A DNA stretch of 63,628 nt, counting the filler, from Sanchytrium tribonematis (Eukaryota): the NCBI GenBank assembly GCA_018985235.1. It is 10 parts of 10 records of this genome, joined end to end, with 100 filler letters (N's around TTAATTAATTAA, not from the genome) between each part and the next. Parts side by side here need not be neighbours in the genome. Positions count along the whole stretch, not along the records: positions 55,084 to 59,309 come from JADGIG010000747.1; 9 more parts are not named here. One strand, given 5' to 3'. The notes beneath the pieces are model-generated. The model was not told the origin of the DNA, made no database searches, and worked only from the letters and a program-made list of their open reading frames with translations. Positions 1 to 63,628 of the stretch are shown here, one piece after another. Made by a program: the position numbers and the translations under genes. Position 1 is the first letter of the stretch, and each line of letters opens with the position of its first letter.

Positions 1-3000
1 ACAGATCTCTAACGTCTTCCTTAGTTAAGGCACCTATTTCTATCTTGGCGAAGGCCAAAAAAATATCACTCGCTTCCTGAAATCTGTTCCAAACAAGGAC
101 GTTGGTGCAAACAGGTATAATTGTATATGATTTCATTAAAGATGGAAAATCATAACCTTTTAATTTTTGAATATAATTTTCTAAAATTGACTTTGATAAA
201 AACTTTCCATAAGAAAACAAATTCTTCATATTGGACAGAAAATAAGCAGCATTTTTGAAATTTACATTGTCAATAACAAATGTGATACAAATATTTTTGA
301 TTTTGGGAAGCATAATGCCAGATAAAATGTAGTCGATCAGATCGAGTAACGAGCCAGCTTTTACATAAGATTGATTTGCCTTATCGGTGATCTTTTGTAA
401 AATATCCAAGGCATCAAGTGGCCTAGGTATGTAACATAAAATAATAGCATTCATTTGAAAAGCTGCAAAAAACTGACGAATGCCATTCAAAAACCATGGC
501 AAGATATTAAAGTCATGAGCAATACTCTGCTGGGTCAGATTTTCGATATTAATATTTTTATACAGTACTTCCTTCTCCACAACGTATGTAAAATTTGACA
601 AATTTGGCTTCTCAGAAACAAACAAATTGAAGCGAATAGATTGAAATGTAACTTTTCTTGCTTGGTCATCAAAATAAAAGCTATATTTGCTAATAAAGTG
701 AAACAAATTTAAAATAAAATTACTGCCATATTTATCACTACTGATCGATTCTGCAGAATATATATTGATGATTTGAAAATCGCCAAATCTAGGTTTCCTT
801 ATAAAAGGATCTTCTAATAAAACTGTGACAAATTCGAGAAAAAGATGTACGTCTTCTAAAGTGGTATCTTTTGCACAGACAAATGAAATTCCACTTTCAA
901 TATTTTCGCCCTTGCCTATAAATGTTTTAATATATTTCTCGTTTTCCAGCTTAGGATAAACCCTTTGAAAATTAACGATACCCAATCGGCTAACGGTAGC
1001 TGGTGAAGCATAATTTAAGTCCTGAACTTTAAAAAGGTATTTACATTTCCTGAGGCTAACTCTTTCACCATTTGGAAGTGTTAATAACTTGTTGTCATCC
1101 ATCGCGGAGTTCAAGATCTCGACCCACTCAGGATCAATCAACCCGTCAAATATAACAATTCCTCCGTCTAAAAATGCCTTTGTTAGTTTTCCAAGGAGCC
1201 CTTCAATCCACGCTTCATCCATGTATCCTGTCAAACACTTCCTCGAAACAGATTTAGGATCTATAAATACGTGCTCTATGCCATGGTGACGTAAATATAC
1301 ATCAATACAGCTAGACTTGCCAGTATTTGGTCCACCCACCAAGCATACGCCAGTTTTCGATTTTAAAAGTTGGTTCAATTGTTTTAACTGTATTTGGAAA
1401 TCCTCGTTATTTTGATAACCCAATGCAGAAATAGTTTGATCATATTCATCGCATACATCTTTAATGTTTTGTTTAAAATGATTGTTGAAGATTCCTTTAA
1501 AGATAGTGCAATCATCAGGATTCAATCTTGATGAAAGGCTTTGATACAAAGATCGGCTAAGATTTGAGTCCGTTAATGATTGAACTATTGGCTTCAAAGA
1601 CCTCAAACCAAAGTCATATGTCTTTCTTTTAATTAAAACTTGTTCTAAAGATTTCGAAAAAGACACTAAGCACTTAATGTCACTTTCAGATATATCCAAC
1701 TTTTGACTTTGCAACATTGTAGTCAAAATCAAAAATATATCTGTGGAATCCATTTGAATATACTTAAATAACTGCCTAATGACTGAGGGCAATTCTCTTC
1801 TACCACCATATTCTTTGCTTGCAGGATTCATTGTGATTGCTGTAATATTGGTAGGTACAGAGACTGTCATGTCCAAAAATTGAACCTGAGATTCTTTATT
1901 ATATTGGGCAATTTGAATTTTTTTAAGATCCTGGCTAATAAGAGTCATTACTTGATTTTCTAGACGATTAAACTCGTCAAAACAGCCCCATTGATTGCTC
2001 AAAATAATTCCGCAATATATTTTGCGAAAACTTTCAATATCAATTTTATCATCACAATTAAAAACTATGACCTGCTTGCCCAATAAAGAAGCCAAGTATT
2101 TAATAGTTTCAGTTTTTCCGGTTCCCGCAATACCACTAGGGTTAGGACCCAAACCTATACTAAATGACATCAATGTAGTCATTACGCACTTTAGAGTCTG
2201 TCTCGTGAATACTAGCTTTTCAAATTCTCCCAAGTACTCAAAACCATATTCTATGCTTGTATCGAATAACTTAATAATGCATGTTTGGCTTTCAGAGTAA
2301 AATCTTAGAAAACGAATCCATTCAAAAGCATATATGCTTTTTGGAAAATTGATCTTAAGTTCCTGAATGATAAAGTGCTGGTATTGCTTAATAATAATGT
2401 CGCTTTCAAATGTTTTTAAAGATTTTTGATCATTCTGTTTGATACAATATTCACAATGCTTCGTGAATGAGACCAGAGCAATGAGATTCCGAATCTGAGA
2501 GCATGCTTTCTGTCCATTGAATTGTGCTATAAGTGTGGTTCTGCAACTATTTACAATTAAGGGTATCGACAACTCCGGATTCTGTAGCTCGACCGCTGGA
2601 AAATACAGTTCTTCAATATTATTTGACACACCTACAATTTTTTGGTCCTTGAGAATTACCTCATGTGCCCCTGATATGAATTTGTTTATATACTTGTTCA
2701 AAGTCTGAACTTCATGCCCATTGCTCAAAAGATATAAAAGCTCCGCATTACTAAGAAAATAAAATCTGTTAAAAATCTGCCTTTTAGTATCAAGATACTG
2801 TATTATCTGGTTCTCGATAATTAGGAGCTCAGAAAAAAGGTCTACCTTAATGTGGCGAAGATCAATTAAGTTGCATTTCGTGTATAATGTCAGCTCTTTG
2901 ATACAGTCAGCATCAATCTTTTTAAACTTTTGTGCATCAACATTAGTCTTGGAAGTTAAAATAATATTACGGATATCTAGCCATTTGATCTCGAGCTCTT

Positions 3001-5404
3001 TTATAGATTTCAAATTCTTCCTGAGATTTCCAAAGTCATTTTTAAGTGACTCAACATCAGCTAGCACAGTTTGCTTAATCGGCGAATTTTGTATTACCTC
3101 AATTTCGGAAAGTTTTTCATCAATTGTTTTAATTAATGACTTTATATTAGAAATGACGCCGTATTCGATGTCATATATTTTTCTTGGACTTTCTTTAGTA
3201 ATTTTTAATTGAAAGACATTTTTCGCCTCAACAAGGATTGAGCTAATTTTTTTCTCCAATATTGCTTTTTCATTAATCATAAGAATTTCTTTTTCGTTTT
3301 TTGTTAAATCTAGCATTGATAAGTCAAAGAGATTTATCTCTTTGTGATCTAAAGATGAACCCAAAAGTTGAAGTACGAAACTGAATTGATCAGTGTAAAT
3401 GTCGAAACGTATCATTTCAATGATTTTCAAACATTTGTCAACAAAGTCAACAAATGGAATTCCATTAAAAGTTGATTTTTTTCTTAGTTTTAATAATTTT
3501 GGTTTCAATTTTTCTTTGCATATTAAATAGGGCTGTTTCATTTCATGCTGCAATTCGAAATAATCATCATTAGAGTCCATCCAAGAAATAAGGCTTGTGA
3601 TTTGGTCTTTCATGTTTGCGACTTTTGAAGTGAGAACGTAGGTGCTATTTAGATCCGAAAACAAGTCTGAATATTTGATCAATGCATCACTATCCAAATT
3701 AATTCTCGAAATTATGACCAAGAGCTCTGATTTTGAATACTCAAATCTAGACACTTTATATAATTCATCTGCATTGTACCTGGTCAAAATGTTTTCCACT
3801 TCCTCAACTATTAGTTCCCTTTGTTTACTTAACAATTCATCCCGCCTTGAAAGTATGCTGGGTAAATTTTTATCAATTTTGTTTTTCAATTGTCGCAAAT
3901 TGCCTACATTGATTTTATATTTTGCACAGTCATCCTCTAGTGATTTATAATTTCTTGGTTGTACATATTTTATAATCAGATTCAGAGCTTCAACATCGAA
4001 GGTTTCAATCAAGTTTATCTTAGAATATTCTTCTAGAGTCAATTTTATATTATCAAACTCCTTTTGAAAACTTTTGGCTTTCTGAAGAAAGCTTTTTTCG
4101 TATAGGTTTTTCAAATACTCATTAAAAAGTTTATAATCAAAGTTAAAAATACCAGCTTTTACATTCGAAAAAGGGGCGTAGTCTGCGTGTTCCAATTTTC
4201 TAGCAATCTGGGCTATAATATGTTCAAGATAATTTTGTAGGAAAGTAAATTCCTTCTCAATTTGCAAGTATATTTCTTTCTTAACAATTACTTGGTACGT
4301 ACCAGTATTCAAGCCTTTGAAGTTGACTGAGATGTTATAAAGTCTCTTTAAAATCTTATAAGCAGATTTTTTTAATTCTAAAATTGCCAGAAATTTAAGA
4401 GATTGAAAATCTTCAGATAAAAAGTCTGTGATTTCAATGTTTAGACAAAGCCATCTTTTTAAGCTCATACAATCCAAATTTAAGCAAAGAGTTTTGAAAA
4501 TCTGTTGATTAATATGGTCATTGTATTCCTTATTGTCGCTTTGCATTTCACCTAAAATTGACTTCCATTCTTCGAAGTTGTTGATGATGTCGAGTTGGCT
4601 AAGTTTCTTCACAGCCTCAAGTTTGCCTGAGTGTGTCATTTGAATTTTAACGATATTTTTGTTTAATTGGTCAAAACTTTCCAACATCTTCAAGATTTCA
4701 AGATATCTACCTTGCTTCAAATCGATATCATTGGAGAGATCCATCCAAGAAACATCCAAAAAACTATTCAGTTGTCTTTCAAAATCTTCTACTTTTGTCA
4801 AAAATCCTAAGAAGTAATGAGGAATTAATGTTGGAAGCTTAGTGTATTCTTCTATCATTTGCATCAATTTAACGGCAAGTTTGTGGATTTTACGATGCAA
4901 CAGGACATAAGCCTGTACTTTGCCTTGTATGTAAAAGCTTTCATTTATCATATCGCCATACTTTACGTCGTAATTGACCATAAATGATTCGGTTTTTTTG
5001 TCAAAACTTAAAATATTCCCTTTGAGTATATCCGGGTATTGCTTGTGCCAATTATCAATTACTTCCCCATCGTCATCCAAATACTCATTTAGCAATAATT
5101 TGTCAAAAGCTGTCAACTCCTGCACATATGTACTAATTTCGATTTTCAAATCTTTAAAGTAATTAAGTTCTGTTATTTTACCATATGTAATAAACCAAGT
5201 AATCTCGCTCATTTTAGATTTTTCATCAATCATTTTGAGCTTCAGATCTTTTAGCGAAAATTGCTTGACAAAAAATTGCAATCTTGAGTGTTCTTTGTAA
5301 TTTTCAAGGGCTTGGATTTGTGATACATGATCGAAGTTTTCAATTTCAAACAGAAGCATGTCGATTGGAAGTTCTTGCAGATGTTTTATTAAATCACCAG
5401 GCAT
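1..5404 (-). CDS. DYNC2H1: Dynein heavy chain, dynein-2 (IFT)-like, highly divergent; runs off the left edge (3' partial)
   Basis: Not in the ORF track because the frame has no stop in the window. Manual translation from ATG 5404 gives AAA1 GLGPNPSGIAGTGKTETIK (P-loop at 2111-2134), WGCFDEFNRL, ITMNPASKEYGGRRELP, YDFGLRSLK, AAA2 LVGGPNTGKS, FDGLIDPEWVEILNSAMDDNKLLTLPNGER and ASPATVSRLG. The insertion in NPASKEYGGR and the NP before the P-loop resemble dynein-2 more than dynein-1. Confidence 0.85.
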   Translation of the reverse strand, partial: MPGDLIKHLQELPIDMLLFEIENFDHVSQIQALENYKEHSRLQFFVKQFSLKDLKLKMIDEKSKMSEITWFITYGKITELNYFKDLKIEISTYVQELTAFDKLLLNEYLDDDGEVIDNWHKQYPDILKGNILSFDKKTESFMVNYDVKYGDMINESFYIQGKVQAYVLLHRKIHKLAVKLMQMIEEYTKLPTLIPHYFLGFLTKVEDFERQLNSFLDVSWMDLSNDIDLKQGRYLEILKMLESFDQLNKNIVKIQMTHSGKLEAVKKLSQLDIINNFEEWKSILGEMQSDNKEYNDHINQQIFKTLCLNLDCMSLKRWLCLNIEITDFLSEDFQSLKFLAILELKKSAYKILKRLYNISVNFKGLNTGTYQVIVKKEIYLQIEKEFTFLQNYLEHIIAQIARKLEHADYAPFSNVKAGIFNFDYKLFNEYLKNLYEKSFLQKAKSFQKEFDNIKLTLEEYSKINLIETFDVEALNLIIKYVQPRNYKSLEDDCAKYKINVGNLRQLKNKIDKNLPSILSRRDELLSKQRELIVEEVENILTRYNADELYKVSRFEYSKSELLVIISRINLDSDALIKYSDLFSDLNSTYVLTSKVANMKDQITSLISWMDSNDDYFELQHEMKQPYLICKEKLKPKLLKLRKKSTFNGIPFVDFVDKCLKIIEMIRFDIYTDQFSFVLQLLGSSLDHKEINLFDLSMLDLTKNEKEILMINEKAILEKKISSILVEAKNVFQLKITKESPRKIYDIEYGVISNIKSLIKTIDEKLSEIEVIQNSPIKQTVLADVESLKNDFGNLRKNLKSIKELEIKWLDIRNIILTSKTNVDAQKFKKIDADCIKELTLYTKCNLIDLRHIKVDLFSELLIIENQIIQYLDTKRQIFNRFYFLSNAELLYLLSNGHEVQTLNKYINKFISGAHEVILKDQKIVGVSNNIEELYFPAVELQNPELSIPLIVNSCRTTLIAQFNGQKACSQIRNLIALVSFTKHCEYCIKQNDQKSLKTFESDIIIKQYQHFIIQELKINFPKSIYAFEWIRFLRFYSESQTCIIKLFDTSIEYGFEYLGEFEKLVFTRQTLKCVMTTLMSFSIGLGPNPSGIAGTGKTETIKYLASLLGKQVIVFNCDDKIDIESFRKIYCGIILSNQWGCFDEFNRLENQVMTLISQDLKKIQIAQYNKESQVQFLDMTVSVPTNITAITMNPASKEYGGRRELPSVIRQLFKYIQMDSTDIFLILTTMLQSQKLDISESDIKCLVSFSKSLEQVLIKRKTYDFGLRSLKPIVQSLTDSNLSRSLYQSLSSRLNPDDCTIFKGIFNNHFKQNIKDVCDEYDQTISALGYQNNEDFQIQLKQLNQLLKSKTGVCLVGGPNTGKSSCIDVYLRHHGIEHVFIDPKSVSRKCLTGYMDEAWIEGLLGKLTKAFLDGGIVIFDGLIDPEWVEILNSAMDDNKLLTLPNGERVSLRKCKYLFKVQDLNYASPATVSRLGIVNFQRVYPKLENEKYIKTFIGKGENIESGISFVCAKDTTLEDVHLFLEFVTVLLEDPFIRKPRFGDFQIINIYSAESISSDKYGSNFILNLFHFISKYSFYFDDQARKVTFQSIRFNLFVSEKPNLSNFTYVVEKEVLYKNINIENLTQQSIAHDFNILPWFLNGIRQFFAAFQMNAIILCYIPRPLDALDILQKITDKANQSYVKAGSLLDLIDYILSGIMLPKIKNICITFVIDNVNFKNAAYFLSNMKNLFSYGKFLSKSILENYIQKLKGYDFPSLMKSYTIIPVCTNVLVWNRFQEASDIFLAFAKIEIGALTKEDVRDL

Positions 5405-5473
5405 TTTGCGACCAAAATGAATTTGTTTCACAATTACATTATTGAAAAGAAAATAAATGCAAATTTGAGGTCC

Positions 5474-5800
5474 TCAAGCAGTGTGTTTATTAATGGCATT
5501 GATAAAATCCTTTATGTCTTGATCTCCTATCTTATTTGCGTAAGCAAAGCTAGAAGTCAAATTACCCTTGAAGATATTTAAAATCGACAAAAGCTTGCAT
5601 TTTTCATTTGATTCCTCCAAAGAATTGATAAGAGATTCCGCCAGCTCATATTTTCGGAAATATAGCGAAAAATATGCTCTGTTTTCTAAAATTTCCTGAG
5701 TTATTTCTAGCTCAACAGATTCTGCTTTGGAAAAGTAATGTTCTGCTAACTGTATATTCCCATTGAAGAGTGCCTTACGACCCAACGCACTCGTTGACAT
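5474..5800 (-). CDS. Small helical (TPR-like) hypothetical protein
   Basis: 108-aa ATG ORF with an LGRKALFNGNIQLAEHYFSKA TPR-like pattern; no firm family. Confidence 0.5.
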   Translation of the reverse strand: MSTSALGRKALFNGNIQLAEHYFSKAESVELEITQEILENRAYFSLYFRKYELAESLINSLEESNEKCKLLSILNIFKGNLTSSFAYANKIGDQDIKDFINAINKHTA

Positions 5801-5894
5801 TATAGGAGGAAATTTGCAACAAGCTCAATTTTTCATTTGAGTGGTTACATGATTGGCCAAATTCTATTTAAACTACAAAAGTCCTCGTAGTTTA

Positions 5895-6551
5895 ATGTCA
5901 ACATTTCAAGATTCATTTAAAAAGGATTTTGAGAGCCACTTTTCTTGTTCGACTGATGTGTTGCTGGAGAAACCATTAATGGTATCTATGTTTGTTGATA
6001 GAAAATATGCGTCATCAACTTGGAGCCCTATTCATTTTATGGGCTTTTTGCCTGAAAATGAGCAGTTTTTAGTGTTTTGCGCTCGTCTAAATGATCCTAA
6101 TGTGATTGCATTGAAAACAGGAAATTATGCTACTCTGCATCTATCACTGCCTTTCACTAGCAATTGGACTTTTTCCGGAAAGTTGTATAATGTTTCTCAT
6201 CCAAAAACGTACACCCGATTTTTCCCTCCATCGATATTTGACGAAGCTTCGAAGTTTTTTTGGCACAAGAAAAGACTGGATGCTTGGTTAAATACTTCTA
6301 ATGAATTTCGAGCATTGTTGATGCAAACTGAATATCTGGAAACTGATTCTAAAAAGTTAGAGATTTACTATGAGCAATTAAACAATTCCGCGATAGAATT
6401 ACCGCACGACGAGCATGCCACATTACTACAAAACTTTTGTTACTTAGTAATGAAGGCAACAGATATTGTGTGCGATTCCCAAGATACGATGTCAAAAACA
6501 AGTTATCATTTAAGCGGAGAAAATTGGGATATTGTTGAAGCTGATTTGTAG
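5895..6551 (+). CDS. Probable pyridoxamine-5'-phosphate oxidase-like (FMN split-barrel) protein, divergent
   Basis: First ATG at 5895. Loose resemblance to fungal PNPOx-like proteins: FMGFL, WTFSGKLY, NFCYLVM, terminal W..vE. Confidence 0.45.
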   Translation: MSTFQDSFKKDFESHFSCSTDVLLEKPLMVSMFVDRKYASSTWSPIHFMGFLPENEQFLVFCARLNDPNVIALKTGNYATLHLSLPFTSNWTFSGKLYNVSHPKTYTRFFPPSIFDEASKFFWHKKRLDAWLNTSNEFRALLMQTEYLETDSKKLEIYYEQLNNSAIELPHDEHATLLQNFCYLVMKATDIVCDSQDTMSKTSYHLSGENWDIVEADL

Positions 6552-6849
6552 AATAAACCATTAATCTTTTATCCTTGCTTTACAAATCATAATCATGCAA
6601 GAATTAAGAGCTTTAATAAGGCCTTGCCGATTCTACGCTGAATTTGTCGTCAATTTAAATAACATTACCGTACCATCATATTTAAAAGTGTTGGACTTTG
6701 TTCAATGAAGAACTCGCGTTGTGAAAAACTTGGGGTTAGATTGGCAAACAACCAAAGTCATGGAAATTAATACTTATGTACGTTGTGATTGGCAATCTTA
6801 ATAATCCTTTGTGAAAAGCTACATAAAAACGTGAATGTAAATTTTTGGG

Positions 6850-8556
6850 ATGCTCTTATCACTATCTTTATTATCTGCTCAGGAGACAGCATTATGTAGT
6901 ACTCCTAGAGTCCGTAAAGAATACTCCACCCTTTCAGATGCGGAGAGATCTTCATTGGCAAAAGGTTTCGATGCCCTCCAAAAAAGTGGTCGCTTGGCCT
7001 ATTACGGTAAAAAGCACACCGACCTATTTGAAATCATTCATGGCAATGATGACTTTTTACCAGCACATCGTGGATTCATTTGGGATTTCGAAAATGATCT
7101 CCGAGAAGCATCTGGCGACCCTACTTTAACTTTGCCATATATCGACGAGGGAACTCTTGCTGATCAATATGGAACGGGAGCTCGTGACGCTTTACAGCAA
7201 ATGGACATAGGAAGTATGACAGGCTGTGTTCAAGGAGGAATGCTTGAAAATTGGCAGACTTCATTTCCGAACTCTCACTGTATCGCAAGAGGTGCTAATG
7301 GTAATGCATTAAGGGGAAAAGCTGTTATCGATGCCTTTATCGCGACCACTTCTGACTTTTCTCAATTTTCTTCCAATTTTGAAAACACTTTTCATGCTGA
7401 GTTTCATATATATATTGGTGGTGATATGGCAAATCAATGGAGTTCAAACGATCCCATCTTCTTTTTTCATCATTGCTTTATCGATTATATGTTTCTGAGA
7501 TGGCAGATCGTTCATGAAGCATTTCAAACACCACCAAAAAGTATTTCCAAATCGGTAATGCCAACCCACCCAATTACGGCACAGCAATCGGCAAAAATGG
7601 AAGGACTTTGTGTTCAATATATTGACAAAAGCAGCCCTATTCGTTCTACAACGTCAAATGTTTTCACTCCTCCGCAAGACCAAAATATTACCGATAATGC
7701 AAACGATACAAGTGGTACAATTACACCTCCGATTGCACCAACACCTGTGACCAACTCTACGGACACTAATGATACTACTAATAATACCGCACTTGATGTG
7801 GATGGAAATCTTGATCTTGGTAATCCGACGCCAAATCTTCCACCACCTACAAAAGTTGCGCCTCCAAAAGACAGAAAGACTGACGAAACTGCACATCCAG
7901 TTCCGACAGAGGCCCAAAACACTCCACAAATCTCTCCTAGTCCCCAAAGTACTCCGGCGATTCCATCTATTCCTCAAAATCCTATCCCGGTTACTCCACA
8001 ACTTCTCCAGCCAGACCGCTCTAATACTCAAAATTCTCCAGCTGTTGGTCCAACCACAATTACTTCCGATTCTTTCGGTAATAACAAGCTGAGTTTTGTC
8101 AGCCCACCACCTGTTCCGAAAAGTAAGGTGAAACCTTCAAGACAATTTGTTCCACAAGGTTCAACTACAGAGCAGTACTACAGCATTTTGGCAAAGCAAG
8201 TCAAAAAATTTGTTCAAAAACCTACCAAAGAAGCTGTTGATGATTGCCTTAAAGTTGTTGTTGAATTTTATGAATTGTCTACAGTTTTTATTCCTGTCAA
8301 TATCCCTGTAAACGAGACAATGATCAAAAATATGGGAATGGATTTGGACAAATATAAAGAGTCGCAAAAAAGAGTTGACAGTATTGGAGAATCATTAGCC
8401 AAAGTTGGAAATTTGACTAAATTCGATGTTTCTTCCAATAAGGTACTTACCGCAGCTGCAAATGCTACAAATTATGATACGGGTCTCGTTCAGCAGTCAT
8501 CCTCGGCAACGCAAATTAGTGTATCATTTTTTATTCTTGCTATGTTCTGTCAATAA
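6850..8556 (+). CDS. Secreted tyrosinase-family (type-3 di-copper) protein with Pro/Thr-rich linker and hydrophobic, possibly GPI-signal C-terminus
   Basis: Signal peptide; RVRKEYSTLS; CuA H..IHGNDDFLPAHR; CuB FHAEFH...SSNDPIFFFHHCFID. Confidence 0.9.
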   Translation: MLLSLSLLSAQETALCSTPRVRKEYSTLSDAERSSLAKGFDALQKSGRLAYYGKKHTDLFEIIHGNDDFLPAHRGFIWDFENDLREASGDPTLTLPYIDEGTLADQYGTGARDALQQMDIGSMTGCVQGGMLENWQTSFPNSHCIARGANGNALRGKAVIDAFIATTSDFSQFSSNFENTFHAEFHIYIGGDMANQWSSNDPIFFFHHCFIDYMFLRWQIVHEAFQTPPKSISKSVMPTHPITAQQSAKMEGLCVQYIDKSSPIRSTTSNVFTPPQDQNITDNANDTSGTITPPIAPTPVTNSTDTNDTTNNTALDVDGNLDLGNPTPNLPPPTKVAPPKDRKTDETAHPVPTEAQNTPQISPSPQSTPAIPSIPQNPIPVTPQLLQPDRSNTQNSPAVGPTTITSDSFGNNKLSFVSPPPVPKSKVKPSRQFVPQGSTTEQYYSILAKQVKKFVQKPTKEAVDDCLKVVVEFYELSTVFIPVNIPVNETMIKNMGMDLDKYKESQKRVDSIGESLAKVGNLTKFDVSSNKVLTAAANATNYDTGLVQQSSSATQISVSFFILAMFCQ

Positions 8557-8558
8557 AT

Positions 8559-9885
8559 TTAAGTGAATTTTAATTTACGCCATAATGCAGCTTTTATAGA
8601 GTTGAACTCATCCTTGTTATTTAAAAGAACCGAATTATTTTCTTGCGCTCTTCTAATCAAATAAGGCACAACCGATTCCAGTGGCCCAAATGGAACCTAT
8701 ATAAATATAAACTACATATTTGTATGCTCTATAATTTTGTTTTGCATTGTTAAACGTCATGGTATCATGCATGCCTAGTAACTGTCCTAAAACGGCACTC
8801 TTTTTAAAGTCTTTAAATAGCTTCTGAGCCAGAATCATGGATTGCTTGTTATGAGACGCGATAATGTGAGTACTAGTTGGTTTCTTTTGAACGTAATTAT
8901 GCAAAATGTTTATCGCGGAATCAAAATCTTTATGAGTATTTTCAATGTTATCATGAATTGGAGAATCATAACTCATTTCTAATGCTCTTTTGCGCTCGCT
9001 TACCATATACGCACCACGCACAATTTTGCAACCAAAAAGAAACTTTTCTTTTTCAGCAAATTCAAGCGACTCTTTTAAATCGTGTATTCCTCGTTTAAGA
9101 TACATTTGGAAAGTGGGTAAAACTACAGATTTTTCGTGGTTGTATTCCTTAGCTAATAACATAGAAATGACACTGATCGCAGGTTGGTAGTAGCTTTGTT
9201 CGGCATCTATAGTAACTTGAGTTCTATGTTGTGATGCATAGTCAATTATATCTTGAACTCTGTGGTATATTCTTTTGAAATCCAAAAGGTCTCTTTCGGA
9301 ACACTCTATCTTTTCGTTTAAATATTTATCGCTTTCTTCAGACTCAAAAATTCGCAACAATTCTTGCTTTCCGTGTTTCTTTTCAATATCTAAAATTAAA
9401 TTTGTTACTCTTTTTAAGGCAATTGTCGGTCCCAATGCAGTTAATTTAATAGCGGAGAAGTCACCTAAGCAGGAAGACTTAAGAACTTCACCATGAGTAT
9501 CAGCAAGAATATGTTGTCTATTTCGTTCCTGAATAGAGTCAATTAGAACATCATCTTGTTCGACTGAGTAATCTGCAATAGTTCCGATATTCAGCTGCTG
9601 AAGTTTAATCATTGTAGCGCGAAGATCGTCGATTTTTTCACCACCGCAAAAGACCTTGAATAATGTATTTCTTAAAAACCAATGACCCACAAAATGATCA
9701 TACATCCATGGTTTAATGTATTCTGGTGGAAATCTTGAAAGATTGTATGTTAAATAATATTGAAATAATTTTGGCCATTGGTATTCATCATATAAAGATT
9801 CTTGATTATATCGTGATATGTCTAACATATAAGCAGCTGTAGCGATTGCTGGTGACCATCGTACAGCCCTTCTAAAAAAATTCAT
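8559..9885 (-). CDS. PUT1: Proline dehydrogenase, 2 exons (9885-8716, 8696-8559), 435 aa
   Basis: IDAEQSYYQPA, KIVRGAYM, ASHN and GQLLGM motifs. Removing the 19-nt intron restores the conserved YKYVPFGP...PYLIRRAQEN C-terminus. Confidence 0.93.
8697..8715 (-). other. 19-nt spliceosomal intron GTAGTTTATATTTATATAG (phase 0)
   Basis: Excision restores YKY^VPFGP in proline dehydrogenase. A 16-nt alternative donor would add an extra Val and fits the consensus less well. Confidence 0.85.
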
Positions 9886-9914
9886 AAATGTTTTAAAATT
9901 TATTTTTCTCAAAA

Positions 9915-10943
9915 TTATTTCTTAACGCTCGCTTTTGCGATTGTTTTCAAAATTGCAGATCTTCCTATTCCTCTGTAGTCAAAGTACATCAGAACCACAT
10001 ACTTACCAGTTCTTTTAAATGATTCTGCCAAACTTCTGGCGTCGCTTCCAAATTTATGATCAACAACTTCCAGCATAGCATCCCCAGTGGAATCAAAAAC
10101 CAATTTTCCACCTTGTTCAAAACCATCCCACACAGATACAATGCTTGACATAGTTTCTGTGGCAAGAGATCTCAACGATTCAGGAGCAAATTTGTAAATT
10201 TTCTTTCCAACTGAATTTCCCACAGAGGTTGAAACTTTGGTAAGTCTTCTTACAACTGTATAATTCGCCACTTTGTATGTCTTTTCAGTGGCCTTTTGCA
10301 TATTTCGAACATATTTTTTCGTTGAGTCGGAAAATTCCACATTACTGCCTCTTTCAGAGCTGCTGACATAGCTTTTAGCACAAATTTCAATTTTAGATGC
10401 AAGTGCACTCCCTGCGTTATATAATCCTCTTCCAATATTAAGTCCGATATTGGCAATGTAGCCTTCCTTATTTTCTTCATTACTTGTTGCTTGAACAGCA
10501 TTGTTATCAAGATCTACTTCTACATTTTCATGTGGTTGAAAGTCGATATCACTTGATATATCAGACAGTTCTGCTTGCTCCTTTCCATAATTATCCATCA
10601 TGACTAATTTATTTGCCTTGGACATATCTGATAACGACGTATACATCCTAAGTAACTCATACAGCGTATCATCATGCTTAGGAACCTCGAACTTAACAGA
10701 AACATCACCCTCATTTAAAGTAAAAACCTTATTCTCGAAGGTGCAAGTAGTTTGTTTTGTTAAAGGATGAGTGAAATATCCAGAAGGAGTCAGAAAGCTC
10801 AGAAAAGTCATCCACATCTCAGATTGATCGGGTCCTGTATATAAGCATTGAAAAATATTAAGATCGTGAGTGACCTTTTGCTTTCCATCGTCGAATATTG
10901 TATTTGGAATTTTGCACATGCATAGGGAAGACTCAATGTTCAT
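9915..10943 (-). CDS. Spartin-like senescence-domain protein
   Basis: C-terminal VWDGFEQGGKLV...VVDHKFG...RGIGRSAILK matches the senescence domain pattern. Confidence 0.75.
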   Translation of the reverse strand: MNIESSLCMCKIPNTIFDDGKQKVTHDLNIFQCLYTGPDQSEMWMTFLSFLTPSGYFTHPLTKQTTCTFENKVFTLNEGDVSVKFEVPKHDDTLYELLRMYTSLSDMSKANKLVMMDNYGKEQAELSDISSDIDFQPHENVEVDLDNNAVQATSNEENKEGYIANIGLNIGRGLYNAGSALASKIEICAKSYVSSSERGSNVEFSDSTKKYVRNMQKATEKTYKVANYTVVRRLTKVSTSVGNSVGKKIYKFAPESLRSLATETMSSIVSVWDGFEQGGKLVFDSTGDAMLEVVDHKFGSDARSLAESFKRTGKYVVLMYFDYRGIGRSAILKTIAKASVKK

Positions 10944-11450
10944 GTTTTACATCTCCCGCTTACAATTTTGAATTAGACAGCATATGGAACACATTCAGTA
11001 TTTGAGTTATTATTTATCGATATGTTTCGAAAAATAAATACAGGTACTAGCTCATTGGAGATTCAAGTTAAGAATACAAGCCAGATAGTAAAGAAGACTT
11101 TACATTCTTGATGAACACTTTTTCGTAGATATTGATCCTAACAGTAACTTTCATGTAGTGATCACTTTGCAGGTGCGAGTCAGTAAATTATTTTATTTAA
11201 TTAATACAAGTTGTGGATTTGTACAAGGGTACATGTTGAGTACTTTGTAGGGGTGTATGTAAGAGAATTTATCTAAACACGTAAATTTTTGCATTTCGCA
11301 ACAGGCTACTCTCTAACAATGAATTTTATTCTTTGTCAGGATTCTGCTGTGTCCTCCTTGCCATTATTTGAAAATTATCTATATTTTTGATTGGAATGAA
11401 ATCAAAATTTGGAATTCATATTTTTAGAACTAAATACCAAAAAATTAATT

Positions 11451-12248
11451 TTATAGTTTAGAAACAGACAACACATGCTTCATCAAAATATTGGAGATGC
11501 TTCCTGAAGGAGGCACTTTAAAGTCATTATTTTCATTCTTTAACGCCGACGACAATTCCGTGCGTGAAACCCACCGAATATCTTCAAGCTCTCCATCTGT
11601 GCCATGATTTGTCAAATCTGAGCAAATAGCCGTGAAACCAAGCATTAGTTGAGATGGAAATGGCCAAGCCTGCGATTTAAAGTACTTGATATCATGAACA
11701 ACAAGGCCAGTCTCCTCCATGCACTCTCTCTTTACTGCCTCTTCTGCCGATTCAGCAATATCAATAAACCCACTAATCAAAGAATAAAAACCTTTAGGAT
11801 GTCTTGCTTGCCTTCCCAGTAAAATTTTGTCCTCGCTTCTGATTACAACGATGACAACTGGATCAACTCGTGGATGACTTATATTGATGGTTTTTTTAAA
11901 GGTTATACAATTTAAATTCGTACACTTTTTTTTGAAGCCATCCGGTAAAACCTTTGAACCACAGCAACCACAAAATTTGACCAGGTCATGAAAGTTCATC
12001 ACGGATTTGCCAAGAATAGCCAGATGGAGTTCTAGGCTATCTTTTAAATTCATAAAATCGCGGTCTCTTGTTGGTTCCGAAGTTGTTTTGCAATAGTACG
12101 CGACACTACCATCATGTCCAAGATAAATCGAATTCTGATCGGGTTCCACATAAACTAGCTGGCTTTCTTTTATAACAGCACTAGAATTAATCAAAATACA
12201 TTTCTTCACCAAGTTGGCCGATTGATCAAAGGGGATCCTACGTAACAT
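11451..12248 (-). CDS. NPY1: NADH pyrophosphatase (Nudix, NudC/NPY1 family)
   Basis: Zn ribbon FCGCCG, PRVDPVVI, Nudix box GFIDIAESAEEAVKRECMEETG, SQAWPFPSQLM; ends in SKL (PTS1). Confidence 0.93.
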   Translation of the reverse strand: MLRRIPFDQSANLVKKCILINSSAVIKESQLVYVEPDQNSIYLGHDGSVAYYCKTTSEPTRDRDFMNLKDSLELHLAILGKSVMNFHDLVKFCGCCGSKVLPDGFKKKCTNLNCITFKKTINISHPRVDPVVIVVIRSEDKILLGRQARHPKGFYSLISGFIDIAESAEEAVKRECMEETGLVVHDIKYFKSQAWPFPSQLMLGFTAICSDLTNHGTDGELEDIRWVSRTELSSALKNENNDFKVPPSGSISNILMKHVLSVSKL

Positions 12249-12368
12249 AAATTTTTTTGTACTCGCCGGTTGAAGTCTATGTTTTTAAATTAAGAAGAAT
12301 CGATATATCCCAGTCGATTATAATATTATTGTTCAAACATTTAAAATTGGGATTTTATTTGATATCAC

Positions 12369-12996
12369 TCAAACTAGATTTGCCTCACTACCAGTGTTGC
12401 CCAAATCTGTCGGAGATTTGTCATTTCTTCCCAAAGTTTCACTCTCCAGCATTTGGCTTTCATTATTAACGTTGACAGAAAACTTTTCTTCTGTGGGATC
12501 ATGAGAGCTACAATGGGGGCAAACTAAGGCTGACTTTTTGATTTCCTCGAGACAATATATGCAGCTACTAGCTTCTTCCTTTTTTTGCTTCAGTATGGCT
12601 TGAAGTAGGATCTAGGTCAATGAAAATTACTTTGGTAACGAGAAAGCAGAATAATGTCACTATTATAAAACTAATAATGGCAGATATCACAGCTCCATAA
12701 TTCATTGTTACAATTCCACTGGCATTTGCAGCAGCCGGATTTGGATAGGTTTGCCCATTGTATCCTTTTAAAGGCGCGTACAAATTCTCCAAGTTATTTG
12801 CACCTAGTAGGCCAATGATAGGATTTACGATATTGTTGACTATGGAAGTAACAATTGAATTAAATGCAGTGCCAATCACCACACCAATTGCCAACTCAAT
12901 CACATTTCCTCTCATTGCAAAGGCCTTAAACTCCTTGCCTAGATTCTTGGGCCCTCTCATGATTCTATTTCCTACTCTTTTAAACCTCCCAGGCAT
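12369..12996 (-). CDS. mscL: MscL-family mechanosensitive channel, copy 1, 2 exons (12996-12631, 12611-12369)
   Basis: [32 protein letters not shown] and [14 protein letters not shown]. Intron removal yields a CIYC...CPHC tail like the neighbouring paralog. Confidence 0.9.
12612..12630 (-). other. 19-nt intron GTAATTTTCATTGACCTAG (phase 0)
   Basis: Excision joins LVTK^ILLQAIL and brings the Cys-motif tail into frame. Confidence 0.85.
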
Positions 12997-13079
12997 AAAA
13001 TTTTCGAGGTTCAACGTTTAAATAATTATTTAGATATTAGGCCGGAAGATAATTGGCAGAAATTAGATTAATAATATTT

Positions 13080-13712
13080 TTATTTTGACTTAGATTGAGG
13101 GTCCAACAAGAGTGCCGTAGCCTGTGTGATTCCATTGACTTCATCATTGGTATCTTTCTTTAGAAAATCTTTTATTTGAGCATCGTCGAGGTCTTGAAAC
13201 GGATTTTTCGAAAGACAATGACAACAAATTAGCGCGTCAGATTTGATATTTTCGCAGCAAAACGAGCACTCGTCTTTCTCGTCGTCTTTATAATGTTTTT
13301 GTAAGTAGTGTAATAATGTATTAGCTAAAAGGTAACAAAAGAGAGAAACTAATATAAATGTAATTACAGAAGAGCAAACCGCTCCTAGATTCAACGTTAT
13401 TAAGCCATTTTTTTGTGCTTCAAGTACTGTTGTATATGTAGTCCCATTATATCCTTTTAAAGGAACATATGAATTTTCTAAATTACTCGTTCCCATCAAA
13501 CCAATAATTGGAGATAAGATATTGGAAACTATAGAATTGATAATGGTATTAAAGGCTGTGCCCATACATAGGGCAATGGAAAGCTGAACAATATTTCCCT
13601 TATTAATAAATTTTAAAAAATTTTGAGCTGCTGTTCTTGGTGCTTCAATTCCTCTTCGGATACCTCTTCTTGCAATGCTCGTGAATCTGACGTCCGGAAT
13701 GGAAATAGTCAT
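13080..13712 (-). CDS. mscL: MscL-family channel, copy 2 (no intron detected)
   Basis: FLKFINKGNIVQLSIALCMGTAF; shares the NLEN.Y.PLKGYNG loop with copy 1; CSFC...CCHC tail. Confidence 0.88.
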   Translation of the reverse strand: MTISIPDVRFTSIARRGIRRGIEAPRTAAQNFLKFINKGNIVQLSIALCMGTAFNTIINSIVSNILSPIIGLMGTSNLENSYVPLKGYNGTTYTTVLEAQKNGLITLNLGAVCSSVITFILVSLFCYLLANTLLHYLQKHYKDDEKDECSFCCENIKSDALICCHCLSKNPFQDLDDAQIKDFLKKDTNDEVNGITQATALLLDPQSKSK

Positions 13713-13780
13713 TTTGTAATTTAAGATGTGAATTGGATGGATGTTGACCTACATATTTTTATAAAATTTTTGTAACTCAA

Positions 13781-14038
13781 ATGGACAAAATTTTAATTTC
13801 AAAGTTTAACTCAATCCAGTGCTCGGTCATTTCATCGTTCGGAATTGTTTTTCTTGTTATCTTAGGAAGTTTATTTCAAAACCAAGCATATACTCTCGTT
13901 AAATCAAAACATCCGATAGAAGATCCTGTTGGAACCGGTACAAGTTGTCTGATAGCAGCTGGTTTATTTGCGTTGTTACTGGCATTTTCAATACAACAGC
14001 TTCATGCGCATAAACGAAATAGCTTGCGACTTCAATAA
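13781..14038 (+). CDS. V-ATPase subunit f / RNASEK-like two-TM protein
   Basis: 85 aa, CSVISSFGIVFL...LF...EDP...CLIAAGLF pattern of the RNASEK / yeast YPR170W-B family. Confidence 0.75.
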   Translation: MDKILISKFNSIQCSVISSFGIVFLVILGSLFQNQAYTLVKSKHPIEDPVGTGTSCLIAAGLFALLLAFSIQQLHAHKRNSLRLQ

Positions 14039-14068
14039 ATAAAATCATTTAATTGTAGGAGTACCAGG

Positions 14069-14503
14069 ATGCTACGACTCTCAAAAAGATTACTACAAAA
14101 TGCGCTTACAAGCAACAATCCAAAAATACCGCAGCTTGTATCTGAAATAAGTTCACTTTCTTTAATTGATACTGCAGTGCTTGTACAAGAATTAAGAATC
14201 AAATTGAATATAAAAGATATGCCAATTATACAATCAGCACCACAAGCAGCTCCTAAAGAAGAAGCGAAGGAAGAGAAAAAAGCTGTAAAGTCGGCCTTTC
14301 AAATTGTAATTTCTAAAGTTGATGGTGATAAGAAGGCCAAAATCATTCGTGAATTAAAACAAATGATGGGATGGACCTTGGTAGATGCCAAAAAATTTGT
14401 TGAAAGTGTTCCTGGAACAGTTAAGAAAGATGTTGTGAAAGAAGAAGCAGAAGAAATTAAGAAAAAGCTTGAAGGTGTCGGAGCTACAGTCAAACTAGAA
14501 TAA
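14069..14503 (+). CDS. MRPL12: Mitochondrial ribosomal protein L12 (bL12m)
   Basis: Presequence-like N-terminus; LVDAKKFVESVP...KEEAEEIKKKLEGVGATVKLE. Confidence 0.93.
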   Translation: MLRLSKRLLQNALTSNNPKIPQLVSEISSLSLIDTAVLVQELRIKLNIKDMPIIQSAPQAAPKEEAKEEKKAVKSAFQIVISKVDGDKKAKIIRELKQMMGWTLVDAKKFVESVPGTVKKDVVKEEAEEIKKKLEGVGATVKLE

Positions 14504-14519
14504 TAAATATCTTGTTTAA

Positions 14520-15417
14520 TTATAGCTTTTCTGTCAGCTCTGGAACAGCTTTGAATAGATCTGCGACAAGACCATAGTCAGCCAACTCCATCATGGGACA
14601 TTCTGCATCCTTGTTAATAGCGACAATGACCTTAGCATCTTTCATTCCAGCCACATGCTGAATAGCGCCACTGATTCCAACTGCAATATATAGCTCAGGA
14701 GCTACAACAACACCAGTTTGGCCGACTTGATAGGCGTTATCAACATAGCCAGCATCCACAGCTGCTCTTGAGGCTCCTATGGCTGCGCCAAGTTTATCTG
14801 CTAGAGGAGTAATAACACTAAGTGAGAGACAAATACGTTTTGAAATTTTCCGCGGACTTGAGAGCGCGCCCTCCAGAGACCACAACTTTTGCCCCACCCA
14901 GTTCTGGTCGATCTCCTCCACTGGTTTGGACATTAGTAGTCTTGACACGAGGTTCAGATAATTTGATTTCTTCTATTTCACCACTCGATTCTTTCAACGA
15001 TTCTCCTGTAAATGCCGTTGGTCTAATGCTAAAAAGAATTTGATCTTCATTAGTTTTCACCTGAGATACAACATTTCCTGCAAACATGAGGCGCGTGAAG
15101 TCCTTAGATCCCTCAATTTTAGTTATGTCACTTATCATGGATTTACCCAAAATAGCTGCTAATCGAGGAAGTACGCTTCTTCCTTTGGAATCGTGGGCCA
15201 TAATGATGTGTGTGTATTTTTTAAAATCGATTTTAATACCATGTAAGTCTTCTGGCTTTAAGTCGCGGTTTAGTAAAAAATGTTTTTTTGTAGTGTCGGG
15301 AGCTAATTTTTTGTGAGACAAGACGCTAATGTCTTTTCCGATTTTCTTCGCTGCAGCAGCTGATTGAGGAGTTGGATTAATTAACAAAATTTGTCTGAGA
15401 ATGACATTGTTAAACAT
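14520..15417 (-). CDS. ETFA: Electron transfer flavoprotein alpha subunit, 2 exons (15417-14837, 14817-14520)
   Basis: Two ORF-track halves ([15 protein letters not shown] and [19 protein letters not shown]...QVGQTG) are joined in frame by a 19-nt intron. Confidence 0.95.
14818..14836 (-). other. 19-nt intron GTATTTGTCTCTCACTTAG (phase 2)
   Basis: Excision gives ENFKT^[10 protein letters not shown]. Confidence 0.9.
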
Positions 15418-15449
15418 TGGTTTGAAAAAATAAATTTATGCACAATAAA

Positions 15450-16013
15450 TCAACTGGCTTTATTGAAATTTTGGATACGCGCCAAGCGATTAAGAGCCGA
15501 CCTATTTTTTATCGCCTCTTCATGAAGAGTGTCTTTTTTCTGAATAGCGTTACTTTTACCACTAGCTGCATCCATAATTTCAATTCCAAGTTTGTGACTG
15601 TATGATATTTTGTCTTTTCTTTTAGACGCTTCCTTAATGATCCAGAGTAAAGAAAGTCGTTTGCCCTGTTTTTCGCTTAAAGGCCTAGGCTGAATTTCGA
15701 TCTTATTCTTCATTTTTCGTCGCTTTAAACCTACGATTGGCTGGGCATTCCCTACTGCCTTTTCTAGGGTTTTCAAAGCATGTGATGTCGACGATGGCAC
15801 AGCCTGTCCTGATTTATTGGTTTCTTCTTGGACAATAAAATCAAGTGCCGATAATACTTGATTCAGCGCCTTTTGCTTTTTACCGTCTTTCATTAGCAAC
15901 GATGTAAATTGTGAAATTAATGGGTTTAGTTGATAAGAGGATTTGAGGCTATTCAAGAGGGAGCTTCTCATCTTAATAGGTGCATTTAAAATTGGCTCTC
16001 TCAAAGCTTGCAT
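15450..16013 (-). CDS. MRPS7: Mitochondrial ribosomal protein S7 (uS7m)
   Basis: LMKDGKKQKA, PRPLSEKQGKRLSLLWI, KKDTLHEEAIKNR. Confidence 0.85.
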   Translation of the reverse strand: MQALREPILNAPIKMRSSLLNSLKSSYQLNPLISQFTSLLMKDGKKQKALNQVLSALDFIVQEETNKSGQAVPSSTSHALKTLEKAVGNAQPIVGLKRRKMKNKIEIQPRPLSEKQGKRLSLLWIIKEASKRKDKISYSHKLGIEIMDAASGKSNAIQKKDTLHEEAIKNRSALNRLARIQNFNKAS

Positions 16014-16215
16014 TTCGGAATCCCCTTTTCCAAGTTTTTTTACCAGTTTATATTTTCAATTGCAGTATAAGGAGCATTTTAATTTTGATTTACTAATAAA
16101 AAATCCGCTGTCCGGCAGATTACGATTATACTTGAAGGCGGGCAATACAGTGTCTTACTACCTTACATGTCATTAATTGGTTAGCAATGTAATATATTTA
16201 TTGAATAGATATAAG

Positions 16216-16732
16216 CTAATCGAGACCCAAAGTTCTTTTAACTAGTTGTCTAACCTACATAAATCTAGAATACCTGTCTCTCGTATTCTTTGGGACTTTC
16301 TCGCAGCAATTTGCTAGCGTCAATATTAGCAGCTGATTCAGGATTAGGCTCGTGTAGCATACTTACAACACTAAGTAATATTTTTTCAACGCTTTGAACA
16401 GGAGACCATCTCTCCGAGCTATCTTCATAACCATATTGATCCTCGCCTGGAGCGTGTAGAATTGAAATACAAACCTCTCCATTTTGATATACATTTGGAT
16501 GCAGCATCTCGCAAGTAAATCGCATCTTAGGTGGTTGCAAAGGATAGTTGGGTGGAAATGTGAGTTTTGCAGTAAAAACACCACCTTCGTATGGACATCC
16601 GTCTGGTCCCATTATGATAGCATCCCATTCCAAGTAGTTTGATTCTTCAGAGGGACCGGCTGTAATTCCGTCTGGAGCATCTTTGCATAGCTGCTTGTAT
16701 TCGTTCATTAAGCGCTTGACTGCAGAGGACAT
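16216..16732 (-). CDS. UBC7: Ubiquitin-conjugating enzyme Ubc7/UBE2G2, 2 exons (16732-16274, 16254-16216), 165 aa
   Basis: [16 protein letters not shown], acidic loop, [16 protein letters not shown]. The intron restores the last helix EYERQ^[12 protein letters not shown]. Confidence 0.95.
16255..16273 (-). other. 19-nt intron GTATTCTAGATTTATGTAG (phase 0)
   Basis: Contains the in-frame TAG that truncates the ORF; excision completes the Ubc7 C-terminus. Confidence 0.85.
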
Positions 16733-16887
16733 ATTTGTAATGATGACACAAGGAGATTTGATCATCTGCTTTATTGAGTCCAAATATAAACTCAATGCTG
16801 GCCAATAGCAGTGTCTAACTGCTTATTATTATTATTGCGATTGATTTTACATTATATTTCAAGCCCTGCCATTGTAAGCCACTTTAA

Positions 16888-18096
16888 ATGTTGGAAATTT
16901 TGTATACAATTTTGGTTGTTCTTGGGACCCATCTTCCCGGAATTATTATCTGGGTGACTAAACAGAAACAAAATCACTACACCACAAGATTTATTGGTTT
17001 AACTTTCACATTATACGCGTTTTTAATGCTAGTGTTTGTCGGTTGTCTTTTTACAAACACTGCTTTCACGAGTTCCGACATTCAAATTCCCTGTGGAGTA
17101 ATTTGGTTTTTACTTTATTGCTGTATACCTGCTTTTATACTTCTCACTTACAGAACAATTTTGTTTGTTGAAATGTACCGAGCTCATAATCTGGTTATTT
17201 TGAGCGATTTTTTGGACAAATTCTTTCGCAAATCACCAGAAAGTGAATTGAATGAGTACGAAAAGACACTGAGTCGAAAGGTGGTTCCAAAAGTAGGTAC
17301 GAAGCAGTATTTGATAGTATTAAGTTTATCAATTGTCACTCTACTAGTTATGTTTGGGATTGGTATATTTATCTCGGGACCATCAGAAATGGCCAGATTT
17401 CCTAATCAATCTTCTATTTGTGATTATCAAATGGCAATAGTCTTACTCGCATTCATTGTATTTTGCCTCTCAATACAAATTTATTGTATGTGGTTATTGA
17501 GAAATTGCAAGGATGGTCTTGGTATTAGTATTGAGCTGATGGTCATGCTTGTAATTGCTCTCCCTTCGTACCTAATTTTTGTTGTTGTTGTTTTTCTCAG
17601 CAGTAATGATGTCGCTGGGATCATAGCTCCTTATGTGGGTTTGGTGCCTACTTACTTTCTAATGACGTCAATTCTGTATTTTCCAGAGATTTTTATGTGG
17701 ATCACCACATTAAGGATTAAAGAGCAGTCCAAATTCGCTTATCCTTATTTTGAACAAGCATTTAGTAAACCGGATGCACGAAAACAGATGGAAGAAATCG
17801 CGAAAAAGAGACTTTGCAGCGAACTCACAAATTTTATGAAAGTATTTGATGAAATGGAAAAAATATATCTTTTAAATGGTGTGTGCTCACCATACCGAGA
17901 TTTGGGTCAAATTATTATTGCAAAATATTTGGCAGACACCAGTGAGGAGCAAGTGTGCTTGAATGAGGATGTAGTTGTCAGGATTATGGACGTTCCAAGA
18001 GAAGAGGCAATTCCTTTTGAGTATTGGCTAATTGCGAAAAAAGATGTTTTATATATGATTTATGAAAATATTTACAAATACTATGTCGAAACGTAG
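16888..18096 (+). CDS. Seven-TM protein fused to a C-terminal RGS domain
   Basis: About 7 hydrophobic segments, then RGS-like CSELTNF...IIAKYL...QVCL...AKKDVLYMIYENIYKYY. Confidence 0.75.
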   Translation: MLEILYTILVVLGTHLPGIIIWVTKQKQNHYTTRFIGLTFTLYAFLMLVFVGCLFTNTAFTSSDIQIPCGVIWFLLYCCIPAFILLTYRTILFVEMYRAHNLVILSDFLDKFFRKSPESELNEYEKTLSRKVVPKVGTKQYLIVLSLSIVTLLVMFGIGIFISGPSEMARFPNQSSICDYQMAIVLLAFIVFCLSIQIYCMWLLRNCKDGLGISIELMVMLVIALPSYLIFVVVVFLSSNDVAGIIAPYVGLVPTYFLMTSILYFPEIFMWITTLRIKEQSKFAYPYFEQAFSKPDARKQMEEIAKKRLCSELTNFMKVFDEMEKIYLLNGVCSPYRDLGQIIIAKYLADTSEEQVCLNEDVVVRIMDVPREEAIPFEYWLIAKKDVLYMIYENIYKYYVET

Positions 18097-18097
18097 T

Positions 18098-19126
18098 TTA
18101 TTCGAAATCATCGTCGATCATCATCTTGCGAGACTTTTTCACGTGAACCATACATTTAGCCACGTAAGCTTCCAAATGCATAATCGGCTTAGAACCTTTT
18201 TGACATCTTAAATCAAATGTTGAGGCTTCTATCCATATTTGTTTTCGAAACTGGTCATTCAATTTAGCACAAAGTTGCTCGGTTATTTCAAGCAGTACAA
18301 TATCAGTGGGAATGCACTTAGTGATGAGCTCATACAACATTGCCCTTATTTTAAGAAGTTGTGATGCACTCTGCTCTGTCATTATCAATTGAACAATTTT
18401 GGAAATATACTTGATGTAATCAGGACCCACACTGTCTACTTCCTTAATATTACCATTATATTTCACTGAAGCAGTTTCCAATTCAAGTAGAACGCTTTTT
18501 AAATTTCTGTTATTTCTTGTTATTAAATCAGTTAAAATTTCATCACTAACTTTAATGTTGTGCTCCATGCAAAATTTGCCACATATTTCTTTGATGACTT
18601 TCTCAGAAGGTGCAGAAATTCGGAAACTTGCACATCTACTGACCAAAGGTGATATAATTTTTCCGATATTTTCCACTATAAATATAAATCTCAAATTTCC
18701 GCTATAGACTTCCATTGTACGTCTTAAAGCATGTTGCGCTTGTTGAGAAAGTAAGTCGGCGTCTAAAATAACAATAACTTTTGGGTGCTCTGTGATGGAC
18801 TTTGTCGATGCCATTTCTTTTACAATATATTGCATGACGAATCTATCGCTATTACCAAGCTCGCTGGGGTGAAGTTCAGTGTGTACATTGGATGAAAGCA
18901 AGTTGACTTCTAAATTTCTTGAGCCTGCCTTAATGACTTTTTGTTCTAATTTTACATGATTGACATGGTCACCAAGCCATTTTCCAAGTAAGGCCCTTAC
19001 TCTTGTATAACGCCCTGATCCCTTCGGCCCATAGAAAATAAAATTGTTGATTTCTTCCAAATCCTTAAGTCTTTCTGTACCGTAGTCCAATTGATCAAGT
19101 GAGTAAGAATTGTCGGCAAACAACAT
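18098..19126 (-). CDS. RFC5: Replication factor C subunit (yeast Rfc5 / human RFC3)
   Basis: FYGPKGSGRYTR, AQHALRRTMEVY, SRC, GSKPIMHLEAYVAK. Confidence 0.93.
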   Translation of the reverse strand: MLFADNSYSLDQLDYGTERLKDLEEINNFIFYGPKGSGRYTRVRALLGKWLGDHVNHVKLEQKVIKAGSRNLEVNLLSSNVHTELHPSELGNSDRFVMQYIVKEMASTKSITEHPKVIVILDADLLSQQAQHALRRTMEVYSGNLRFIFIVENIGKIISPLVSRCASFRISAPSEKVIKEICGKFCMEHNIKVSDEILTDLITRNNRNLKSVLLELETASVKYNGNIKEVDSVGPDYIKYISKIVQLIMTEQSASQLLKIRAMLYELITKCIPTDIVLLEITEQLCAKLNDQFRKQIWIEASTFDLRCQKGSKPIMHLEAYVAKCMVHVKKSRKMMIDDDFE

Positions 19127-19147
19127 TCAAGGAGAAATATTTTATTT

Positions 19148-21175
19148 TTATTTGATCAATTTTTTCAAATATTTGGGCGGCTTTCTAAATTCACTAGAAT
19201 GAAATTGGAACAAGCCAGCATCCAAATCGAATGAATTCCTTCTAGGGATTGTATATTCACTATCAGAGGTCAAAACTGGGGCTTCTTCAAATTGCATTTG
19301 CGATTCCAAAAGGGCACAAAGATCATCATCCATTACGTACATGTGATTATTTGGAAGATCAAATAGCTCTTGAAGCGGTTCTATAAAAGAAGTAGTCTTG
19401 TGAACTTCTGGAAGAGAAAATTGGTCTTTTTGAATTTTGTTGTATATTGACATTAAATTATGTCTTGCAGATGATGTCACTGAACCAGGACCAGTAGCAA
19501 TTTCACCTTCTGATTTTTTTGATACAAGTATCCCAGCCTGGGAATAAATTATTCTAGAGCTTGGAAAATCATAAAAAGCGTTGGTGCCTGTTGGAAAATT
19601 TTCTGATTTAAACAAAGGTTTGTCTGATTGGAAATGTCTTCTTTTTGACTCTAGAACGTCGTGAATATTTAACTTTAAGTTTTTAGACTTTCCAAAAATA
19701 TAAGATTCAAAAAGTTTTCCATCCTCAAATTTTGCAGCAGACACCATACACCCAGTTAAAATATCAATTACATACAATGCAGATTTTGAGACGCAATATG
19801 CGGTGTTTTTCACAACTTCAATTTGGCGACAACCAGGAATCCTTAACTCTTTTAAAATGCCATATTTGAAAGAATATATTACCACTGACTTATCACAACA
19901 AATAATCATAGAGGTTCCATCTTTGCTAAACGCGCTTGCGTTGTACTCAATTTCTAGCTTGTGCACATTTTGAAGTGTAAATGTCAAGTCATAAACTTCA
20001 ACCTGTTTGGATTTTGCAATAAATATAGAATTATCAACCAATTTCATGTTCATAATTTGAGAACTGGCTTTTTGAAGCAGCTTGAACGTGTATTCTCCAT
20101 CAACAAGGTGATAAACTCTCAAATACAGTTCATTTACAACGCAGATTAACAATTTTTGACAGATTAAGAAATCTGTTAAAATCGGTTCAATAGGAGTCAT
20201 TTTTTTAGTACATTTTGGGGTGTATCTCCATTCTGGTGCGTAATCAATAGTATCAACTACGTCACCAAATTGATTTACAACCTGGATGATACCTGCGGTG
20301 CTATTTACATATAAGAAATCCTCGAATTTTAATAACTTCGCCTTATAGTCTTTACTTTCAAGTATCAATTTTTTAAAAAGTCTTACAGGATTAGAGTTAT
20401 TCATAATAGAGTAGATGGCATTATCCTCTGCCTTGATAAGAAGAGAGCTTCCGCATTTGACCATGTTTTGAATCGGTCCTCTATGAATTCTGCTAATGAA
20501 ATCCTTTGACTTTGTACCCATATGGTAATAAACTAAAACCGATTCATGCCCGATACTGCAAATTGTTTGGTCAAGCACTGCAATACCAGTTACAGCAGAC
20601 GAGTGCCAATGATACATTTCGAAATGTTGCAGAGATTTGTCTAACCTAAAAATTAAGATTTGCCCACCTTTTGTTCCTACTACGCAAATATTGCCTTCAA
20701 CTACTATTGTAGTTATAGTAAATGGAATTGTTTTTTTAGTTACAACTCCATCGAAATGAAAAGTCAACGTATTTTTTTCGTATTCTATCAGATTCTCTTT
20801 CTTCAGACACAAAAACTTTCCCGAAAGAGATGCCATGTGATGAGCCATCCCATCAAGATCATCTAAAGGCACACTGAGTACTTCGCAATTGATGTCTTTG
20901 TACACAAGTCTGTCATTAACGACCTGTATATCTTGAGCCTCTAAAGCAATAGCTAAAGGCTCCGCTTTTTCGATAAATACCATTGATTCATGCCATTTGT
21001 ACAAAATCAAATTATCACGCAACACAAATAAATAAACGTGGCTATTGTGAATCCCGAGCGCTACACAATTAGCATCTACTTCTAAAATTATTTCGTTTCT
21101 CAAATCAGTTACATGTACACCATGTTTTGTTATAAATGCAGAAAGCTGAACACTCTGTCCAACAGTCGCTATCAT
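19148..21175 (-). CDS. WD40 protein, probable WDR75/Utp17 (Nan1)
   Basis: YHWHSSAV...SIGHESVLVYY...KDFISRI matches the WDR75 signature; first ATG at 21175. Confidence 0.7.
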   Translation of the reverse strand: MIATVGQSVQLSAFITKHGVHVTDLRNEIILEVDANCVALGIHNSHVYLFVLRDNLILYKWHESMVFIEKAEPLAIALEAQDIQVVNDRLVYKDINCEVLSVPLDDLDGMAHHMASLSGKFLCLKKENLIEYEKNTLTFHFDGVVTKKTIPFTITTIVVEGNICVVGTKGGQILIFRLDKSLQHFEMYHWHSSAVTGIAVLDQTICSIGHESVLVYYHMGTKSKDFISRIHRGPIQNMVKCGSSLLIKAEDNAIYSIMNNSNPVRLFKKLILESKDYKAKLLKFEDFLYVNSTAGIIQVVNQFGDVVDTIDYAPEWRYTPKCTKKMTPIEPILTDFLICQKLLICVVNELYLRVYHLVDGEYTFKLLQKASSQIMNMKLVDNSIFIAKSKQVEVYDLTFTLQNVHKLEIEYNASAFSKDGTSMIICCDKSVVIYSFKYGILKELRIPGCRQIEVVKNTAYCVSKSALYVIDILTGCMVSAAKFEDGKLFESYIFGKSKNLKLNIHDVLESKRRHFQSDKPLFKSENFPTGTNAFYDFPSSRIIYSQAGILVSKKSEGEIATGPGSVTSSARHNLMSIYNKIQKDQFSLPEVHKTTSFIEPLQELFDLPNNHMYVMDDDLCALLESQMQFEEAPVLTSDSEYTIPRRNSFDLDAGLFQFHSSEFRKPPKYLKKLIK

Positions 21176-21238
21176 CCTTTGATTCACCCTCAATTTGAAA
21201 ACGCAGACTTTGGTTTGTCAATAACAATCAAACATAAT

Positions 21239-21724
21239 TTATTGCAGGTAAATATATTCCATCGATGTTCTCAAAGACGCCTGTAAATTTTTAGGATAGT
21301 GGTAAAAAAGCCACATGACCATTGCCCAATTCAGACCAGCCACCACTCTCTGGTTTTGATTATTGAACCATAACAAGTTATATTTTTCATTAAGAGTTGC
21401 AAAGAGCCCATATATATTACGACTTAATAAGTACATGACAACTTGTTGTGATAAAAAATGATCTCCAAAACAAAGACATCCAAAAACAAATCCAGGTAAA
21501 ATTTCTCTGATGTGTGGAGAGGGTATCATTGATCTCGCAAATCTGAATAACCCTCCAAAACAACCTAAGCGTATTGCATGTTGAAGGGTAAGTTTGATAA
21601 TTTGTTCCAGCATTTTAGGTAGTGAGTCTCTTTTAAACAATAAAGTCATGACAAGTGAATGTGGTGCTCTCACTTTGGACCCATATCGAAATCCATGGTG
21701 CAAGCCTCGTAAAAGAGCATCCAT
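21239..21724 (-). CDS. PXMP4: Peroxisomal membrane protein 4 (Tim17 family)
   Basis: YGSKVRAPHSLVMTLLF, QVVMYLLSR, WAMVMWLF, LQASLRTSMEYIY. Confidence 0.9.
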   Translation of the reverse strand: MDALLRGLHHGFRYGSKVRAPHSLVMTLLFKRDSLPKMLEQIIKLTLQHAIRLGCFGGLFRFARSMIPSPHIREILPGFVFGCLCFGDHFLSQQVVMYLLSRNIYGLFATLNEKYNLLWFNNQNQRVVAGLNWAMVMWLFYHYPKNLQASLRTSMEYIYLQ

Positions 21725-21750
21725 ATCGATAAGTTTCAAAAATTTATTTT

Positions 21751-23503
21751 CTAGGCTAGTGCTTCATTTAAACTTTGAAAAAATCGATCACCTACTAGTG
21801 CCGCCAAACCACTTCTAAATATCTTCTTTTGACAACTTCTCCTCATTTTAACAACGCTTACAAGAATATTTCTTTCGTGATAACTTTTTACCACTTCGTA
21901 AAGAATTTCAATTGCACTAAATAAATCAAATGTACGTTGAATCAACTCTTTTCATATTACCTATATCAAATATTATATGATGAATTGCTGCTTGTGAAGG
22001 ATGGTCTGAGGGATGATGTTCCAAATGACCATGGGCTTCTAATCGATGTACCCGTTCCATCATTTCAGCTGAATTTGCAAAGTGCAGAGACTCATCAATT
22101 TGTAACAGCAAAACACCGTCTATTCCTTCAGATTCATCAGGAAACTCCGAAAGGGCAAGATACTCGTCGCTAGTACCATGCCGCCTTCCTAAAAGTGTGA
22201 TCTTTGGAAGTGTAGTATTTCTAACATTAAGTAATAATGCAATTAATATAGCAAATAATGCTCCGTATTCAATGCTTATAGACAAGGTTATTATAAATAC
22301 GACGATACTTATAACAATATCTTTCCAAGCATGTAATTTAATTAAAAATGATATTTTTTGTCGCTCGATTAAATTATAGGCAGCCTGAGTTACAATACAT
22401 GCAGTAGCTGCCAGAGGCAAATATTTGAAAGCTGGTAACAGTAAAAGCGTGCTTGTCAAAACGAACAGCGCTACAAAAATCTGGCTAATAGGAGTCTCTA
22501 CATGGCTATTATGTGAAATCATGCTTCTTGCCAAAGATCCATAAACTGGCATACAGCCAAAGAATGAACCGACAATATTAGTCAGACCTAAGGCCACTAA
22601 TTCACGATTTCTGCTTATAGCGTACCCTTTTATACTCGCAAAAGATTTGGAAGCAATCATGCTTTCCATAAATCCAATAACAGCAATAACACCAGATGGT
22701 CCTATAAGGCTTTTCACAGAAGTGTCTAGATTTTTTAATGGTAGAGACATCTTAAATAAATCACCATGTACCTCGATATTGCCAACAATTGCTATGCCAT
22801 AAGTCTTAAAATTTAGCAAATAACTGAAAAATATGTTCAAAATAACCAAGGGCAAGATCACAGGAACCTTAAATTTTAATATTTTTGAAAATGAATTATA
22901 TAAAATAATAAATATCAAGCAGAAACAGCTTAAAAGTAATGTTTGAATATGAAGCGTATCCAGTGTTTCAATTTCGCTCCAAAGTAGCTCGAGTGGCGAA
23001 GAACCGCGTGCAACATGTATACCAAACATAAACGGTATTTGTTCTATAATAATTGTGCAGGCTACCCCACTTATAAATCCAGCAATAATTGGCCTCGAAA
23101 AAATTGCATCCAAAAATCCAAATCGCATTAAACCCAATAATAAAGTTATAATTCCGCATATAAATGCAATGCTGTTTTCATGCTTATATTGACCAATTAA
23201 AATACAGACAACAGCATCCAGTCCAATGGATAAACTATGGGAAGATCCAAAAATTGCATATATAAATAAAGGAAAGATTGTACTCTTTAATCCAACAACA
23301 GTGGGTATTTTTGCTAATGTCATGGTATAACTTATAACTTGTGGAATTAAAATACATGTCAAAGTGAGCGCTGCTGTAATATCTCTCAGGAATTTGGTTG
23401 AATTGTAATCTTGCATCCATTTCATTATGGGGACATAATATGTCGATCTTCGTATTATGTGCTCACTTGAAGAGAGTAGCGGTGATAAGGAATTAAAATT
23501 CAT
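21751..23503 (-). CDS. SulP/SLC26 anion transporter with STAS domain, 2 exons (23503-21936, 21916-21751)
   Basis: NRELVALGLTNIVGSFF, GSLARS, LHFAN. The STAS motif VDST^AIEIL is completed by the intron. Confidence 0.92.
21917..21935 (-). other. 19-nt intron GTACATTTGATTTATTTAG (phase 2)
   Basis: Excision joins the two ORF-track pieces in frame within STAS. Confidence 0.88.
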
Positions 23504-23523
23504 AACGGAGAGTTACAAATTTA

Positions 23524-24334
23524 TTAAAAAAACCATCCCAGTCTGTTAGCACCACTATATGTATCTTTTGGCTTAGAAGTAGGAACTGGCCCGGAACTAC
23601 TGCTTCCGGAATTAAGTCCAGAATTTGGATTTGGCCCAGTACAATTTCCCCACCATTTAGATGATACTGAATAGCATGAACATAGATCATTAAATGGTTT
23701 GTTTGTGGAATTAAAATACCATTGAAGTGTTGCACTAGTGAATTTAGATTCTGCAAACTCATTCAGAATCACAACATCGTTTCCTAAAGATGAAAGTACA
23801 GATTTGATTTGGGCTTCAGTAGAATTGTAATCTACACTATCTTTGCTCCAAATTGTAGGGTAAAAATTAGACGAAAGCAATTGCTGGTTGACCGAGTCGC
23901 TTAGAGCAGTATTAGTATATGCAACAAATTTTGGCACTGCTCCTAAATTTTGAAACCAAACGTCTTTCTCTGCATTTAAGGTTGCAGAAATGTCATTTGT
24001 AAATTTTTTTATAACATTCATTCCTAATCTAAATTAAAAAAATTTACGTATGTCCATAGTTAGCAATCTGCTTCACCATATTCCAATCTGTGGTTGGGCT
24101 TGTTTCAATCATAAATGTTCCCTTAATTTTTAGCTGGGTCAATGCATTCAAAATATCAGCAGTGTGAGCAGAAGGTCCGTTGTAAAAGGTAAGTGCAACT
24201 CCACTTCCACATGTACTTTTGGCGGGAGCTGTTTCTGAGCATGTAGCAACTGGTACTCTTCGTTCCAAAATATGTTCAGGTGTAAAGTAAAACACAGCGG
24301 CTAATAAAACGAAGATACTAACAATTTGATACAT
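23524..24334 (-). CDS. Secreted NodB/chitin-deacetylase-fold (CE4-like) protein, probably non-catalytic, 2 exons (24334-24048, 24028-23524)
   Basis: Signal peptide; VALTFYNGPS (cf. TFDDGP); LKIKGTFMI; GHT^LGMN; WSKDSVDY. Confidence 0.8.
24029..24047 (-). other. 19-nt intron GTAAATTTTTTTAATTTAG (phase 2)
   Basis: Excision fuses ORFs 24044-24334 and 23524-24021 in frame at the GHxIG-like motif. Confidence 0.88.
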
Positions 24335-24441
24335 ATTGAGAGTGGAACCGTTTCAGATTTGTTACTTTTTATTTGATTTTTTGCCAAGACGTCGGTAATT
24401 TTTGACCAATCATTTACCCAAGCGAATTCTCAATGTTAGGT

Positions 24442-24541
24442 NNNNNNNNNNNNNNNNNNNNNNNNNNNNNNNNNNNNNNNNNNNNTTAATTAATTAANNN
24501 NNNNNNNNNNNNNNNNNNNNNNNNNNNNNNNNNNNNNNNNN
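24442..24541. other. Artificial contig spacer N44-TTAATTAATTAA-N44; the same spacer is at 28827-28926, 33211-33310, 37576-37675, 41939-42038, 46288-46387, 50636-50735, 54984-55083 and 59310-59409
   Basis: Identical 100-nt linker with stops in all frames. Contigs between linkers shrink or stay equal from 4285 to 4226 bp. Confidence 0.99.
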
Positions 24542-25495
24542 CAATCATTAGTATTCCCGGAATTAGATCAAGTGCAGCAAGATTGGATCACAAATGATCC
24601 ATATACGAGCATGTTTTGTGATGTTTTGAAGTGGATGCGTGTGGTATTTTTACAGGATACTGCTATATTAATACATGATAATGATTATCAGCATCATTTA
24701 TTATTTGAACATCCAATTTTTAGCGATACTAGGTTTATATCCTTTTCCAAGGCATTAAATCAGCACGAAATGGTTTACAAGGCATTACCAATCAAAACCA
24801 CAGCATTTCTAGAACAAGCGACACCAGAAATATGCCAGATATTGAAGCAGCAGCATCAATTAATTACTTCTATGCATCAGGAAATCATCGACTCTAAAGG
24901 GCAAATAAACATGCTAATTGGCCATGTTGCATGTTTAAATAATCCATTTATTAATCAACTAGCTAATAATCTTGCTCAGAAGACACCAATTGCATCCAGA
25001 CCATGTACTCCACCCACGCATTATCCACTGACTCCTCAACCTTCAAATCGTCCCAATAAGCAAGTTGATTCTGTTTATTCATCAAATCATTCACGAAATA
25101 GCTCATTTAATCCCATAAATGTCATAAATAATCCATATTCTACTTTTCCTTCTTCCCCAAAGAAATGCCAAATAAACAAGCATATTACTCAAATAAGAGA
25201 TCTAATTAAGTATTGGTATGATGGCATTAATGGCAAACCTAGTGTGATGGAGTTGAATGCCGAATTTGGGACAGCATGGCGTAAATCTGCTGCTTGTAGG
25301 CAATATTATCGAGGGAGAAATCTGCTTATGAACGAGATAAATAGAATGGCTGTAAAGCACAGTATATCAAGGGAAGATGCTGGAATGATGTTGGAGCAAT
25401 ATCATCAGCAAATGAATCCTAATGCTGCTAATGCAATCCCATGGTTGATAAAATACATCAAGGATAATCCAGAGAATATGAGAATATACAAATAA
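24542..25495 (+). mobile_element. 5'-partial Crypton-F-like / Ndc10-II + GCR1_C ORF (transposon or domesticated derivative)
   Basis: LKWMRVVFLQDTAIL...LFEHPIFS (end of the Ndc10-II / Crypton recombinase region) plus WYDGINGKPSVMELNAEFGTAWR...RQYY (GCR1_C). Confidence 0.7.
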
Positions 25496-25552
25496 TAAAT
25501 AGATTTATTGAATATTTCCTGGTAAATATATAGTAAAAGTAGATAAAATATT

Positions 25553-25645
25553 GTGATTTGGGTTGGTAATTGGAGAGTAAATCGTGATTTGAGTTGTGAT
25601 TTCACCGGGGTAAATTGTGATTCACCCGTGATTCAGTGTGATTTC
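25553..25645 (+). repeat. Cluster of six GTGATT motifs
   Basis: GTGATT at 25553, 25584, 25596, 25617, 25628 and 25638. Confidence 0.7.
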
Positions 25646-25776
25646 ATAAATTTTACTGCAATTCAGAGAGAACCGAAAAATCATCTGCTATTAATATCCC
25701 ATTTATTCATGTAATATGCAATTGAACATTCAATAAACCAATAATTCATCACAAAAGTGACCAATGATTCAAATGA

Positions 25777-26208
25777 TCATCTCACGATCCATTTCCCAAT
25801 ATAATACCTCAAATCTTTCAATTTTCTCATCCATCTATTCCCATGCTCTTCTTTTTTCCCATCAGATATCTCTTGATGATTCCGCATTGTAATCGCTTTC
25901 TCAAATAAATCATACAAAGTCTCTTTATCCTCATAAATCACCATCAATGGTCGTAAATTACCCACTTTTAATTCCAGTACATCTTGATGATTTACATGAT
26001 GCATGATTTGAGTCACCATATCTTCTAATACCATAAATTGCTTATTTTCTAATACATTTGTATTTGGATTTAATAATTGGTATGAAAATGATGCTTTATT
26101 AATGGATTTATTGGATGTGATGCTGTATAATATGGGATATTTGGAATTATGATTGATTTGGATGGTGAAATCGGCAATTGCAAATAATGCAATGAATTAT
26201 ATGAACAT
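25777..26208 (-). pseudogene. Putative secreted orphan gene with a premature TAA at codon 4
   Basis: ATG TTC ATA TAA TTC ATT GCA... (MFI*FIALFAIADF) is in frame with ORF 25777-26034. Confidence 0.5.
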
Positions 26209-26310
26209 GATTTCAAGGGGAAACATTTGTGATTTGTCGTATTCGAAAATTAATTTATAACGCATTGTATTGCTACTTGTTTAAATAAATCAGCATTTAT
26301 TATTAGAATA

Positions 26311-26706
26311 TCACACAATGTTGTTCGCAGACTGTTGCATTTTCTCTTTCTCAGTTATTCGACAATCATGCTGAATTCTGAGAATTTGCTGAATTATACT
26401 TTCATTAGAGTCTGGATCCAATTTAGACTGCAAGTGAAGGATTTTGTTGTTATCATAATTCACATATAGTATATTTGCTACTTTAAGCGTGTTCCAACGC
26501 TCCAGTAAATTCTGGTAGTTATAAGTATTCTCTGTATAAGACCCAAAAGTATTAGAATCTTCGCATTTCCAAGTTTTATTTTTAAGCGCTTTATCAACCG
26601 TTTGATCTTCGCAATGAAAATATTCACCCTCATGTACCCTGGGACCATTATGACGTATAGTAAAAGACTCTTTCGCAAATAATATACTCAACAGCAAAAT
26701 CAACAT
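26311..26706 (-). CDS. Small secreted hypothetical protein
   Basis: MLILLLSILFA signal peptide, 131 aa. Confidence 0.6.
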   Translation of the reverse strand: MLILLLSILFAKESFTIRHNGPRVHEGEYFHCEDQTVDKALKNKTWKCEDSNTFGSYTENTYNYQNLLERWNTLKVANILYVNYDNNKILHLQSKLDPDSNESIIQQILRIQHDCRITEKEKMQQSANNIV

Positions 26707-26896
26707 ACAAAGAGAGACATTTCATCAATTTATGTTCCAATTTATCCCCTAGGAGTAAATTAGGCCAATCATTCAAAATTTGTACGACCACATGGTCACA
26801 CAGAAACATTTGTACAACACATGGGTCAAATCAATGCCCGTTTCTGGCAATTAATCATAGTCTACAATAAGGCATTTCAAATCAATTAATTTACAT

Positions 26897-28826
26897 TTAT
26901 TGATGCTCATATTTCAATGGACTGCCACCATTTTTGATCTGTTTTTGATCTGATTTAATAATCATTGCTTCATGTGATATCTTGCCTTTAGATTTCTGAA
27001 TTGGTTCTGGCAATGGATATACGACAATTCTCACTTGTGCATCTATATTTCCCACTACATCTTCATTCATTGGCAATTCATTTAATGGCTTTTTAAATTC
27101 CTTTTTCAAATCACTATAAATCTGCATTATTACAATCACAATAATCAAACTCGTACTACCAATGACTACTCCAGTCAATGGAAAATGAAATATTTCATAT
27201 TGATATGTATTTTTAAACACATAAAATAAAATACCAGATGCTAAAATCAAAATACATCCAATTTGACAAATAATGTCAATGATGGTGTATTTATTCTCTA
27301 CATATGGTTTGGTAAATACGAGCATATTCATGTACAATAAACACAAGAATAAAACCAATACAACTTGAATAATTGGAAATGCATTTAAAAAGGTTTGTAC
27401 AGCCACCATGGCCATTTTAGTCAGTAATAAAAATGCAATAATATATTGTCCCTCGATTTTATAGTCACTTTTCTTGGTATACAAGACATTTTGACAATAA
27501 TACATGATATTAATAAAAATAATTTGATTACGGAGATAAAACAATGCAGCAAAGTAAATTGGGATGCCAATGACATAAATGGCTGTAGCAGTCAAGAATA
27601 ATGGCAAATATTCCAAATGCAATCCACTATAACATTCATTTCCAGGTGATTTCACCATCACTAAAGTATTTCCAAGTGGAATACATGAGAAATAACCCAT
27701 TAACCAACTACACAAAGTCACAAAAATGGTAATTAGAAATAAATGATATGCAGCAAATGCATACCATAAATGACTTTGCAATAATGCCAATGTAAATGGC
27801 TGGAAGTGAAATGGAGTGTGTTTTATTTTAGAGTAAATAAATCGAAATGGCGTCAATAAAGGGAGTGATTTTACAAATGCACCACCCAATAACACAATCA
27901 AGAATAAAATAGGCAATGCCATGACCAATTTAGCCTTGTAAAAATAATCAATATCCGGATTATAACATTCAGGAGATGCCAAATCCAAATTCAAACTAAA
28001 AATACTCAAATAATTAAAAAATGAATTCACTTCTGGACTCCATTGCAACAACAATGCTCTAAAAATATACAAATTTTGAAAATATTGCATCAAAATCCCA
28101 ATCACACAAAAAATAGGTCCAAATTTAATTTTCAATAAAAAATAAACACTCGCTACTAAAATCGCACAACTCCCTAAAAACACAATTAATCCAAATGGCA
28201 ATTGACTACATTTCGCACATTCCACATTGTTCATTCTATAATATCCCAATGCACACACCCCACACAAATTCCCTTGATACCCTATTTCACATTCATCTGT
28301 CCCCAAACACGCTGATTTTGCCAAACATTCATAAAATACCAATTCCCCATCAATCTCTCCTCTATAATATCCCTGTAATCCAATTGGCATTTCATATCCA
28401 TTTAAATGACACTTACTCCCAATCGGACACGGTGCACACAATTCATATAATTCATTGGTCTTTTTCCCAAATACATTTGGCACCCCTCTATTCTGACAAT
28501 GAATCATTAAAATCACTCTAGAATATGCCTCGTTATCCAATATCTCAAAATACAATGATTTAAAATCATCCGTAGTTAATAAATGTGATGATGCTTTAAA
28601 TCCCCAATGTAATACATGCAATGGATATTCAATATGAGATCCATTCAATATTGCAATCACAATTTCACCATTCACCAATAAACTCTCCCCAATCAAAGGT
28701 CCATTCATTTTAAATGTTTTTTTAATACTCAATTTCCCACCAAATTGCATATTAGAATCCAATGGCACATCCCCTCTCACCCTCAATCCCCCATTCGTCA
28801 CAAATATATTCTCAATCCTCAATGGT
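26897..28826 (-). CDS. 5'-partial membrane protein with Cys-rich ectodomain and many TM helices
   Basis: CAPCPIGSKC...CEIGYQGNLCGVCALGYY...CAKC followed by a multi-pass hydrophobic region. Confidence 0.75.
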
Positions 28827-29350
28827 NNNNNNNNNNNNNNNNNNNNNNNNNNNNNNNNNNNNNNNNNNNNTTAATTAATTAANNNNNNNNNNNNNNNNNN
28901 NNNNNNNNNNNNNNNNNNNNNNNNNNAATTCGATGACATTGATTTCTCATTTCCTCAATTGCCCGGGTCAAAGTAGACGTATTAAATTTCTTTTTGTAAC
29001 GTCGTTCTCGAGCTTTAGTATTCTTTTTGATTTTTGTTAAAGTTGTAGCTGTCTCCAAACCAATTGCCAACATCCTTCACTTCTCTTTGTTTATTTGGTG
29101 TAGATTTAGGAGTAGGTTGTATGTAGGGTTTGTTTTCTGGACCAAAAAATACTTGAGTTGGAGTAGTTGGATCTGTCATTGTCAAAAGGGCGAGTGTTGG
29201 TATTTGAGTAATTTCAATAAAACACGTGCGTGATACAAAATATCTTGTGGCCAATCATATCCCATAGTGGTAACACATGTACTGCCACGTGCTTTTTGTA
29301 ATCTCTTAAATAGAGACTACTCCCATTTTGACATGTAACAATGAAAATTC

Positions 29351-29401
29351 GGCTGATCACTTAGATTGATCGCTGAAGGGCTGATCACTTAGATTGGTCG
29401 C
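29351..29401 (+). repeat. 23-nt direct repeat GGCTGATCACTTAGATTGRTCGC x2
   Basis: Copies at 29351-29373 and 29379-29401, one mismatch. Confidence 0.85.
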
Positions 29402-29418
29402 CTTGACTTATTACATCT

Positions 29419-29830
29419 TGATTGGGACAAAAATGAAGTGTCTATACTTCTTTCTGTTAATAAATTTGAACCTTCATGAACTTGATTGGGACAAATATAT
29501 ATATATTCGAAATTGCTGAATATATAATACCATGATTGGGATGAAAACTTAAAATTTTACCAAAATACTGTTTGATTGGGGTAAATATATATATATTCCT
29601 TTCAGATCAACGTATAAAGGTGTGATTGGAACCAAAAAAATTCTAGATTCGTCAGTTTCTTGAGTTTTTGTAATCTAGCAACAGATTTGAAAATATGGTA
29701 GAAAACTACTTGAGCTAAAGTTTGATTGGGATGTATTTGAGCATTATTGACTTTGTTAATGCAATTTAAAAATTTTATAATTCATAAACGAGATAACAAT
29801 CAAATTTTAAGTCTATTGATATGTGATTGG
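29419..29830 (-). promoter_or_regulatory. Array of seven CCAATCA boxes (TGATTGG on +)
   Basis: Starts at 29419, 29483, 29533, 29573, 29623, 29723 and 29824. Two are followed by aaatatatatatattc. Confidence 0.55.
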
Positions 29831-29974
29831 TCTCAATTGGACTGTTATTCCACTTTTTCAATTTTTGAGGCAAGATGGAGTAAATAAAAGATACAGAGGG
29901 TGTTTGCCATGTACTTTAAGATCTATACCTTCCTTAGACAGGATTGAACATGGTGTTTGCCAGTCAATACACAC

Positions 29975-32900
29975 TTATAGCTTTCGAAGCTGCTCCATAT
30001 GACACGTTATTAAAAATTTATACTTATCTTGAAGCTGTGCGATGTTTGTCGACAGCATCTTGATGAAGTAAATTGGTTCTGGCACAAAGTAGTAGTCCAG
30101 TTTTCCTTGTTTCCAAGAATTGGTCATGTAGACCTTTTCTCCATTTTTAAATTCGGGGAGACCCTTTTTAGAGTTTAATTGTGTTAAGCGCTTTTGCCTT
30201 TTGTTGTAGGCTCTTTGATTGGCGTCTCGCCGTAGCTCTGTAATGTCATTAGAAGTAAAAATTCTTTCCCGTTTGATAGGATCTATTTTGCTTTTGAATA
30301 ATAGCATAGAAGGAGCCTCGCCTGTGGCGGAGTTAGTCGCATTCTTCATCGAAACTAATGCTAAGTGAAGTGATTCTGTCCAGGATAAATTTTGTGAATG
30401 TTTCGAAGTTTTACATCGAGTTCCCTGTGTTTTCTTTCTACTGCATTGCTAAAATGTGCATATGGGGCTACAGATTGTATTTCTATTCCCTCTTCCTTCA
30501 AAAAGAGTCTAAATTCTTTTGAATTAAAGGGTACGTTATCGGCTACAATTTCTGTAGGAGGTCCAAATATTTGGATCCAATGCCTTTTCAGTGCTAATAT
30601 GGCGTCTTTGGAACCATTTCGAGCTACTGGGACCGCATTTATAAATCTAGTGGAATCGTCTAGTATTGTAAATAAATACTTACAGTCTTCCTGATAGTTT
30701 GCAGGCTCTATTGGCAAAGGACCTTTGAAATCAATATAAATTCGGTGCAAAGGCTGTGCTGGAATACGTGTCTTGAAATGATGTTCCAGAGTTGGCGCCT
30801 TAGACAATAGGCATGTCTCACAACTTTTGACAAATTTTCTAATTCTGGTCTGTTTACCAGAAAAGTAATAATCTTTCAAGTAAATTGACACTTGTGCGGA
30901 GCCTGCATGTGCCGCTATATTACTATTGTGTGCTATTGATAGCAGACTATCAACAAGATGTTCAGGTACATAAAGCTTTTTACCCGACTTGTGTGTTTTA
31001 TAAATGATTCCATCTAATTCTTGAACATGTGCAGTCTTGTTATTTAATAGAGATTGAAGAGATAAATCTTTACTTTGTTCAAGCTGCCAGTTGATTGTCT
31101 CGAAAGTCGTTTTTACTGTTGGATTCAATTTGGTATCCGTTTCTTGAGAATCCACCGACTTTTGACTACTTAACTTCATACTGTTCAAAGTAGAGCTACA
31201 TGATGGTTCGTAGCCGTAACGGCTTAATGCGTCAGTGACTGTATTTTGAGGGCCCGGAATATATGCTATTGTCAAGTGGTATTGTTGCAATTTGCAAATC
31301 CATCTTGCTAATCTACCGGACTGTTCTGAGTCAAATAACCATCGAAGATTACCGTGATCTGTAAAAACTGTCACACTGGTACCATATAGAAATGGTCTGA
31401 ATTTATCTAGAGCGTAAAGTATTGCTAAGCATTCTTTTTCCCTGACATCATAGTTTTTCTCAGCACCTTGTAGCGTACGGGAGATAAACCAAACCGGCTT
31501 TTTATCCTGAGCTAATACTGCACCAACACCATATTTACTGGCGTCTGTGTACACGTAAAATGGTTGATCAAACTGTGGATGAGCCAGAGTTACTTGGTCG
31601 GATACTATTACATCTTGGAGAGTACGGTAAGCCGCCTCACATTCTTTAGACCATTTAAATATTGCGTTTTTCTTTGTTAAAGCCTGTAAGGGCTGACTAA
31701 TTGTCGCATATTTGTGGATAAAGCACCGATAAAAGCTAGTTAAGCCTAGAAATTGTCTAACTTGGGTGACTGTTTTTGGAGATGTCAAGGCCTTCACCGC
31801 ATCAATCTTCTCGTCGCTGGCTTGTATGCCATCTCAGTTACTTTGAACCCTAGGAAATTGATTCTAGTCATTCCCAGACGACATTTCTTAGCGTTAAGGG
31901 TAAGACCGTGCTCTTCCAATTTGCTGAGTACTCCTTTGAACTTTCCCAAAATTTCTTCAAATGTAGATGCAAAAATCAGAAGGTCGTCTAAATAGATCAA
32001 AAGATCTTTTCCTATCATTTTATCGAAAATTTCATTCATTAATCTTTGAAAAGTAGCTGGAGCTGTTGACAATCCAAATGGCATTACTTTGAATTGGTAA
32101 AGTCCAAATGGTGTCACAAATGCTGTCTTTTCTTTATCTTTTTCGGCTAAATTGATTTGCCAATATCCGGACTTTAAGTCCAAAGAAATAAAGTATTTTG
32201 CTCCATGTAGATTTGAGAGTAAGGATTGTAAATTGGGAAGAGGATAAGCGTCGAATTTAGTATGCTTATTTAGCTGTTTATAATTAACGCAAAATCTTAC
32301 TGACCCATCAGGTTTTGGTATCAAAACCACCGCGGATCTCCAATCCGATTTTGAAGGCTCAATTTTGTCGTCAAGAAGCATTTTTTCGCACTCGGTCCTT
32401 ATCATTTTAATTTCCTCAGGGCTTAGCCTTGGAATTCCTGATCTGACCGGTTCACAATCCGTTCTAATATGATGTCTTGTTTTGACTTTTGTTTTATTTT
32501 CTGAACCAAAGCAAAGTGGAAATTGTTTAGCAGTTTCCATCATTTGTTTTCTTTCGTTCTCTGTCAAATCATCATTTAAGACTAAATCAAGTGGAGTATT
32601 TTCTTCCTTGTCGTTTGGCAGTATGATATCTTCACTATGTAAGTCATAATCATTAGTCATATCTTTAAGAATTTCTTGATACTGAAATTTCTTAAGTTTG
32701 CTGTTCTTAGCTGTACTAACATAATTGCACATGGCAGTCTGTACAGCTACTTCATCTGAACTGCGATTCATTCGAATTGGAATCCTGTTTATCCAAATAA
32801 AGTTTCATTCAAAATCAATGGTCATATTTTGTAATCTCATGCTATCCCTACCGACAATAATGCTAGACGCAAGATTACAAATAATATGAAAATGCTGTTT

Positions 32901-33100
32901 AATTGGAGTGTACGAATAGTACACGTTACATTGAACGGATCCCAGAATGGTTAATTTAGTTCCATTAGCAAGTTCAGTGTCTGTTAATTTGGACGGTTTT
33001 ATTTTCAACTGCAATTTGGAGGTAGTTTTTTTCGTCCATAAAGCAATGGCTAGCACCAGTATCCATCAATATTTTACATATTGAGTTATTGATACGAGCT
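29975..33100 (-). mobile_element. Degenerate Ty3/Gypsy pol (protease-RT-RNase H-integrase)
   Basis: LMDTGAS protease, DLKSGYWQ, MPFGL, YLDD, YTDASKYGVGAVL, H..AH...CETC, IDFKGPLP. Interrupted by frameshifts near 33030, 31820 and 30360 and by an in-frame TGA at 32805-32807. Confidence 0.93.
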
Positions 33101-33310
33101 GAAACTTCTCAAGAATTATCGAGATAGTTGAAGAGAAGCATTCATTTATTGTTTCAACGTGTTCTCCGTGCAGATGTCATCTTACGCCATTAACATGTGT
33201 CTTTACATGTNNNNNNNNNNNNNNNNNNNNNNNNNNNNNNNNNNNNNNNNNNNNTTAATTAATTAANNNNNNNNNNNNNNNNNNNNNNNNNNNNNNNNNN
33301 NNNNNNNNNN

Positions 33311-34539
33311 AATGAATCTTCACAAATATTGTTGATAAATATGGTAGATTTGCCACCCATGAATAATTCAGAGTAATATTCGTCCATGGCTCTTTTGGCA
33401 TCTCCTACTGCCGGAACATGCTTAATCACAACAACGTGGTCAATTTCTTGATGACCAGATGGATATAATACTGGATTACTATTAATCATGTCATCTACAA
33501 CATTGGATTTGCTAATTTCTTTGCTTTTAAATTGCGCATGTTGGGATAAATTTAACCCGTCATTATTTCCAAGATGGTTATACGAGACTATTGAGAGTGG
33601 TTTAATGCCTGCATTAATCAAGAAATCCACTAATACGCTTTTCAACTTTGTTTGACCTGATTTGAAGTCATCTCCAGCTACAAATGATTGGTGCTGATTT
33701 GCCAATTCTAAAATGGCATCATTTAGAGTATTTTGGGGAGATCCATTGATAAATATGGCATTTTCAAGGATGCTAGCTACTGCAAATATGGTAGATGGAG
33801 CTATCTCACAGTGATTCTTTTCGATTGATTTTAATAAATTGGAAGCTGAGTCATTGACACCAGGGATGATCTCTGAGAATCTTTCTGTTGAAGCAGTCCA
33901 TAGCACGATGACTTTATCCAACTTGTGCTGGTCTTTAAATGACTTGATATCTTTTCTGATTTGTTGTAAATCTGCTTGTTTATCAGGATTTTTTAAATCA
34001 TTAAATTGGTGATTGCATCTTGCATTTTGATTATTTGCATAAAATGATGGATAGAAGACTGATTTCATGGGAAGAATATCTTTTAAATGGGGCAATTGGT
34101 TGATTAAATCAGGTTCTAAAACATGATTTGCAAATAAAGAATCTTGAATATTTTGATTGACAATATCCCATCCAGAGATGATCAAGCTATTTGGATCCAT
34201 CATTGGTACTAATTGATTTAATGGCTTGAATATAGGACCATCTGCTGTCTCAATTCTAGTCGTAGAACTCATAAACAAAGATCCATAATAATTTGAGGAC
34301 TGTTTGCCATTTTTAGTTTGAAATGACAATCCACGCTTATTCGCTTCAATCCCTGCTAATAATGTAGATCCATTATTACCACATAGACCAACCAGCAATA
34401 ATCCAGTTTTTTGTGGATTTGGATTCGTTTTGAATTGTACTGTTTTAGAGGTCTTTGTGGATTCCCAAATGGGTTCTTTGACTTGATATTGATGCCAGGT
34501 GTGTTTTGAATGTATCATTGTATTTTTGGGGATATTCAT
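33311..34539 (-). CDS. INO1: Myo-inositol-1-phosphate synthase (3' partial)
   Basis: GLCGNNGS, LWTASTERF, NGSPQNT, GDDFKSGQTK, SYNHLGNNDG. Confidence 0.96.
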
Positions 34540-34964
34540 TTGTATTTGTTTGATCCGGATTGAAAAAGAGCCAATCAAAACTACTTGTAGAAATCACTCT
34601 GAAACCCTCTATAATTGTTTATTATTAGTCCAATATGGACTCGTTATCAACATTGTGCGTATCAACTATGCCAATTGACTCTTTCATGATATTCTCATAT
34701 TTGCATTCTTTTTCGAGTTTTCTTGGAAACCTACGAACCTGAAATAAACATAGATTGTGAATGTAGCCATGTAACAAAATGGATGGTCAATTTGCATGAT
34801 GTAGATTATTCTGTGATACCCAGATCTAGACATGATAACAGAATTTGCATGTGATTGGGTGTTAGAAAAAGAAGTTACTGTGATTTGTTGCGCCAGACGA
34901 TTTCGTCTGAATATGTCTGTGATTCAATTTAAAAGAAGTCATTCTGCATTACCCATACAAAGAG

Positions 34965-36827
34965 ATGCTTTTTCTAATTTTATTAATCTTAAGAGCAATG
35001 ACGCCGGAAGAAAGACGATTCAAATCTCATACACAACAAAGAGGGACACCAGCAAAACAATCACCACACTCAGCACAAAATGCAGAGACATTAAACACAT
35101 TGGCACTCAAACAGCTATACGAGAGATACAAAAGCGAATTAAATGGCCACCCAACTTCCGACATCCATGACAAGATTCAACAATTACTAGATTTCCAAAG
35201 AGAAAAGAGGTCATCTCTTCATGGTGAGCATCTCAAACGTCTTGACAGAGAATTCAATGCATTAAATCCATTCATAGTGAGAGACCTCAAATCTAAAATC
35301 AATTCAATGTACAACCAATATAAAGGAGATTTATCAAATTTGGACATGTCTGAGAGAATTTCTTATTTGCAACATCAAAAACTTTCCGAGGAGGAAAACA
35401 AGATTATCGAGAAATACAACCAAATTAGCAAAAATGACAAATTCCAATTAAAACCTCAAATTGGAAGTGTTGCGAATCAACAAGAAATGCCTCGAGAACA
35501 GCACTTTTTTGATGAACATCCGAGTGAATTGACAGCAGAATCTATCAGCGAAATTAATGATCTGTATGAAAGATACAAAGGCAACAAGATTTTGTCTGTT
35601 ATATCTTCAGATTCAAATCTTGATACCAAAATTACACAATTACAAAAATTGAGAGAATATTTTGAGCACGAATTTGACCAAGATCCCGCTGAACTTGCTA
35701 TCATTAAAAAGGAGTTTGAAATAGTCGACAGAATTAATCAGAATAAGGAAATTCAAATTAACGATTTGTACGAAGCTGAAAAGATTCATTTGGTAGGTGA
35801 AAAAGATCCCCAAAATATTCAAGAAAGACTAGCACAGTTATTAGATTATGAAGCGTATCTGAAAAAGAAATTTGCGGATGACAGTGTTCGAATTAAAAAT
35901 ATCGACAAGAAATTCAAGCCAGTTCATGATTTTGTTAAATCTAGTGGATATCTTGAGGCGATTAATGCTAGAGTAAGAGTATTACCAAAACAAGCATCGT
36001 TTAAAAGATTATTCAAATTATATGGTATTCCCGAAAGCGCAGAAGAACGATCTGCAATAATTCAATTGAAACTTAAGGAACTGGAACTAAGAAAGAAATA
36101 CTCAGGGAAACCTTTTAAAATTAAGAGAATCTCACAAAGATTTCAAGCACTTGATGATTACATCAAAGAAAAAAAACTTGAGCATTTTGTGTTGGATACT
36201 AATAAAAAAATAGAAACCGTCAAGAATGAAGAGAATAAAAAAGAAAAAGAGAAACAAGAAAAACCACCAAATCTAATTCAAAGGTTAAAATCAAAAATGG
36301 GTTTTAGACCCTCTACTAGTTCTTTGTTACAAGTGAACTTTGATTTTGCACATTTTAATCCCGAAAATACGATACAAATTAATAATGGACTAGAGGAAAA
36401 AAACAGATTATTAAAATCAGCTAAATCTCAATATCAAAGAAAACTAATTGAAGAATGGTTCTATCCAATAACTCAAGCAGCAAAAAATAATGGCGGTTCA
36501 GACAAATTATTGAATCAAGCAAATGAATTTAAAAATCCGACTCGCATCAGAAATTTTTTAGATTTCTTTAAAAATAGAAAATTTAACAAATTGCAAAATC
36601 AAATCTCAGATTTAAGATCAAATATACAGGGCAGTGAAGCTGAAATAGAACGTCAGCATCATGATTTTTTACAACATGCAGAGAAATCTATAAATTATGA
36701 AGATTCAATTACATTTATGAAAAATCAACGTGAGCTGTATGAAAATTTTGCAAAAGATCAGATAAGTACACCTCCAAACACACCACGAAATGATGCAGTA
36801 CCAAGGGAAGTACCTTTACGACCCTAA
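34965..36827 (+). CDS. Secreted, charged helical orphan protein with internal repeats
   Basis: Short signal peptide; recurring INxLYExYK...I.QL units. Confidence 0.7.
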   Translation: MLFLILLILRAMTPEERRFKSHTQQRGTPAKQSPHSAQNAETLNTLALKQLYERYKSELNGHPTSDIHDKIQQLLDFQREKRSSLHGEHLKRLDREFNALNPFIVRDLKSKINSMYNQYKGDLSNLDMSERISYLQHQKLSEEENKIIEKYNQISKNDKFQLKPQIGSVANQQEMPREQHFFDEHPSELTAESISEINDLYERYKGNKILSVISSDSNLDTKITQLQKLREYFEHEFDQDPAELAIIKKEFEIVDRINQNKEIQINDLYEAEKIHLVGEKDPQNIQERLAQLLDYEAYLKKKFADDSVRIKNIDKKFKPVHDFVKSSGYLEAINARVRVLPKQASFKRLFKLYGIPESAEERSAIIQLKLKELELRKKYSGKPFKIKRISQRFQALDDYIKEKKLEHFVLDTNKKIETVKNEENKKEKEKQEKPPNLIQRLKSKMGFRPSTSSLLQVNFDFAHFNPENTIQINNGLEEKNRLLKSAKSQYQRKLIEEWFYPITQAAKNNGGSDKLLNQANEFKNPTRIRNFLDFFKNRKFNKLQNQISDLRSNIQGSEAEIERQHHDFLQHAEKSINYEDSITFMKNQRELYENFAKDQISTPPNTPRNDAVPREVPLRP

Positions 36828-36865
36828 TAAATTATTTCATGAATTTGCAATTCTTCGGTTGAAAC

Positions 36866-37575
36866 ATGTTATTAATCCCTTCATTGACCATTTTGCAAGA
36901 TACCCTGTATTATGCTGCTCTATATCCCATATTGACCACATTTGTGAGTGAGGATGATGTTTATTTATTCCAATTGAGTTATGCCGTGGGTTTTATTTTG
37001 GGAACTTTGACATTTTACAAATTGCCATTCAGTTACATCATCATGTCCATCTCGATAGCACTCGTCGAATTTAAACTCAACAAATATCTCATCATGGTCG
37101 GTATTTTATTACAGGGTTATTCTGGTGGCATGAATTGGCTCACTTTGTATTTAGTAGAAGATTACACAAAAACAGGGATCGCACTGGGATTTTATCATTT
37201 AGGTAATATTATTGGACCATTTTTGGGTCCATATATCAAATATTTGATCATTTCCAATATTTGTTTGTTTCTTTTGTCATTGTTTCATTCTCATGAGCCT
37301 CTTAAAAATAATACATTGTACCAATTATTGCAAGAAACCCATTTAATACATGCTACCATTCTATTATTCACTCAAATATTCATGTTTAATGGATTATTGC
37401 CTGTTTTATCCCTTTATTTTCAAGATATTGAATTGGATTTGCAACAAACCTCTATTTATTTCATGCTCATTTCATTTCCCAATATCATATTGAGTGTCTT
37501 ATCAGGCTATTTGGTGGATAGACATCCTCCTAAAATCATTATTGGATTGGGCATAATTTGGAATTTGGGGAGTTT
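36866..37575 (+). CDS. MFS transporter (3' partial, divergent)
   Basis: LLQGYSGG, LGNIIGPFLG, SGYLVDRHPPK. Confidence 0.75.
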
Positions 37576-37675
37576 NNNNNNNNNNNNNNNNNNNNNNNNN
37601 NNNNNNNNNNNNNNNNNNNTTAATTAATTAANNNNNNNNNNNNNNNNNNNNNNNNNNNNNNNNNNNNNNNNNNNN

Positions 37676-38886
37676 TAAAAACTTAGGATAGCCGATTGGT
37701 TGATGTAATATAGCGTGAAAGAGTTTGTCCACATTTTCAGGATTTCCAAATGGAGGCCTACCACACAACATTTCATACATTACAATCCCAAGTGCCCACC
37801 AATCTACTGTTCTTCCATAAGTCTCATCTTCCAATACTTCTGGGGCCAAATATTCTGGAGTTCCACAAAATGTAGAGGTTGTATCATTTCTACCAATACC
37901 TTCTTTACATAGACCAAAATCCTAAATGAGGTAAAATTTACAGTAACTTTAATGTGACCATCACTGTCTAGAAGCAAATTTTCCAATTTTAAGTCACGAT
38001 AAACTATTCCTTTGGTGTGTAGATATCCGAGTGCTAGTGTTATTTCCGCGACATAATATCTGCTTCTTTCTTCCGAAAATTTTCTTTCTTTCGTTATATG
38101 ATAAAAAAGCTCTCCTCCGTTGATATACTCCATGACGAAATACAAGCGATCGTTGGTCTGAAATGAATAAAATAATTTGACTAAAAATGGGTGATCAAGT
38201 GATTGTAGAATACGGTTTTCTACAAGAACATGTTCAATTGCATCGTCGTCTGATAATCCATTTTTTTTAATGACTTTAATGGCAAAGAATTCAGGGTCTG
38301 TTGCTTTAGGTGTTTTGTGCTTAGCTAACATAACTTTTCCATAGTTTCCTTTTCCAACAACTCGTAAAAATTCAAAATCTTCTGGCTTCATAGTCTTGTC
38401 GAAAGTATTTAAAGTTTCGCCAGCACTGCCACTAGTTCTTGCTGCGTTTATGGCCTCGACCCAATTATCCCTATCCGTCTTCGTGTCTGATTTCATGTAT
38501 CTTTTCTCTCCATTAGGAAGTGTTAATTCGAAACAGGTATTTCCAATTTTGTCATATAATTTGCATTCTGCCCCATTCAATAAAAAACAATTTGTTGGTG
38601 ATTTTTCTTCTTGAGGATCCTTGAAGTAATATAATTCATTGGGGTACAGAACAAACCATCTCGCTCTCCAATTTTTAATGTAATTTCCTTGTTTAACTAA
38701 CCAACCTTGTTTAAGAGGTGCTTCTGTCTTGTCATTAACAGTCACATCTTGGAGATTACGTGCTAGAGATTTTGGAGCTTCTTTTACTGCTGGAGCAGTA
38801 TTATCTTTTGGTGACATGGGTAATTTTTTTATTAAGCCTCTTTTTTTTGATACAAATTTCGGGTATCCAGAAATCACGGAATTCAT
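37676..38886 (-). CDS. AKT: AKT/PKB-like kinase (PH + AGC kinase), 2 exons, 3' partial
   Basis: [34 protein letters not shown]; after the intron DFGLCKEG...[16 protein letters not shown].. YGRTVDWW. Start may be 38886 or a later ATG. Confidence 0.9.
37922..37941 (-). other. 20-nt intron GTAAATTTTACCTCATTTAG (phase 0)
   Basis: Excision restores HIKVT^DFGLCKE exactly. Confidence 0.93.
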
Positions 38887-38969
38887 TGTTCATCGGACCT
38901 GTCGCTGGCTTGCTAATAATAACGGGAAAATAATTTCATCTGAATCCCCTGGATTTAAATATTCGTCTT

Positions 38970-39803
38970 ATGAAAGGTGTTCCAAAATCATTTCGAAAAT
39001 ATCCACTTATTGCTAATGATAATTTGGGCAAATTAATCGCAAACCAATTTGAAAATAGTGAGCTAATCAATCTGACCGCTGGCCTTTGCTTAATAGAAAA
39101 ACATTTAAAAAGCAGGCCCAAATTACTACTAGAGTCTAGTCCTTCTATGGTTACTTTTCAAGAATACTCTGGAAAAAGACTAGATTATATGAAGGAAGTT
39201 TCTTTGGTTGAAATGGTAAAAAAAATGGAATTCGGACGTAATTGTGCTGTGTTCGTTTCTTTAAATAACGAAAATTTTCCTATTAGTATCCGGATGTTTT
39301 TAAAGTTCATTTCATCTCAAATCCTATTTTGGAAATCAAATCCTTTGCCTTTGTACATATTGAGCAGTAAGGTAAGGGGGACTAGCTTACTTGCTACTCC
39401 CGGTGATAAAAAATACTCTCGAGTAACGATAACTGCAAGTGTTCTTTGTGACATTACAAATTGCCTGCACATACCTAGCAAACAGGTTGTTTATGACTCA
39501 AAAGATTTTGTTTTGACGAAATTGGAACCCAAACAAGTAGAATTTTATGATTTTATGCTTTTCGATTATTTTGTAAAAAACCTAATGATTAGAAAAGCTA
39601 GTTTATTTCCAGAGGCACTCGCTGTTACAGCCTCAAACGTTATAAATGAATACAAACAATCAAGACTTTGGGACATGAGAATTAATGGCAAAAATTTGAA
39701 GGATACCAAAACATTAGATTTAAAGCCATCGGAATTCGTATCTATTTTTGTTGAATGGAAAACTTGGCCGTGTGTCAGAAACGGTCTCTTGGGCAATTTT
39801 TAA
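38970..39803 (+). CDS. Mitochondrial transcription factor B (Mtf1-like), divergent
   Basis: LLATPG..YSRVTI, FDYFVKNL, DLKPSEF...WKTWP. Confidence 0.65.
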   Translation: MKGVPKSFRKYPLIANDNLGKLIANQFENSELINLTAGLCLIEKHLKSRPKLLLESSPSMVTFQEYSGKRLDYMKEVSLVEMVKKMEFGRNCAVFVSLNNENFPISIRMFLKFISSQILFWKSNPLPLYILSSKVRGTSLLATPGDKKYSRVTITASVLCDITNCLHIPSKQVVYDSKDFVLTKLEPKQVEFYDFMLFDYFVKNLMIRKASLFPEALAVTASNVINEYKQSRLWDMRINGKNLKDTKTLDLKPSEFVSIFVEWKTWPCVRNGLLGNF

Positions 39804-39881
39804 TCTTACTCAAATAAATTAATCTAATTTTGAACTCATTTTGACGGGGTAAAACAGAGTCCTTTCATTCACTGCAAATTG

Positions 39882-41938
39882 ATGAGACTGCGACCACGTC
39901 AAAATGAATTAGAAGAAAGACATTTCATTATCAAATATGCTCCCAATTTTATTTTATTTTTGCATTTGCTAGCACCGTTTGTACCAGTTTATCTGTTTTT
40001 AGTTTTAAATGTTTTGCACATTATTTCAATTTTAATTTGTGGGCAGGCTAAGCAATATTTTATTTGGGTGTCATTTTTCATATTTATTCTAGGATTTTCT
40101 ATCAACTTTGTTGATTCTAAGTCCGGTACCATGCTAATGGCTATATCATTATTTAAAATTTTTGCATTGTTAAATTTTAGCGGACTTCAGACTATCGTTA
40201 ATGCCTCTATGCCCCTTCTTATTGGAGTATTACTATTACTGCTCTTTTTCTACTTTTTATTTGCGCTTATGGGACTGTCTATGTTTCAAAATTCTTTGAA
40301 TAGATTTTGCTATTTTGATTCAGCCGTCCTAGGAAGAAAAATAATGACTTTGCAGCATTGTGGAGTGGATAAAGGCTATCAATGTCCCTCAAATCAATTT
40401 TGTGCTCCAGGATCGCGGAATGATGGTTTTTCGTATCTGTCATTCAATGACATTTTTCATTCTTTTTTGACAATATTCGTTGCCACATCTTTGGAAGATT
40501 GGACAGCTGAGATGTACTGGACTATGGATGGAGAGACATATGCTGCCAGTTTATTTTACGTTGTTTTAGTTATTTTTGTAAGTTTCATTCTCTTAAAGCT
40601 TTTCGTGGCTGTTATAACCGAAACTTATGATAATATTCGAGCAAAAGAGAGACAAGAAGTACCAGAAAAGCCATTGGAAATTAAAAAAGACAATGAATTT
40701 GCAAAAATTTATTTTTCAAATTTTTTTAAGGGATTTATGTCTAGTATAATATCGCTAGAATTGTTTGCAAGAATTATTATATCTGAAGTCAATTATGGAA
40801 GTGCAATATGGTATTATCCTATCGGCTTTGAGATGGCATTTTGTTTCATTTACGTTATTGAAACAATTTTGATGCTGTTATCGGTACACATCCCATTGTT
40901 AAGATACTCAAAAACCTCTATATTTAAAATCATTCTAACTGCTGGTAATGTAGCTGGTCTTGTTTCTATTATTTTTCCTTCTAACGCCAGACGTTTTTTT
41001 ATAATTTTCAATTTACTGCGGACTCCTCGTGTTGTCCACTTGTTACCTCGTATTAAGAAACTAGGATATGTTATTTTGGGATCCTATCGACAATTGGTGT
41101 CTTTATTTCTGTTAAGCATTGGCTACATATTTCTTGGAAGTATTATTTTGAATTATATTGGAGTTTACTATGTAGACTATTTTGATCCGACTAATCCCAA
41201 CTTCATTTTCTTCTTTGGCTCTTATTGGGGTTCCTTTGCAGGTATGTTTCAAATATTCATTGGTGATGGATGGGACAATGTTGCACTGAATACAATGTAT
41301 CTACTCAACAATAATTTATTTGTAGTAATAATGTTGGCAGTTTTCTTCATAACGTATTATATTATAGCTCATTTTGTAGTCAGCAATTTACTTGTGGGTG
41401 TTATTTTGGAAAATTTTGGTTTAACTGAAACAGAAAAACGATTAAGACAATTAAGGGCCTTTTTTAGGGACGTTAAGAAGAAAAACAAAGAGCATGATAA
41501 TGAGCGCATGAAAAGAATCAATCCATACACGTACTTTAAGCAAACCAAGAATAGCTATTTGTCAAACAATCTACCTTCAAGTTTTGCTGTTCCAGGAATA
41601 AGAAAGGAATTAGTTCATAAATTCCTGAACAGTGACACCATGGAGACACCTCCGCTTGATGTAGAGTCTTCCGGTGATGAAGAGAACTCTGAAAGCAAAG
41701 CCTTAATTGAAAAAAATTTGGGCTACGTGGAGGTCGAATCCTCATTATTTTGTTTGCGAAAGAACAATCCTTTGAGGCGCTTTTGCTTATACATATGCAG
41801 TCCTCATAATGGCAAAAACTACTTTGAATATGTAGTTCGGATTATGATTATATTGTCAATAATAGAGGCCGCTTTTGATACCCCAATTAATCGATTGAAG
41901 TCCTATATGGATAATCCAACTACAAATTGGACAATATT
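39882..41938 (+). CDS. CCH1: Four-domain cation channel of the Cch1/NALCN type (domains I-II, 3' partial)
   Basis: Cys-rich turret, pore TSLEDW, LFVAVITETY, pore IGDGW, VILENF..EKRLRQLRAF. Confidence 0.8.
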
Positions 41939-42178
41939 NNNNNNNNNNNNNNNNNNNNNNNNNNNNNNNNNNNNNNNNNNNNTTAATTAATTAANNNNNN
42001 NNNNNNNNNNNNNNNNNNNNNNNNNNNNNNNNNNNNNNAAAACCTTTTTATTTTTTGGGAATTGATAGTGAAATGAATAGAGTTATTGTTGTTGCTTGCA
42101 AGCCATCCGAGTAAATTATCACATGATGTCATATTCGCAATTTATTTGCAATTTACGCAATTGATTCGCTTCATCCCC

Positions 42179-43067
42179 ATGATACTCTTTTCTCTTCTAC
42201 TCGCTCAAATACTCCATTCCAAATTACAACTAGTCTACAGACACCCAACCAGTCCACGATATAAATCAACCCCATTTTATCCAGAATGTCCCACTCAATA
42301 TATTGCATTTCATCAATCTGCATCAAATGAAAATGAAGCTAAAGCAATGATTGAATCATGCATTAATTTTGCCATAGTTCCAGATGCAATTCAAATAGCA
42401 CATCCCAAAATAGTCTATAATCCAATCATGCGCCATCATTTCAAGCATACCATCCAATTATTATCCCATGACTCTTTATTATCATTATTCAATCAATATC
42501 ATCAATATCATGTAGATATCATGATGACTATTGATTATAAATTGTATTTAATGTATAGAGACAGTATTCTCACATTGTTTCAAGATGTGATTCAAAATGA
42601 TCTTGCAAAATTCAATGCCATTCAAAGCAGTATCACTGTCAATGACAAATATGGATTAATCTATTGGTATCAATGGGTATTATGGATTAATCTATTGGTA
42701 TCAATGGGTATTATGGATTAATATCATGCAACCCAATTTAATATCATTAGAAATGACAAATAATATTATAGTTTCAATAGATGCCAATTTTGAGACATTT
42801 CAATATGATTTATTTGATATTGTGAATATGGTTTATAAAGTGGACCAAAATAATTATTGTGGATTGCTATTTATTGAGTCACGATTTAATTGGTATAGGC
42901 AACAATTTTGTAGAAATAAAGAAAATAGGAAAGAATGTTTGAGCAAATGGCAGACAGTTAGAAATGACCGTACTATTTATGATAGTTTCAAAAATATATG
43001 TGATGAATTGTGGAATGAAGCAGCAACAGATCAAATTAAAAACATGGGATTGAATGTTAAAGAATAA
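42179..43067 (+). pseudogene. Secreted orphan gene split by a 31-bp tandem duplication
   Basis: MILFSLLLAQ start. Deleting one repeat copy joins ORFs 42086-42721 and 42726-43067 in frame (WVLWINIMQPN). Confidence 0.7.
42650..42722 (+). repeat. Perfect tandem repeat, 31 nt x 2.35
   Basis: TATGGATTAATCTATTGGTATCAATGGGTAT at 42650 and 42681, then TATGGATTAAT at 42712. Confidence 0.95.
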
Positions 43068-43079
43068 AATTTATTGACA

Positions 43080-43877
43080 TTAGACGTCTTTTGATACTTG
43101 TTCTCCAATCACCTTGAATCTCAATTCAACTGAATGTCTTTGAAATGGCACTCCTTTATCAACAGATGCGTGAAAAAAATGAGACGAATCAAAAATAATG
43201 GCATTTCCAGATTCAACGGGTGTGAATTCAATTGAGTTAAATGGACCCAGGTCAGGTCTCATCTTCCTTGCCTGATCATCATTATTCATGGGAGATCCCT
43301 CTCCTGGTTTAATGAAATGCAAATTATGGTTCTTAATCTCTTCTTTTCCAATATTGATCCAAAGATTAATCGTTATGGGCTGTTCTAATACTTCACTGTA
43401 CTTTGATCTCATTTCTTCTGTTACAAGTGCTCCGATGAAATCTTTTTGAATTCTGTCAACATGGAAATAAGAATTTGTTTGTTGAAGTTGCGAATGTCGA
43501 ATATGCATATCAACACATAACATTTTCAATTCCCATTTGTTTAAAAACCATTCTGTTGCTAAATCACAATATTTTTGTGCAATATTTGCAAAACTTGGAT
43601 CATTTTGGTCCAATTCTGAAATATCTATAATATGAGGATCTTTAAATACTTTTGCAACTGTTTCTATTCCATGAAGTCTAAAGTTAAATCTGTTGTCCAA
43701 AAATGGGCATTGATGCTCATTCAAGTCACGCGGGAGAATATTTCCTCTAGCGAAATATTGATTTGTTCCTATCTTCTTACAATTCATTTGAGCCAAATCA
43801 AATGGTACATACGAATAAATGGATGTTACTGAAAATAACATAGAAGTGGGACATTGTTCCACTTTTAAATGATACAT
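43080..43877 (-). CDS. CmcJ/NvfI/AsaB-like putative 2OG-Fe(II) oxidoreductase
   Basis: FHVD, INLWINI, AIIFDS..FHAS, RHSVELR. Confidence 0.6.
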   Translation of the reverse strand: MYHLKVEQCPTSMLFSVTSIYSYVPFDLAQMNCKKIGTNQYFARGNILPRDLNEHQCPFLDNRFNFRLHGIETVAKVFKDPHIIDISELDQNDPSFANIAQKYCDLATEWFLNKWELKMLCVDMHIRHSQLQQTNSYFHVDRIQKDFIGALVTEEMRSKYSEVLEQPITINLWINIGKEEIKNHNLHFIKPGEGSPMNNDDQARKMRPDLGPFNSIEFTPVESGNAIIFDSSHFFHASVDKGVPFQRHSVELRFKVIGEQVSKDV

Positions 43878-43990
43878 TATGTTCAAGTGTCACATTATTG
43901 ACCAATTAAAAGTGCTAATATATTGTGCAATAAAACACAAGAATCCACAAATTTCACAAATTATTGTACAGTTCTTTGTTATTACTTCAT

Positions 43991-45319
43991 TTATTGACTA
44001 TCATCACTCATATTGGATCCTCTTCTAATAATGCCCCAAGTAGGTTTATGCGTACTGGTTCCAAAATCCCTAGTTTGTACTTTGGGTTTCTGTAATGATT
44101 TTGCAAAATCAAAAGTAGTTTCTCCCATTTCAGCCATATCTATTCCTTTTTCTAAATCAGCCAATTCTAATTTCAAATTTAAACCGGGGAAATGATTGAT
44201 GCAATATAAAATGAGGGCTGTCATGCAAAATGACCATAAGAAACAAATAATACAACTGAGTAATTGGTATCCGATAATACCTTCTCCATCTACCAATCCG
44301 GATTGTTTATTAGGGTGGATCATGCCATAAGACCATTCTCTACTTGCGAATATACCTGTTAATAAATTACCGACGATGCCACCAATGCCATGAATCGTAA
44401 AGACATCTAAAGTATCATCTAATTTCCAAATGATTTTGAGTAAACTCATTCCAAAACAAAGCGCACCTCCGATTAATCCAAATATAATTGCGAATCGTGG
44501 GTCAATTAAACCAGCTGCAGGTGTGATGGAAACTAAACCACTAATGGCACCAGAACAGAATGCAATAGCACTGAATTTCTTGGTTTTTATGTAATTTAAT
44601 CCCATCCAGGAAAGTGAGCCAGCTGCTGCTGCAATATTCGTGGCCATGATGGCATTGGCTGCTTGATTACCAGCTGATCTGGCACTACCACCATTAAATC
44701 CATTCCATCCGAACCATAGAAATAGAGTACCCATTAAAACATTAGCAGGTGAATGTGCTTCAGATTTCTCCATTTTATTTCTACCCAGCATCAAAGTATA
44801 TGCTAATGCAGCACTACCAGATGCAATATGGACGACAGAACCACCAGCAAAGTCTAATACACCCATATCATCCAAGAAACCATTCCAAACCCAATGCGCG
44901 ATAAAATCATAAACCAATGTGGTCCAAATAAACACAAATACGATTTTGGGAAGTAATCTTGTTTTATCTGCACCAGCACCGACTATTAATGAGGGTGTTA
45001 AACACGCAAACATCATTTGATAAAACGCAAATCCAAAATCAGGAATAGATCCATATGAATTATCTTGTCCTGTTAATGAGCCATATCCCGCATCTTCAAT
45101 AGATCCAATAAATGAGTTACCTTGTTTACTGAATACCAGCGAGTATCCAAACATGAACCACTGGATGCTGACGATAGAGCATGTCATAAAACATAACAAG
45201 AGAATACTTAATGCTGCTTTTGAGTTTGTGAGACCATTATAAAAGTAACCGAGACCTGGAATCATGATGAATACTAGGTAACTGCATAAAAGCATAAAAC
45301 TCGTGTCACCAAGAGACAT
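43991..45319 (-). CDS. Ammonium transporter (Mep/Amt)
   Basis: DFAGGSVVH, LWFGWNGFNGGS, DDTLDVFTIHG. Confidence 0.96.
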   Translation of the reverse strand: MSLGDTSFMLLCSYLVFIMIPGLGYFYNGLTNSKAALSILLLCFMTCSIVSIQWFMFGYSLVFSKQGNSFIGSIEDAGYGSLTGQDNSYGSIPDFGFAFYQMMFACLTPSLIVGAGADKTRLLPKIVFVFIWTTLVYDFIAHWVWNGFLDDMGVLDFAGGSVVHIASGSAALAYTLMLGRNKMEKSEAHSPANVLMGTLFLWFGWNGFNGGSARSAGNQAANAIMATNIAAAAGSLSWMGLNYIKTKKFSAIAFCSGAISGLVSITPAAGLIDPRFAIIFGLIGGALCFGMSLLKIIWKLDDTLDVFTIHGIGGIVGNLLTGIFASREWSYGMIHPNKQSGLVDGEGIIGYQLLSCIICFLWSFCMTALILYCINHFPGLNLKLELADLEKGIDMAEMGETTFDFAKSLQKPKVQTRDFGTSTHKPTWGIIRRGSNMSDDSQ

Positions 45320-45681
45320 TTCGAAATTAAAGCCTCATTTGTTTCGAAAATAAAATACACGAAAATTTAACAAAATATTATAATTCAAGTCTGATTCGAT
45401 TAAGAACCAGATACACGGATGGCGCATGTGAATCACTGGATGGTACACAACTCGAAAGATTGAAAATTAATGAAAACAGACTTGATTTTAAAATGTACAC
45501 GTGATCATTTTAAAACAGTCTCGCGAAGAGCGTATTTATTGGTGAATCGTTGACATAGGACGATTTAGAAAAAGAAGCAACTATTAAGAGCAAATATGGC
45601 GTTTTAAATCATTAATAAAATTTGATTGGCTGATGAATAAAATTTAAGAAAATTTGGCCTTTTTTTTTATCGGCCGAATAA

Positions 45682-46287
45682 ATGTTGACTAGTTTAATTG
45701 AATTAAATAAAGCACAAAATACTTTAATGAGTGAATGGAGGGACTCAGGTGTAGATATGGATGATGTTTCTAAGAATTTAAAGGGTATTTCTAAGAAATT
45801 AAAAGATAAATTGAAAAGAGTAGGTTTAAAAACCAAGAAGTGGGCAAGTAAAGTGAGGGATTTTATTAAAAAGCCAAAATGCACTCAATTAGAGGACATG
45901 TGTTCTCAATTGCAGGAATTATCCACAAATCGTAAAATATTCAAATTTATAGTCAGTGAGTATTATTTCGCACATAATCTGCCTGGTGCTCGATATTTGG
46001 CTAATGTGGATTATGACAGATTCATTCCTCATTTTCTAAAAGACCAAAATTTTACACTTCCTCATAAAATGGCAGTTCAATTATACAAAGAAGTGATTAA
46101 TAGAAACATATATCACAGATTATTTTGAATCACTGTAGAAATGTGCCAGAATTTTATGTAATCTTTGATTCTATAGATTTAATTGAGTTGTTATTCTATA
46201 TTTATAATGAATCATTAGACCGACTGCTGCAAAGAATGACCAAAAAGGTCTTTGACATTTCAAAACAGCTGAAAAAAGCTGCAAATG
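45682..46287 (+). CDS. Hypothetical protein; frame change near 46120; 3' partial
   Basis: 148-aa ORF followed by an overlapping frame that stays open to the gap. Confidence 0.45.
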
Positions 46288-46387
46288 NNNNNNNNNNNNN
46301 NNNNNNNNNNNNNNNNNNNNNNNNNNNNNNNTTAATTAATTAANNNNNNNNNNNNNNNNNNNNNNNNNNNNNNNNNNNNNNNNNNNN

Positions 46388-47045
46388 TTTGTTTGAAAAA
46401 ATCAAGCATGGTTTTTTGTTTTTTTGGAGATTCTTTTTTTTCTATCAATTCTGGAAAGTCATTCTTAATACTACCAACTCTTTTATCAGCAGGGTATATA
46501 GTCAAATCCCCATCATATCCTTTCAATAAAGATTTGCAATCGTCCCAATTACCACCAAGCCACATATTCATATGCATTTTCTCTACTATCACCGGCATAC
46601 GATGATGATACTCTTTCATCTGCTTATTCGCCCCAGTGGTTATTATGGTAAAGGTCATAATTGTCTCATCGTCCTGTTTCATTTGTCTATAAAGACCAGC
46701 AAGATAGAGTAATTTCTCATTCGAAGTGAAGTAAAATGGTTTCCCCTCGCTCCATTCGTAGAAACCTTGTACGGGAACTAGGCAGCGTTTGCTTACCATG
46801 CCTTTATACAATTTAGACTCTAATAATTTTTCTTCCCTGGCGTTGAATGTTTTGTATTCTTTCATAATACCCCAACGAAATAAATCCAATTTTCTATGAT
46901 GTTGAGTTTCAATTAGCACTGGCATGATTCGCATAGGAGGATTGTTATAGCTGGGTCTGTAATTTTCTCTGTTAACAAATTCTGTGGCCCCAGTGATTTG
47001 CTGTAGTTCTTCTTCATTCAAAGCCAAAACAGTTCTTCCACACAT
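46388..47045 (-). CDS. HMCES: SRAP-domain abasic-site processing protein (3' partial)
   Basis: N-terminal MCGR, FNAREE, RCLVPVQGFYEW, HHRMPVI. Confidence 0.93.
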
Positions 47046-47081
47046 TTTATTTCCTAGAGTTTCCCCTTAATAATCTGTAAA

Positions 47082-50000
47082 ATGGCATCGAAATTACATT
47101 TTCCGTTGCTGAGAGATAATACGCCGAGAACTGTAGATAAGGTTGAATTTGGAATATTTAGCAAGTCTGAAATAGACAGAATCTCACAAGTGGAAATATT
47201 AAGTAGTGAGCTGTACAACTATACCTCCATCAAGGAAGCTGTTCCATACGGACCATTAGATAAACGTTTAGGATGCTCAGAAAAAAATTCAATATGCGAG
47301 ACCTGTAATAAGAAAATGGAATTTTGTGTTGGCCATTTCGGAGTTGTTAAATTATCTTTACCTATATTTCACTATGGATTCTTCAAAGGAACACTAGCTA
47401 TCCTTCAATGCATATGCAAAAAATGCAGTAGAGTTATGGTTGACGAGCAATTAAAAAAGCGATATTTGAAGAGATTCCGAACTCCTGATTTGGAAATGAT
47501 AACAAAAATGAAAATATTCAAAGATATTCAGAACAAATGTAAAAAGCAAAGTGTATGCATATACTGCGGTTATATTAACGGCACAGTAAAAAAAGCAGGC
47601 GGAATGAAAATTATTCATGTAAGGTTTTCAAAAGTAAACTCTCAAAGTACCGCCGCGGATGAATATTTACAGGATTTGAAAAGTGTTATAATTGTGAACG
47701 AGGCTTTAAAGCCATATATTAATAGGTGTGAAGAGGAAATCAATCCATTAATGGCATACCGACTTTTTGAAAAAATGTCCAATGATGATTCTGAGCTGAT
47801 GGGTCTGGGTAAGATCTCGAGACCAGAAGACCTTATTATAACATTTTTTCCTGTTCCTCCTAACCAGACTAGGCCTTCTGTTGCACAAGATGACAAAACT
47901 AGCAACGAAGATGATCTGACAATTAAGCTGAAAGAAATTATAATGGTAAATAGTGTTATCCGAGCCGGCATCATTGATGGACAACCAATTAACAAAATAA
48001 TGGAACAATGGGATACCCTTCAAACAGCAGCTGCTTTGTATGTCAATGCGGAGTTACCAGGATTTAACGCTACAACGTCATCGCTAAGGAAACCTGCTAG
48101 GGGTATTGTGCAAAGACTGAAAGGTAAACAAGGGAGATTTAGAAACAATTTGTGTGGTAAGAGAGTAGACTTTAGTGGTAGAACCGTTATTAGTCCCGAC
48201 CCTAATATGAGGATAGATCAATTAGCAATACCAGAACTTATCGCTAAAAATTTAACTTTCCCAGAAAAAGTTTGCTATCAAAATATCCATCTTTTAAAGC
48301 AATTAATTTTGAATGGACCTAACAAACATCCTGGTGCATGTTATGTAGTGTCCAATGGTATAAAAATTTCATTAAAATATGGAGATCGTGAGAAAACAGC
48401 GAATAATTTGAAATACGGTGACATTGTGGAGAGGCACATTGTTGATGGCGATATTGCCCTATTTAATAGACAACCATCTCTTCACAGAGTTTCAATGATG
48501 GCGCATTCTGTTGTAGTTAAGCCTTGGAGAACATTGAGATTTAATGAATGTGTTTGTAGTCCATACAATGCTGATTTTGATGGTGACGAGATGAATCTCC
48601 ATATTCCTCAAACCTTAGAAGCAAAGACGGAGGCCTTATTGCTGATGGGTGTCGAAAATAACATTTGCACTCCGAAAAACGGCGAAAATCTGATCGCAGC
48701 TACGCAGGATTTTATCACTTGCTCTTATCTGCTATCTCAAAAGGATGTCTTCTTCAGCAAAGCCGACTTTTGTCAAATTTGCGGTTACATGGAAACTTCC
48801 CTATCTCAAATTGACATACCTCCACCAGCTATCGTGAAGCCCCAGCGACTTTGGACAGGTAAACAAGTGTTTGGTGTTTTATTAAAACCTAACAAATATT
48901 CAAAGGTAAATATCAATCTTGAATGTAAAACGCGGTCGTTTACAAAATGTTTTCCTCCTGATTTATGTCCTCAAGATGGCTGGTTGGTTATACAAAATAG
49001 CAAGGTCATTTGCGGGGTTTTTGATAAGGCTGTAGTGGGAGATGGTAATAAGAATTCCATATTTTATGTAATACTTCGAGATTTTGGTCCAAAATGTGCC
49101 GCTGAATGTATGAATAGACTTAGTAAGCTTTCTGCTAGATTTATGGGTGAACGAGGCTTTAGCATTGGTATAAATGATGTTTGGGCAGATACTGCTTTGC
49201 AGCAGAAAAAATTTGAACTTGTTGAGGCAGGTTATCTTGAATGTACAGACAAAATCGAGGAATATAAAAAGGGAATCCTAGAAACCCAACCTGGTTGCTC
49301 GGAAGAAGAAACTTTGGAAAATGTTTTAAGTGGAATCCTCTCAGGCATACGAGAAAACGCTGGTCAAATGTGTCTTAATGACTTAAATAGATACAATTCT
49401 CCAATCATCATGTCCAGATGTGGCAGCAAAGGCTCAAAGCTAAATGTTGCGCAAATGGTTAGTTGTGTTGGTCAACAGATTGTCAATGGAAAGCGTATTC
49501 CAGACTCGTTTGATTTTAGGCCCCTACCTCATTTTCCTCGCCATGACAAGACGCCACCCAGCAAGGGCTTTGTTCGAAACAGTTTTTTTAGCGGTTTGAC
49601 TCCCAGCGAGTTCATATTTCATGCAGCTTCTGGCCGTGAAGGCCTCGTCGATACTGCCGTCAAGACGGCCACTACTGGTTACCTGGCCCGTCGTTTGATG
49701 AAGACAATGGAGGATCTGACCGTTTCATACGATTATTCCGTTAGGACTCCAGTTGGAAACATGATATCATTCAAATATGGAGATGACAAATTAGACCCAT
49801 TGAACATGGAAGGCGATGGCAAGCCTGTGGAGTTTTCTCGTAATTTATTGAATGTGCTGAATAATAAAAGCATCGTTCGAGGCAAGCCAATGTCGGCCGA
49901 TGAAATAGAGGAATTTTGCGATATTGAAACTCAAACGCAGTACTGGCAAAAAAATTGCGATTCTTTGTTTATTGCAGATCTTACCCATTTTATAGAGAAA

Positions 50001-50635
50001 GACATATCAGGCAAACTCAGGAGACTACATGCTAACCCGGTGCTTTCTCAAAAAGAAATTCATGGAATGTTTCAATTTACAGAAGCGGATCTCATAGAAT
50101 TCCTAAAGGTGTGCTTTCTGAAGTACATGAAAAGTAAGATAGAACCCGGAACTGCCTGTGGTGCAATTGGTGCTCAAGGACTAAGTGAACCAGGAACTCA
50201 AATGACATTAAAAACTTTCCATTTTGCGGGTATTGCGACCATGAGTATTACTTTGGGTGTTCCTAGATTAAATGAAATTATTAATGCTAGCAAAAGCATT
50301 TCCACGCCAATTATTAAAGCTTCTCTTGTTTCCAAAAAAAGCGAAGTTTCTGCTAGAATTGTTAAAGGAAGAATTGAAAGAACTACATTGTCTGAGATTT
50401 GTAATTACATTGAAGAAGTCTACAAGCCTGGTGAATGTTTTATTGAATTAGAAGTAGACATCAATACAATTAATAAGTTGCAGCTTGAGATTAAGCCAAA
50501 TGACCTGGTTAATACTTTGATGAAATCCAAATTAAAATTAGCAGATGATCAAATCCACATTTACAAAAACAAGGTAAGAATTTATGCGTCAAAAGAAAGC
50601 GGTGAAATGTCGTTTATTCTCAAAGATTTAAAACG
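47082..50635 (+). CDS. RPC1: RNA polymerase III largest subunit (3' partial)
   Basis: NADFDGD, WRTLRFNECVCSPY, GTQMTLKTFHFAG, LGVPRLNEIINASKSISTPII. Confidence 0.95.
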
Positions 50636-50735
50636 NNNNNNNNNNNNNNNNNNNNNNNNNNNNNNNNNNNNNNNNNNNNTTAATTAATTAANNNNNNNNN
50701 NNNNNNNNNNNNNNNNNNNNNNNNNNNNNNNNNNN

Positions 50736-52878
50736 ATGACGAATTAATCATACCACTACATATCACCCCCACTAACGGTTTGATTGCATCGCAACTTGAA
50801 AATCTAATGCATATACTGTTGAGCGATTCAAGAGCACTTGATCGTGATTTCTCGTTATTTTCTTTTCCTCCCAAGATCAGCTCACTCAACATTGTAAGAA
50901 ACCAATTTTGACTCAACAAATCCTTATTGAAAGTATCTTTATCTAAAATTTTAATTACTGAAGAATGCACCTTTAGTCTTTCTTTTCTTGCTTTACACAA
51001 ATGTTGATCAATTTCAAAGAGAGAGTTTAGATGATTATTAACGAAAGCTTCGTGTTTGCACATGGAGTCAATTATACGATACCCTTTTTTTTGTAAGGAA
51101 CCTTCGGGGTTTTTAATCAAATCCAGAGAAATTTTAATAATAGTGTCATCCAATATGTAGTTGGCAAATATTGATAGAATATCCAGAAGATCCAATGGTG
51201 ATGACTTTGAGTCAAATGCGTTCGATATTTGCACAAGTAACGGCTTCAACAGGGACTCCAAAAGTTCAAAAGAGCAAAATTCAGCTAGTTCCAGAATGGA
51301 TTGTTTCAAAATAGACTTTGTACTAATGTCACTCGAAATCAAGTATTTGTTTAAAAGCAAAGGCATGACAATTTTCATGCTGCTGCTAAAGTAAGTTCTA
51401 TCGTCAGTCACGGAATTTTGATAAGTCGAAATAAGTTCATTTATATCAGAGCTACAATTTGCTCCCAATTCTATTGATTTAAAGGTTTGAATCAGTGATC
51501 GCATTATTGAGCATACAAATTTGCAATTGACTTGAATCAATAAGTTAAATTGTTGACCTAATTTTGGATAGCCACTTAAGAAATTAGTGGGAAAATCACA
51601 ACTTTTGACAATTGTATCCAAGACTTGACTAGATAAAAACTCGTATTTCTTCTTCTCCATTTCATCGGTAGCCTGTATAGAAAAATTAATAAATTCGTCC
51701 TGCAAAGGTAGTAGTTTTTCTGTTACGTAACCTAAGTCAGATCCAATCGGATACTTCGCCATATAATGCCAGGCCCAATCTGTGTGTTGAAGTTCTAGAC
51801 ATCTTGCAATTTCTTCCATTGGATTCATCGAAAAAAAAGCTTTTAAAGTAGCGTCTAATTCCATCTCATAAGGAAAATCGCCATTTTTCAGATTGCTTAA
51901 GTGCGAAATCACATTTCGGAGCTCAAACTTAATAGAACAAAGCAAGCATTTGCAATTTTGGTGCTGGGTTAGAAATTGTCTTTTCCATTCCAAAATAATT
52001 TTTTCTAAGAATGTCAAAATAAAAGCCCAGGATCCCAACAGTTGCACGTTCTTCAAAGCCTCGCTCATGAAATTAATTAAGGCAACAACATTCATGTCTA
52101 GAAAGCTCAGATGTTTAGCGGGAGATATTATCGCTTTAATTATGGATTTCAAAAAGTCACTTTCGTGGTCAAACATACCTTTAATAATGTTTTGGATCAA
52201 AAGGCAATAATTTTTGCAATTATTGGCACTTCCAATTAGTCCAGCAAGGCAGATTGACTGCCCAGCTTTTGTTGGAATATTGTTTATGATTAAGTTCATT
52301 TCTTTTGGGGGAATTTTTAAAGCATGAAAGCATTGAAATATAGAGTATACATGTTTTTTTTGCAAACTTTGAATAAAAGGCAATAACAGTTCTATTGCTA
52401 TGGTAGGCGTTAAACAATTTTGACTTGATAAGGCAATTATAGTTTCTATTTTAAGCTTTCTAGCTCGAATGATACAGATTCTCTCATCTCCTTTTGAATT
52501 TACTAGCAAAGGAGCTTTCGGAAGACACGCTACAACCAAAGCATCCTCATTTAATGCTAATAGGGCGTCTTTGACAATATCATTCCTAAACAAATGTAAC
52601 GGAAGGCGATGAAGGAACCTAGCTAATGTAAAATGTGATTCTGAATTCAAAAGTGGTATTATGAAGTCTCCAGAATATTCCAAATAGACAGATCGATTTA
52701 TAAATGGAAATAAATCATCAAGTAAACTTGATGCTTCTTCTATGTTTTGGCGATTATTAAGCAAACAAAGTAAAACACCAATAAACGACACTAAGTTGTC
52801 AGATTCTTTTGTAAATCCAACAACTGTTTGGTACAAAGGGTGTGGTTTTGCAACTTCGGTCCAATTTTCTGTTGTCAT
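50736..52878 (-). CDS. RRP12: Rrp12-like HEAT-repeat ribosome biogenesis protein (3' partial)
   Basis: LQKKGYRII, ARKERLK, ELILGGKENNEKSR; ATG at 52878. Confidence 0.75.
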
Positions 52879-52925
52879 TCTATTTTCACCCTTTCCCCAA
52901 ATTGTTTTAGGCTGAGAGAAAATAT

Positions 52926-53951
52926 TTATTCCATTAAGATTTTTTCTGGGTAGATGGCACCACTTTGTTGAATGACTTCTCGCGCGAGGTAATTTCCAGC
53001 TTTGACACACTGTTCAATGTCCTTTTCCAGCACCAATTTTGCCAAAAAACCTCCAACAAAGGCATCACCTGCACCATTCGTGTCTACAATTGCGGATTGC
53101 GGAATTTGCTCAACAGGATAGGTCTTGATACCTTCAACTGTAGCTATAACAACATCTTCAGACCCTTGCGTGATGACGACTGTTCTATAACGATTTGTTT
53201 TCTTTGCCATTTTTTGAATATACTTTGCAATGGCAAGCATATCATTGGAATTTTCCAATTGAAGACTTTCTGCCACAGCTTTTGCTTCCGTCTCATTGCA
53301 AAAAACATAATCGGAGTATTCAATTAGTTTAAGTAGTGGCTCTTTGAAAAACTGGGCAATAAAAGGAGCAGATACATTCATTGTGACGATTTTGTTATGC
53401 TCAGCCGCATGCTTACAAATTAATTCCATAGAAGCGGGGCTGACAGTAAGAAAAAACCCGCTTATATAAAACACTTTTGCTTTAGTTAATAAATCTTGAA
53501 TTTCAGGTTTTTCAAAGTGAGATTCTTTAAATTCATTAGCAGCTGCCAGATTGGCGACTAAAGAGCGGTGTTTTCCATTCACGAGTACAGCGCAAGTTCC
53601 AGTCTGTACAGTTGGATGAATCATATAAGCTGTTTTTACTCCATCCTTACCGGCGATTTCGGATAGCTTTTTACCAAAATCATCGTTTCCAACACAACCA
53701 ATAAACGTTGTCGATCCTTTGGGCAAAAATTTTTGAGCTCCTCTAATGGAGTTTTGAGCAGCTCCTCCAGGAATGTACAATGTAGATGGAATTTTTGCAA
53801 GTTCTGAATATATTGATAAGTGTTCCTCATTAGCCAATATCGCGTCGTTTTCCTTCAATTTGTACTTCTTTAAATATTCGCCATCTACAGACGTAACCAA
53901 GTCCAACAAAGGGTTGCAGATTCCCAATAATACTCCGTCTCCAAGTGTCAT
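52926..53951 (-). CDS. ADK: Adenosine kinase
   Basis: NPLLD, GGAAQNS, RSLVANLAAAN, DTNGAGDAFVGGF. Confidence 0.96.
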   Translation of the reverse strand: MTLGDGVLLGICNPLLDLVTSVDGEYLKKYKLKENDAILANEEHLSIYSELAKIPSTLYIPGGAAQNSIRGAQKFLPKGSTTFIGCVGNDDFGKKLSEIAGKDGVKTAYMIHPTVQTGTCAVLVNGKHRSLVANLAAANEFKESHFEKPEIQDLLTKAKVFYISGFFLTVSPASMELICKHAAEHNKIVTMNVSAPFIAQFFKEPLLKLIEYSDYVFCNETEAKAVAESLQLENSNDMLAIAKYIQKMAKKTNRYRTVVITQGSEDVVIATVEGIKTYPVEQIPQSAIVDTNGAGDAFVGGFLAKLVLEKDIEQCVKAGNYLAREVIQQSGAIYPEKILME

Positions 53952-53973
53952 CCCTGATATATCCGAAACGTAA

Positions 53974-54983
53974 TCAAACTGGGCTATGCATCCCAAGTTT
54001 TGTGTTGAATTCTAATTTGGATCGTCTTTGCCAACGGCTCCATCTGGCTCGATCTTTTTGTCTCAAAAAATACTGAATGGCAAGCATAATAAAAAGGAAC
54101 ACCACAAAAGAAAGCACCCAATAATAGATCGGAATTCTTTTACCAAGACTAGTTACATCCTCGATATAAAAGAAAAACCATAAAACTGCAACACTCATGC
54201 TAATAATACCACTGACTATCCAAGACTTGGTAAATGGGTTCACATCGCTAAACCTAGAGTTTCTGGAAGAAAATTGAGCCGAAAGAACAATTATATAGAC
54301 GCTGAGACACAAGTTTGCATAATGCTGTGCTAAATTGTGACTGTTTAAATACTGAAAGGACCTAAATTAGTGACCAGTACATTATGTAATTAATTAAATC
54401 GAATATTAAAAAAACCAGACTACGAGGTATAACTGCTAGTAGAAGGCTGGCAACTTCTTTTCGTTGCTTCTTATTTCTCCTCATATACAATTTCATAGAA
54501 TTCTCATTTTCCAGAGACAAAAATGCAAGAGACTGCAGAATTATAATGATGTTTATCGGTACCAACGAATTCAGCGTAAAGCGGTACTGATAGTCTGAGC
54601 ACTGTATGATGAGTGCAGAACAGAGCATATTTAATTGAATTAAAAAACCATAAATTACAAACATTTGTAAATTAGATGAAATTGTTCTTGCGTCTTTAAT
54701 TACGTCATAAAGAGCAAACAGACTCGCATCATATGATAGAAACAAGTCTACAAAATGATTGCTGTGCATAATCAGTTTCCCTTCTTCCGAATTTAAATCT
54801 ATGCTTCTTGGAACAAGCCCAACTGAGATATCAGCGGCAGCAAAGCATGGCAAAAAACGTGAATTTAGACAAGACCCTAGCACAGCAACACTTTCTCCCC
54901 AATACTGAAAAATACCAAGCATTTCTGTTATAGATGTTGGACTGGCTTCTGCGAATAAAGAAACATGTAAAGGTATATCATCG
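53974..54983 (-). CDS. TMEM94: TMEM94-like P-type-ATPase-related membrane protein, 5' partial, 2 exons (to 54381; 54361-53974)
   Basis: DDIPLHVSLF...IFQYWGESVAVLGS and terminal QRRSKLEFNTKLGMHSP; the halves are joined by a 19-nt intron. Confidence 0.85.
54362..54380 (-). other. 19-nt intron GTACTGGTCACTAATTTAG (phase 2)
   Basis: Excision puts ORF 53974-54312 in frame; CTAAT branch-like motif. Confidence 0.87.
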
Positions 54984-55166
54984 NNNNNNNNNNNNNNNNN
55001 NNNNNNNNNNNNNNNNNNNNNNNNNNNTTAATTAATTAANNNNNNNNNNNNNNNNNNNNNNNNNNNNNNNNNNNNNNNNNNNNATCCAAATTTGTTGGCT
55101 TTGAATATTCCTGATTTGACAGTTTTAAAATATGCAAAAGCATTAAACAGAATATTTCAATAAATT

Positions 55167-55805
55167 CTATTTATTTTGACCGGTGTAAATTTGATTTAAA
55201 TCAGACTGTAACATCAAATATTGGAAATCAAAAATTTGCCATTCTGGAATAGAATCTAAACCCTCTTCAAATGATGCATAATAAGGTGAATTAAAACTTA
55301 ATATCATTTCATGATTTTTAATAGTTGTAGAATCCATTTTAGTAAATGCTTTGATGCCTACATCTATAATTAATTGAAATCCATCTGCTAAATTCATATA
55401 TTGACCATTTTTATGTAGATTGAATGCGGCATTCATGGATTGTTTTGAATTGTAGCTTAACATGGTGAAATGGACTGGATCAATGACGATATTTTGATTT
55501 TTAGTAAATCCGATTGGATGTCCTAATTTGAATCTCACATTATGGATATATACATCTTGTAGGTGTTGAATAGTGATATTAAATGGTGTGTATGATTTGA
55601 TTGAGTTTGTGAACATGGATGGGGGATCATTGGATAAAATAGATGGGATATATTTGATGCAGCCATTTAAGAACTCATTTGGGTAATAATTACCTAGAGT
55701 GGCATTTAATAAAGTGTATTCTAGTGCTTTATGGAAGATTCTTTGTTTTAAATAGGTTATAAAATGGACAGATGGAAATTGGACGGGTTTTAGAAATTGT
55801 TTCAT
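55167..55805 (-). CDS. Hypothetical protein
   Basis: 212-aa ATG ORF, no recognised family. Confidence 0.55.
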   Translation of the reverse strand: MKQFLKPVQFPSVHFITYLKQRIFHKALEYTLLNATLGNYYPNEFLNGCIKYIPSILSNDPPSMFTNSIKSYTPFNITIQHLQDVYIHNVRFKLGHPIGFTKNQNIVIDPVHFTMLSYNSKQSMNAAFNLHKNGQYMNLADGFQLIIDVGIKAFTKMDSTTIKNHEMILSFNSPYYASFEEGLDSIPEWQIFDFQYLMLQSDLNQIYTGQNK

Positions 55806-55977
55806 GATTTATTTTTTATTGTTGCTGGTAAAAAATGAAATCATCTCTTTTGCTGTTGAATACTTGACAGTGACACATGATTATATATGATGTGGGTTGA
55901 TTATATATGGTATATATCGCCATTCAATGGCTTATCATTAACATCAAAGGTGGTAAAATGCCAAATTGGCGACACAT

Positions 55978-56211
55978 CTAAATATAATTAGCCATGAGCC
56001 ACATGATAGATGGATAGACCATATTAGAATTGGATAATTTATATGCTTTGACGTTGCGTACGATGCTATGCGTAATTTTGGATTTTGAAAATGATTTGTC
56101 GGGGATATTTTGAGTCGAATTGCTATTAGATGGCGTATTAGATGGTATAGATGTATTTTGAGATATGTGGGTAGTATGAATTAATGCCAACACGCATGCA
56201 AGTGACAACAT
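55978..56211 (-). CDS. Very small secreted Ser/Asn-rich peptide
   Basis: Signal-like N-terminus, 77 aa. Confidence 0.4.
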   Translation of the reverse strand: MLSLACVLALIHTTHISQNTSIPSNTPSNSNSTQNIPDKSFSKSKITHSIVRNVKAYKLSNSNMVYPSIMWLMANYI

Positions 56212-56347
56212 GGGTCATGGTGTGTGAATGGTTTATAAAGATTAAAAATATACTGTGATTTGCGCAAGAAATGAGGCAAGCCATTTATCATTTACCGGAT
56301 ATTACATTGTTAAACTGAAATGATTGCTGTTGAATGACGTGTATTTA

Positions 56348-56822
56348 CTAGTTGAGAATAAAATCTATAGATCCCAAATGCATTTGCCTGTGTTCTGCAA
56401 CTAAAATATCGAGCCCATTTACTTTTACTGTTTTGATTTTCATAGGTTCTTTATGGAATGATTTAATGTGCTTATTTAAATCAAATCTACGTTAGTTAAA
56501 AGTACCTCCATTTAAATTTGACTTTACAGGGCAGACAAATAGCATCTATGATGTTGAAATGTTTTTTGGAGTGATTTCCCATATTATTGCTGCCTTTGAC
56601 TTGATGATAACAATTATTCCATAAACAGATTCCCAGCCGTCTTACCTGATGGTCTCTGCGCACATGTTGAAAGCATTCGGCATCATTATTAAATATTCTG
56701 TTACATTTCAAATTATTGCTGGTCCACAAACAAATTGATTTCATACTGGTAGGGACTAGACTAGTGAGGATATCGTGTTCATTCGATGAGTCTTGGGGGT
56801 CGATGGACTCGATTTGATGCAT
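56348..56822 (-). CDS. Three-finger C2H2 protein of PacC/Gli-like architecture, 2 exons (56822-56506, 56486-56348)
   Basis: C.W....C..H..DH and C.W..C..H...H. The intron completes finger 3 as CLPCKVKFKWR^FDLNKHIKSFH. Confidence 0.85.
56487..56505 (-). other. 19-nt intron GTACTTTTAACTAACGTAG (phase 2)
   Basis: Canonical ACTAAC branch sequence; excision supplies both His ligands of the finger. Confidence 0.93.
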
Positions 56823-56859
56823 TTGGCCTATTTGAAGCGACGTGGGAAATATTTAACAT

Positions 56860-57255
56860 TTATTCAAAAATAACCGAGATAGCTGGTGATTTACTACATT
56901 CACTTGATTTCCTATGTGATTTAATGGGATTTGAAATGTTTAATTTAAGTGGTTCATTGATTTCTAAAATAGATTCTTTAAAATCTTTAATTTCTTGTAA
57001 TTCTTGTGAATTAGACATACTAGAGTGATTCGATTGATTTGTAGCATTAGATTGACTATTTTTCATCATTTCAAATTTGATTTTCTCATTTCTAGTCAGG
57101 ATATAAAAGAAAATTGATATTCCAAGATTTAAAATGGATAAAATCGTAAAATAAATGTATTTAACATTATCAAAGTAATTTAATAAGAATAATATGGCCA
57201 CCCATGTAAAGTAAAATACTTCAAATACTAGATATTGATAAAATCTGAATCCCAT
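56860..57255 (-). CDS. Two-TM hypothetical protein
   Basis: 131-aa ATG ORF with a hydrophobic N-terminal half. Confidence 0.5.
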   Translation of the reverse strand: MGFRFYQYLVFEVFYFTWVAILFLLNYFDNVKYIYFTILSILNLGISIFFYILTRNEKIKFEMMKNSQSNATNQSNHSSMSNSQELQEIKDFKESILEINEPLKLNISNPIKSHRKSSECSKSPAISVIFE

Positions 57256-57292
57256 TTGAAATTTGACCGATTTTTCAAATTTTCATCACAAA

Positions 57293-57814
57293 TTAGAATA
57301 TAGTTTGATATTGCTTCTCAACAAACAATTGCATGGTAAAGAATAACAATGTGGATATTTTTGGATCTATGAAAGTAATTAATTGTCTTTTTGGAGTAAA
57401 CCAACCAGAAATCATGAAATTTGCAATTTCTCGTTTCTCGTGATTAATGAGTTTATAAAAATGGATATCATCATTTTTGCGCTTAATTTTATATGGTATA
57501 TCATGTATTGTAGCCGTGTATTTTGATTTTAAGAGTGTAGAATGATTCTTCATTTCTCCAATAACCTCATTTTCGTGATAAATCTCAATTTCTTTGCCAT
57601 TTTCACTCATTTTTAATTTATAAATACGATGCCTATTTAAATAAATGCTACTAGATGCACAGTCCATGGTATATTCGCATTCTTCATTCTTTAATATGAT
57701 TCTTCTATATTTTAATCCGTGATAATGTAATTCTAATGCAACTGGGATATCACTCGTCATTTGTGATTGTCTCGATTTGGAGTGAAATGATTTAAATGGA
57801 CGCATGCTTCCCAT
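57293..57814 (-). CDS. Hypothetical protein, possibly Tubby-C/LURP-like fold
   Basis: Beta-strand pattern followed by a hydrophobic terminal helix. Confidence 0.45.
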   Translation of the reverse strand: MGSMRPFKSFHSKSRQSQMTSDIPVALELHYHGLKYRRIILKNEECEYTMDCASSSIYLNRHRIYKLKMSENGKEIEIYHENEVIGEMKNHSTLLKSKYTATIHDIPYKIKRKNDDIHFYKLINHEKREIANFMISGWFTPKRQLITFIDPKISTLLFFTMQLFVEKQYQTIF

Positions 57815-57902
57815 CGGATCGAAAATAGTTCAATCGCACAAAAACACGTGTTTTTTCTCCTTTCAAAAATCATCGACGCATCTGCCATTTTTAGTCAATT
57901 AT

Positions 57903-58304
57903 TTACTCAGTGGGATCTTTTAAAGCTATTTCTATAAATCCTGGCAATATTGAAAATGTTTGAGGTATATCTGGCATGGGCCACTTGATCTTGCAATTCC
58001 ATCCATCTTGCTCTAAATTATAAACTTTGGACGTCTGATCAAGATATATCATATTTATCAACTCAGGAGCACATCTGGTTCTTCGTATAATCATATTATT
58101 GAGTAATGGTGTTGTTTTGTACGTCTTTAATGTAAATTGATGCTTTGAATATCGTAATTCTGCAAAATGGGTGATTCCATTTATCGTAGACTGTAGTATT
58201 TCATGTTCACCTAATTTTAATTGAATTTCCTTGAATGGCAGTCCATTTTTGTCGCAATTGACTGTGATTTGAAATATTGCAAAAAGATGCGTGATCAACA
58301 TCAT
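57903..58304 (-). CDS. Small, probably secreted hypothetical protein
   Basis: MMLITHLFAIF start within ORF 57903-58331. Confidence 0.5.
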   Translation of the reverse strand: MMLITHLFAIFQITVNCDKNGLPFKEIQLKLGEHEILQSTINGITHFAELRYSKHQFTLKTYKTTPLLNNMIIRRTRCAPELINMIYLDQTSKVYNLEQDGWNCKIKWPMPDIPQTFSILPGFIEIALKDPTE

Positions 58305-58398
58305 TTCAAAAGGGGAAGTGATCAAGTTCAAAGATTCAAAATGACACCATAAGTCGCAATTTGATCACGTCATTTGCAATAATTTATTGATTGTTGCC

Positions 58399-59004
58399 TC
58401 AAACATGAATATAATCTGCATTGGATCCCCTTTTCTTAAATTCTTTATAAATCCCTTTTTTACATCCATTCCAACTATAAAGTGGATTGCATTTGGTTGT
58501 CACACTATCATGCCTATATCTATAACAAGATCCAGACGTAGTACCTGGTTTCATTTCGCAATACGGTGCAACATGAGAGCAAACAGATTTACGAGTAATT
58601 CCTCCCAATTTGTAATCCCCACAATATTCTCTTTTACACTCTGGATGTGCACTGAATAATGGATCACATTTTGATTTGGAATCTATGTCACTTTTGCAAA
58701 ATCCCAAATATCCCGTCAAACCTTCCCCATCAGCTTTGACGCAATACGGTGTTGAATGTGGACAAAAGATTCCTAAACCCTCATCCCCTCTTACCCATCC
58801 ACAAACGGTATCTGCACTCAGAAATATATCTCGTGGTTCACAACTTCCAGGAGAACTGTAAAAATATTGACAGCCTTTTTTCCCATTTGGATCTGTGGAA
58901 CAAGTATCATCAGAATTACAGTACTCGTTGGCACCAGTGCATTTTTGGTCTAATCCCCATCCACAATTCGGTCGAGAAAATGCCAGTGTCATCAAAATCA
59001 TCAT
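58399..59004 (-). CDS. Secreted Cys-rich protein with three hevein/CBM18-like repeats
   Basis: Three units of CG(W/D)...C....YC.....C......C..(F/Y)S...C. Confidence 0.6.
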   Translation of the reverse strand: MMILMTLAFSRPNCGWGLDQKCTGANEYCNSDDTCSTDPNGKKGCQYFYSSPGSCEPRDIFLSADTVCGWVRGDEGLGIFCPHSTPYCVKADGEGLTGYLGFCKSDIDSKSKCDPLFSAHPECKREYCGDYKLGGITRKSVCSHVAPYCEMKPGTTSGSCYRYRHDSVTTKCNPLYSWNGCKKGIYKEFKKRGSNADYIHV

Positions 59005-59197
59005 TTGTTATTTGGGGTGGTTTTGCAGTTTTGTATGAATGCAAGTCATTTGATTGCTAGACGTCGTATTTGATTGGTTAAATTCAAATGAATTTGGTTG
59101 CATGCGTTTGTCCAAAAATTGATTACCTTTGAAATCGACTCGTTTATTTTATTTTTCAAAACAATGCTTCAACATTAAAATTACCCATTTTTTAAAA

Positions 59198-59309
59198 ATG
59201 TACGCGCTATTCTCGACCATTTTAATTTCCATCTCTGTAGATTGTCCCATCATCATCCAAATGGGATTAGATATGGATATCAAATACACCAATACAGCTT
59301 ATCAAGTGC
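59198..59309 (+). CDS. N-terminal fragment of a secreted protein (3' partial)
   Basis: MYALFSTILISISVDCPIII; open to the gap. Confidence 0.4.
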
Positions 59310-59409
59310 NNNNNNNNNNNNNNNNNNNNNNNNNNNNNNNNNNNNNNNNNNNNTTAATTAATTAANNNNNNNNNNNNNNNNNNNNNNNNNNNNNNNNNNN
59401 NNNNNNNNN

Positions 59410-60095
59410 CATCATCAGAGAAAAAAAGTCAGACTCCATCTATTCTGGGGTCGGTAAAGAAACTTATCAACAACGTTACTCGCATGGACACTGAAGTTCA
59501 AGAAGCATCGAAACCAGAGAAATTAAATGTGTACGATATTGTAACACAGAAGAAAGGCAGCAACGCTTCTCTCAGTGAACTTGGCAAGGAAGTGAAGAAA
59601 GTTTTTGATTCGCCAAAGGATACCGAAGAAATACAAAGACATGATTTATTAATTATTATAGAATCTATTTTCACTATCCTAGATTCGGTACTTGCAAACG
59701 ACAGCTCTACAATGTGGATACAGAAACAGCTCATTGGCGTCTTGAAAACCATAGCCAGAACACAACTGAATCTAATTTATGACTCCTACGTAGAGTTTTT
59801 AAAAACAAACTTTTCTGAAATGAGCATCAAATCAGTCATCGATTCATTACATCAAGTCATTTATCAAGCTGGTACCGGCGAACAACCGTCTGATGACGAT
59901 AGAAAAGCTTCTAAAGAACTTGCTAATAAGCTGCTATTAAATATAGAAATACCAGACTCATACCTTACCATCATTGGGAAATACCAAATTGTTTATGGAT
60001 TGCAAAAAGTTTTTGACTCTCTTCAAGAAAAAGATTGTAATCGATACTTAATTTTGAACGCGTTTGACATCATCTCTAAAAATTGGGTGGAATAA
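59410..60095 (+). CDS. Sorting nexin C-terminal (Nexin_C; Mdm1/SNX13-like), 5' partial
   Basis: WIQKQL...IIGK....GLQKVFDSLQ....NRYLI...FDII. Confidence 0.75.
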
Positions 60096-60204
60096 ATAAA
60101 TTGAATATTCTACAAGTCTAAACGATTGACTCGCATTATATTATGGTCCGTATAGTAATTCGGTTATTTTTTTTGTATTCTGAAACACTCGAAAAACATT
60201 TTAT

Positions 60205-63200
60205 ATGAGTAGAAAAGCAGTTTATACCGCCGACGAAAAAAGACCAGGTGTGGACGATATGACCTTACTCACAAATCTTACAAATGATGAGATCGTGAAG
60301 AATTTGCAAACAAGATTTCAATCCGGCGTCATTTATTGTTACATCGGGTTCGTGTTGATCGCAGTTAATCCATTTAGGGATCCTGGGGTATACACGCCAG
60401 AAATTCTTAATTCTTACAGAGGAAGAATTAGAATTGAAATGGCACCTCATGTCTACGCTATCGCTGAATATATGTACAAACAAATGATACAATTTCGAGC
60501 AAACCAGTGTTCAATCATAAGTGGTGAGAGTGGGGCAGGCAAGACCGAAAGTGCTAAAAGAATTTTGCAATACATTGCAGAGGTTTCGATTAAAAATACA
60601 AACGACACAAAAATGACACATTTGAAAGACATGATTTTGGCAACAAATCCTTTACTTGAGGCATTTGGAAATGCCAAAACTTTAAGAAATAATAACTCTA
60701 GTAGATTTGGAAAATATTTGAATATAGTGTTTGATTTACGAGGTTTGCCGATTGGTAGCATCATAACGAATTACTTACTGGAGAAGGGAAGAGTCGTTCA
60801 ACAAACTAAGGAAGAGAGAAATTTTCACATATTTTATCAATTTTGCAAGGGTGCAACTGCTCAATATAAGCAAGACTTCGGAATTGCTGGTCCAGAATGT
60901 TATGTTTACACTATGACTTGCACGGACATCGCCCATGTCGATGATTCAAAAGATTTTAAGGAGGTTGTAGATGCTATGAAAATTATAGGTATTCCGTCCA
61001 CGGATCAATACGACGTGTTCAGAATTTTGGCAGCAATTTTATGGATTGGAAATTGTCAATACAGAGAAAATGACAAAGGAGAAGCCACAATTCCAGATGA
61101 AAGTGCATTGCAATCAGTTGCGTATTTACTACAAGTGGATCAGAACACGTTAAAAATTGCCTTAACTACCAAACTAGTTGTTACAAGTCAAGGTTCTAGG
61201 ACCTCCTTTTACTATTCCCCATTAAATTTCACACAAGCTACTGCTGTTCGGGATGCATTAGCTATGTCTTTATACTCAAGACTGTTCGATTGGATTGTAG
61301 TACGGTTAAACGAAGCTTTAAAACCAATTGGCGATATAGAAACGTCAATTGGAATTCTTGATATTTACGGTTTCGAAATTTTCGAAAAAAATAGTTTTGA
61401 ACAGCTATGTATCAATTATGTCAATGAAAAATTACAACAAATATTTATTGAGCTTACTTTAAAAGCTGAACAAGAAGACTATACGAATGAAGGTATACAA
61501 TGGACTCCGATTAAATATTTTGACAACAAAATTGTATGTGATCTAATTGAGGAGAAAATTCCTGCTGGCGTATTTGCTGTATTAAATGATAGTGTTGCTA
61601 CCGCTCATGCAGACAGCGAAGCCGCTGATAAAAGTTGTGGAGATAGATTGAGAAACATTTCCAATCCACATTTTCAGCACCGGGGAATCAAATTTGTAAT
61701 TAATCATTACGCTGGTGATGTCACCTACGACTTGACAGGTATAACAGACAAGAACAAAGACACTATGAATAAGGATCTATTAGAAATGTTAAAGTCCAGT
61801 CCAAATAGCTTGATACAAAGAATATTCCCTGAGGAAGTTGATAGGGACAATCGAAAACGTCCATCGACAGCCAGCGATAAAATTAAAAATTCAGCCCAAT
61901 CTTTAGTAACAACACTCAAAGGTTGCGAGCCAAGCTACATACGGTGTTTAAAACCAAATGCCAATAAAAGTCCAAAAGAGTTTGACAATAAGATGATGAA
62001 TCATCAAGTGGTATATCTTGGGCTTTTGGAAAACATTAAAGTCCGTCGTGCTGGGTTCGCGTATCGTCAGACCTTTGAGATATTTATAGATAGGTTCTAC
62101 TTATTGACTCCAAGAACAAGCAAAGGAGGAGATCTTATCTGGAGAGGATCGAAAAAAGATGGTTGCAAAGCTATATTACAGGATACTGGAATTGCAGAGT
62201 CAGAATGGCAGCTGGGTATTACCAAAGCTTTTATTAAAAAACCCGAAACTTTATTTACTTTGGAGAGTATGAGAGACAAATTTTGGCATAGAATGGCGTT
62301 CAGAATACAAAAACAATGGAAAAAATACATTGCTTTAAAAAAAGAGAGTGTCATTAAAATTCAAAGATATTGGAGAACATATAAGGGTTACGGGGGCTAT
62401 GACGACAAGCGGAAAATTGGGCACCAGTTGGTAACAGGCAAAAAAGAGAGAAGCAGATTGAGTATTCTCTACTATCGAAAATTTCACGGCGACTATTTGA
62501 ATGTGAATGGAGAAAATGGTGATTTTTTCAAAGATCCAGCCCAGATGGAGCCGATGGAGGTATGCACTTTCAGCGCAAGAATATTTATTTTGGTTCAAAG
62601 GATGCTAAGAAGTGATAAACTCAGTATAAGATATATGGTCATGACAAAATCGCATCTATCTCTAATTCAAATTAAAGAAGAAGGTTCGGACATTGTCCCT
62701 TATCTTTACAGAAAAATCGCTCTGGCAAATTTGAAAGGCATTACAATGTCAAAATATGTTGACGATATTATTGTGCTTCAATTTGAAAAGGAAGATGATT
62801 TAGTAATTTCATCCCTTTTAAAAACGGAAATTGCCACACTTCTTAGTCGATTGTTTAAAGTCTCTATTACTTTTATTGAGGAGCGAATTGTTGTACTTGA
62901 TAAAAAGGAAAAGGTTTTAAGTAAGATAAAGTATCAATACCAAGAAGATTTCAAAGGTTGGCTTTTCAAAAAGGGAAACATCACAGTTGGCAAAGGGCTT
63001 GATCCTACTACAAGTATTATTTTTTAACTTAGAAATCAACAATCCGCCTAAAACTCTTCAATCTGCTAAAGTGATTCCCAAGAAACCACCCGTTCGAAAA
63101 ACCAGTACAGGTCCAGTCCAACCTCAAAAGCAAAATATTGCATTACCTGCACCTAAGCAACAAAGTATTTTACCTACTCCTTCGCCTGTACAATCGCCTC

Positions 63201-63628
63201 CGATTGTAGCGAACCCGAAAAATTGTTATAAAGTTATTTACGAATATAAGGCATCTGGTGCTAATCAAATTTCCATCAAGGCTGGTGAAATGATAGAAAT
63301 TGTTAAGGAAGGAGATCCTGGTGGTTGGTGGTTGGGCAAAAAGGCATCCGGAGAGGAAGGTTGGGTGCCTTCTGCCTATATAGAAAAGGTGAAGTCTGAA
63401 CCTTTAGCCCCTCCTCCGACCATGCCACCTCAAAATGTCATCAACAATAATTTTCCATCCGCGATGAGGCAAAACGATAATGTGAATCCAAAAATACAGT
63501 CTCCGATTCAATCAATTAGACCAAACATTCCACAAGCCTCAAATCAAAATGAAAATAAGTTTCAGATGCCAATTCAGCCAGTTAGACCTAGTATACCTCA
63601 AGCAGTTAATCAAAATGAGAATTTAAAT
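60205..63628 (+). CDS. MYO1: Class I myosin (motor, IQ, TH1, Pro-rich, SH3), 2 exons (60205-63013, 63033-end), 3' partial
   Basis: GESGAGKT, NNNSSRFGK, DIYGFE. Exon 2 encodes SH3 YKVIYEY...GGWW...EGWVPSAYI. Confidence 0.95.
63014..63032 (+). other. 19-nt intron GTATTATTTTTTAACTTAG (phase 1)
   Basis: Contains the TAA that ends the ORF; excision brings the SH3 domain into frame. Confidence 0.9.

Follow-up and report, generated by a model that had tools for sequence, protein, structure and literature searches.

Very short introns have been described in ciliates, nucleomorphs, mikrocytids and myxozoans. According to the available parts of the sources, heterotrich ciliates have introns of 15–16 nt (Stentor coeruleus, PMC9505925; Blepharisma undulans, PMC13685798), the nucleomorph of the chlorarachniophyte Bigelowiella natans carries about 900 introns of 18–21 nt in 283 genes (PMC6009652), and Mikrocytos mackini combines introns of 16–17 nt with a reduced spliceosome of 17–19 proteins and U2, U4 and U6 (PMC10245619). 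Introns of myxobolid myxozoans and dicyemids have medians of 22–27 nt (PMC13644364), and the microsporidian Encephalitozoon cuniculi has about 37 introns per genome, of 22–76 nt (PMC3629993, PMC6349667). In our literature search the shortest fungal introns were of 22 nt, and no report of such introns in sanchytrids was found. Here, we analyzed a window of 63,628 nt, filler included, which consists of ten contig pieces of Sanchytrium tribonematis joined by N44-TTAATTAATTAA-N44 spacers. It contains ten putative introns of 19–20 nt, which would be shorter than any that we found reported for fungi.

These candidates share with heterotrich introns the GTA start, the TAG end, a presumed branch A at -6 (position 10 in 15-nt ciliate introns), a near-fixed length, a low density (0.26–0.50 per gene in the ciliates) and, judged by the annotation of a relative, a spliceosome whose core is kept. 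However, they are 3–4 nt longer, their predicted lariat loop is 14–15 rather than 10–11 bases, their YTNAY consensus is clearer, and they belong to Fungi rather than Alveolata; the ciliate set is genome-wide, whereas ours comprises ten introns predicted from sequence alone. The B. natans nucleomorph is similar in length class, GT-AG ends and genome reduction, but its introns are described, in the part of the source available, as very dense and without a discernible branch motif, in contrast to the fixed motif, the density of ~0.2 per kb of coding DNA and the main-nucleus location found here. Mikrocytids are likewise parasites with a narrow length window and conserved intron sequence. Their introns are shorter and, in the available part of the source, absent from metabolic and transporter genes, whereas PRODH, ETFA and SLC26 carry candidates in the sanchytrid; their spliceosome is strongly reduced, whereas the annotation of a sanchytrid relative includes U1 proteins, U2AF and SF1. 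Microsporidia, the closest kin with miniature introns, also have GT-AG ends and a branch motif near the 3' end. Unlike the 19–20-nt sanchytrid segments with their GTA-only donor, microsporidian introns are longer, more variable and poorly spliced, with a strict 5' motif, and the first-described set was strongly 5'-biased, whereas nine of our ten lie in the 3' half of the coding sequence. The fungus Yarrowia lipolytica shares the -6 geometry, in which two bases separate the branch motif from the terminal AG, and the lack of a polypyrimidine tract (PMC2483917), but has rather long introns with a strong ACTAAC, as against a looser motif in a whole intron of 19–20 nt. Myxozoans and dicyemids are parasitic opisthokonts too, with a donor reduced to GTa and a retained U2AF; they differ in being animals and in having longer introns of broader range with a weak branch signal.

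Candidate introns and the frames that they interrupt

The initial annotation had described ten genes on five contigs, each mended by removal of a GTA...TAG segment. All ten segments were confirmed in place and in length (Table 1), spread over five of the ten contig pieces; nine measure 19 nt and one 20 nt, and all but one are on the minus strand. Phases 0, 1 and 2 are all represented, and ten introns in roughly 50 genes of the window correspond to about one gene in five. Were the window representative, an 11-Mb genome would by extrapolation carry some 1,500–2,000 introns.

Table 1. Putative introns of the window and the genes that carry them (positions counted from the first letter of the window)
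Gene	Gene span	Intron	Length (nt)	Strand	Phase	Observations at the junction
Proline dehydrogenase (PRODH)	8559-9885	8697..8715	19	-	0	YKY^VPFGP; Pro_dh 249/250; same-site 19 nt predicted in A. gromovi P0122 and ENA P0124/P0251
MscL family	12369-12996	12612..12630	19	-	0	Frame repair; spliced product colinear with intronless tandem paralogue 13080-13712
ETF alpha subunit (ETFA)	14520-15417	14818..14836	19	-	2	ETF_alpha 22/24; two halves are separate EukProt entries
Ubiquitin-conjugating enzyme UBC7/UBE2G2	16216-16765	16255..16273	19	-	0	12-codon last exon; UQ_con ends at 134 of 140; exon 1 reaches residue 154 of 165-aa PDB homologue
SLC26 transporter	21751-23503	21917..21935	19	-	2	In STAS domain, 55/57; P0374 (72%) ends at same site, tail fits 19-nt intron
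Polysaccharide deacetylase	23524-24334	24029..24047	19	-	2	Frame repair, 101+167 codons; Pfam 4-59 of 124, exon 1 only; recovered by blind gene model
AKT/PKB kinase (cut by contig end)	37676-38886	37922..37941	20	-	0	T^DFG; Pkinase 140/141; 3/3 relatives break at same site, two with 19 nt
P-type-ATPase-like (TMEM94-like), fragment	53974-54982	54362..54380	19	-	2	Frame repair and motif; ESM Atlas lead to Cation_ATPase_C clusters; no Pfam continuity
C2H2-like zinc finger	56348-56822	56487..56505	19	-	2	Frame repair and full CTAAC motif; no Pfam match; weakest case
Type I myosin (MYO1)	60205 to window end	63014..63032	19	+	1	Between TH1 and SH3 tail; Myosin_head and TH1 on exon 1, SH3 on exon 2; recovered by blind gene model
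Adenosine kinase (ADK)	52926..53951			-		Intronless; taxonomic marker outside the intron set

Removal of the segment joins two frames in every one of the ten genes. Seven segments have an in-frame stop in or at them, and the remaining three shift the frame so that a stop follows after 20, 20 and 45 codons. Pfam positions run continuously over the junction in four genes (PRODH, AKT, SLC26 and ETFA), the junction falling in a split codon in the latter two; the AKT intron splits the kinase DFG and the ETFA intron the FAD domain. Splicing adds 12 terminal residues to UBC7, so that it matches its PDB homologues in length, aligns the MscL protein colinearly with its tandem paralogue, and connects the MYO1 motor and TH1 to SH3 in the domain order. 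Family support is weaker for the deacetylase, the P-type-ATPase/TMEM94-like gene and the zinc-finger gene, and the last two have no significant Pfam family; their TMEM94 and C2H2 labels are tentative.

Motif, spacing and searches for further introns

All ten segments start with GTA and end with YTNAY-N-TAG, the A at -6 being the likely branch point; -9 Y, -8 T, -6 A, -5 Y and -3 T are invariant. U12-type introns have an RTATCCTT donor and a TCCTTAAC branch site, and neither was found in the ten intron sequences. A group I or II intron was rejected, 19–20 nt being too short for a ribozyme, and an Rfam scan of the window returned nothing at gathering scores. The extended U2-type 5' consensus (GTRAGT/GTAYGT), which is usual though not universal, has G at +5; the ten introns do not follow it, with T at +5 in seven and A in three, and +4 to +6 read mostly N-U-U in the transcript. 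Donors reduced to GT(A) are also described for Stentor, Paramecium, B. natans and myxozoans in the available parts of PMC2483917 and PMC13644364.

A motif scan by length, which had been proposed with the initial annotation, revealed a peak at 19 nt in the window: GTA-N-YTNAYNTAG occurs nine times at this length against 0.4 expected per length (200 shuffles), and these nine are exactly the nine 19-nt introns. None of the 200 shuffles reached nine matches at any length from 12 to 60, and counts at the other lengths in this range were at background (none at 18 nt, one antisense at 21, at most three elsewhere). Matches at 12, 14, 15, 21, 23 and 27 nt were rejected, being antisense, intergenic or inside an open frame. 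A looser GT..YTNAYNYAG pattern gave 3 additional 19-mers against 3.4 expected. GTA..TAG pairs do not by their spacing alone distinguish introns, with 34 occurrences at 19 nt and 32 at 16 and 31 nt, and only 34 of the 1437 TAG sites of the window have the motif context. Since these ten segments also supplied the motif, relatives serve as the held-out check.

We further applied a blind gene model that required only GT-AG ends, with a flat length prior of 10–150 nt and three settings. The commonest intron length was 19 nt in all three (4–5 times, other lengths at most 3), and only 4–5 of the ten introns were recovered exactly; different junctions were picked for MscL, AKT, PRODH and the TMEM94-like gene. 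Many long introns of this model fused neighboring genes and were rejected as false, since each of the two fused genes has a start, a stop and domains of its own. Extra candidates of 15, 15, 18, 21, 23 and 39 nt were also discarded: five carry no motif, the 18-nt candidate falls within a V-ATPase f domain whose alignment is gap-free, and the 23-nt one matches the looser pattern only and lies inside a retroelement. Eight in-frame 18/21-nt GTA..TAG stretches within ORFs were set aside as well, being without the branch motif. A frameshift in a Ty3/gypsy element likewise has no intron motif. No hidden insert was apparent when the uninterrupted genes examined were aligned with Pfam and PDB, and, as first noticed, no longer intron was found in the ~48 kb of coding DNA examined.

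Corresponding breaks in other sanchytrids

Phylogenetic placement, another proposed check, put the window organism among sanchytrids. In an AKT tree of 25 rows it grouped with three relatives with support of 100/100, the EukProt row P0256 being A. gromovi by naming style only. Its PRODH is 73% identical to an accession-confirmed Amoeboradix gromovi entry, and its ADK is 67% identical to A. gromovi EP00835 and at most 54% to the non-sanchytrid matches listed. By these proteins, the organism is a sanchytrid (Sanchytriomycota) and kin of A. gromovi. The AKT tree gives no resolved sister group for sanchytrids, and a comparison of the ADK protein with metagenome contigs yielded 40 loci, the best with 44% identity and the others with no more than 49% over short segments; none was sanchytrid-like, and all were left out of the comparison.

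The public proteins of the relatives are unspliced read-throughs. We compared them at the protein level and obtained intron lengths by back-translation of the read-through tails, a procedure that returns the known 19 and 20 nt for the window's own entries. Five of seven distinct tails in three genes (PRODH, AKT and SLC26) correspond to a 19-nt intron at the identical site. In P0122 (A. gromovi), P0124/P0251, P0256 and P0257, VPFGPL.. and DFGLC.. are regained in the shifted frame at a same-site length of 19 nt, and all four fit the motif, with a chance of 0.042 each; for the P0374 tail (SLC26), 19 is the only fitting length up to 23. The branch motif is thus compatible in all five resolved 19-mers. 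P0123 departs: its tail probably reflects a 20-nt intron that begins 10 nt further downstream, or else one of 30 nt at the shared site. P0255 was assigned no length. Intron interiors vary between species, and length and motif are constant. Taken together, these tails support tiny introns throughout the sanchytrid lineage, and the same breaks in relatives make an assembly artefact very unlikely.

P0384, an SLC26 protein of 37% identity, is also broken at the same site, one hint that this intron position may predate sanchytrids. Breaks at these sites occur in 1 of 149 non-sanchytrid matches for SLC26, 0 of 101 for PRODH and 0 of 102 for AKT; ancestry of the positions is barely tested by these counts, since most such matches are spliced models that would not show a break.

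Proposed splicing mechanism and alternative explanations

From sequence, frame repair, motif and the relatives' breaks, we infer that the segments are likely spliced out. It is about 90% probable that they are U2-type (major-class) spliceosomal introns, shrunk by sanchytrids to a near-fixed 19–20 bases; near-fixed-length tiny spliceosomal introns in a fungus, as the initial annotation had supposed, are indeed the most likely explanation. Its further suggestion of a modified spliceosome is conjectural. The major spliceosome is not encoded in the window; the annotation table of A. gromovi lists Prp8, SF3a/b, U2AF, SF1, U1-70K, Prp17, Isy1 and Dbr1, so that by annotation this relative retains a mostly ordinary spliceosome. 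Moreover, heterotrichs splice 15–16 nt with a largely intact machine, as far as the available parts of PMC9505925 and PMC13685798 describe it, and tiny introns alone therefore imply no rebuilt one.

The intron unit would comprise GTA, a short U-rich spacer, the YTNAY motif and N-TAG. U2 snRNA would pair with YUNAY, and the A at -6 (intron position 14 or 15) would attack the 5' G, giving a lariat loop of 14–15 bases; standard pairing registers would place the branch helix approximately two bases from the 5'-site helix. The UAG three bases beyond the motif would be joined next, presumably selected as the first AG by its fixed spacing; a polypyrimidine tract would have no space. Because the 5' site is GUA only, without G at +5 in all ten, recognition may owe more to the branch helix and to spacing than to pairing with U1. 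Slu7, Prp18 and U1C are the only factors, among those looked for, without annotation in A. gromovi. In yeast, Slu7 is dispensable when branch and AG lie this close together, and the lack of a Slu7 and Prp18 annotation would be consistent with this. The introns are probably ancestral ones, shrunk and kept at the shortest length that this spliceosome can loop. A wider proposal, which we make tentatively, is that typical introns throughout Sanchytriomycota are shorter than those of any other fungus, and possibly than those of any other opisthokont; they would be built as a branch-anchored 19–20-nt unit and removed by a near-complete spliceosome minus Slu7, Prp18 and perhaps U1C. The surviving introns would be 3'-biased, opposite to other intron-poor fungi, and would have been overlooked because sanchytrid genomes were annotated without introns.

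Poor splicing or predominant retention as in microsporidia, with the segments acting mainly as regulatory or decay triggers, seems unlikely. Such a role would suit the weak 5' site, the Upf1 annotated in A. gromovi, the non-3n length of all ten introns, by which retention would truncate the protein, and the short introns of E. cuniculi, spliced at less than 20% on average in the available part of PMC6349667. However, second exons after essential motifs (kinase DFG, ETF FAD domain) are conserved as protein across four genomes, so enough spliced mRNA must be made, and the 18–21-nt introns of B. natans are mostly spliced at high levels (PMC6009652, available part). This explanation concerns efficiency and is compatible with tiny U2-type introns. 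It is also rather improbable that 19–20 nt is one class among many longer or 3n introns missed by the window and the frame-break method. Only ten introns were found in ~48 kb of coding DNA, frame-preserving introns leave ORFs unbroken, and P0123 may have 30 nt; against this, the motif scan is independent of ORF breaks and at background for all other lengths from 12 to 60, the looser scan left no excess of 19-mers, and the alignments of uninterrupted genes had no hidden inserts.

Removal by another route, such as DNA-level excision, ribosomal bypassing or frameshifting, or tRNA-type splicing, is highly improbable. Although removal is predicted from sequence, GT-AG ends and a U2-complementary motif at a fixed distance occur in all ten, all three phases are used, a spliceosome and Dbr1 are annotated in the relative, and the window has no Rfam match. 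Scarcely credible are assembly or amplification artefacts, or pseudogene frameshifts repairable by chance. The assembly is fragmented, and published sanchytrid genomes come from whole-genome amplification (PMC8371127, available part), but the same breaks occur in independent assemblies (EukProt A. gromovi and ENA) with differing interiors and the same length and motif, and no segment duplicates its flanking sequence.

If the U2-type explanation is true, introns below 22 nt arose independently in Fungi, the kingdom with the best-understood spliceosome, and part-by-part comparison with yeast structures could reveal what sets the minimum intron length. The 19–20-nt unit gives sharp predictions for the U1, U2 and U6 sequences and for the loss of Slu7/Prp18. 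Published sanchytrid proteomes, on which fungal phylogenomics and gene-loss studies draw, were predicted with no intron model; they contain truncated and split proteins, and short first or last exons are lost altogether from such calls, so counts and absences based on them deserve a re-check. The anticipated miscalling by intron-blind predictors is already a fact in EukProt, where eight of the nine upstream frames tested are present unspliced.

Reading frames and protein support

The window joins ten contig pieces with N44-TTAATTAATTAA-N44 spacers, has a G+C content of ~34% and is gene-dense. The initial annotation had claimed ten GTA...TAG segments on five of these pieces, nine 19 nt long and one 20 nt long, and we indeed found all ten at the claimed positions. 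It had further claimed that their removal repairs the genes, and excision restored the reading frame in every case. All ten lengths are non-multiples of three, reading through meets an in-frame stop within seven of the segments, and intron phases are 0 in four, 1 in one and 2 in five. Taken together with the evidence below, we consider the ten segments to be real and most likely spliceosomal introns, with a probability of about 0.9.

Positions of the ten segments (first base) and of other features in the window
Position	Strand	Feature	Details
8697	-	segment in PRODH	19 nt
12612	-	segment in MscL	19 nt
14818	-	segment in ETFA	19 nt
16255	-	segment in UBC7	19 nt
21917	-	segment in SLC26 (STAS)	19 nt
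24029	-	segment in deacetylase	19 nt
37922	-	segment in AKT	20 nt
54362	-	segment in P-type-ATPase-like gene	19 nt
56487	-	segment in zinc-finger gene	19 nt
63014	+	segment in MYO1	19 nt
1-5404	-	divergent dynein heavy chain	~1050 residues ahead of first AAA domain
6850-8556	+	tyrosinase, secreted-looking	long Pro/Thr-rich linker, hydrophobic C-terminus
12369-13712	-	two tandem MscL-family genes	C-terminal CxxC..CxxC; one with intron, one without
24542-25495	+	ORF	NDC10_II and GCR1_C domains
29975-32804	-	Ty3/gypsy-type retroelement	RT, RNase H, integrase; frameshift between RT and RNase H parts
42650-42722		31-nt perfect tandem repeat	2.4 copies, where two unknown ORFs overlap
52926-53951		adenosine kinase	intronless

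Exons 1 and 2 were scanned separately with Pfam and the profile positions compared at the junction. They were continuous for Pro_dh (249/250) and Pkinase (140/141), and continuous with a split codon for STAS (55/57) and ETF_alpha (22/24), and excision adds the SH3 tail of MYO1. In UBC7, exon 1 extends to residue 154 of a PDB homologue 165 residues long, and exon 2 contributes 12 residues. Once spliced, MscL is colinear with its tandem paralogue, which has no intron. The Pfam match of the deacetylase is confined to exon 1. Neither the P-type-ATPase-like gene, for which ESM Atlas gives a lead to Cation_ATPase_C clusters, nor the zinc-finger gene has a significant Pfam family, and their support is frame and motif.

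Anatomy, chance expectation and position

All ten segments end in Y-T-N-A-Y-N-T-A-G, and the YTNAYN context precedes 34 of the 1437 TAG sites in the window. The 5' end is invariant for GTA alone, and no segment has G at +5. By their sequence, the segments would pass as U2-type introns in all but the extended donor. A length scan of GTA-N-YTNAYNTAG, which the initial annotation had proposed, peaked at 19 nt in the window, with 9 matches against 0.4 expected, an enrichment that is partly circular because the motif was derived from the same ten segments. These matches are precisely the nine 19-nt introns; each remaining length from 12 to 60 gave 0-3, and none of 200 shuffles reached nine matches at any length. 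The spacing of GTA..TAG without the inner motif has no diagnostic value (34 at 19 nt, 32 at 16 nt and 32 at 31 nt).

A blind, codon-based gene model with GT-AG ends only and a flat 10-150-nt length prior returned 19 as the commonest intron length under all three settings, with exact recovery of only 4-5 of the ten and many spurious long introns fusing genes. Limited to GTA..TAG of 12-40 nt, the model recovered nine of ten, together with six extra introns, which were rejected. No intron motif was present at the frameshift of the retroelement.

Nine of the ten introns (8697-63032) fall within the 3' half of their coding sequences (sign test p = 0.02, with three genes incomplete), opposite to the 5' bias of yeast introns. 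The skew is likewise opposite to the strong 5' bias of the first-described E. cuniculi introns (PMC6349667). Intron density in the window is ~0.2 per kb of coding DNA, compared with 1.30 per kb in Allomyces (PMC8476143).

The same breaks in related proteins

Adenosine kinase shares 67-69% identity with three proteins, one of them from Amoeboradix gromovi (EukProt), and ≤54% with the others among 120 matches listed. PRODH shares 73% with P0122 of A. gromovi, 68-71% with two ENA entries and ≤42%, over short stretches only, with all remaining matches. An AKT tree was built from 25 rows picked out of 120 matches listed; in it the window and three close relatives formed a 100/100 clade amid fungal and aphelid rows, its sister group not being resolved. 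The organism thus belongs to the sanchytrids (Sanchytriomycota), a group whose known members parasitize algae and have genomes of 10-11 Mb (PMC8371127), and is distinct from A. gromovi.

Proteins of two sanchytrid genomes were predicted with TransDecoder run on genomic contigs, and in the paper describing them the word 'intron' is confined to the reference list (PMC8371127), which would explain why the tiny introns went unnoticed. Among nine genes tested (the P-type-ATPase-like gene was left out), the unspliced upstream frames of eight stand verbatim in EukProt, which bears out the expectation that gene prediction miscalls such genes; the 96-aa upstream piece of the deacetylase is absent. For ETFA and the deacetylase, EukProt also carries exon 2 as an entry of its own. 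The A. gromovi table annotates SF1/BBP as two adjacent ORFs (NODE_116 p11 and p12), probably another gene broken by an unrecognised tiny intron.

Relatives were compared through public proteins alone (PRODH, AKT and SLC26). Since these are intron-blind read-throughs, their tails translate the intron, and we determined which intron start and length lets the possible DNA of a tail encode the conserved exon 2. Applied to the PRODH and AKT entries from the window itself, this procedure recovered the known 19 and 20. PRODH tails gave 19 nt at the identical site in P0122 and in ENA P0124/P0251, which share one tail, counted once; AKT tails gave 19 nt in P0256 (EukProt; by naming style probably A. 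gromovi) and ENA P0257. The branch motif is compatible with all four, compared with 10 of 238 open GT-N15-AG stretches in the window. The SLC26 representative P0374 (72% identity) terminates at the site found in the window, and up to 23 nt the motif allows 19 as the sole length. At the shared AKT site P0255 departs from the frame and meets a stop within the intron, so its tail gives no length. The PRODH tail of P0123, in which VPFG is read on, fits 20 nt starting 10 nt downstream or 30 nt at the shared site; a slid intron, off the site common to three other genomes, or a 30-nt intron is possible. Thus, five of seven distinct tails give 19 nt, one probably 20 nt, and one no length. Interiors vary while length and motif stay constant, and the segments therefore behave like introns, unlike assembly errors. 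We conclude from these sequences that tiny introns are lineage-wide in sanchytrids. The 31-nt tandem repeat may be an assembly duplication.

A distant SLC26 protein, P0384 (37% identity), also breaks at this STAS site, and its tail, S-Y-V, would suit a GTAYGT donor, which hints that the site may predate sanchytrids. No breaks were seen at the PRODH and AKT sites in 101 and 102 non-sanchytrid matches, respectively; most of these are spliced models and say little about how old the positions are.

Putative mechanism and known tiny introns

From the observed sequence, frames, motif and conservation, we infer the steps of branching and splicing. U2 would pair with YUNAY and bulge the A at -6, the sixth base from the 3' end; branching there would give a lariat loop of 14-15 nt, and the following UAG would be chosen by distance, without a pyrimidine tract. 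Standard pairing registers would place about two bases between the 5'-site and branch helices, so 19 nt may be the minimum for this spliceosome. The same -6 geometry has been described for Stentor (PMC9505925) and for Yarrowia 3' ends (PMC2483917). Sanchytrid introns would operate like the tiny-intron systems of ciliates and nucleomorphs.

The A. gromovi sheet of the annotation table (supplementary file 4 of PMC8371127) lists Prp8, SF3B1/2/4, SF3A1-3, both U2AF subunits, SF1/BBP, U1-70K, U1A/U2B'', Prp40, Prp16/Prp22-type helicases, Prp17, Isy1, Dbr1 and Upf1. U1C, Slu7 and Prp18 have no entry by identifier or name in this intron-blind, half-annotated proteome, which is weak evidence of real absence. 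The short branch-to-3'-site distance fits a missing Slu7, because yeast Slu7 is dispensable at ≤9 nt (PMC10158995).

Introns measure 15-16 nt in Stentor and Blepharisma, 16-17 nt in mikrocytids (PMC10245619), 18-21 nt in the B. natans nucleomorph (PMC6009652) and a median of 22 nt in myxobolids (PMC13644364). Among fungi, introns span 22-76 nt in E. cuniculi (PMC3629993), two of Rozella measure ~30 nt (PMC6349667), and in Cryptococcus 'ultra-short' denotes introns below 60 nt (PMC11913375). None of the literature matches listed, drawn from a body of papers that covers few subscription journals, described introns of sanchytrids or fungal introns of 19 nt, and a sanchytrid TPPP paper has 'intron' in one reference only (PMC10459994). 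Tiny introns are apparently new to the literature for Sanchytriomycota.

MscL is chiefly a bacterial family, and the sanchytrid genes are possibly an old transfer. The pairing of NDC10_II and GCR1_C is one known from Crypton-derived fungal genes. The dynein heavy chain, which gave no DHC_N1 match, is of interest because sanchytrids are losing the flagellum.

What the first reader, a model, noticed from the sequence alone, without database searches (positions are those of the whole stretch)
56487..56505. Branch point fused to the acceptor: invariant A at -6 in all ten introns
Seen: the last 9 nt of the ten introns are TTTATATAG, TTGACCTAG, CTCACTTAG, TTTATGTAG, TTTATTTAG, TTAATTTAG, CTCATTTAG, CTAATTTAG, CTAACGTAG and TTAACTTAG. 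All ten match YTNAYNTAG. This intron carries the textbook ACTAAC. There is no room for a polypyrimidine tract, the donor is conserved only as GTA, and the acceptor is always TAG. Inference: the lariat loop would be only 14 nt and splice sites would be defined by a ruler-like geometry. From memory, a similar -6 branch A is reported for Stentor tiny introns, which would be convergence.
Basis: partly seen in the sequence, partly recalled or inferred. Interest (0 to 1): 0.8.

Follow-up and report, generated by a model that had tools for sequence, protein, structure and literature searches.

The report
Nineteen-base introns in a sanchytrid fungus
Ten genes of an early-branching fungus related to the algal parasite Amoeboradix are interrupted by 19-20-base segments that all carry an A six bases from their end; these are likely spliceosomal introns whose branch point is fused to the acceptor, and they would be among the shortest introns in fungi and are read through, unspliced, in the public protein predictions.

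Summary
Confirmed. All ten introns are present (nine of 19 nt, one of 20 nt). GTA…YTNAYNTAG occurs 9 times at 19 nt against 0.42 in shuffles. Removing them restores Pfam domains exactly at the junction (Pro_dh 249|250, Pkinase 140|141), and the intron at 56487-56505 splits a C2H2 finger that is unbroken in 17 of 19 aligned homologs. The window groups with the sanchytrid Amoeboradix gromovi (100/99). Unspliced public proteins of relatives decode to introns of 19-23 nt with A at -6 in 8 of 9 tails tested. The fixed distance is therefore branch-to-acceptor; length and the GTA donor vary. No RNA could be examined, so splicing and the branch nucleotide are inferred. The architecture is known from Yarrowia (same -6 A) and Stentor (-6 A, GUA donor). 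I found no description of sanchytrid introns; published sanchytrid proteomes were called intron-blind. The scan noted longer short introns in Rozella and Neolecta, not these. New variant of a known kind.

The parts
56487..56505 (-). 19-nt phase-2 intron in a C2H2 zinc-finger gene; putative branch A at 56492
   Evidence: 17 of 19 aligned homologs are unbroken across the site and P0152 decodes to a 20-nt intron at the same site
56506..56822 (-). exon 1 of the zinc-finger gene (105 codons; ends inside the last C2H2 finger)
   Evidence: public protein P0145 is this exon plus a short read-through
56348..56486 (-). exon 2 of the zinc-finger gene (the two histidines of the finger and the C-terminus)
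   Evidence: aligns to the C-termini of unbroken homologs
8697..8715 (-). 19-nt phase-0 intron, proline dehydrogenase
   Evidence: Pro_dh profile 249|250; same site in Amoeboradix P0122 and in P0124
12612..12630 (-). 19-nt phase-0 intron, MscL-like gene
   Evidence: spliced product aligns through the junction to the intron-free paralog at 13080-13712, score 404 against 320 unspliced
14818..14836 (-). 19-nt phase-2 intron, ETF alpha
   Evidence: exon 2 matches ETF_alpha from position 24 of 81; same site in P0141-P0144
16255..16273 (-). 19-nt phase-0 intron, ubiquitin-conjugating enzyme
   Evidence: UQ_con 1-134 of 140 ends at the exon end; rank 1 in the motif-blind scan
21917..21935 (-). 19-nt phase-2 intron, sulfate permease STAS domain
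   Evidence: STAS profile 55 | split codon | 57
24029..24047 (-). 19-nt phase-2 intron, polysaccharide deacetylase-like gene
   Evidence: Polysacc_deac_1 3-59 of 124 ends at the exon end, exon 2 not matched; rank 1 motif-blind
37922..37941 (-). 20-nt phase-0 intron, PH-domain AGC kinase, directly before the DFG motif
   Evidence: Pkinase profile 140|141
54362..54380 (-). 19-nt phase-2 intron in a membrane-protein gene cut by a contig end (weakest case)
   Evidence: joins 215 open codons to 129; no informative Pfam match; rank 3 motif-blind
63014..63032 (+). 19-nt phase-1 intron, myosin I, between the TH1 and SH3 domains
   Evidence: Myosin_head and TH1 upstream, SH3 downstream; rank 1 motif-blind

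Best explanation
The ten 19-20-nt GT..AG segments are likely U2-type spliceosomal introns of a sanchytrid-related fungus, in which the A six bases from the end is predicted to be the branch nucleotide, so that branch site and acceptor form one 9-nt signal, YTNAYNTAG. Inferred mechanism: U2 pairs with the YUNAY element and bulges the A; this A attacks the 5' G to give a 14-15-nt lariat loop; the acceptor is the first AG after the branch, always 5 nt on, so no downstream polypyrimidine tract or scanning is needed. The donor carries little information (GT, usually A at +3, never G at +5, then a U-rich run) and is likely picked by its distance from the branch, with a floor near 14 nt. Lengths not divisible by three would make unspliced transcripts frameshift.
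For: Shown: spacing-specific enrichment, 9 against 0.42. Domain continuity at the junctions. A gene finder given no motif and flat lengths of 14-60 nt had 19 as its commonest length, 4 of 23 calls at one penalty and 3 of 8 at the other. In a motif-blind scan of 58 ORFs the motif intron ranked first for 7 of the 9 intron-bearing ORFs that were included. Homologs are unbroken across the zinc-finger site (17 of 19). In 8 of 9 read-through tails of relatives the best decoding has Y(-9), A(-6), Y(-5) and T(-3) forced by the encoded residues, with T(-8) allowed in all 8 and forced in 2. From the literature: the same geometry in Y. lipolytica (PMC2483917, PMC2911113) and Stentor (PMC9505925). Recalled: yUnAy is the general U2 branch consensus.
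Against: No RNA, lariat or snRNA data: no reads were examined and Rfam finds no snRNA in the window. Ten introns from 63 kb only. The relatives' introns are orthologs of three window introns, not independent origins, and are decoded from protein. Two of the 8 (P0123, P0144) need the stop codon to be the acceptor, P0143 wins by a small margin (19 against 15), and P0156 did not fit (its only solution has A at -5). A is also common at -10 (6 of 10) and -7 (4 of 10). The 54362 intron has no homology support. One frameshift near 46110 has no motif and is unexplained.
Confidence: 0.85

Rival explanations
1. The introns are real, but YTNAYNTAG is an extended acceptor motif read by a protein (as with nematode TTTCAG), and branching occurs at another A, such as -7 or -10.
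For: A at -10 in 6 of 10 and at -7 in 4 of 10. No branch mapping. Most introns match TACTAAC at only 3-5 of 7 positions.
Against: Only -6 is invariant (10 of 10 here, 8 of 9 decoded in relatives), and it is flanked by T(-8) and Y(-5) in the U2 register. Four window introns have no A at -10, and a branch at -10 would shrink the loop to 10 nt.
Confidence: 0.08
2. The segments are relic introns that are seldom spliced, or frameshifts in decayed genes, so the truncated proteins are what the cell mostly makes.
For: Short microsporidian introns are spliced below 20% on average (PMC6349667). No transcripts were seen here.
Against: They interrupt core genes inside essential motifs (kinase DFG, ETF FAD-binding domain, proline dehydrogenase C-terminus). 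The downstream exons stay open and conserved across relatives at 55-71% identity. All have GT..AG ends and one shared motif.
Confidence: 0.05
3. The motif is a selection artefact: the first reader kept the AT-rich GT..AG segments that fitted the pattern.
For: The 9-mer alone is at background frequency (34 against 37). Introns lacking the motif, or stop-free introns of 3n length, are harder to see.
Against: Motif-blind scans recover the same introns. The other high-scoring joins are a 31-nt tandem duplication, retrotransposon frameshifts, two adjacent genes and one unexplained frameshift. Relatives' introns were chosen by position, not by motif.
Confidence: 0.02

Closest known systems
Yarrowia lipolytica U2 introns with juxtaposed branch point and 3' splice site (PMC2483917, passages; PMC2911113, passages)
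   Same: Intron-poor fungus; no 3' polypyrimidine tract; ACTAAC followed by 2 nt and AG, which puts the branch A at -6.
   Different: Y. lipolytica introns are 41-3,478 nt (median 204), with a strong GTGAGT donor, mainly CAG acceptors (TAG about 10.5%) and a 5' position bias. Here they are 19-23 nt, with a minimal donor, a degenerate branch, TAG throughout and 9 of 10 in the 3' half.
Stentor coeruleus and other heterotrich tiny introns (PMC9505925, first part and passages; PMC13685798, passages)
   Same: Putative branch A at -6 with a 5-nt tail; donor conserved as GUA; U-rich; weak branch consensus. The commonest Stentor intron ends in the same 9 nt as the proline dehydrogenase intron here.
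   Different: Ciliate; 15-16 nt with a 10-11-nt loop; mostly 3n lengths; 5'-biased in Stentor (Fabrea salina is 3'-biased). Here 19-23 nt, no 3n length seen, and a clearer YTNAY.
Encephalitozoon cuniculi introns (PMC3629993, passages; PMC2483917, passages)
   Same: Holomycotan parasite; very short introns; branch motif CTAAYTT.
   Different: 22-76 nt, about 37 per genome, strict GTAAGT-type donor. The passages I saw do not give the branch-to-AG distance; the logo is in a supplement I did not open.
Bigelowiella natans nucleomorph, Paramecium and Mikrocytos tiny introns (PMC2483917, PMC10245619, passages)
   Same: Similar size class; donor reduced to GT(A) in the first two.
   Different: PMC2483917 reports no branch-point signature in B. 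natans or Paramecium. Mikrocytos introns are 16-17 nt and in a rhizarian.
Trichomonas, Giardia and Entamoeba invadens fixed branch positions (PMC2483917; bioRxiv 10.1101/2022.06.08.495308, passages)
   Same: Branch anchored at a fixed distance from the acceptor in intron-poor lineages.
   Different: Branch A at -8, and strongly conserved donors.

Membership tests
U2-type spliceosomal intron | GT..AG ends whose removal restores the reading frame and protein | tested here: met
   homology support for 9 of 10, none for 54362-54380
U2-type spliceosomal intron | Branch-site motif (YUNAY) near the 3' end | tested here: met
   10 of 10 in the window; 8 of 9 decoded tails of relatives
U2-type spliceosomal intron | Removed from RNA through a lariat at the branch A | not testable with these tools
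U2-type spliceosomal intron | Host genome encodes U1/U2/U4/U5/U6 and core spliceosomal proteins | not testable with these tools
   no whole genome held; no Rfam match in the window
Yarrowia-type fused branch-acceptor intron | Fixed branch-to-AG distance, no downstream polypyrimidine tract | tested here: met
   A at -6 at lengths 19, 20 and 23
Yarrowia-type fused branch-acceptor intron | Strong six-base donor and ACTAAC branch | tested here: not met
   G(+5) 0 of 10; ACTAAC in 1 of 10
Heterotrich-type tiny intron | 15-16 nt, GUA donor, A at -6 | tested here: not met
   A(-6) and GTA are shared, but the length is 19-23 nt and the host is a fungus: works like it, is not a member
U12-type intron | RTATCCTT donor and TTCCTTAAC branch (recalled) | tested here: not met
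   none of the ten has these motifs
Introner (mobile intron family) | Near-identical intron copies | tested here: not met
   all ten differ in their middles; +4 takes all four bases
Sanchytriomycota (host lineage) | Groups with a named sanchytrid in protein phylogeny | tested here: met
   adenosine kinase clade with A. gromovi and two unnamed proteins, 100/99; 67% and 71% identity against at most 54% and 35% for named outsiders. One tree, one gene; 30 of 120 listed proteins used.

The most novel reading that the evidence does not exclude
Sanchytrids carry a phylum-wide, so far unannotated class of 19-23-nt introns, the shortest modal length in Fungi, numbering in the order of a thousand or more per genome. 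They are removed by a remodelled spliceosome that has dropped donor G(+5) pairing and places both splice sites by distance from one branch-acceptor signal, and they are concentrated at the 3' ends of genes, the reverse of the usual pattern in intron-poor genomes.
Probability: 0.5. Interest if true: 0.72.

Novelty: new variant of a known kind. Interest (0 to 1): 0.6.

Why it matters
It adds a fungal lineage to the few that approach the lower size limit of spliceosomal introns, and it lands on the same -6 branch geometry as Yarrowia and Stentor, which suggests that 5 nt after the branch A is a recurring minimum. It mixes two classes that PMC2483917 set against each other: intron-poor genomes with strong signals, and tiny-intron genomes with no branch signature. 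With only about 14 nt for the U6 and U2 helices and no G at +5, it makes testable predictions about U1, U6 and the branching factors. Practically, sanchytrid proteins were predicted with TransDecoder on genomic contigs (PMC8371127), so intron-bearing genes sit in public sets as truncated read-throughs (P0121, P0122, P0140, P0145), which could distort domain-content and gene-loss analyses of this phylum.

Tried and rejected
No whole genome was held and no sequencing reads were examined, so there is no genome-wide logo and no junction evidence. The one metagenome scan, with myosin I, gave 80 loci at 44-59% best-segment identity, none grouping closely with the window; they were not used further. 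Rfam: 0 matches. Nucleomorph, myxozoan, apicomplexan and microsporidian origins were considered and dropped. Other motif hits in the relaxed census were set aside as chance: for example 45282-45300 lies in the 5' coding part of the ammonium transporter ORF and 61594-61612 inside the myosin head. Three stop-free 3n candidates in 48.6 kb of long ORFs lie within matched Pfam domains and none has both GTA and TAG; rejected by that argument, not by alignment. The 43-nt join at 42708-42750 is explained by a 31-nt tandem duplication. P0156 could not be decoded. Six longer zinc-finger hits were left out of the alignment. Literature: searches for 'sanchytrid'+'intron' and for Sanchytrium/Amoeboradix/introns found no description of these introns; in the two papers 'intron' occurs only in a reference title. 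Their supplements were not read, and subscription journals are mostly outside the library.

Full report
Setting. The window is AT-rich (GC 30-40%), gene-dense eukaryotic DNA made of concatenated contigs. No whole genome was held. Its adenosine kinase is 67-69% identical to three proteins and at most 54% to the other 116 listed; one of the three is from Amoeboradix gromovi. In a tree of 30 of these proteins the window, A. gromovi and two unnamed proteins form a clade with 100/99 support among fungi. Proline dehydrogenase agrees: 71% to A. gromovi, at most 35% to named outsiders. The host is therefore taken as a sanchytrid or close relative. I assign a lineage only.

Observation. All ten 9-mers end GT..AG segments, nine of 19 nt and one of 20 nt. 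T(-8), A(-6), T(-3), Y(-9), Y(-5) and GTA are each 10 of 10. The intron at 56487-56505 has AACTAAC. GTA plus YTNAYNTAG at 19 nt occurs 9 times against 0.42 in 200 shuffles, while other lengths give 0-2; the 9-mer alone is at background, 34 against 37.4. Among 592 GT..AG 19/20-mers, 34% have A(-6), 11% have T(-8) and A(-6), and the ten with the full motif are these ten.

Are they introns? Exon pieces scanned separately match adjacent Pfam positions: Pro_dh 249|250, Pkinase 140|141, STAS 55|57. UQ_con and Polysacc_deac_1 stop at the exon end, ETF_alpha resumes in exon 2, and the myosin I SH3 lies in exon 2. The MscL-like gene aligns through its junction to an intron-free paralog next door (404 against 320). 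The finding's own intron splits a C2H2 finger between its cysteines and histidines. Pfam matched neither exon, but 17 of 19 aligned homologs read straight across (six longer hits left out). The 54362 intron has only open-frame support.

Selection bias. A gene finder with no branch motif and flat lengths of 14-60 nt gave 19 as the commonest length, 4 of 23 calls at one penalty and 3 of 8 at the other; most of its other calls were scattered and probably false. A motif-blind scan of 58 coding-like ORFs included nine of the ten intron-bearing ORFs; the motif intron ranked first in 7, second in 1 and third in 1, and there the better-scoring joins shared its acceptor or ran on to a further one. The other high-scoring joins were a 31-nt tandem duplication, retrotransposon frameshifts, two adjacent genes, and one unexplained frameshift near 46110. 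No convincing stop-free 3n intron was found in 48.6 kb of long ORFs.

Relatives. The public proteins of this lineage are unspliced read-throughs, so their tails encode the intron. PMC8371127 (passages) states that sanchytrid ORFs were predicted with TransDecoder on contigs. I tested every donor offset and every non-3n length from 14 to 40 nt against nine tails: three proline dehydrogenases, four ETF alpha proteins and two zinc-finger proteins. The method recovered the true intron from the window's own P0121 and P0140; P0145 ends too early to decode. Eight of nine decode to an intron at or near the window's site, with Y(-9), A(-6), Y(-5) and T(-3) forced by the residues; T(-8) is allowed in all and forced in two. 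Five are clear (70 against 9 for A. gromovi P0122, 131 against 97, 48 against 12, 45 against -6, 38 against 5), P0143 is narrow (19 against 15), P0123 and P0144 need the stop to be the acceptor, and P0156 does not fit. Lengths are 19 (three), 20 (four) and 23 (one). Donor +3 is A in three, T in two, C in one and open in two; G(+5) is excluded in all eight. These are orthologs of three window introns and are inferred from protein, so they show conservation rather than independent origins.

Mechanism. Shown: the position and conservation of the motif, the frames restored, the lengths. Inferred: U2 pairs with YUNAY and bulges A(-6); branching gives a 14-15-nt loop (18 nt in the 23-nt relative); the acceptor is the first AG after the branch, 5 nt on. 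Two introns have an AG upstream of the branch and none has one between branch and end. The donor is weak and followed by a U-rich run (30 of 40), and is likely chosen by distance from the branch, with a floor near 14 nt. Neither splicing nor branching was observed: no reads were examined and no snRNA lies in the window.

Comparison. Y. lipolytica has ACTAAC, 2 nt, then AG, with no polypyrimidine tract, i.e. A at -6, but its introns are 41 nt or longer with a strong donor (PMC2483917; PMC2911113; passages). Stentor has 15-16-nt introns with the putative branch A at -6, a 10-11-nt loop and a GUA donor, and retains U2AF homologs (PMC9505925, first part and passages). E. cuniculi introns are 22-76 nt with strict donors (PMC3629993, passages). 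Mikrocytos introns are 16-17 nt (PMC10245619, passages). Myxobolid medians reach 22 nt (PMC13644364, first part). E. invadens fixes its branch at -8 (bioRxiv 10.1101/2022.06.08.495308, passages). PMC8476143 (passages) and PMC10158995 (passages) gave nothing on introns this short in fungi. So neither the geometry nor the size is a record among eukaryotes. What I did not find in print is any account of sanchytrid introns or a fungal intron class shorter than 22 nt. Supplements and most subscription papers were not seen, so 'shortest in fungi' is provisional. Earlier scan notes describe 26-34-nt introns in Rozella and about 38-nt introns in Neolecta (untested here) and nothing for this genome.

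Side result. Nine of ten introns lie in the 3' half of their genes (P about 0.011; three genes incomplete), opposite to Yarrowia and Stentor and like Fabrea salina (PMC13685798, passages). With ten introns this is a lead only.

Verdict. Observation confirmed. Real introns about 0.93, branch at -6 about 0.85. New variant of a known kind; interest 0.6.

Noticed in passing
all ten introns: Nine of ten lie in the 3' half of their coding sequence (0.60-0.93 for six complete genes, 0.36 for the deacetylase; three genes are cut by contig or window ends and judged from the part present). One-sided P about 0.011. The motif census does not depend on position. Yarrowia and Stentor are 5'-biased; Fabrea salina is 3'-biased (PMC13685798).
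   Followed up: partly
intron positions +5..+8: T in 30 of 40 positions and no G at +5 in 10 of 10 window introns or in the 8 decoded relatives; predicts altered U6/U1 donor pairing.
   Followed up: partly
window 12369-12996 and 13080-13712 (-): Tandem pair of MscL-like genes, each with a cysteine-rich tail; only one has the intron, so it was gained or lost after the duplication.
   Followed up: partly
P0123 against window 8697-8715: In this unnamed relative the proline dehydrogenase intron decodes 10 nt further downstream (20 nt, phase 1): possible intron sliding or an independent intron. Inferred from protein only.
   Followed up: partly
window 56348-56822 (-): The zinc-finger gene has many short homologs; 17 of 19 aligned lack a break at this site, one decodes to the same intron and one is unresolved.
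   Followed up: partly
window 42661-42722 (+): Exact 31-nt tandem duplication at the overlap of two ORFs; it shifts the frame and may be an assembly artefact.
   Followed up: partly
window about 46090-46130 (+): Apparent frameshift between two coding-like frames without the intron motif; unexplained.
   Followed up: no
window 29975-32804 (-): Retrotransposon pol (RT, RNase H, integrase) split over frames near 31830 and 30430.
   Followed up: no
window 9-5404 (-), 47082-50634 (+): A dynein heavy chain (1,797 codons present) and a large RNA polymerase subunit (1,184 codons present) have no frame-breaking intron, in line with about 0.2 introns per gene.
   Followed up: no
window 24442 onward: Nine spacers (44 N, 12 nt, 44 N) at about 4.35-kb steps: the window is a chain of separate contigs, so gene order across spacers has no meaning.
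   Followed up: yes
window 24542-25495 (+), 6850-8556 (+): A gene with NDC10_II and GCR1_C domains, and a tyrosinase with a long proline/threonine-rich linker.
   Followed up: no
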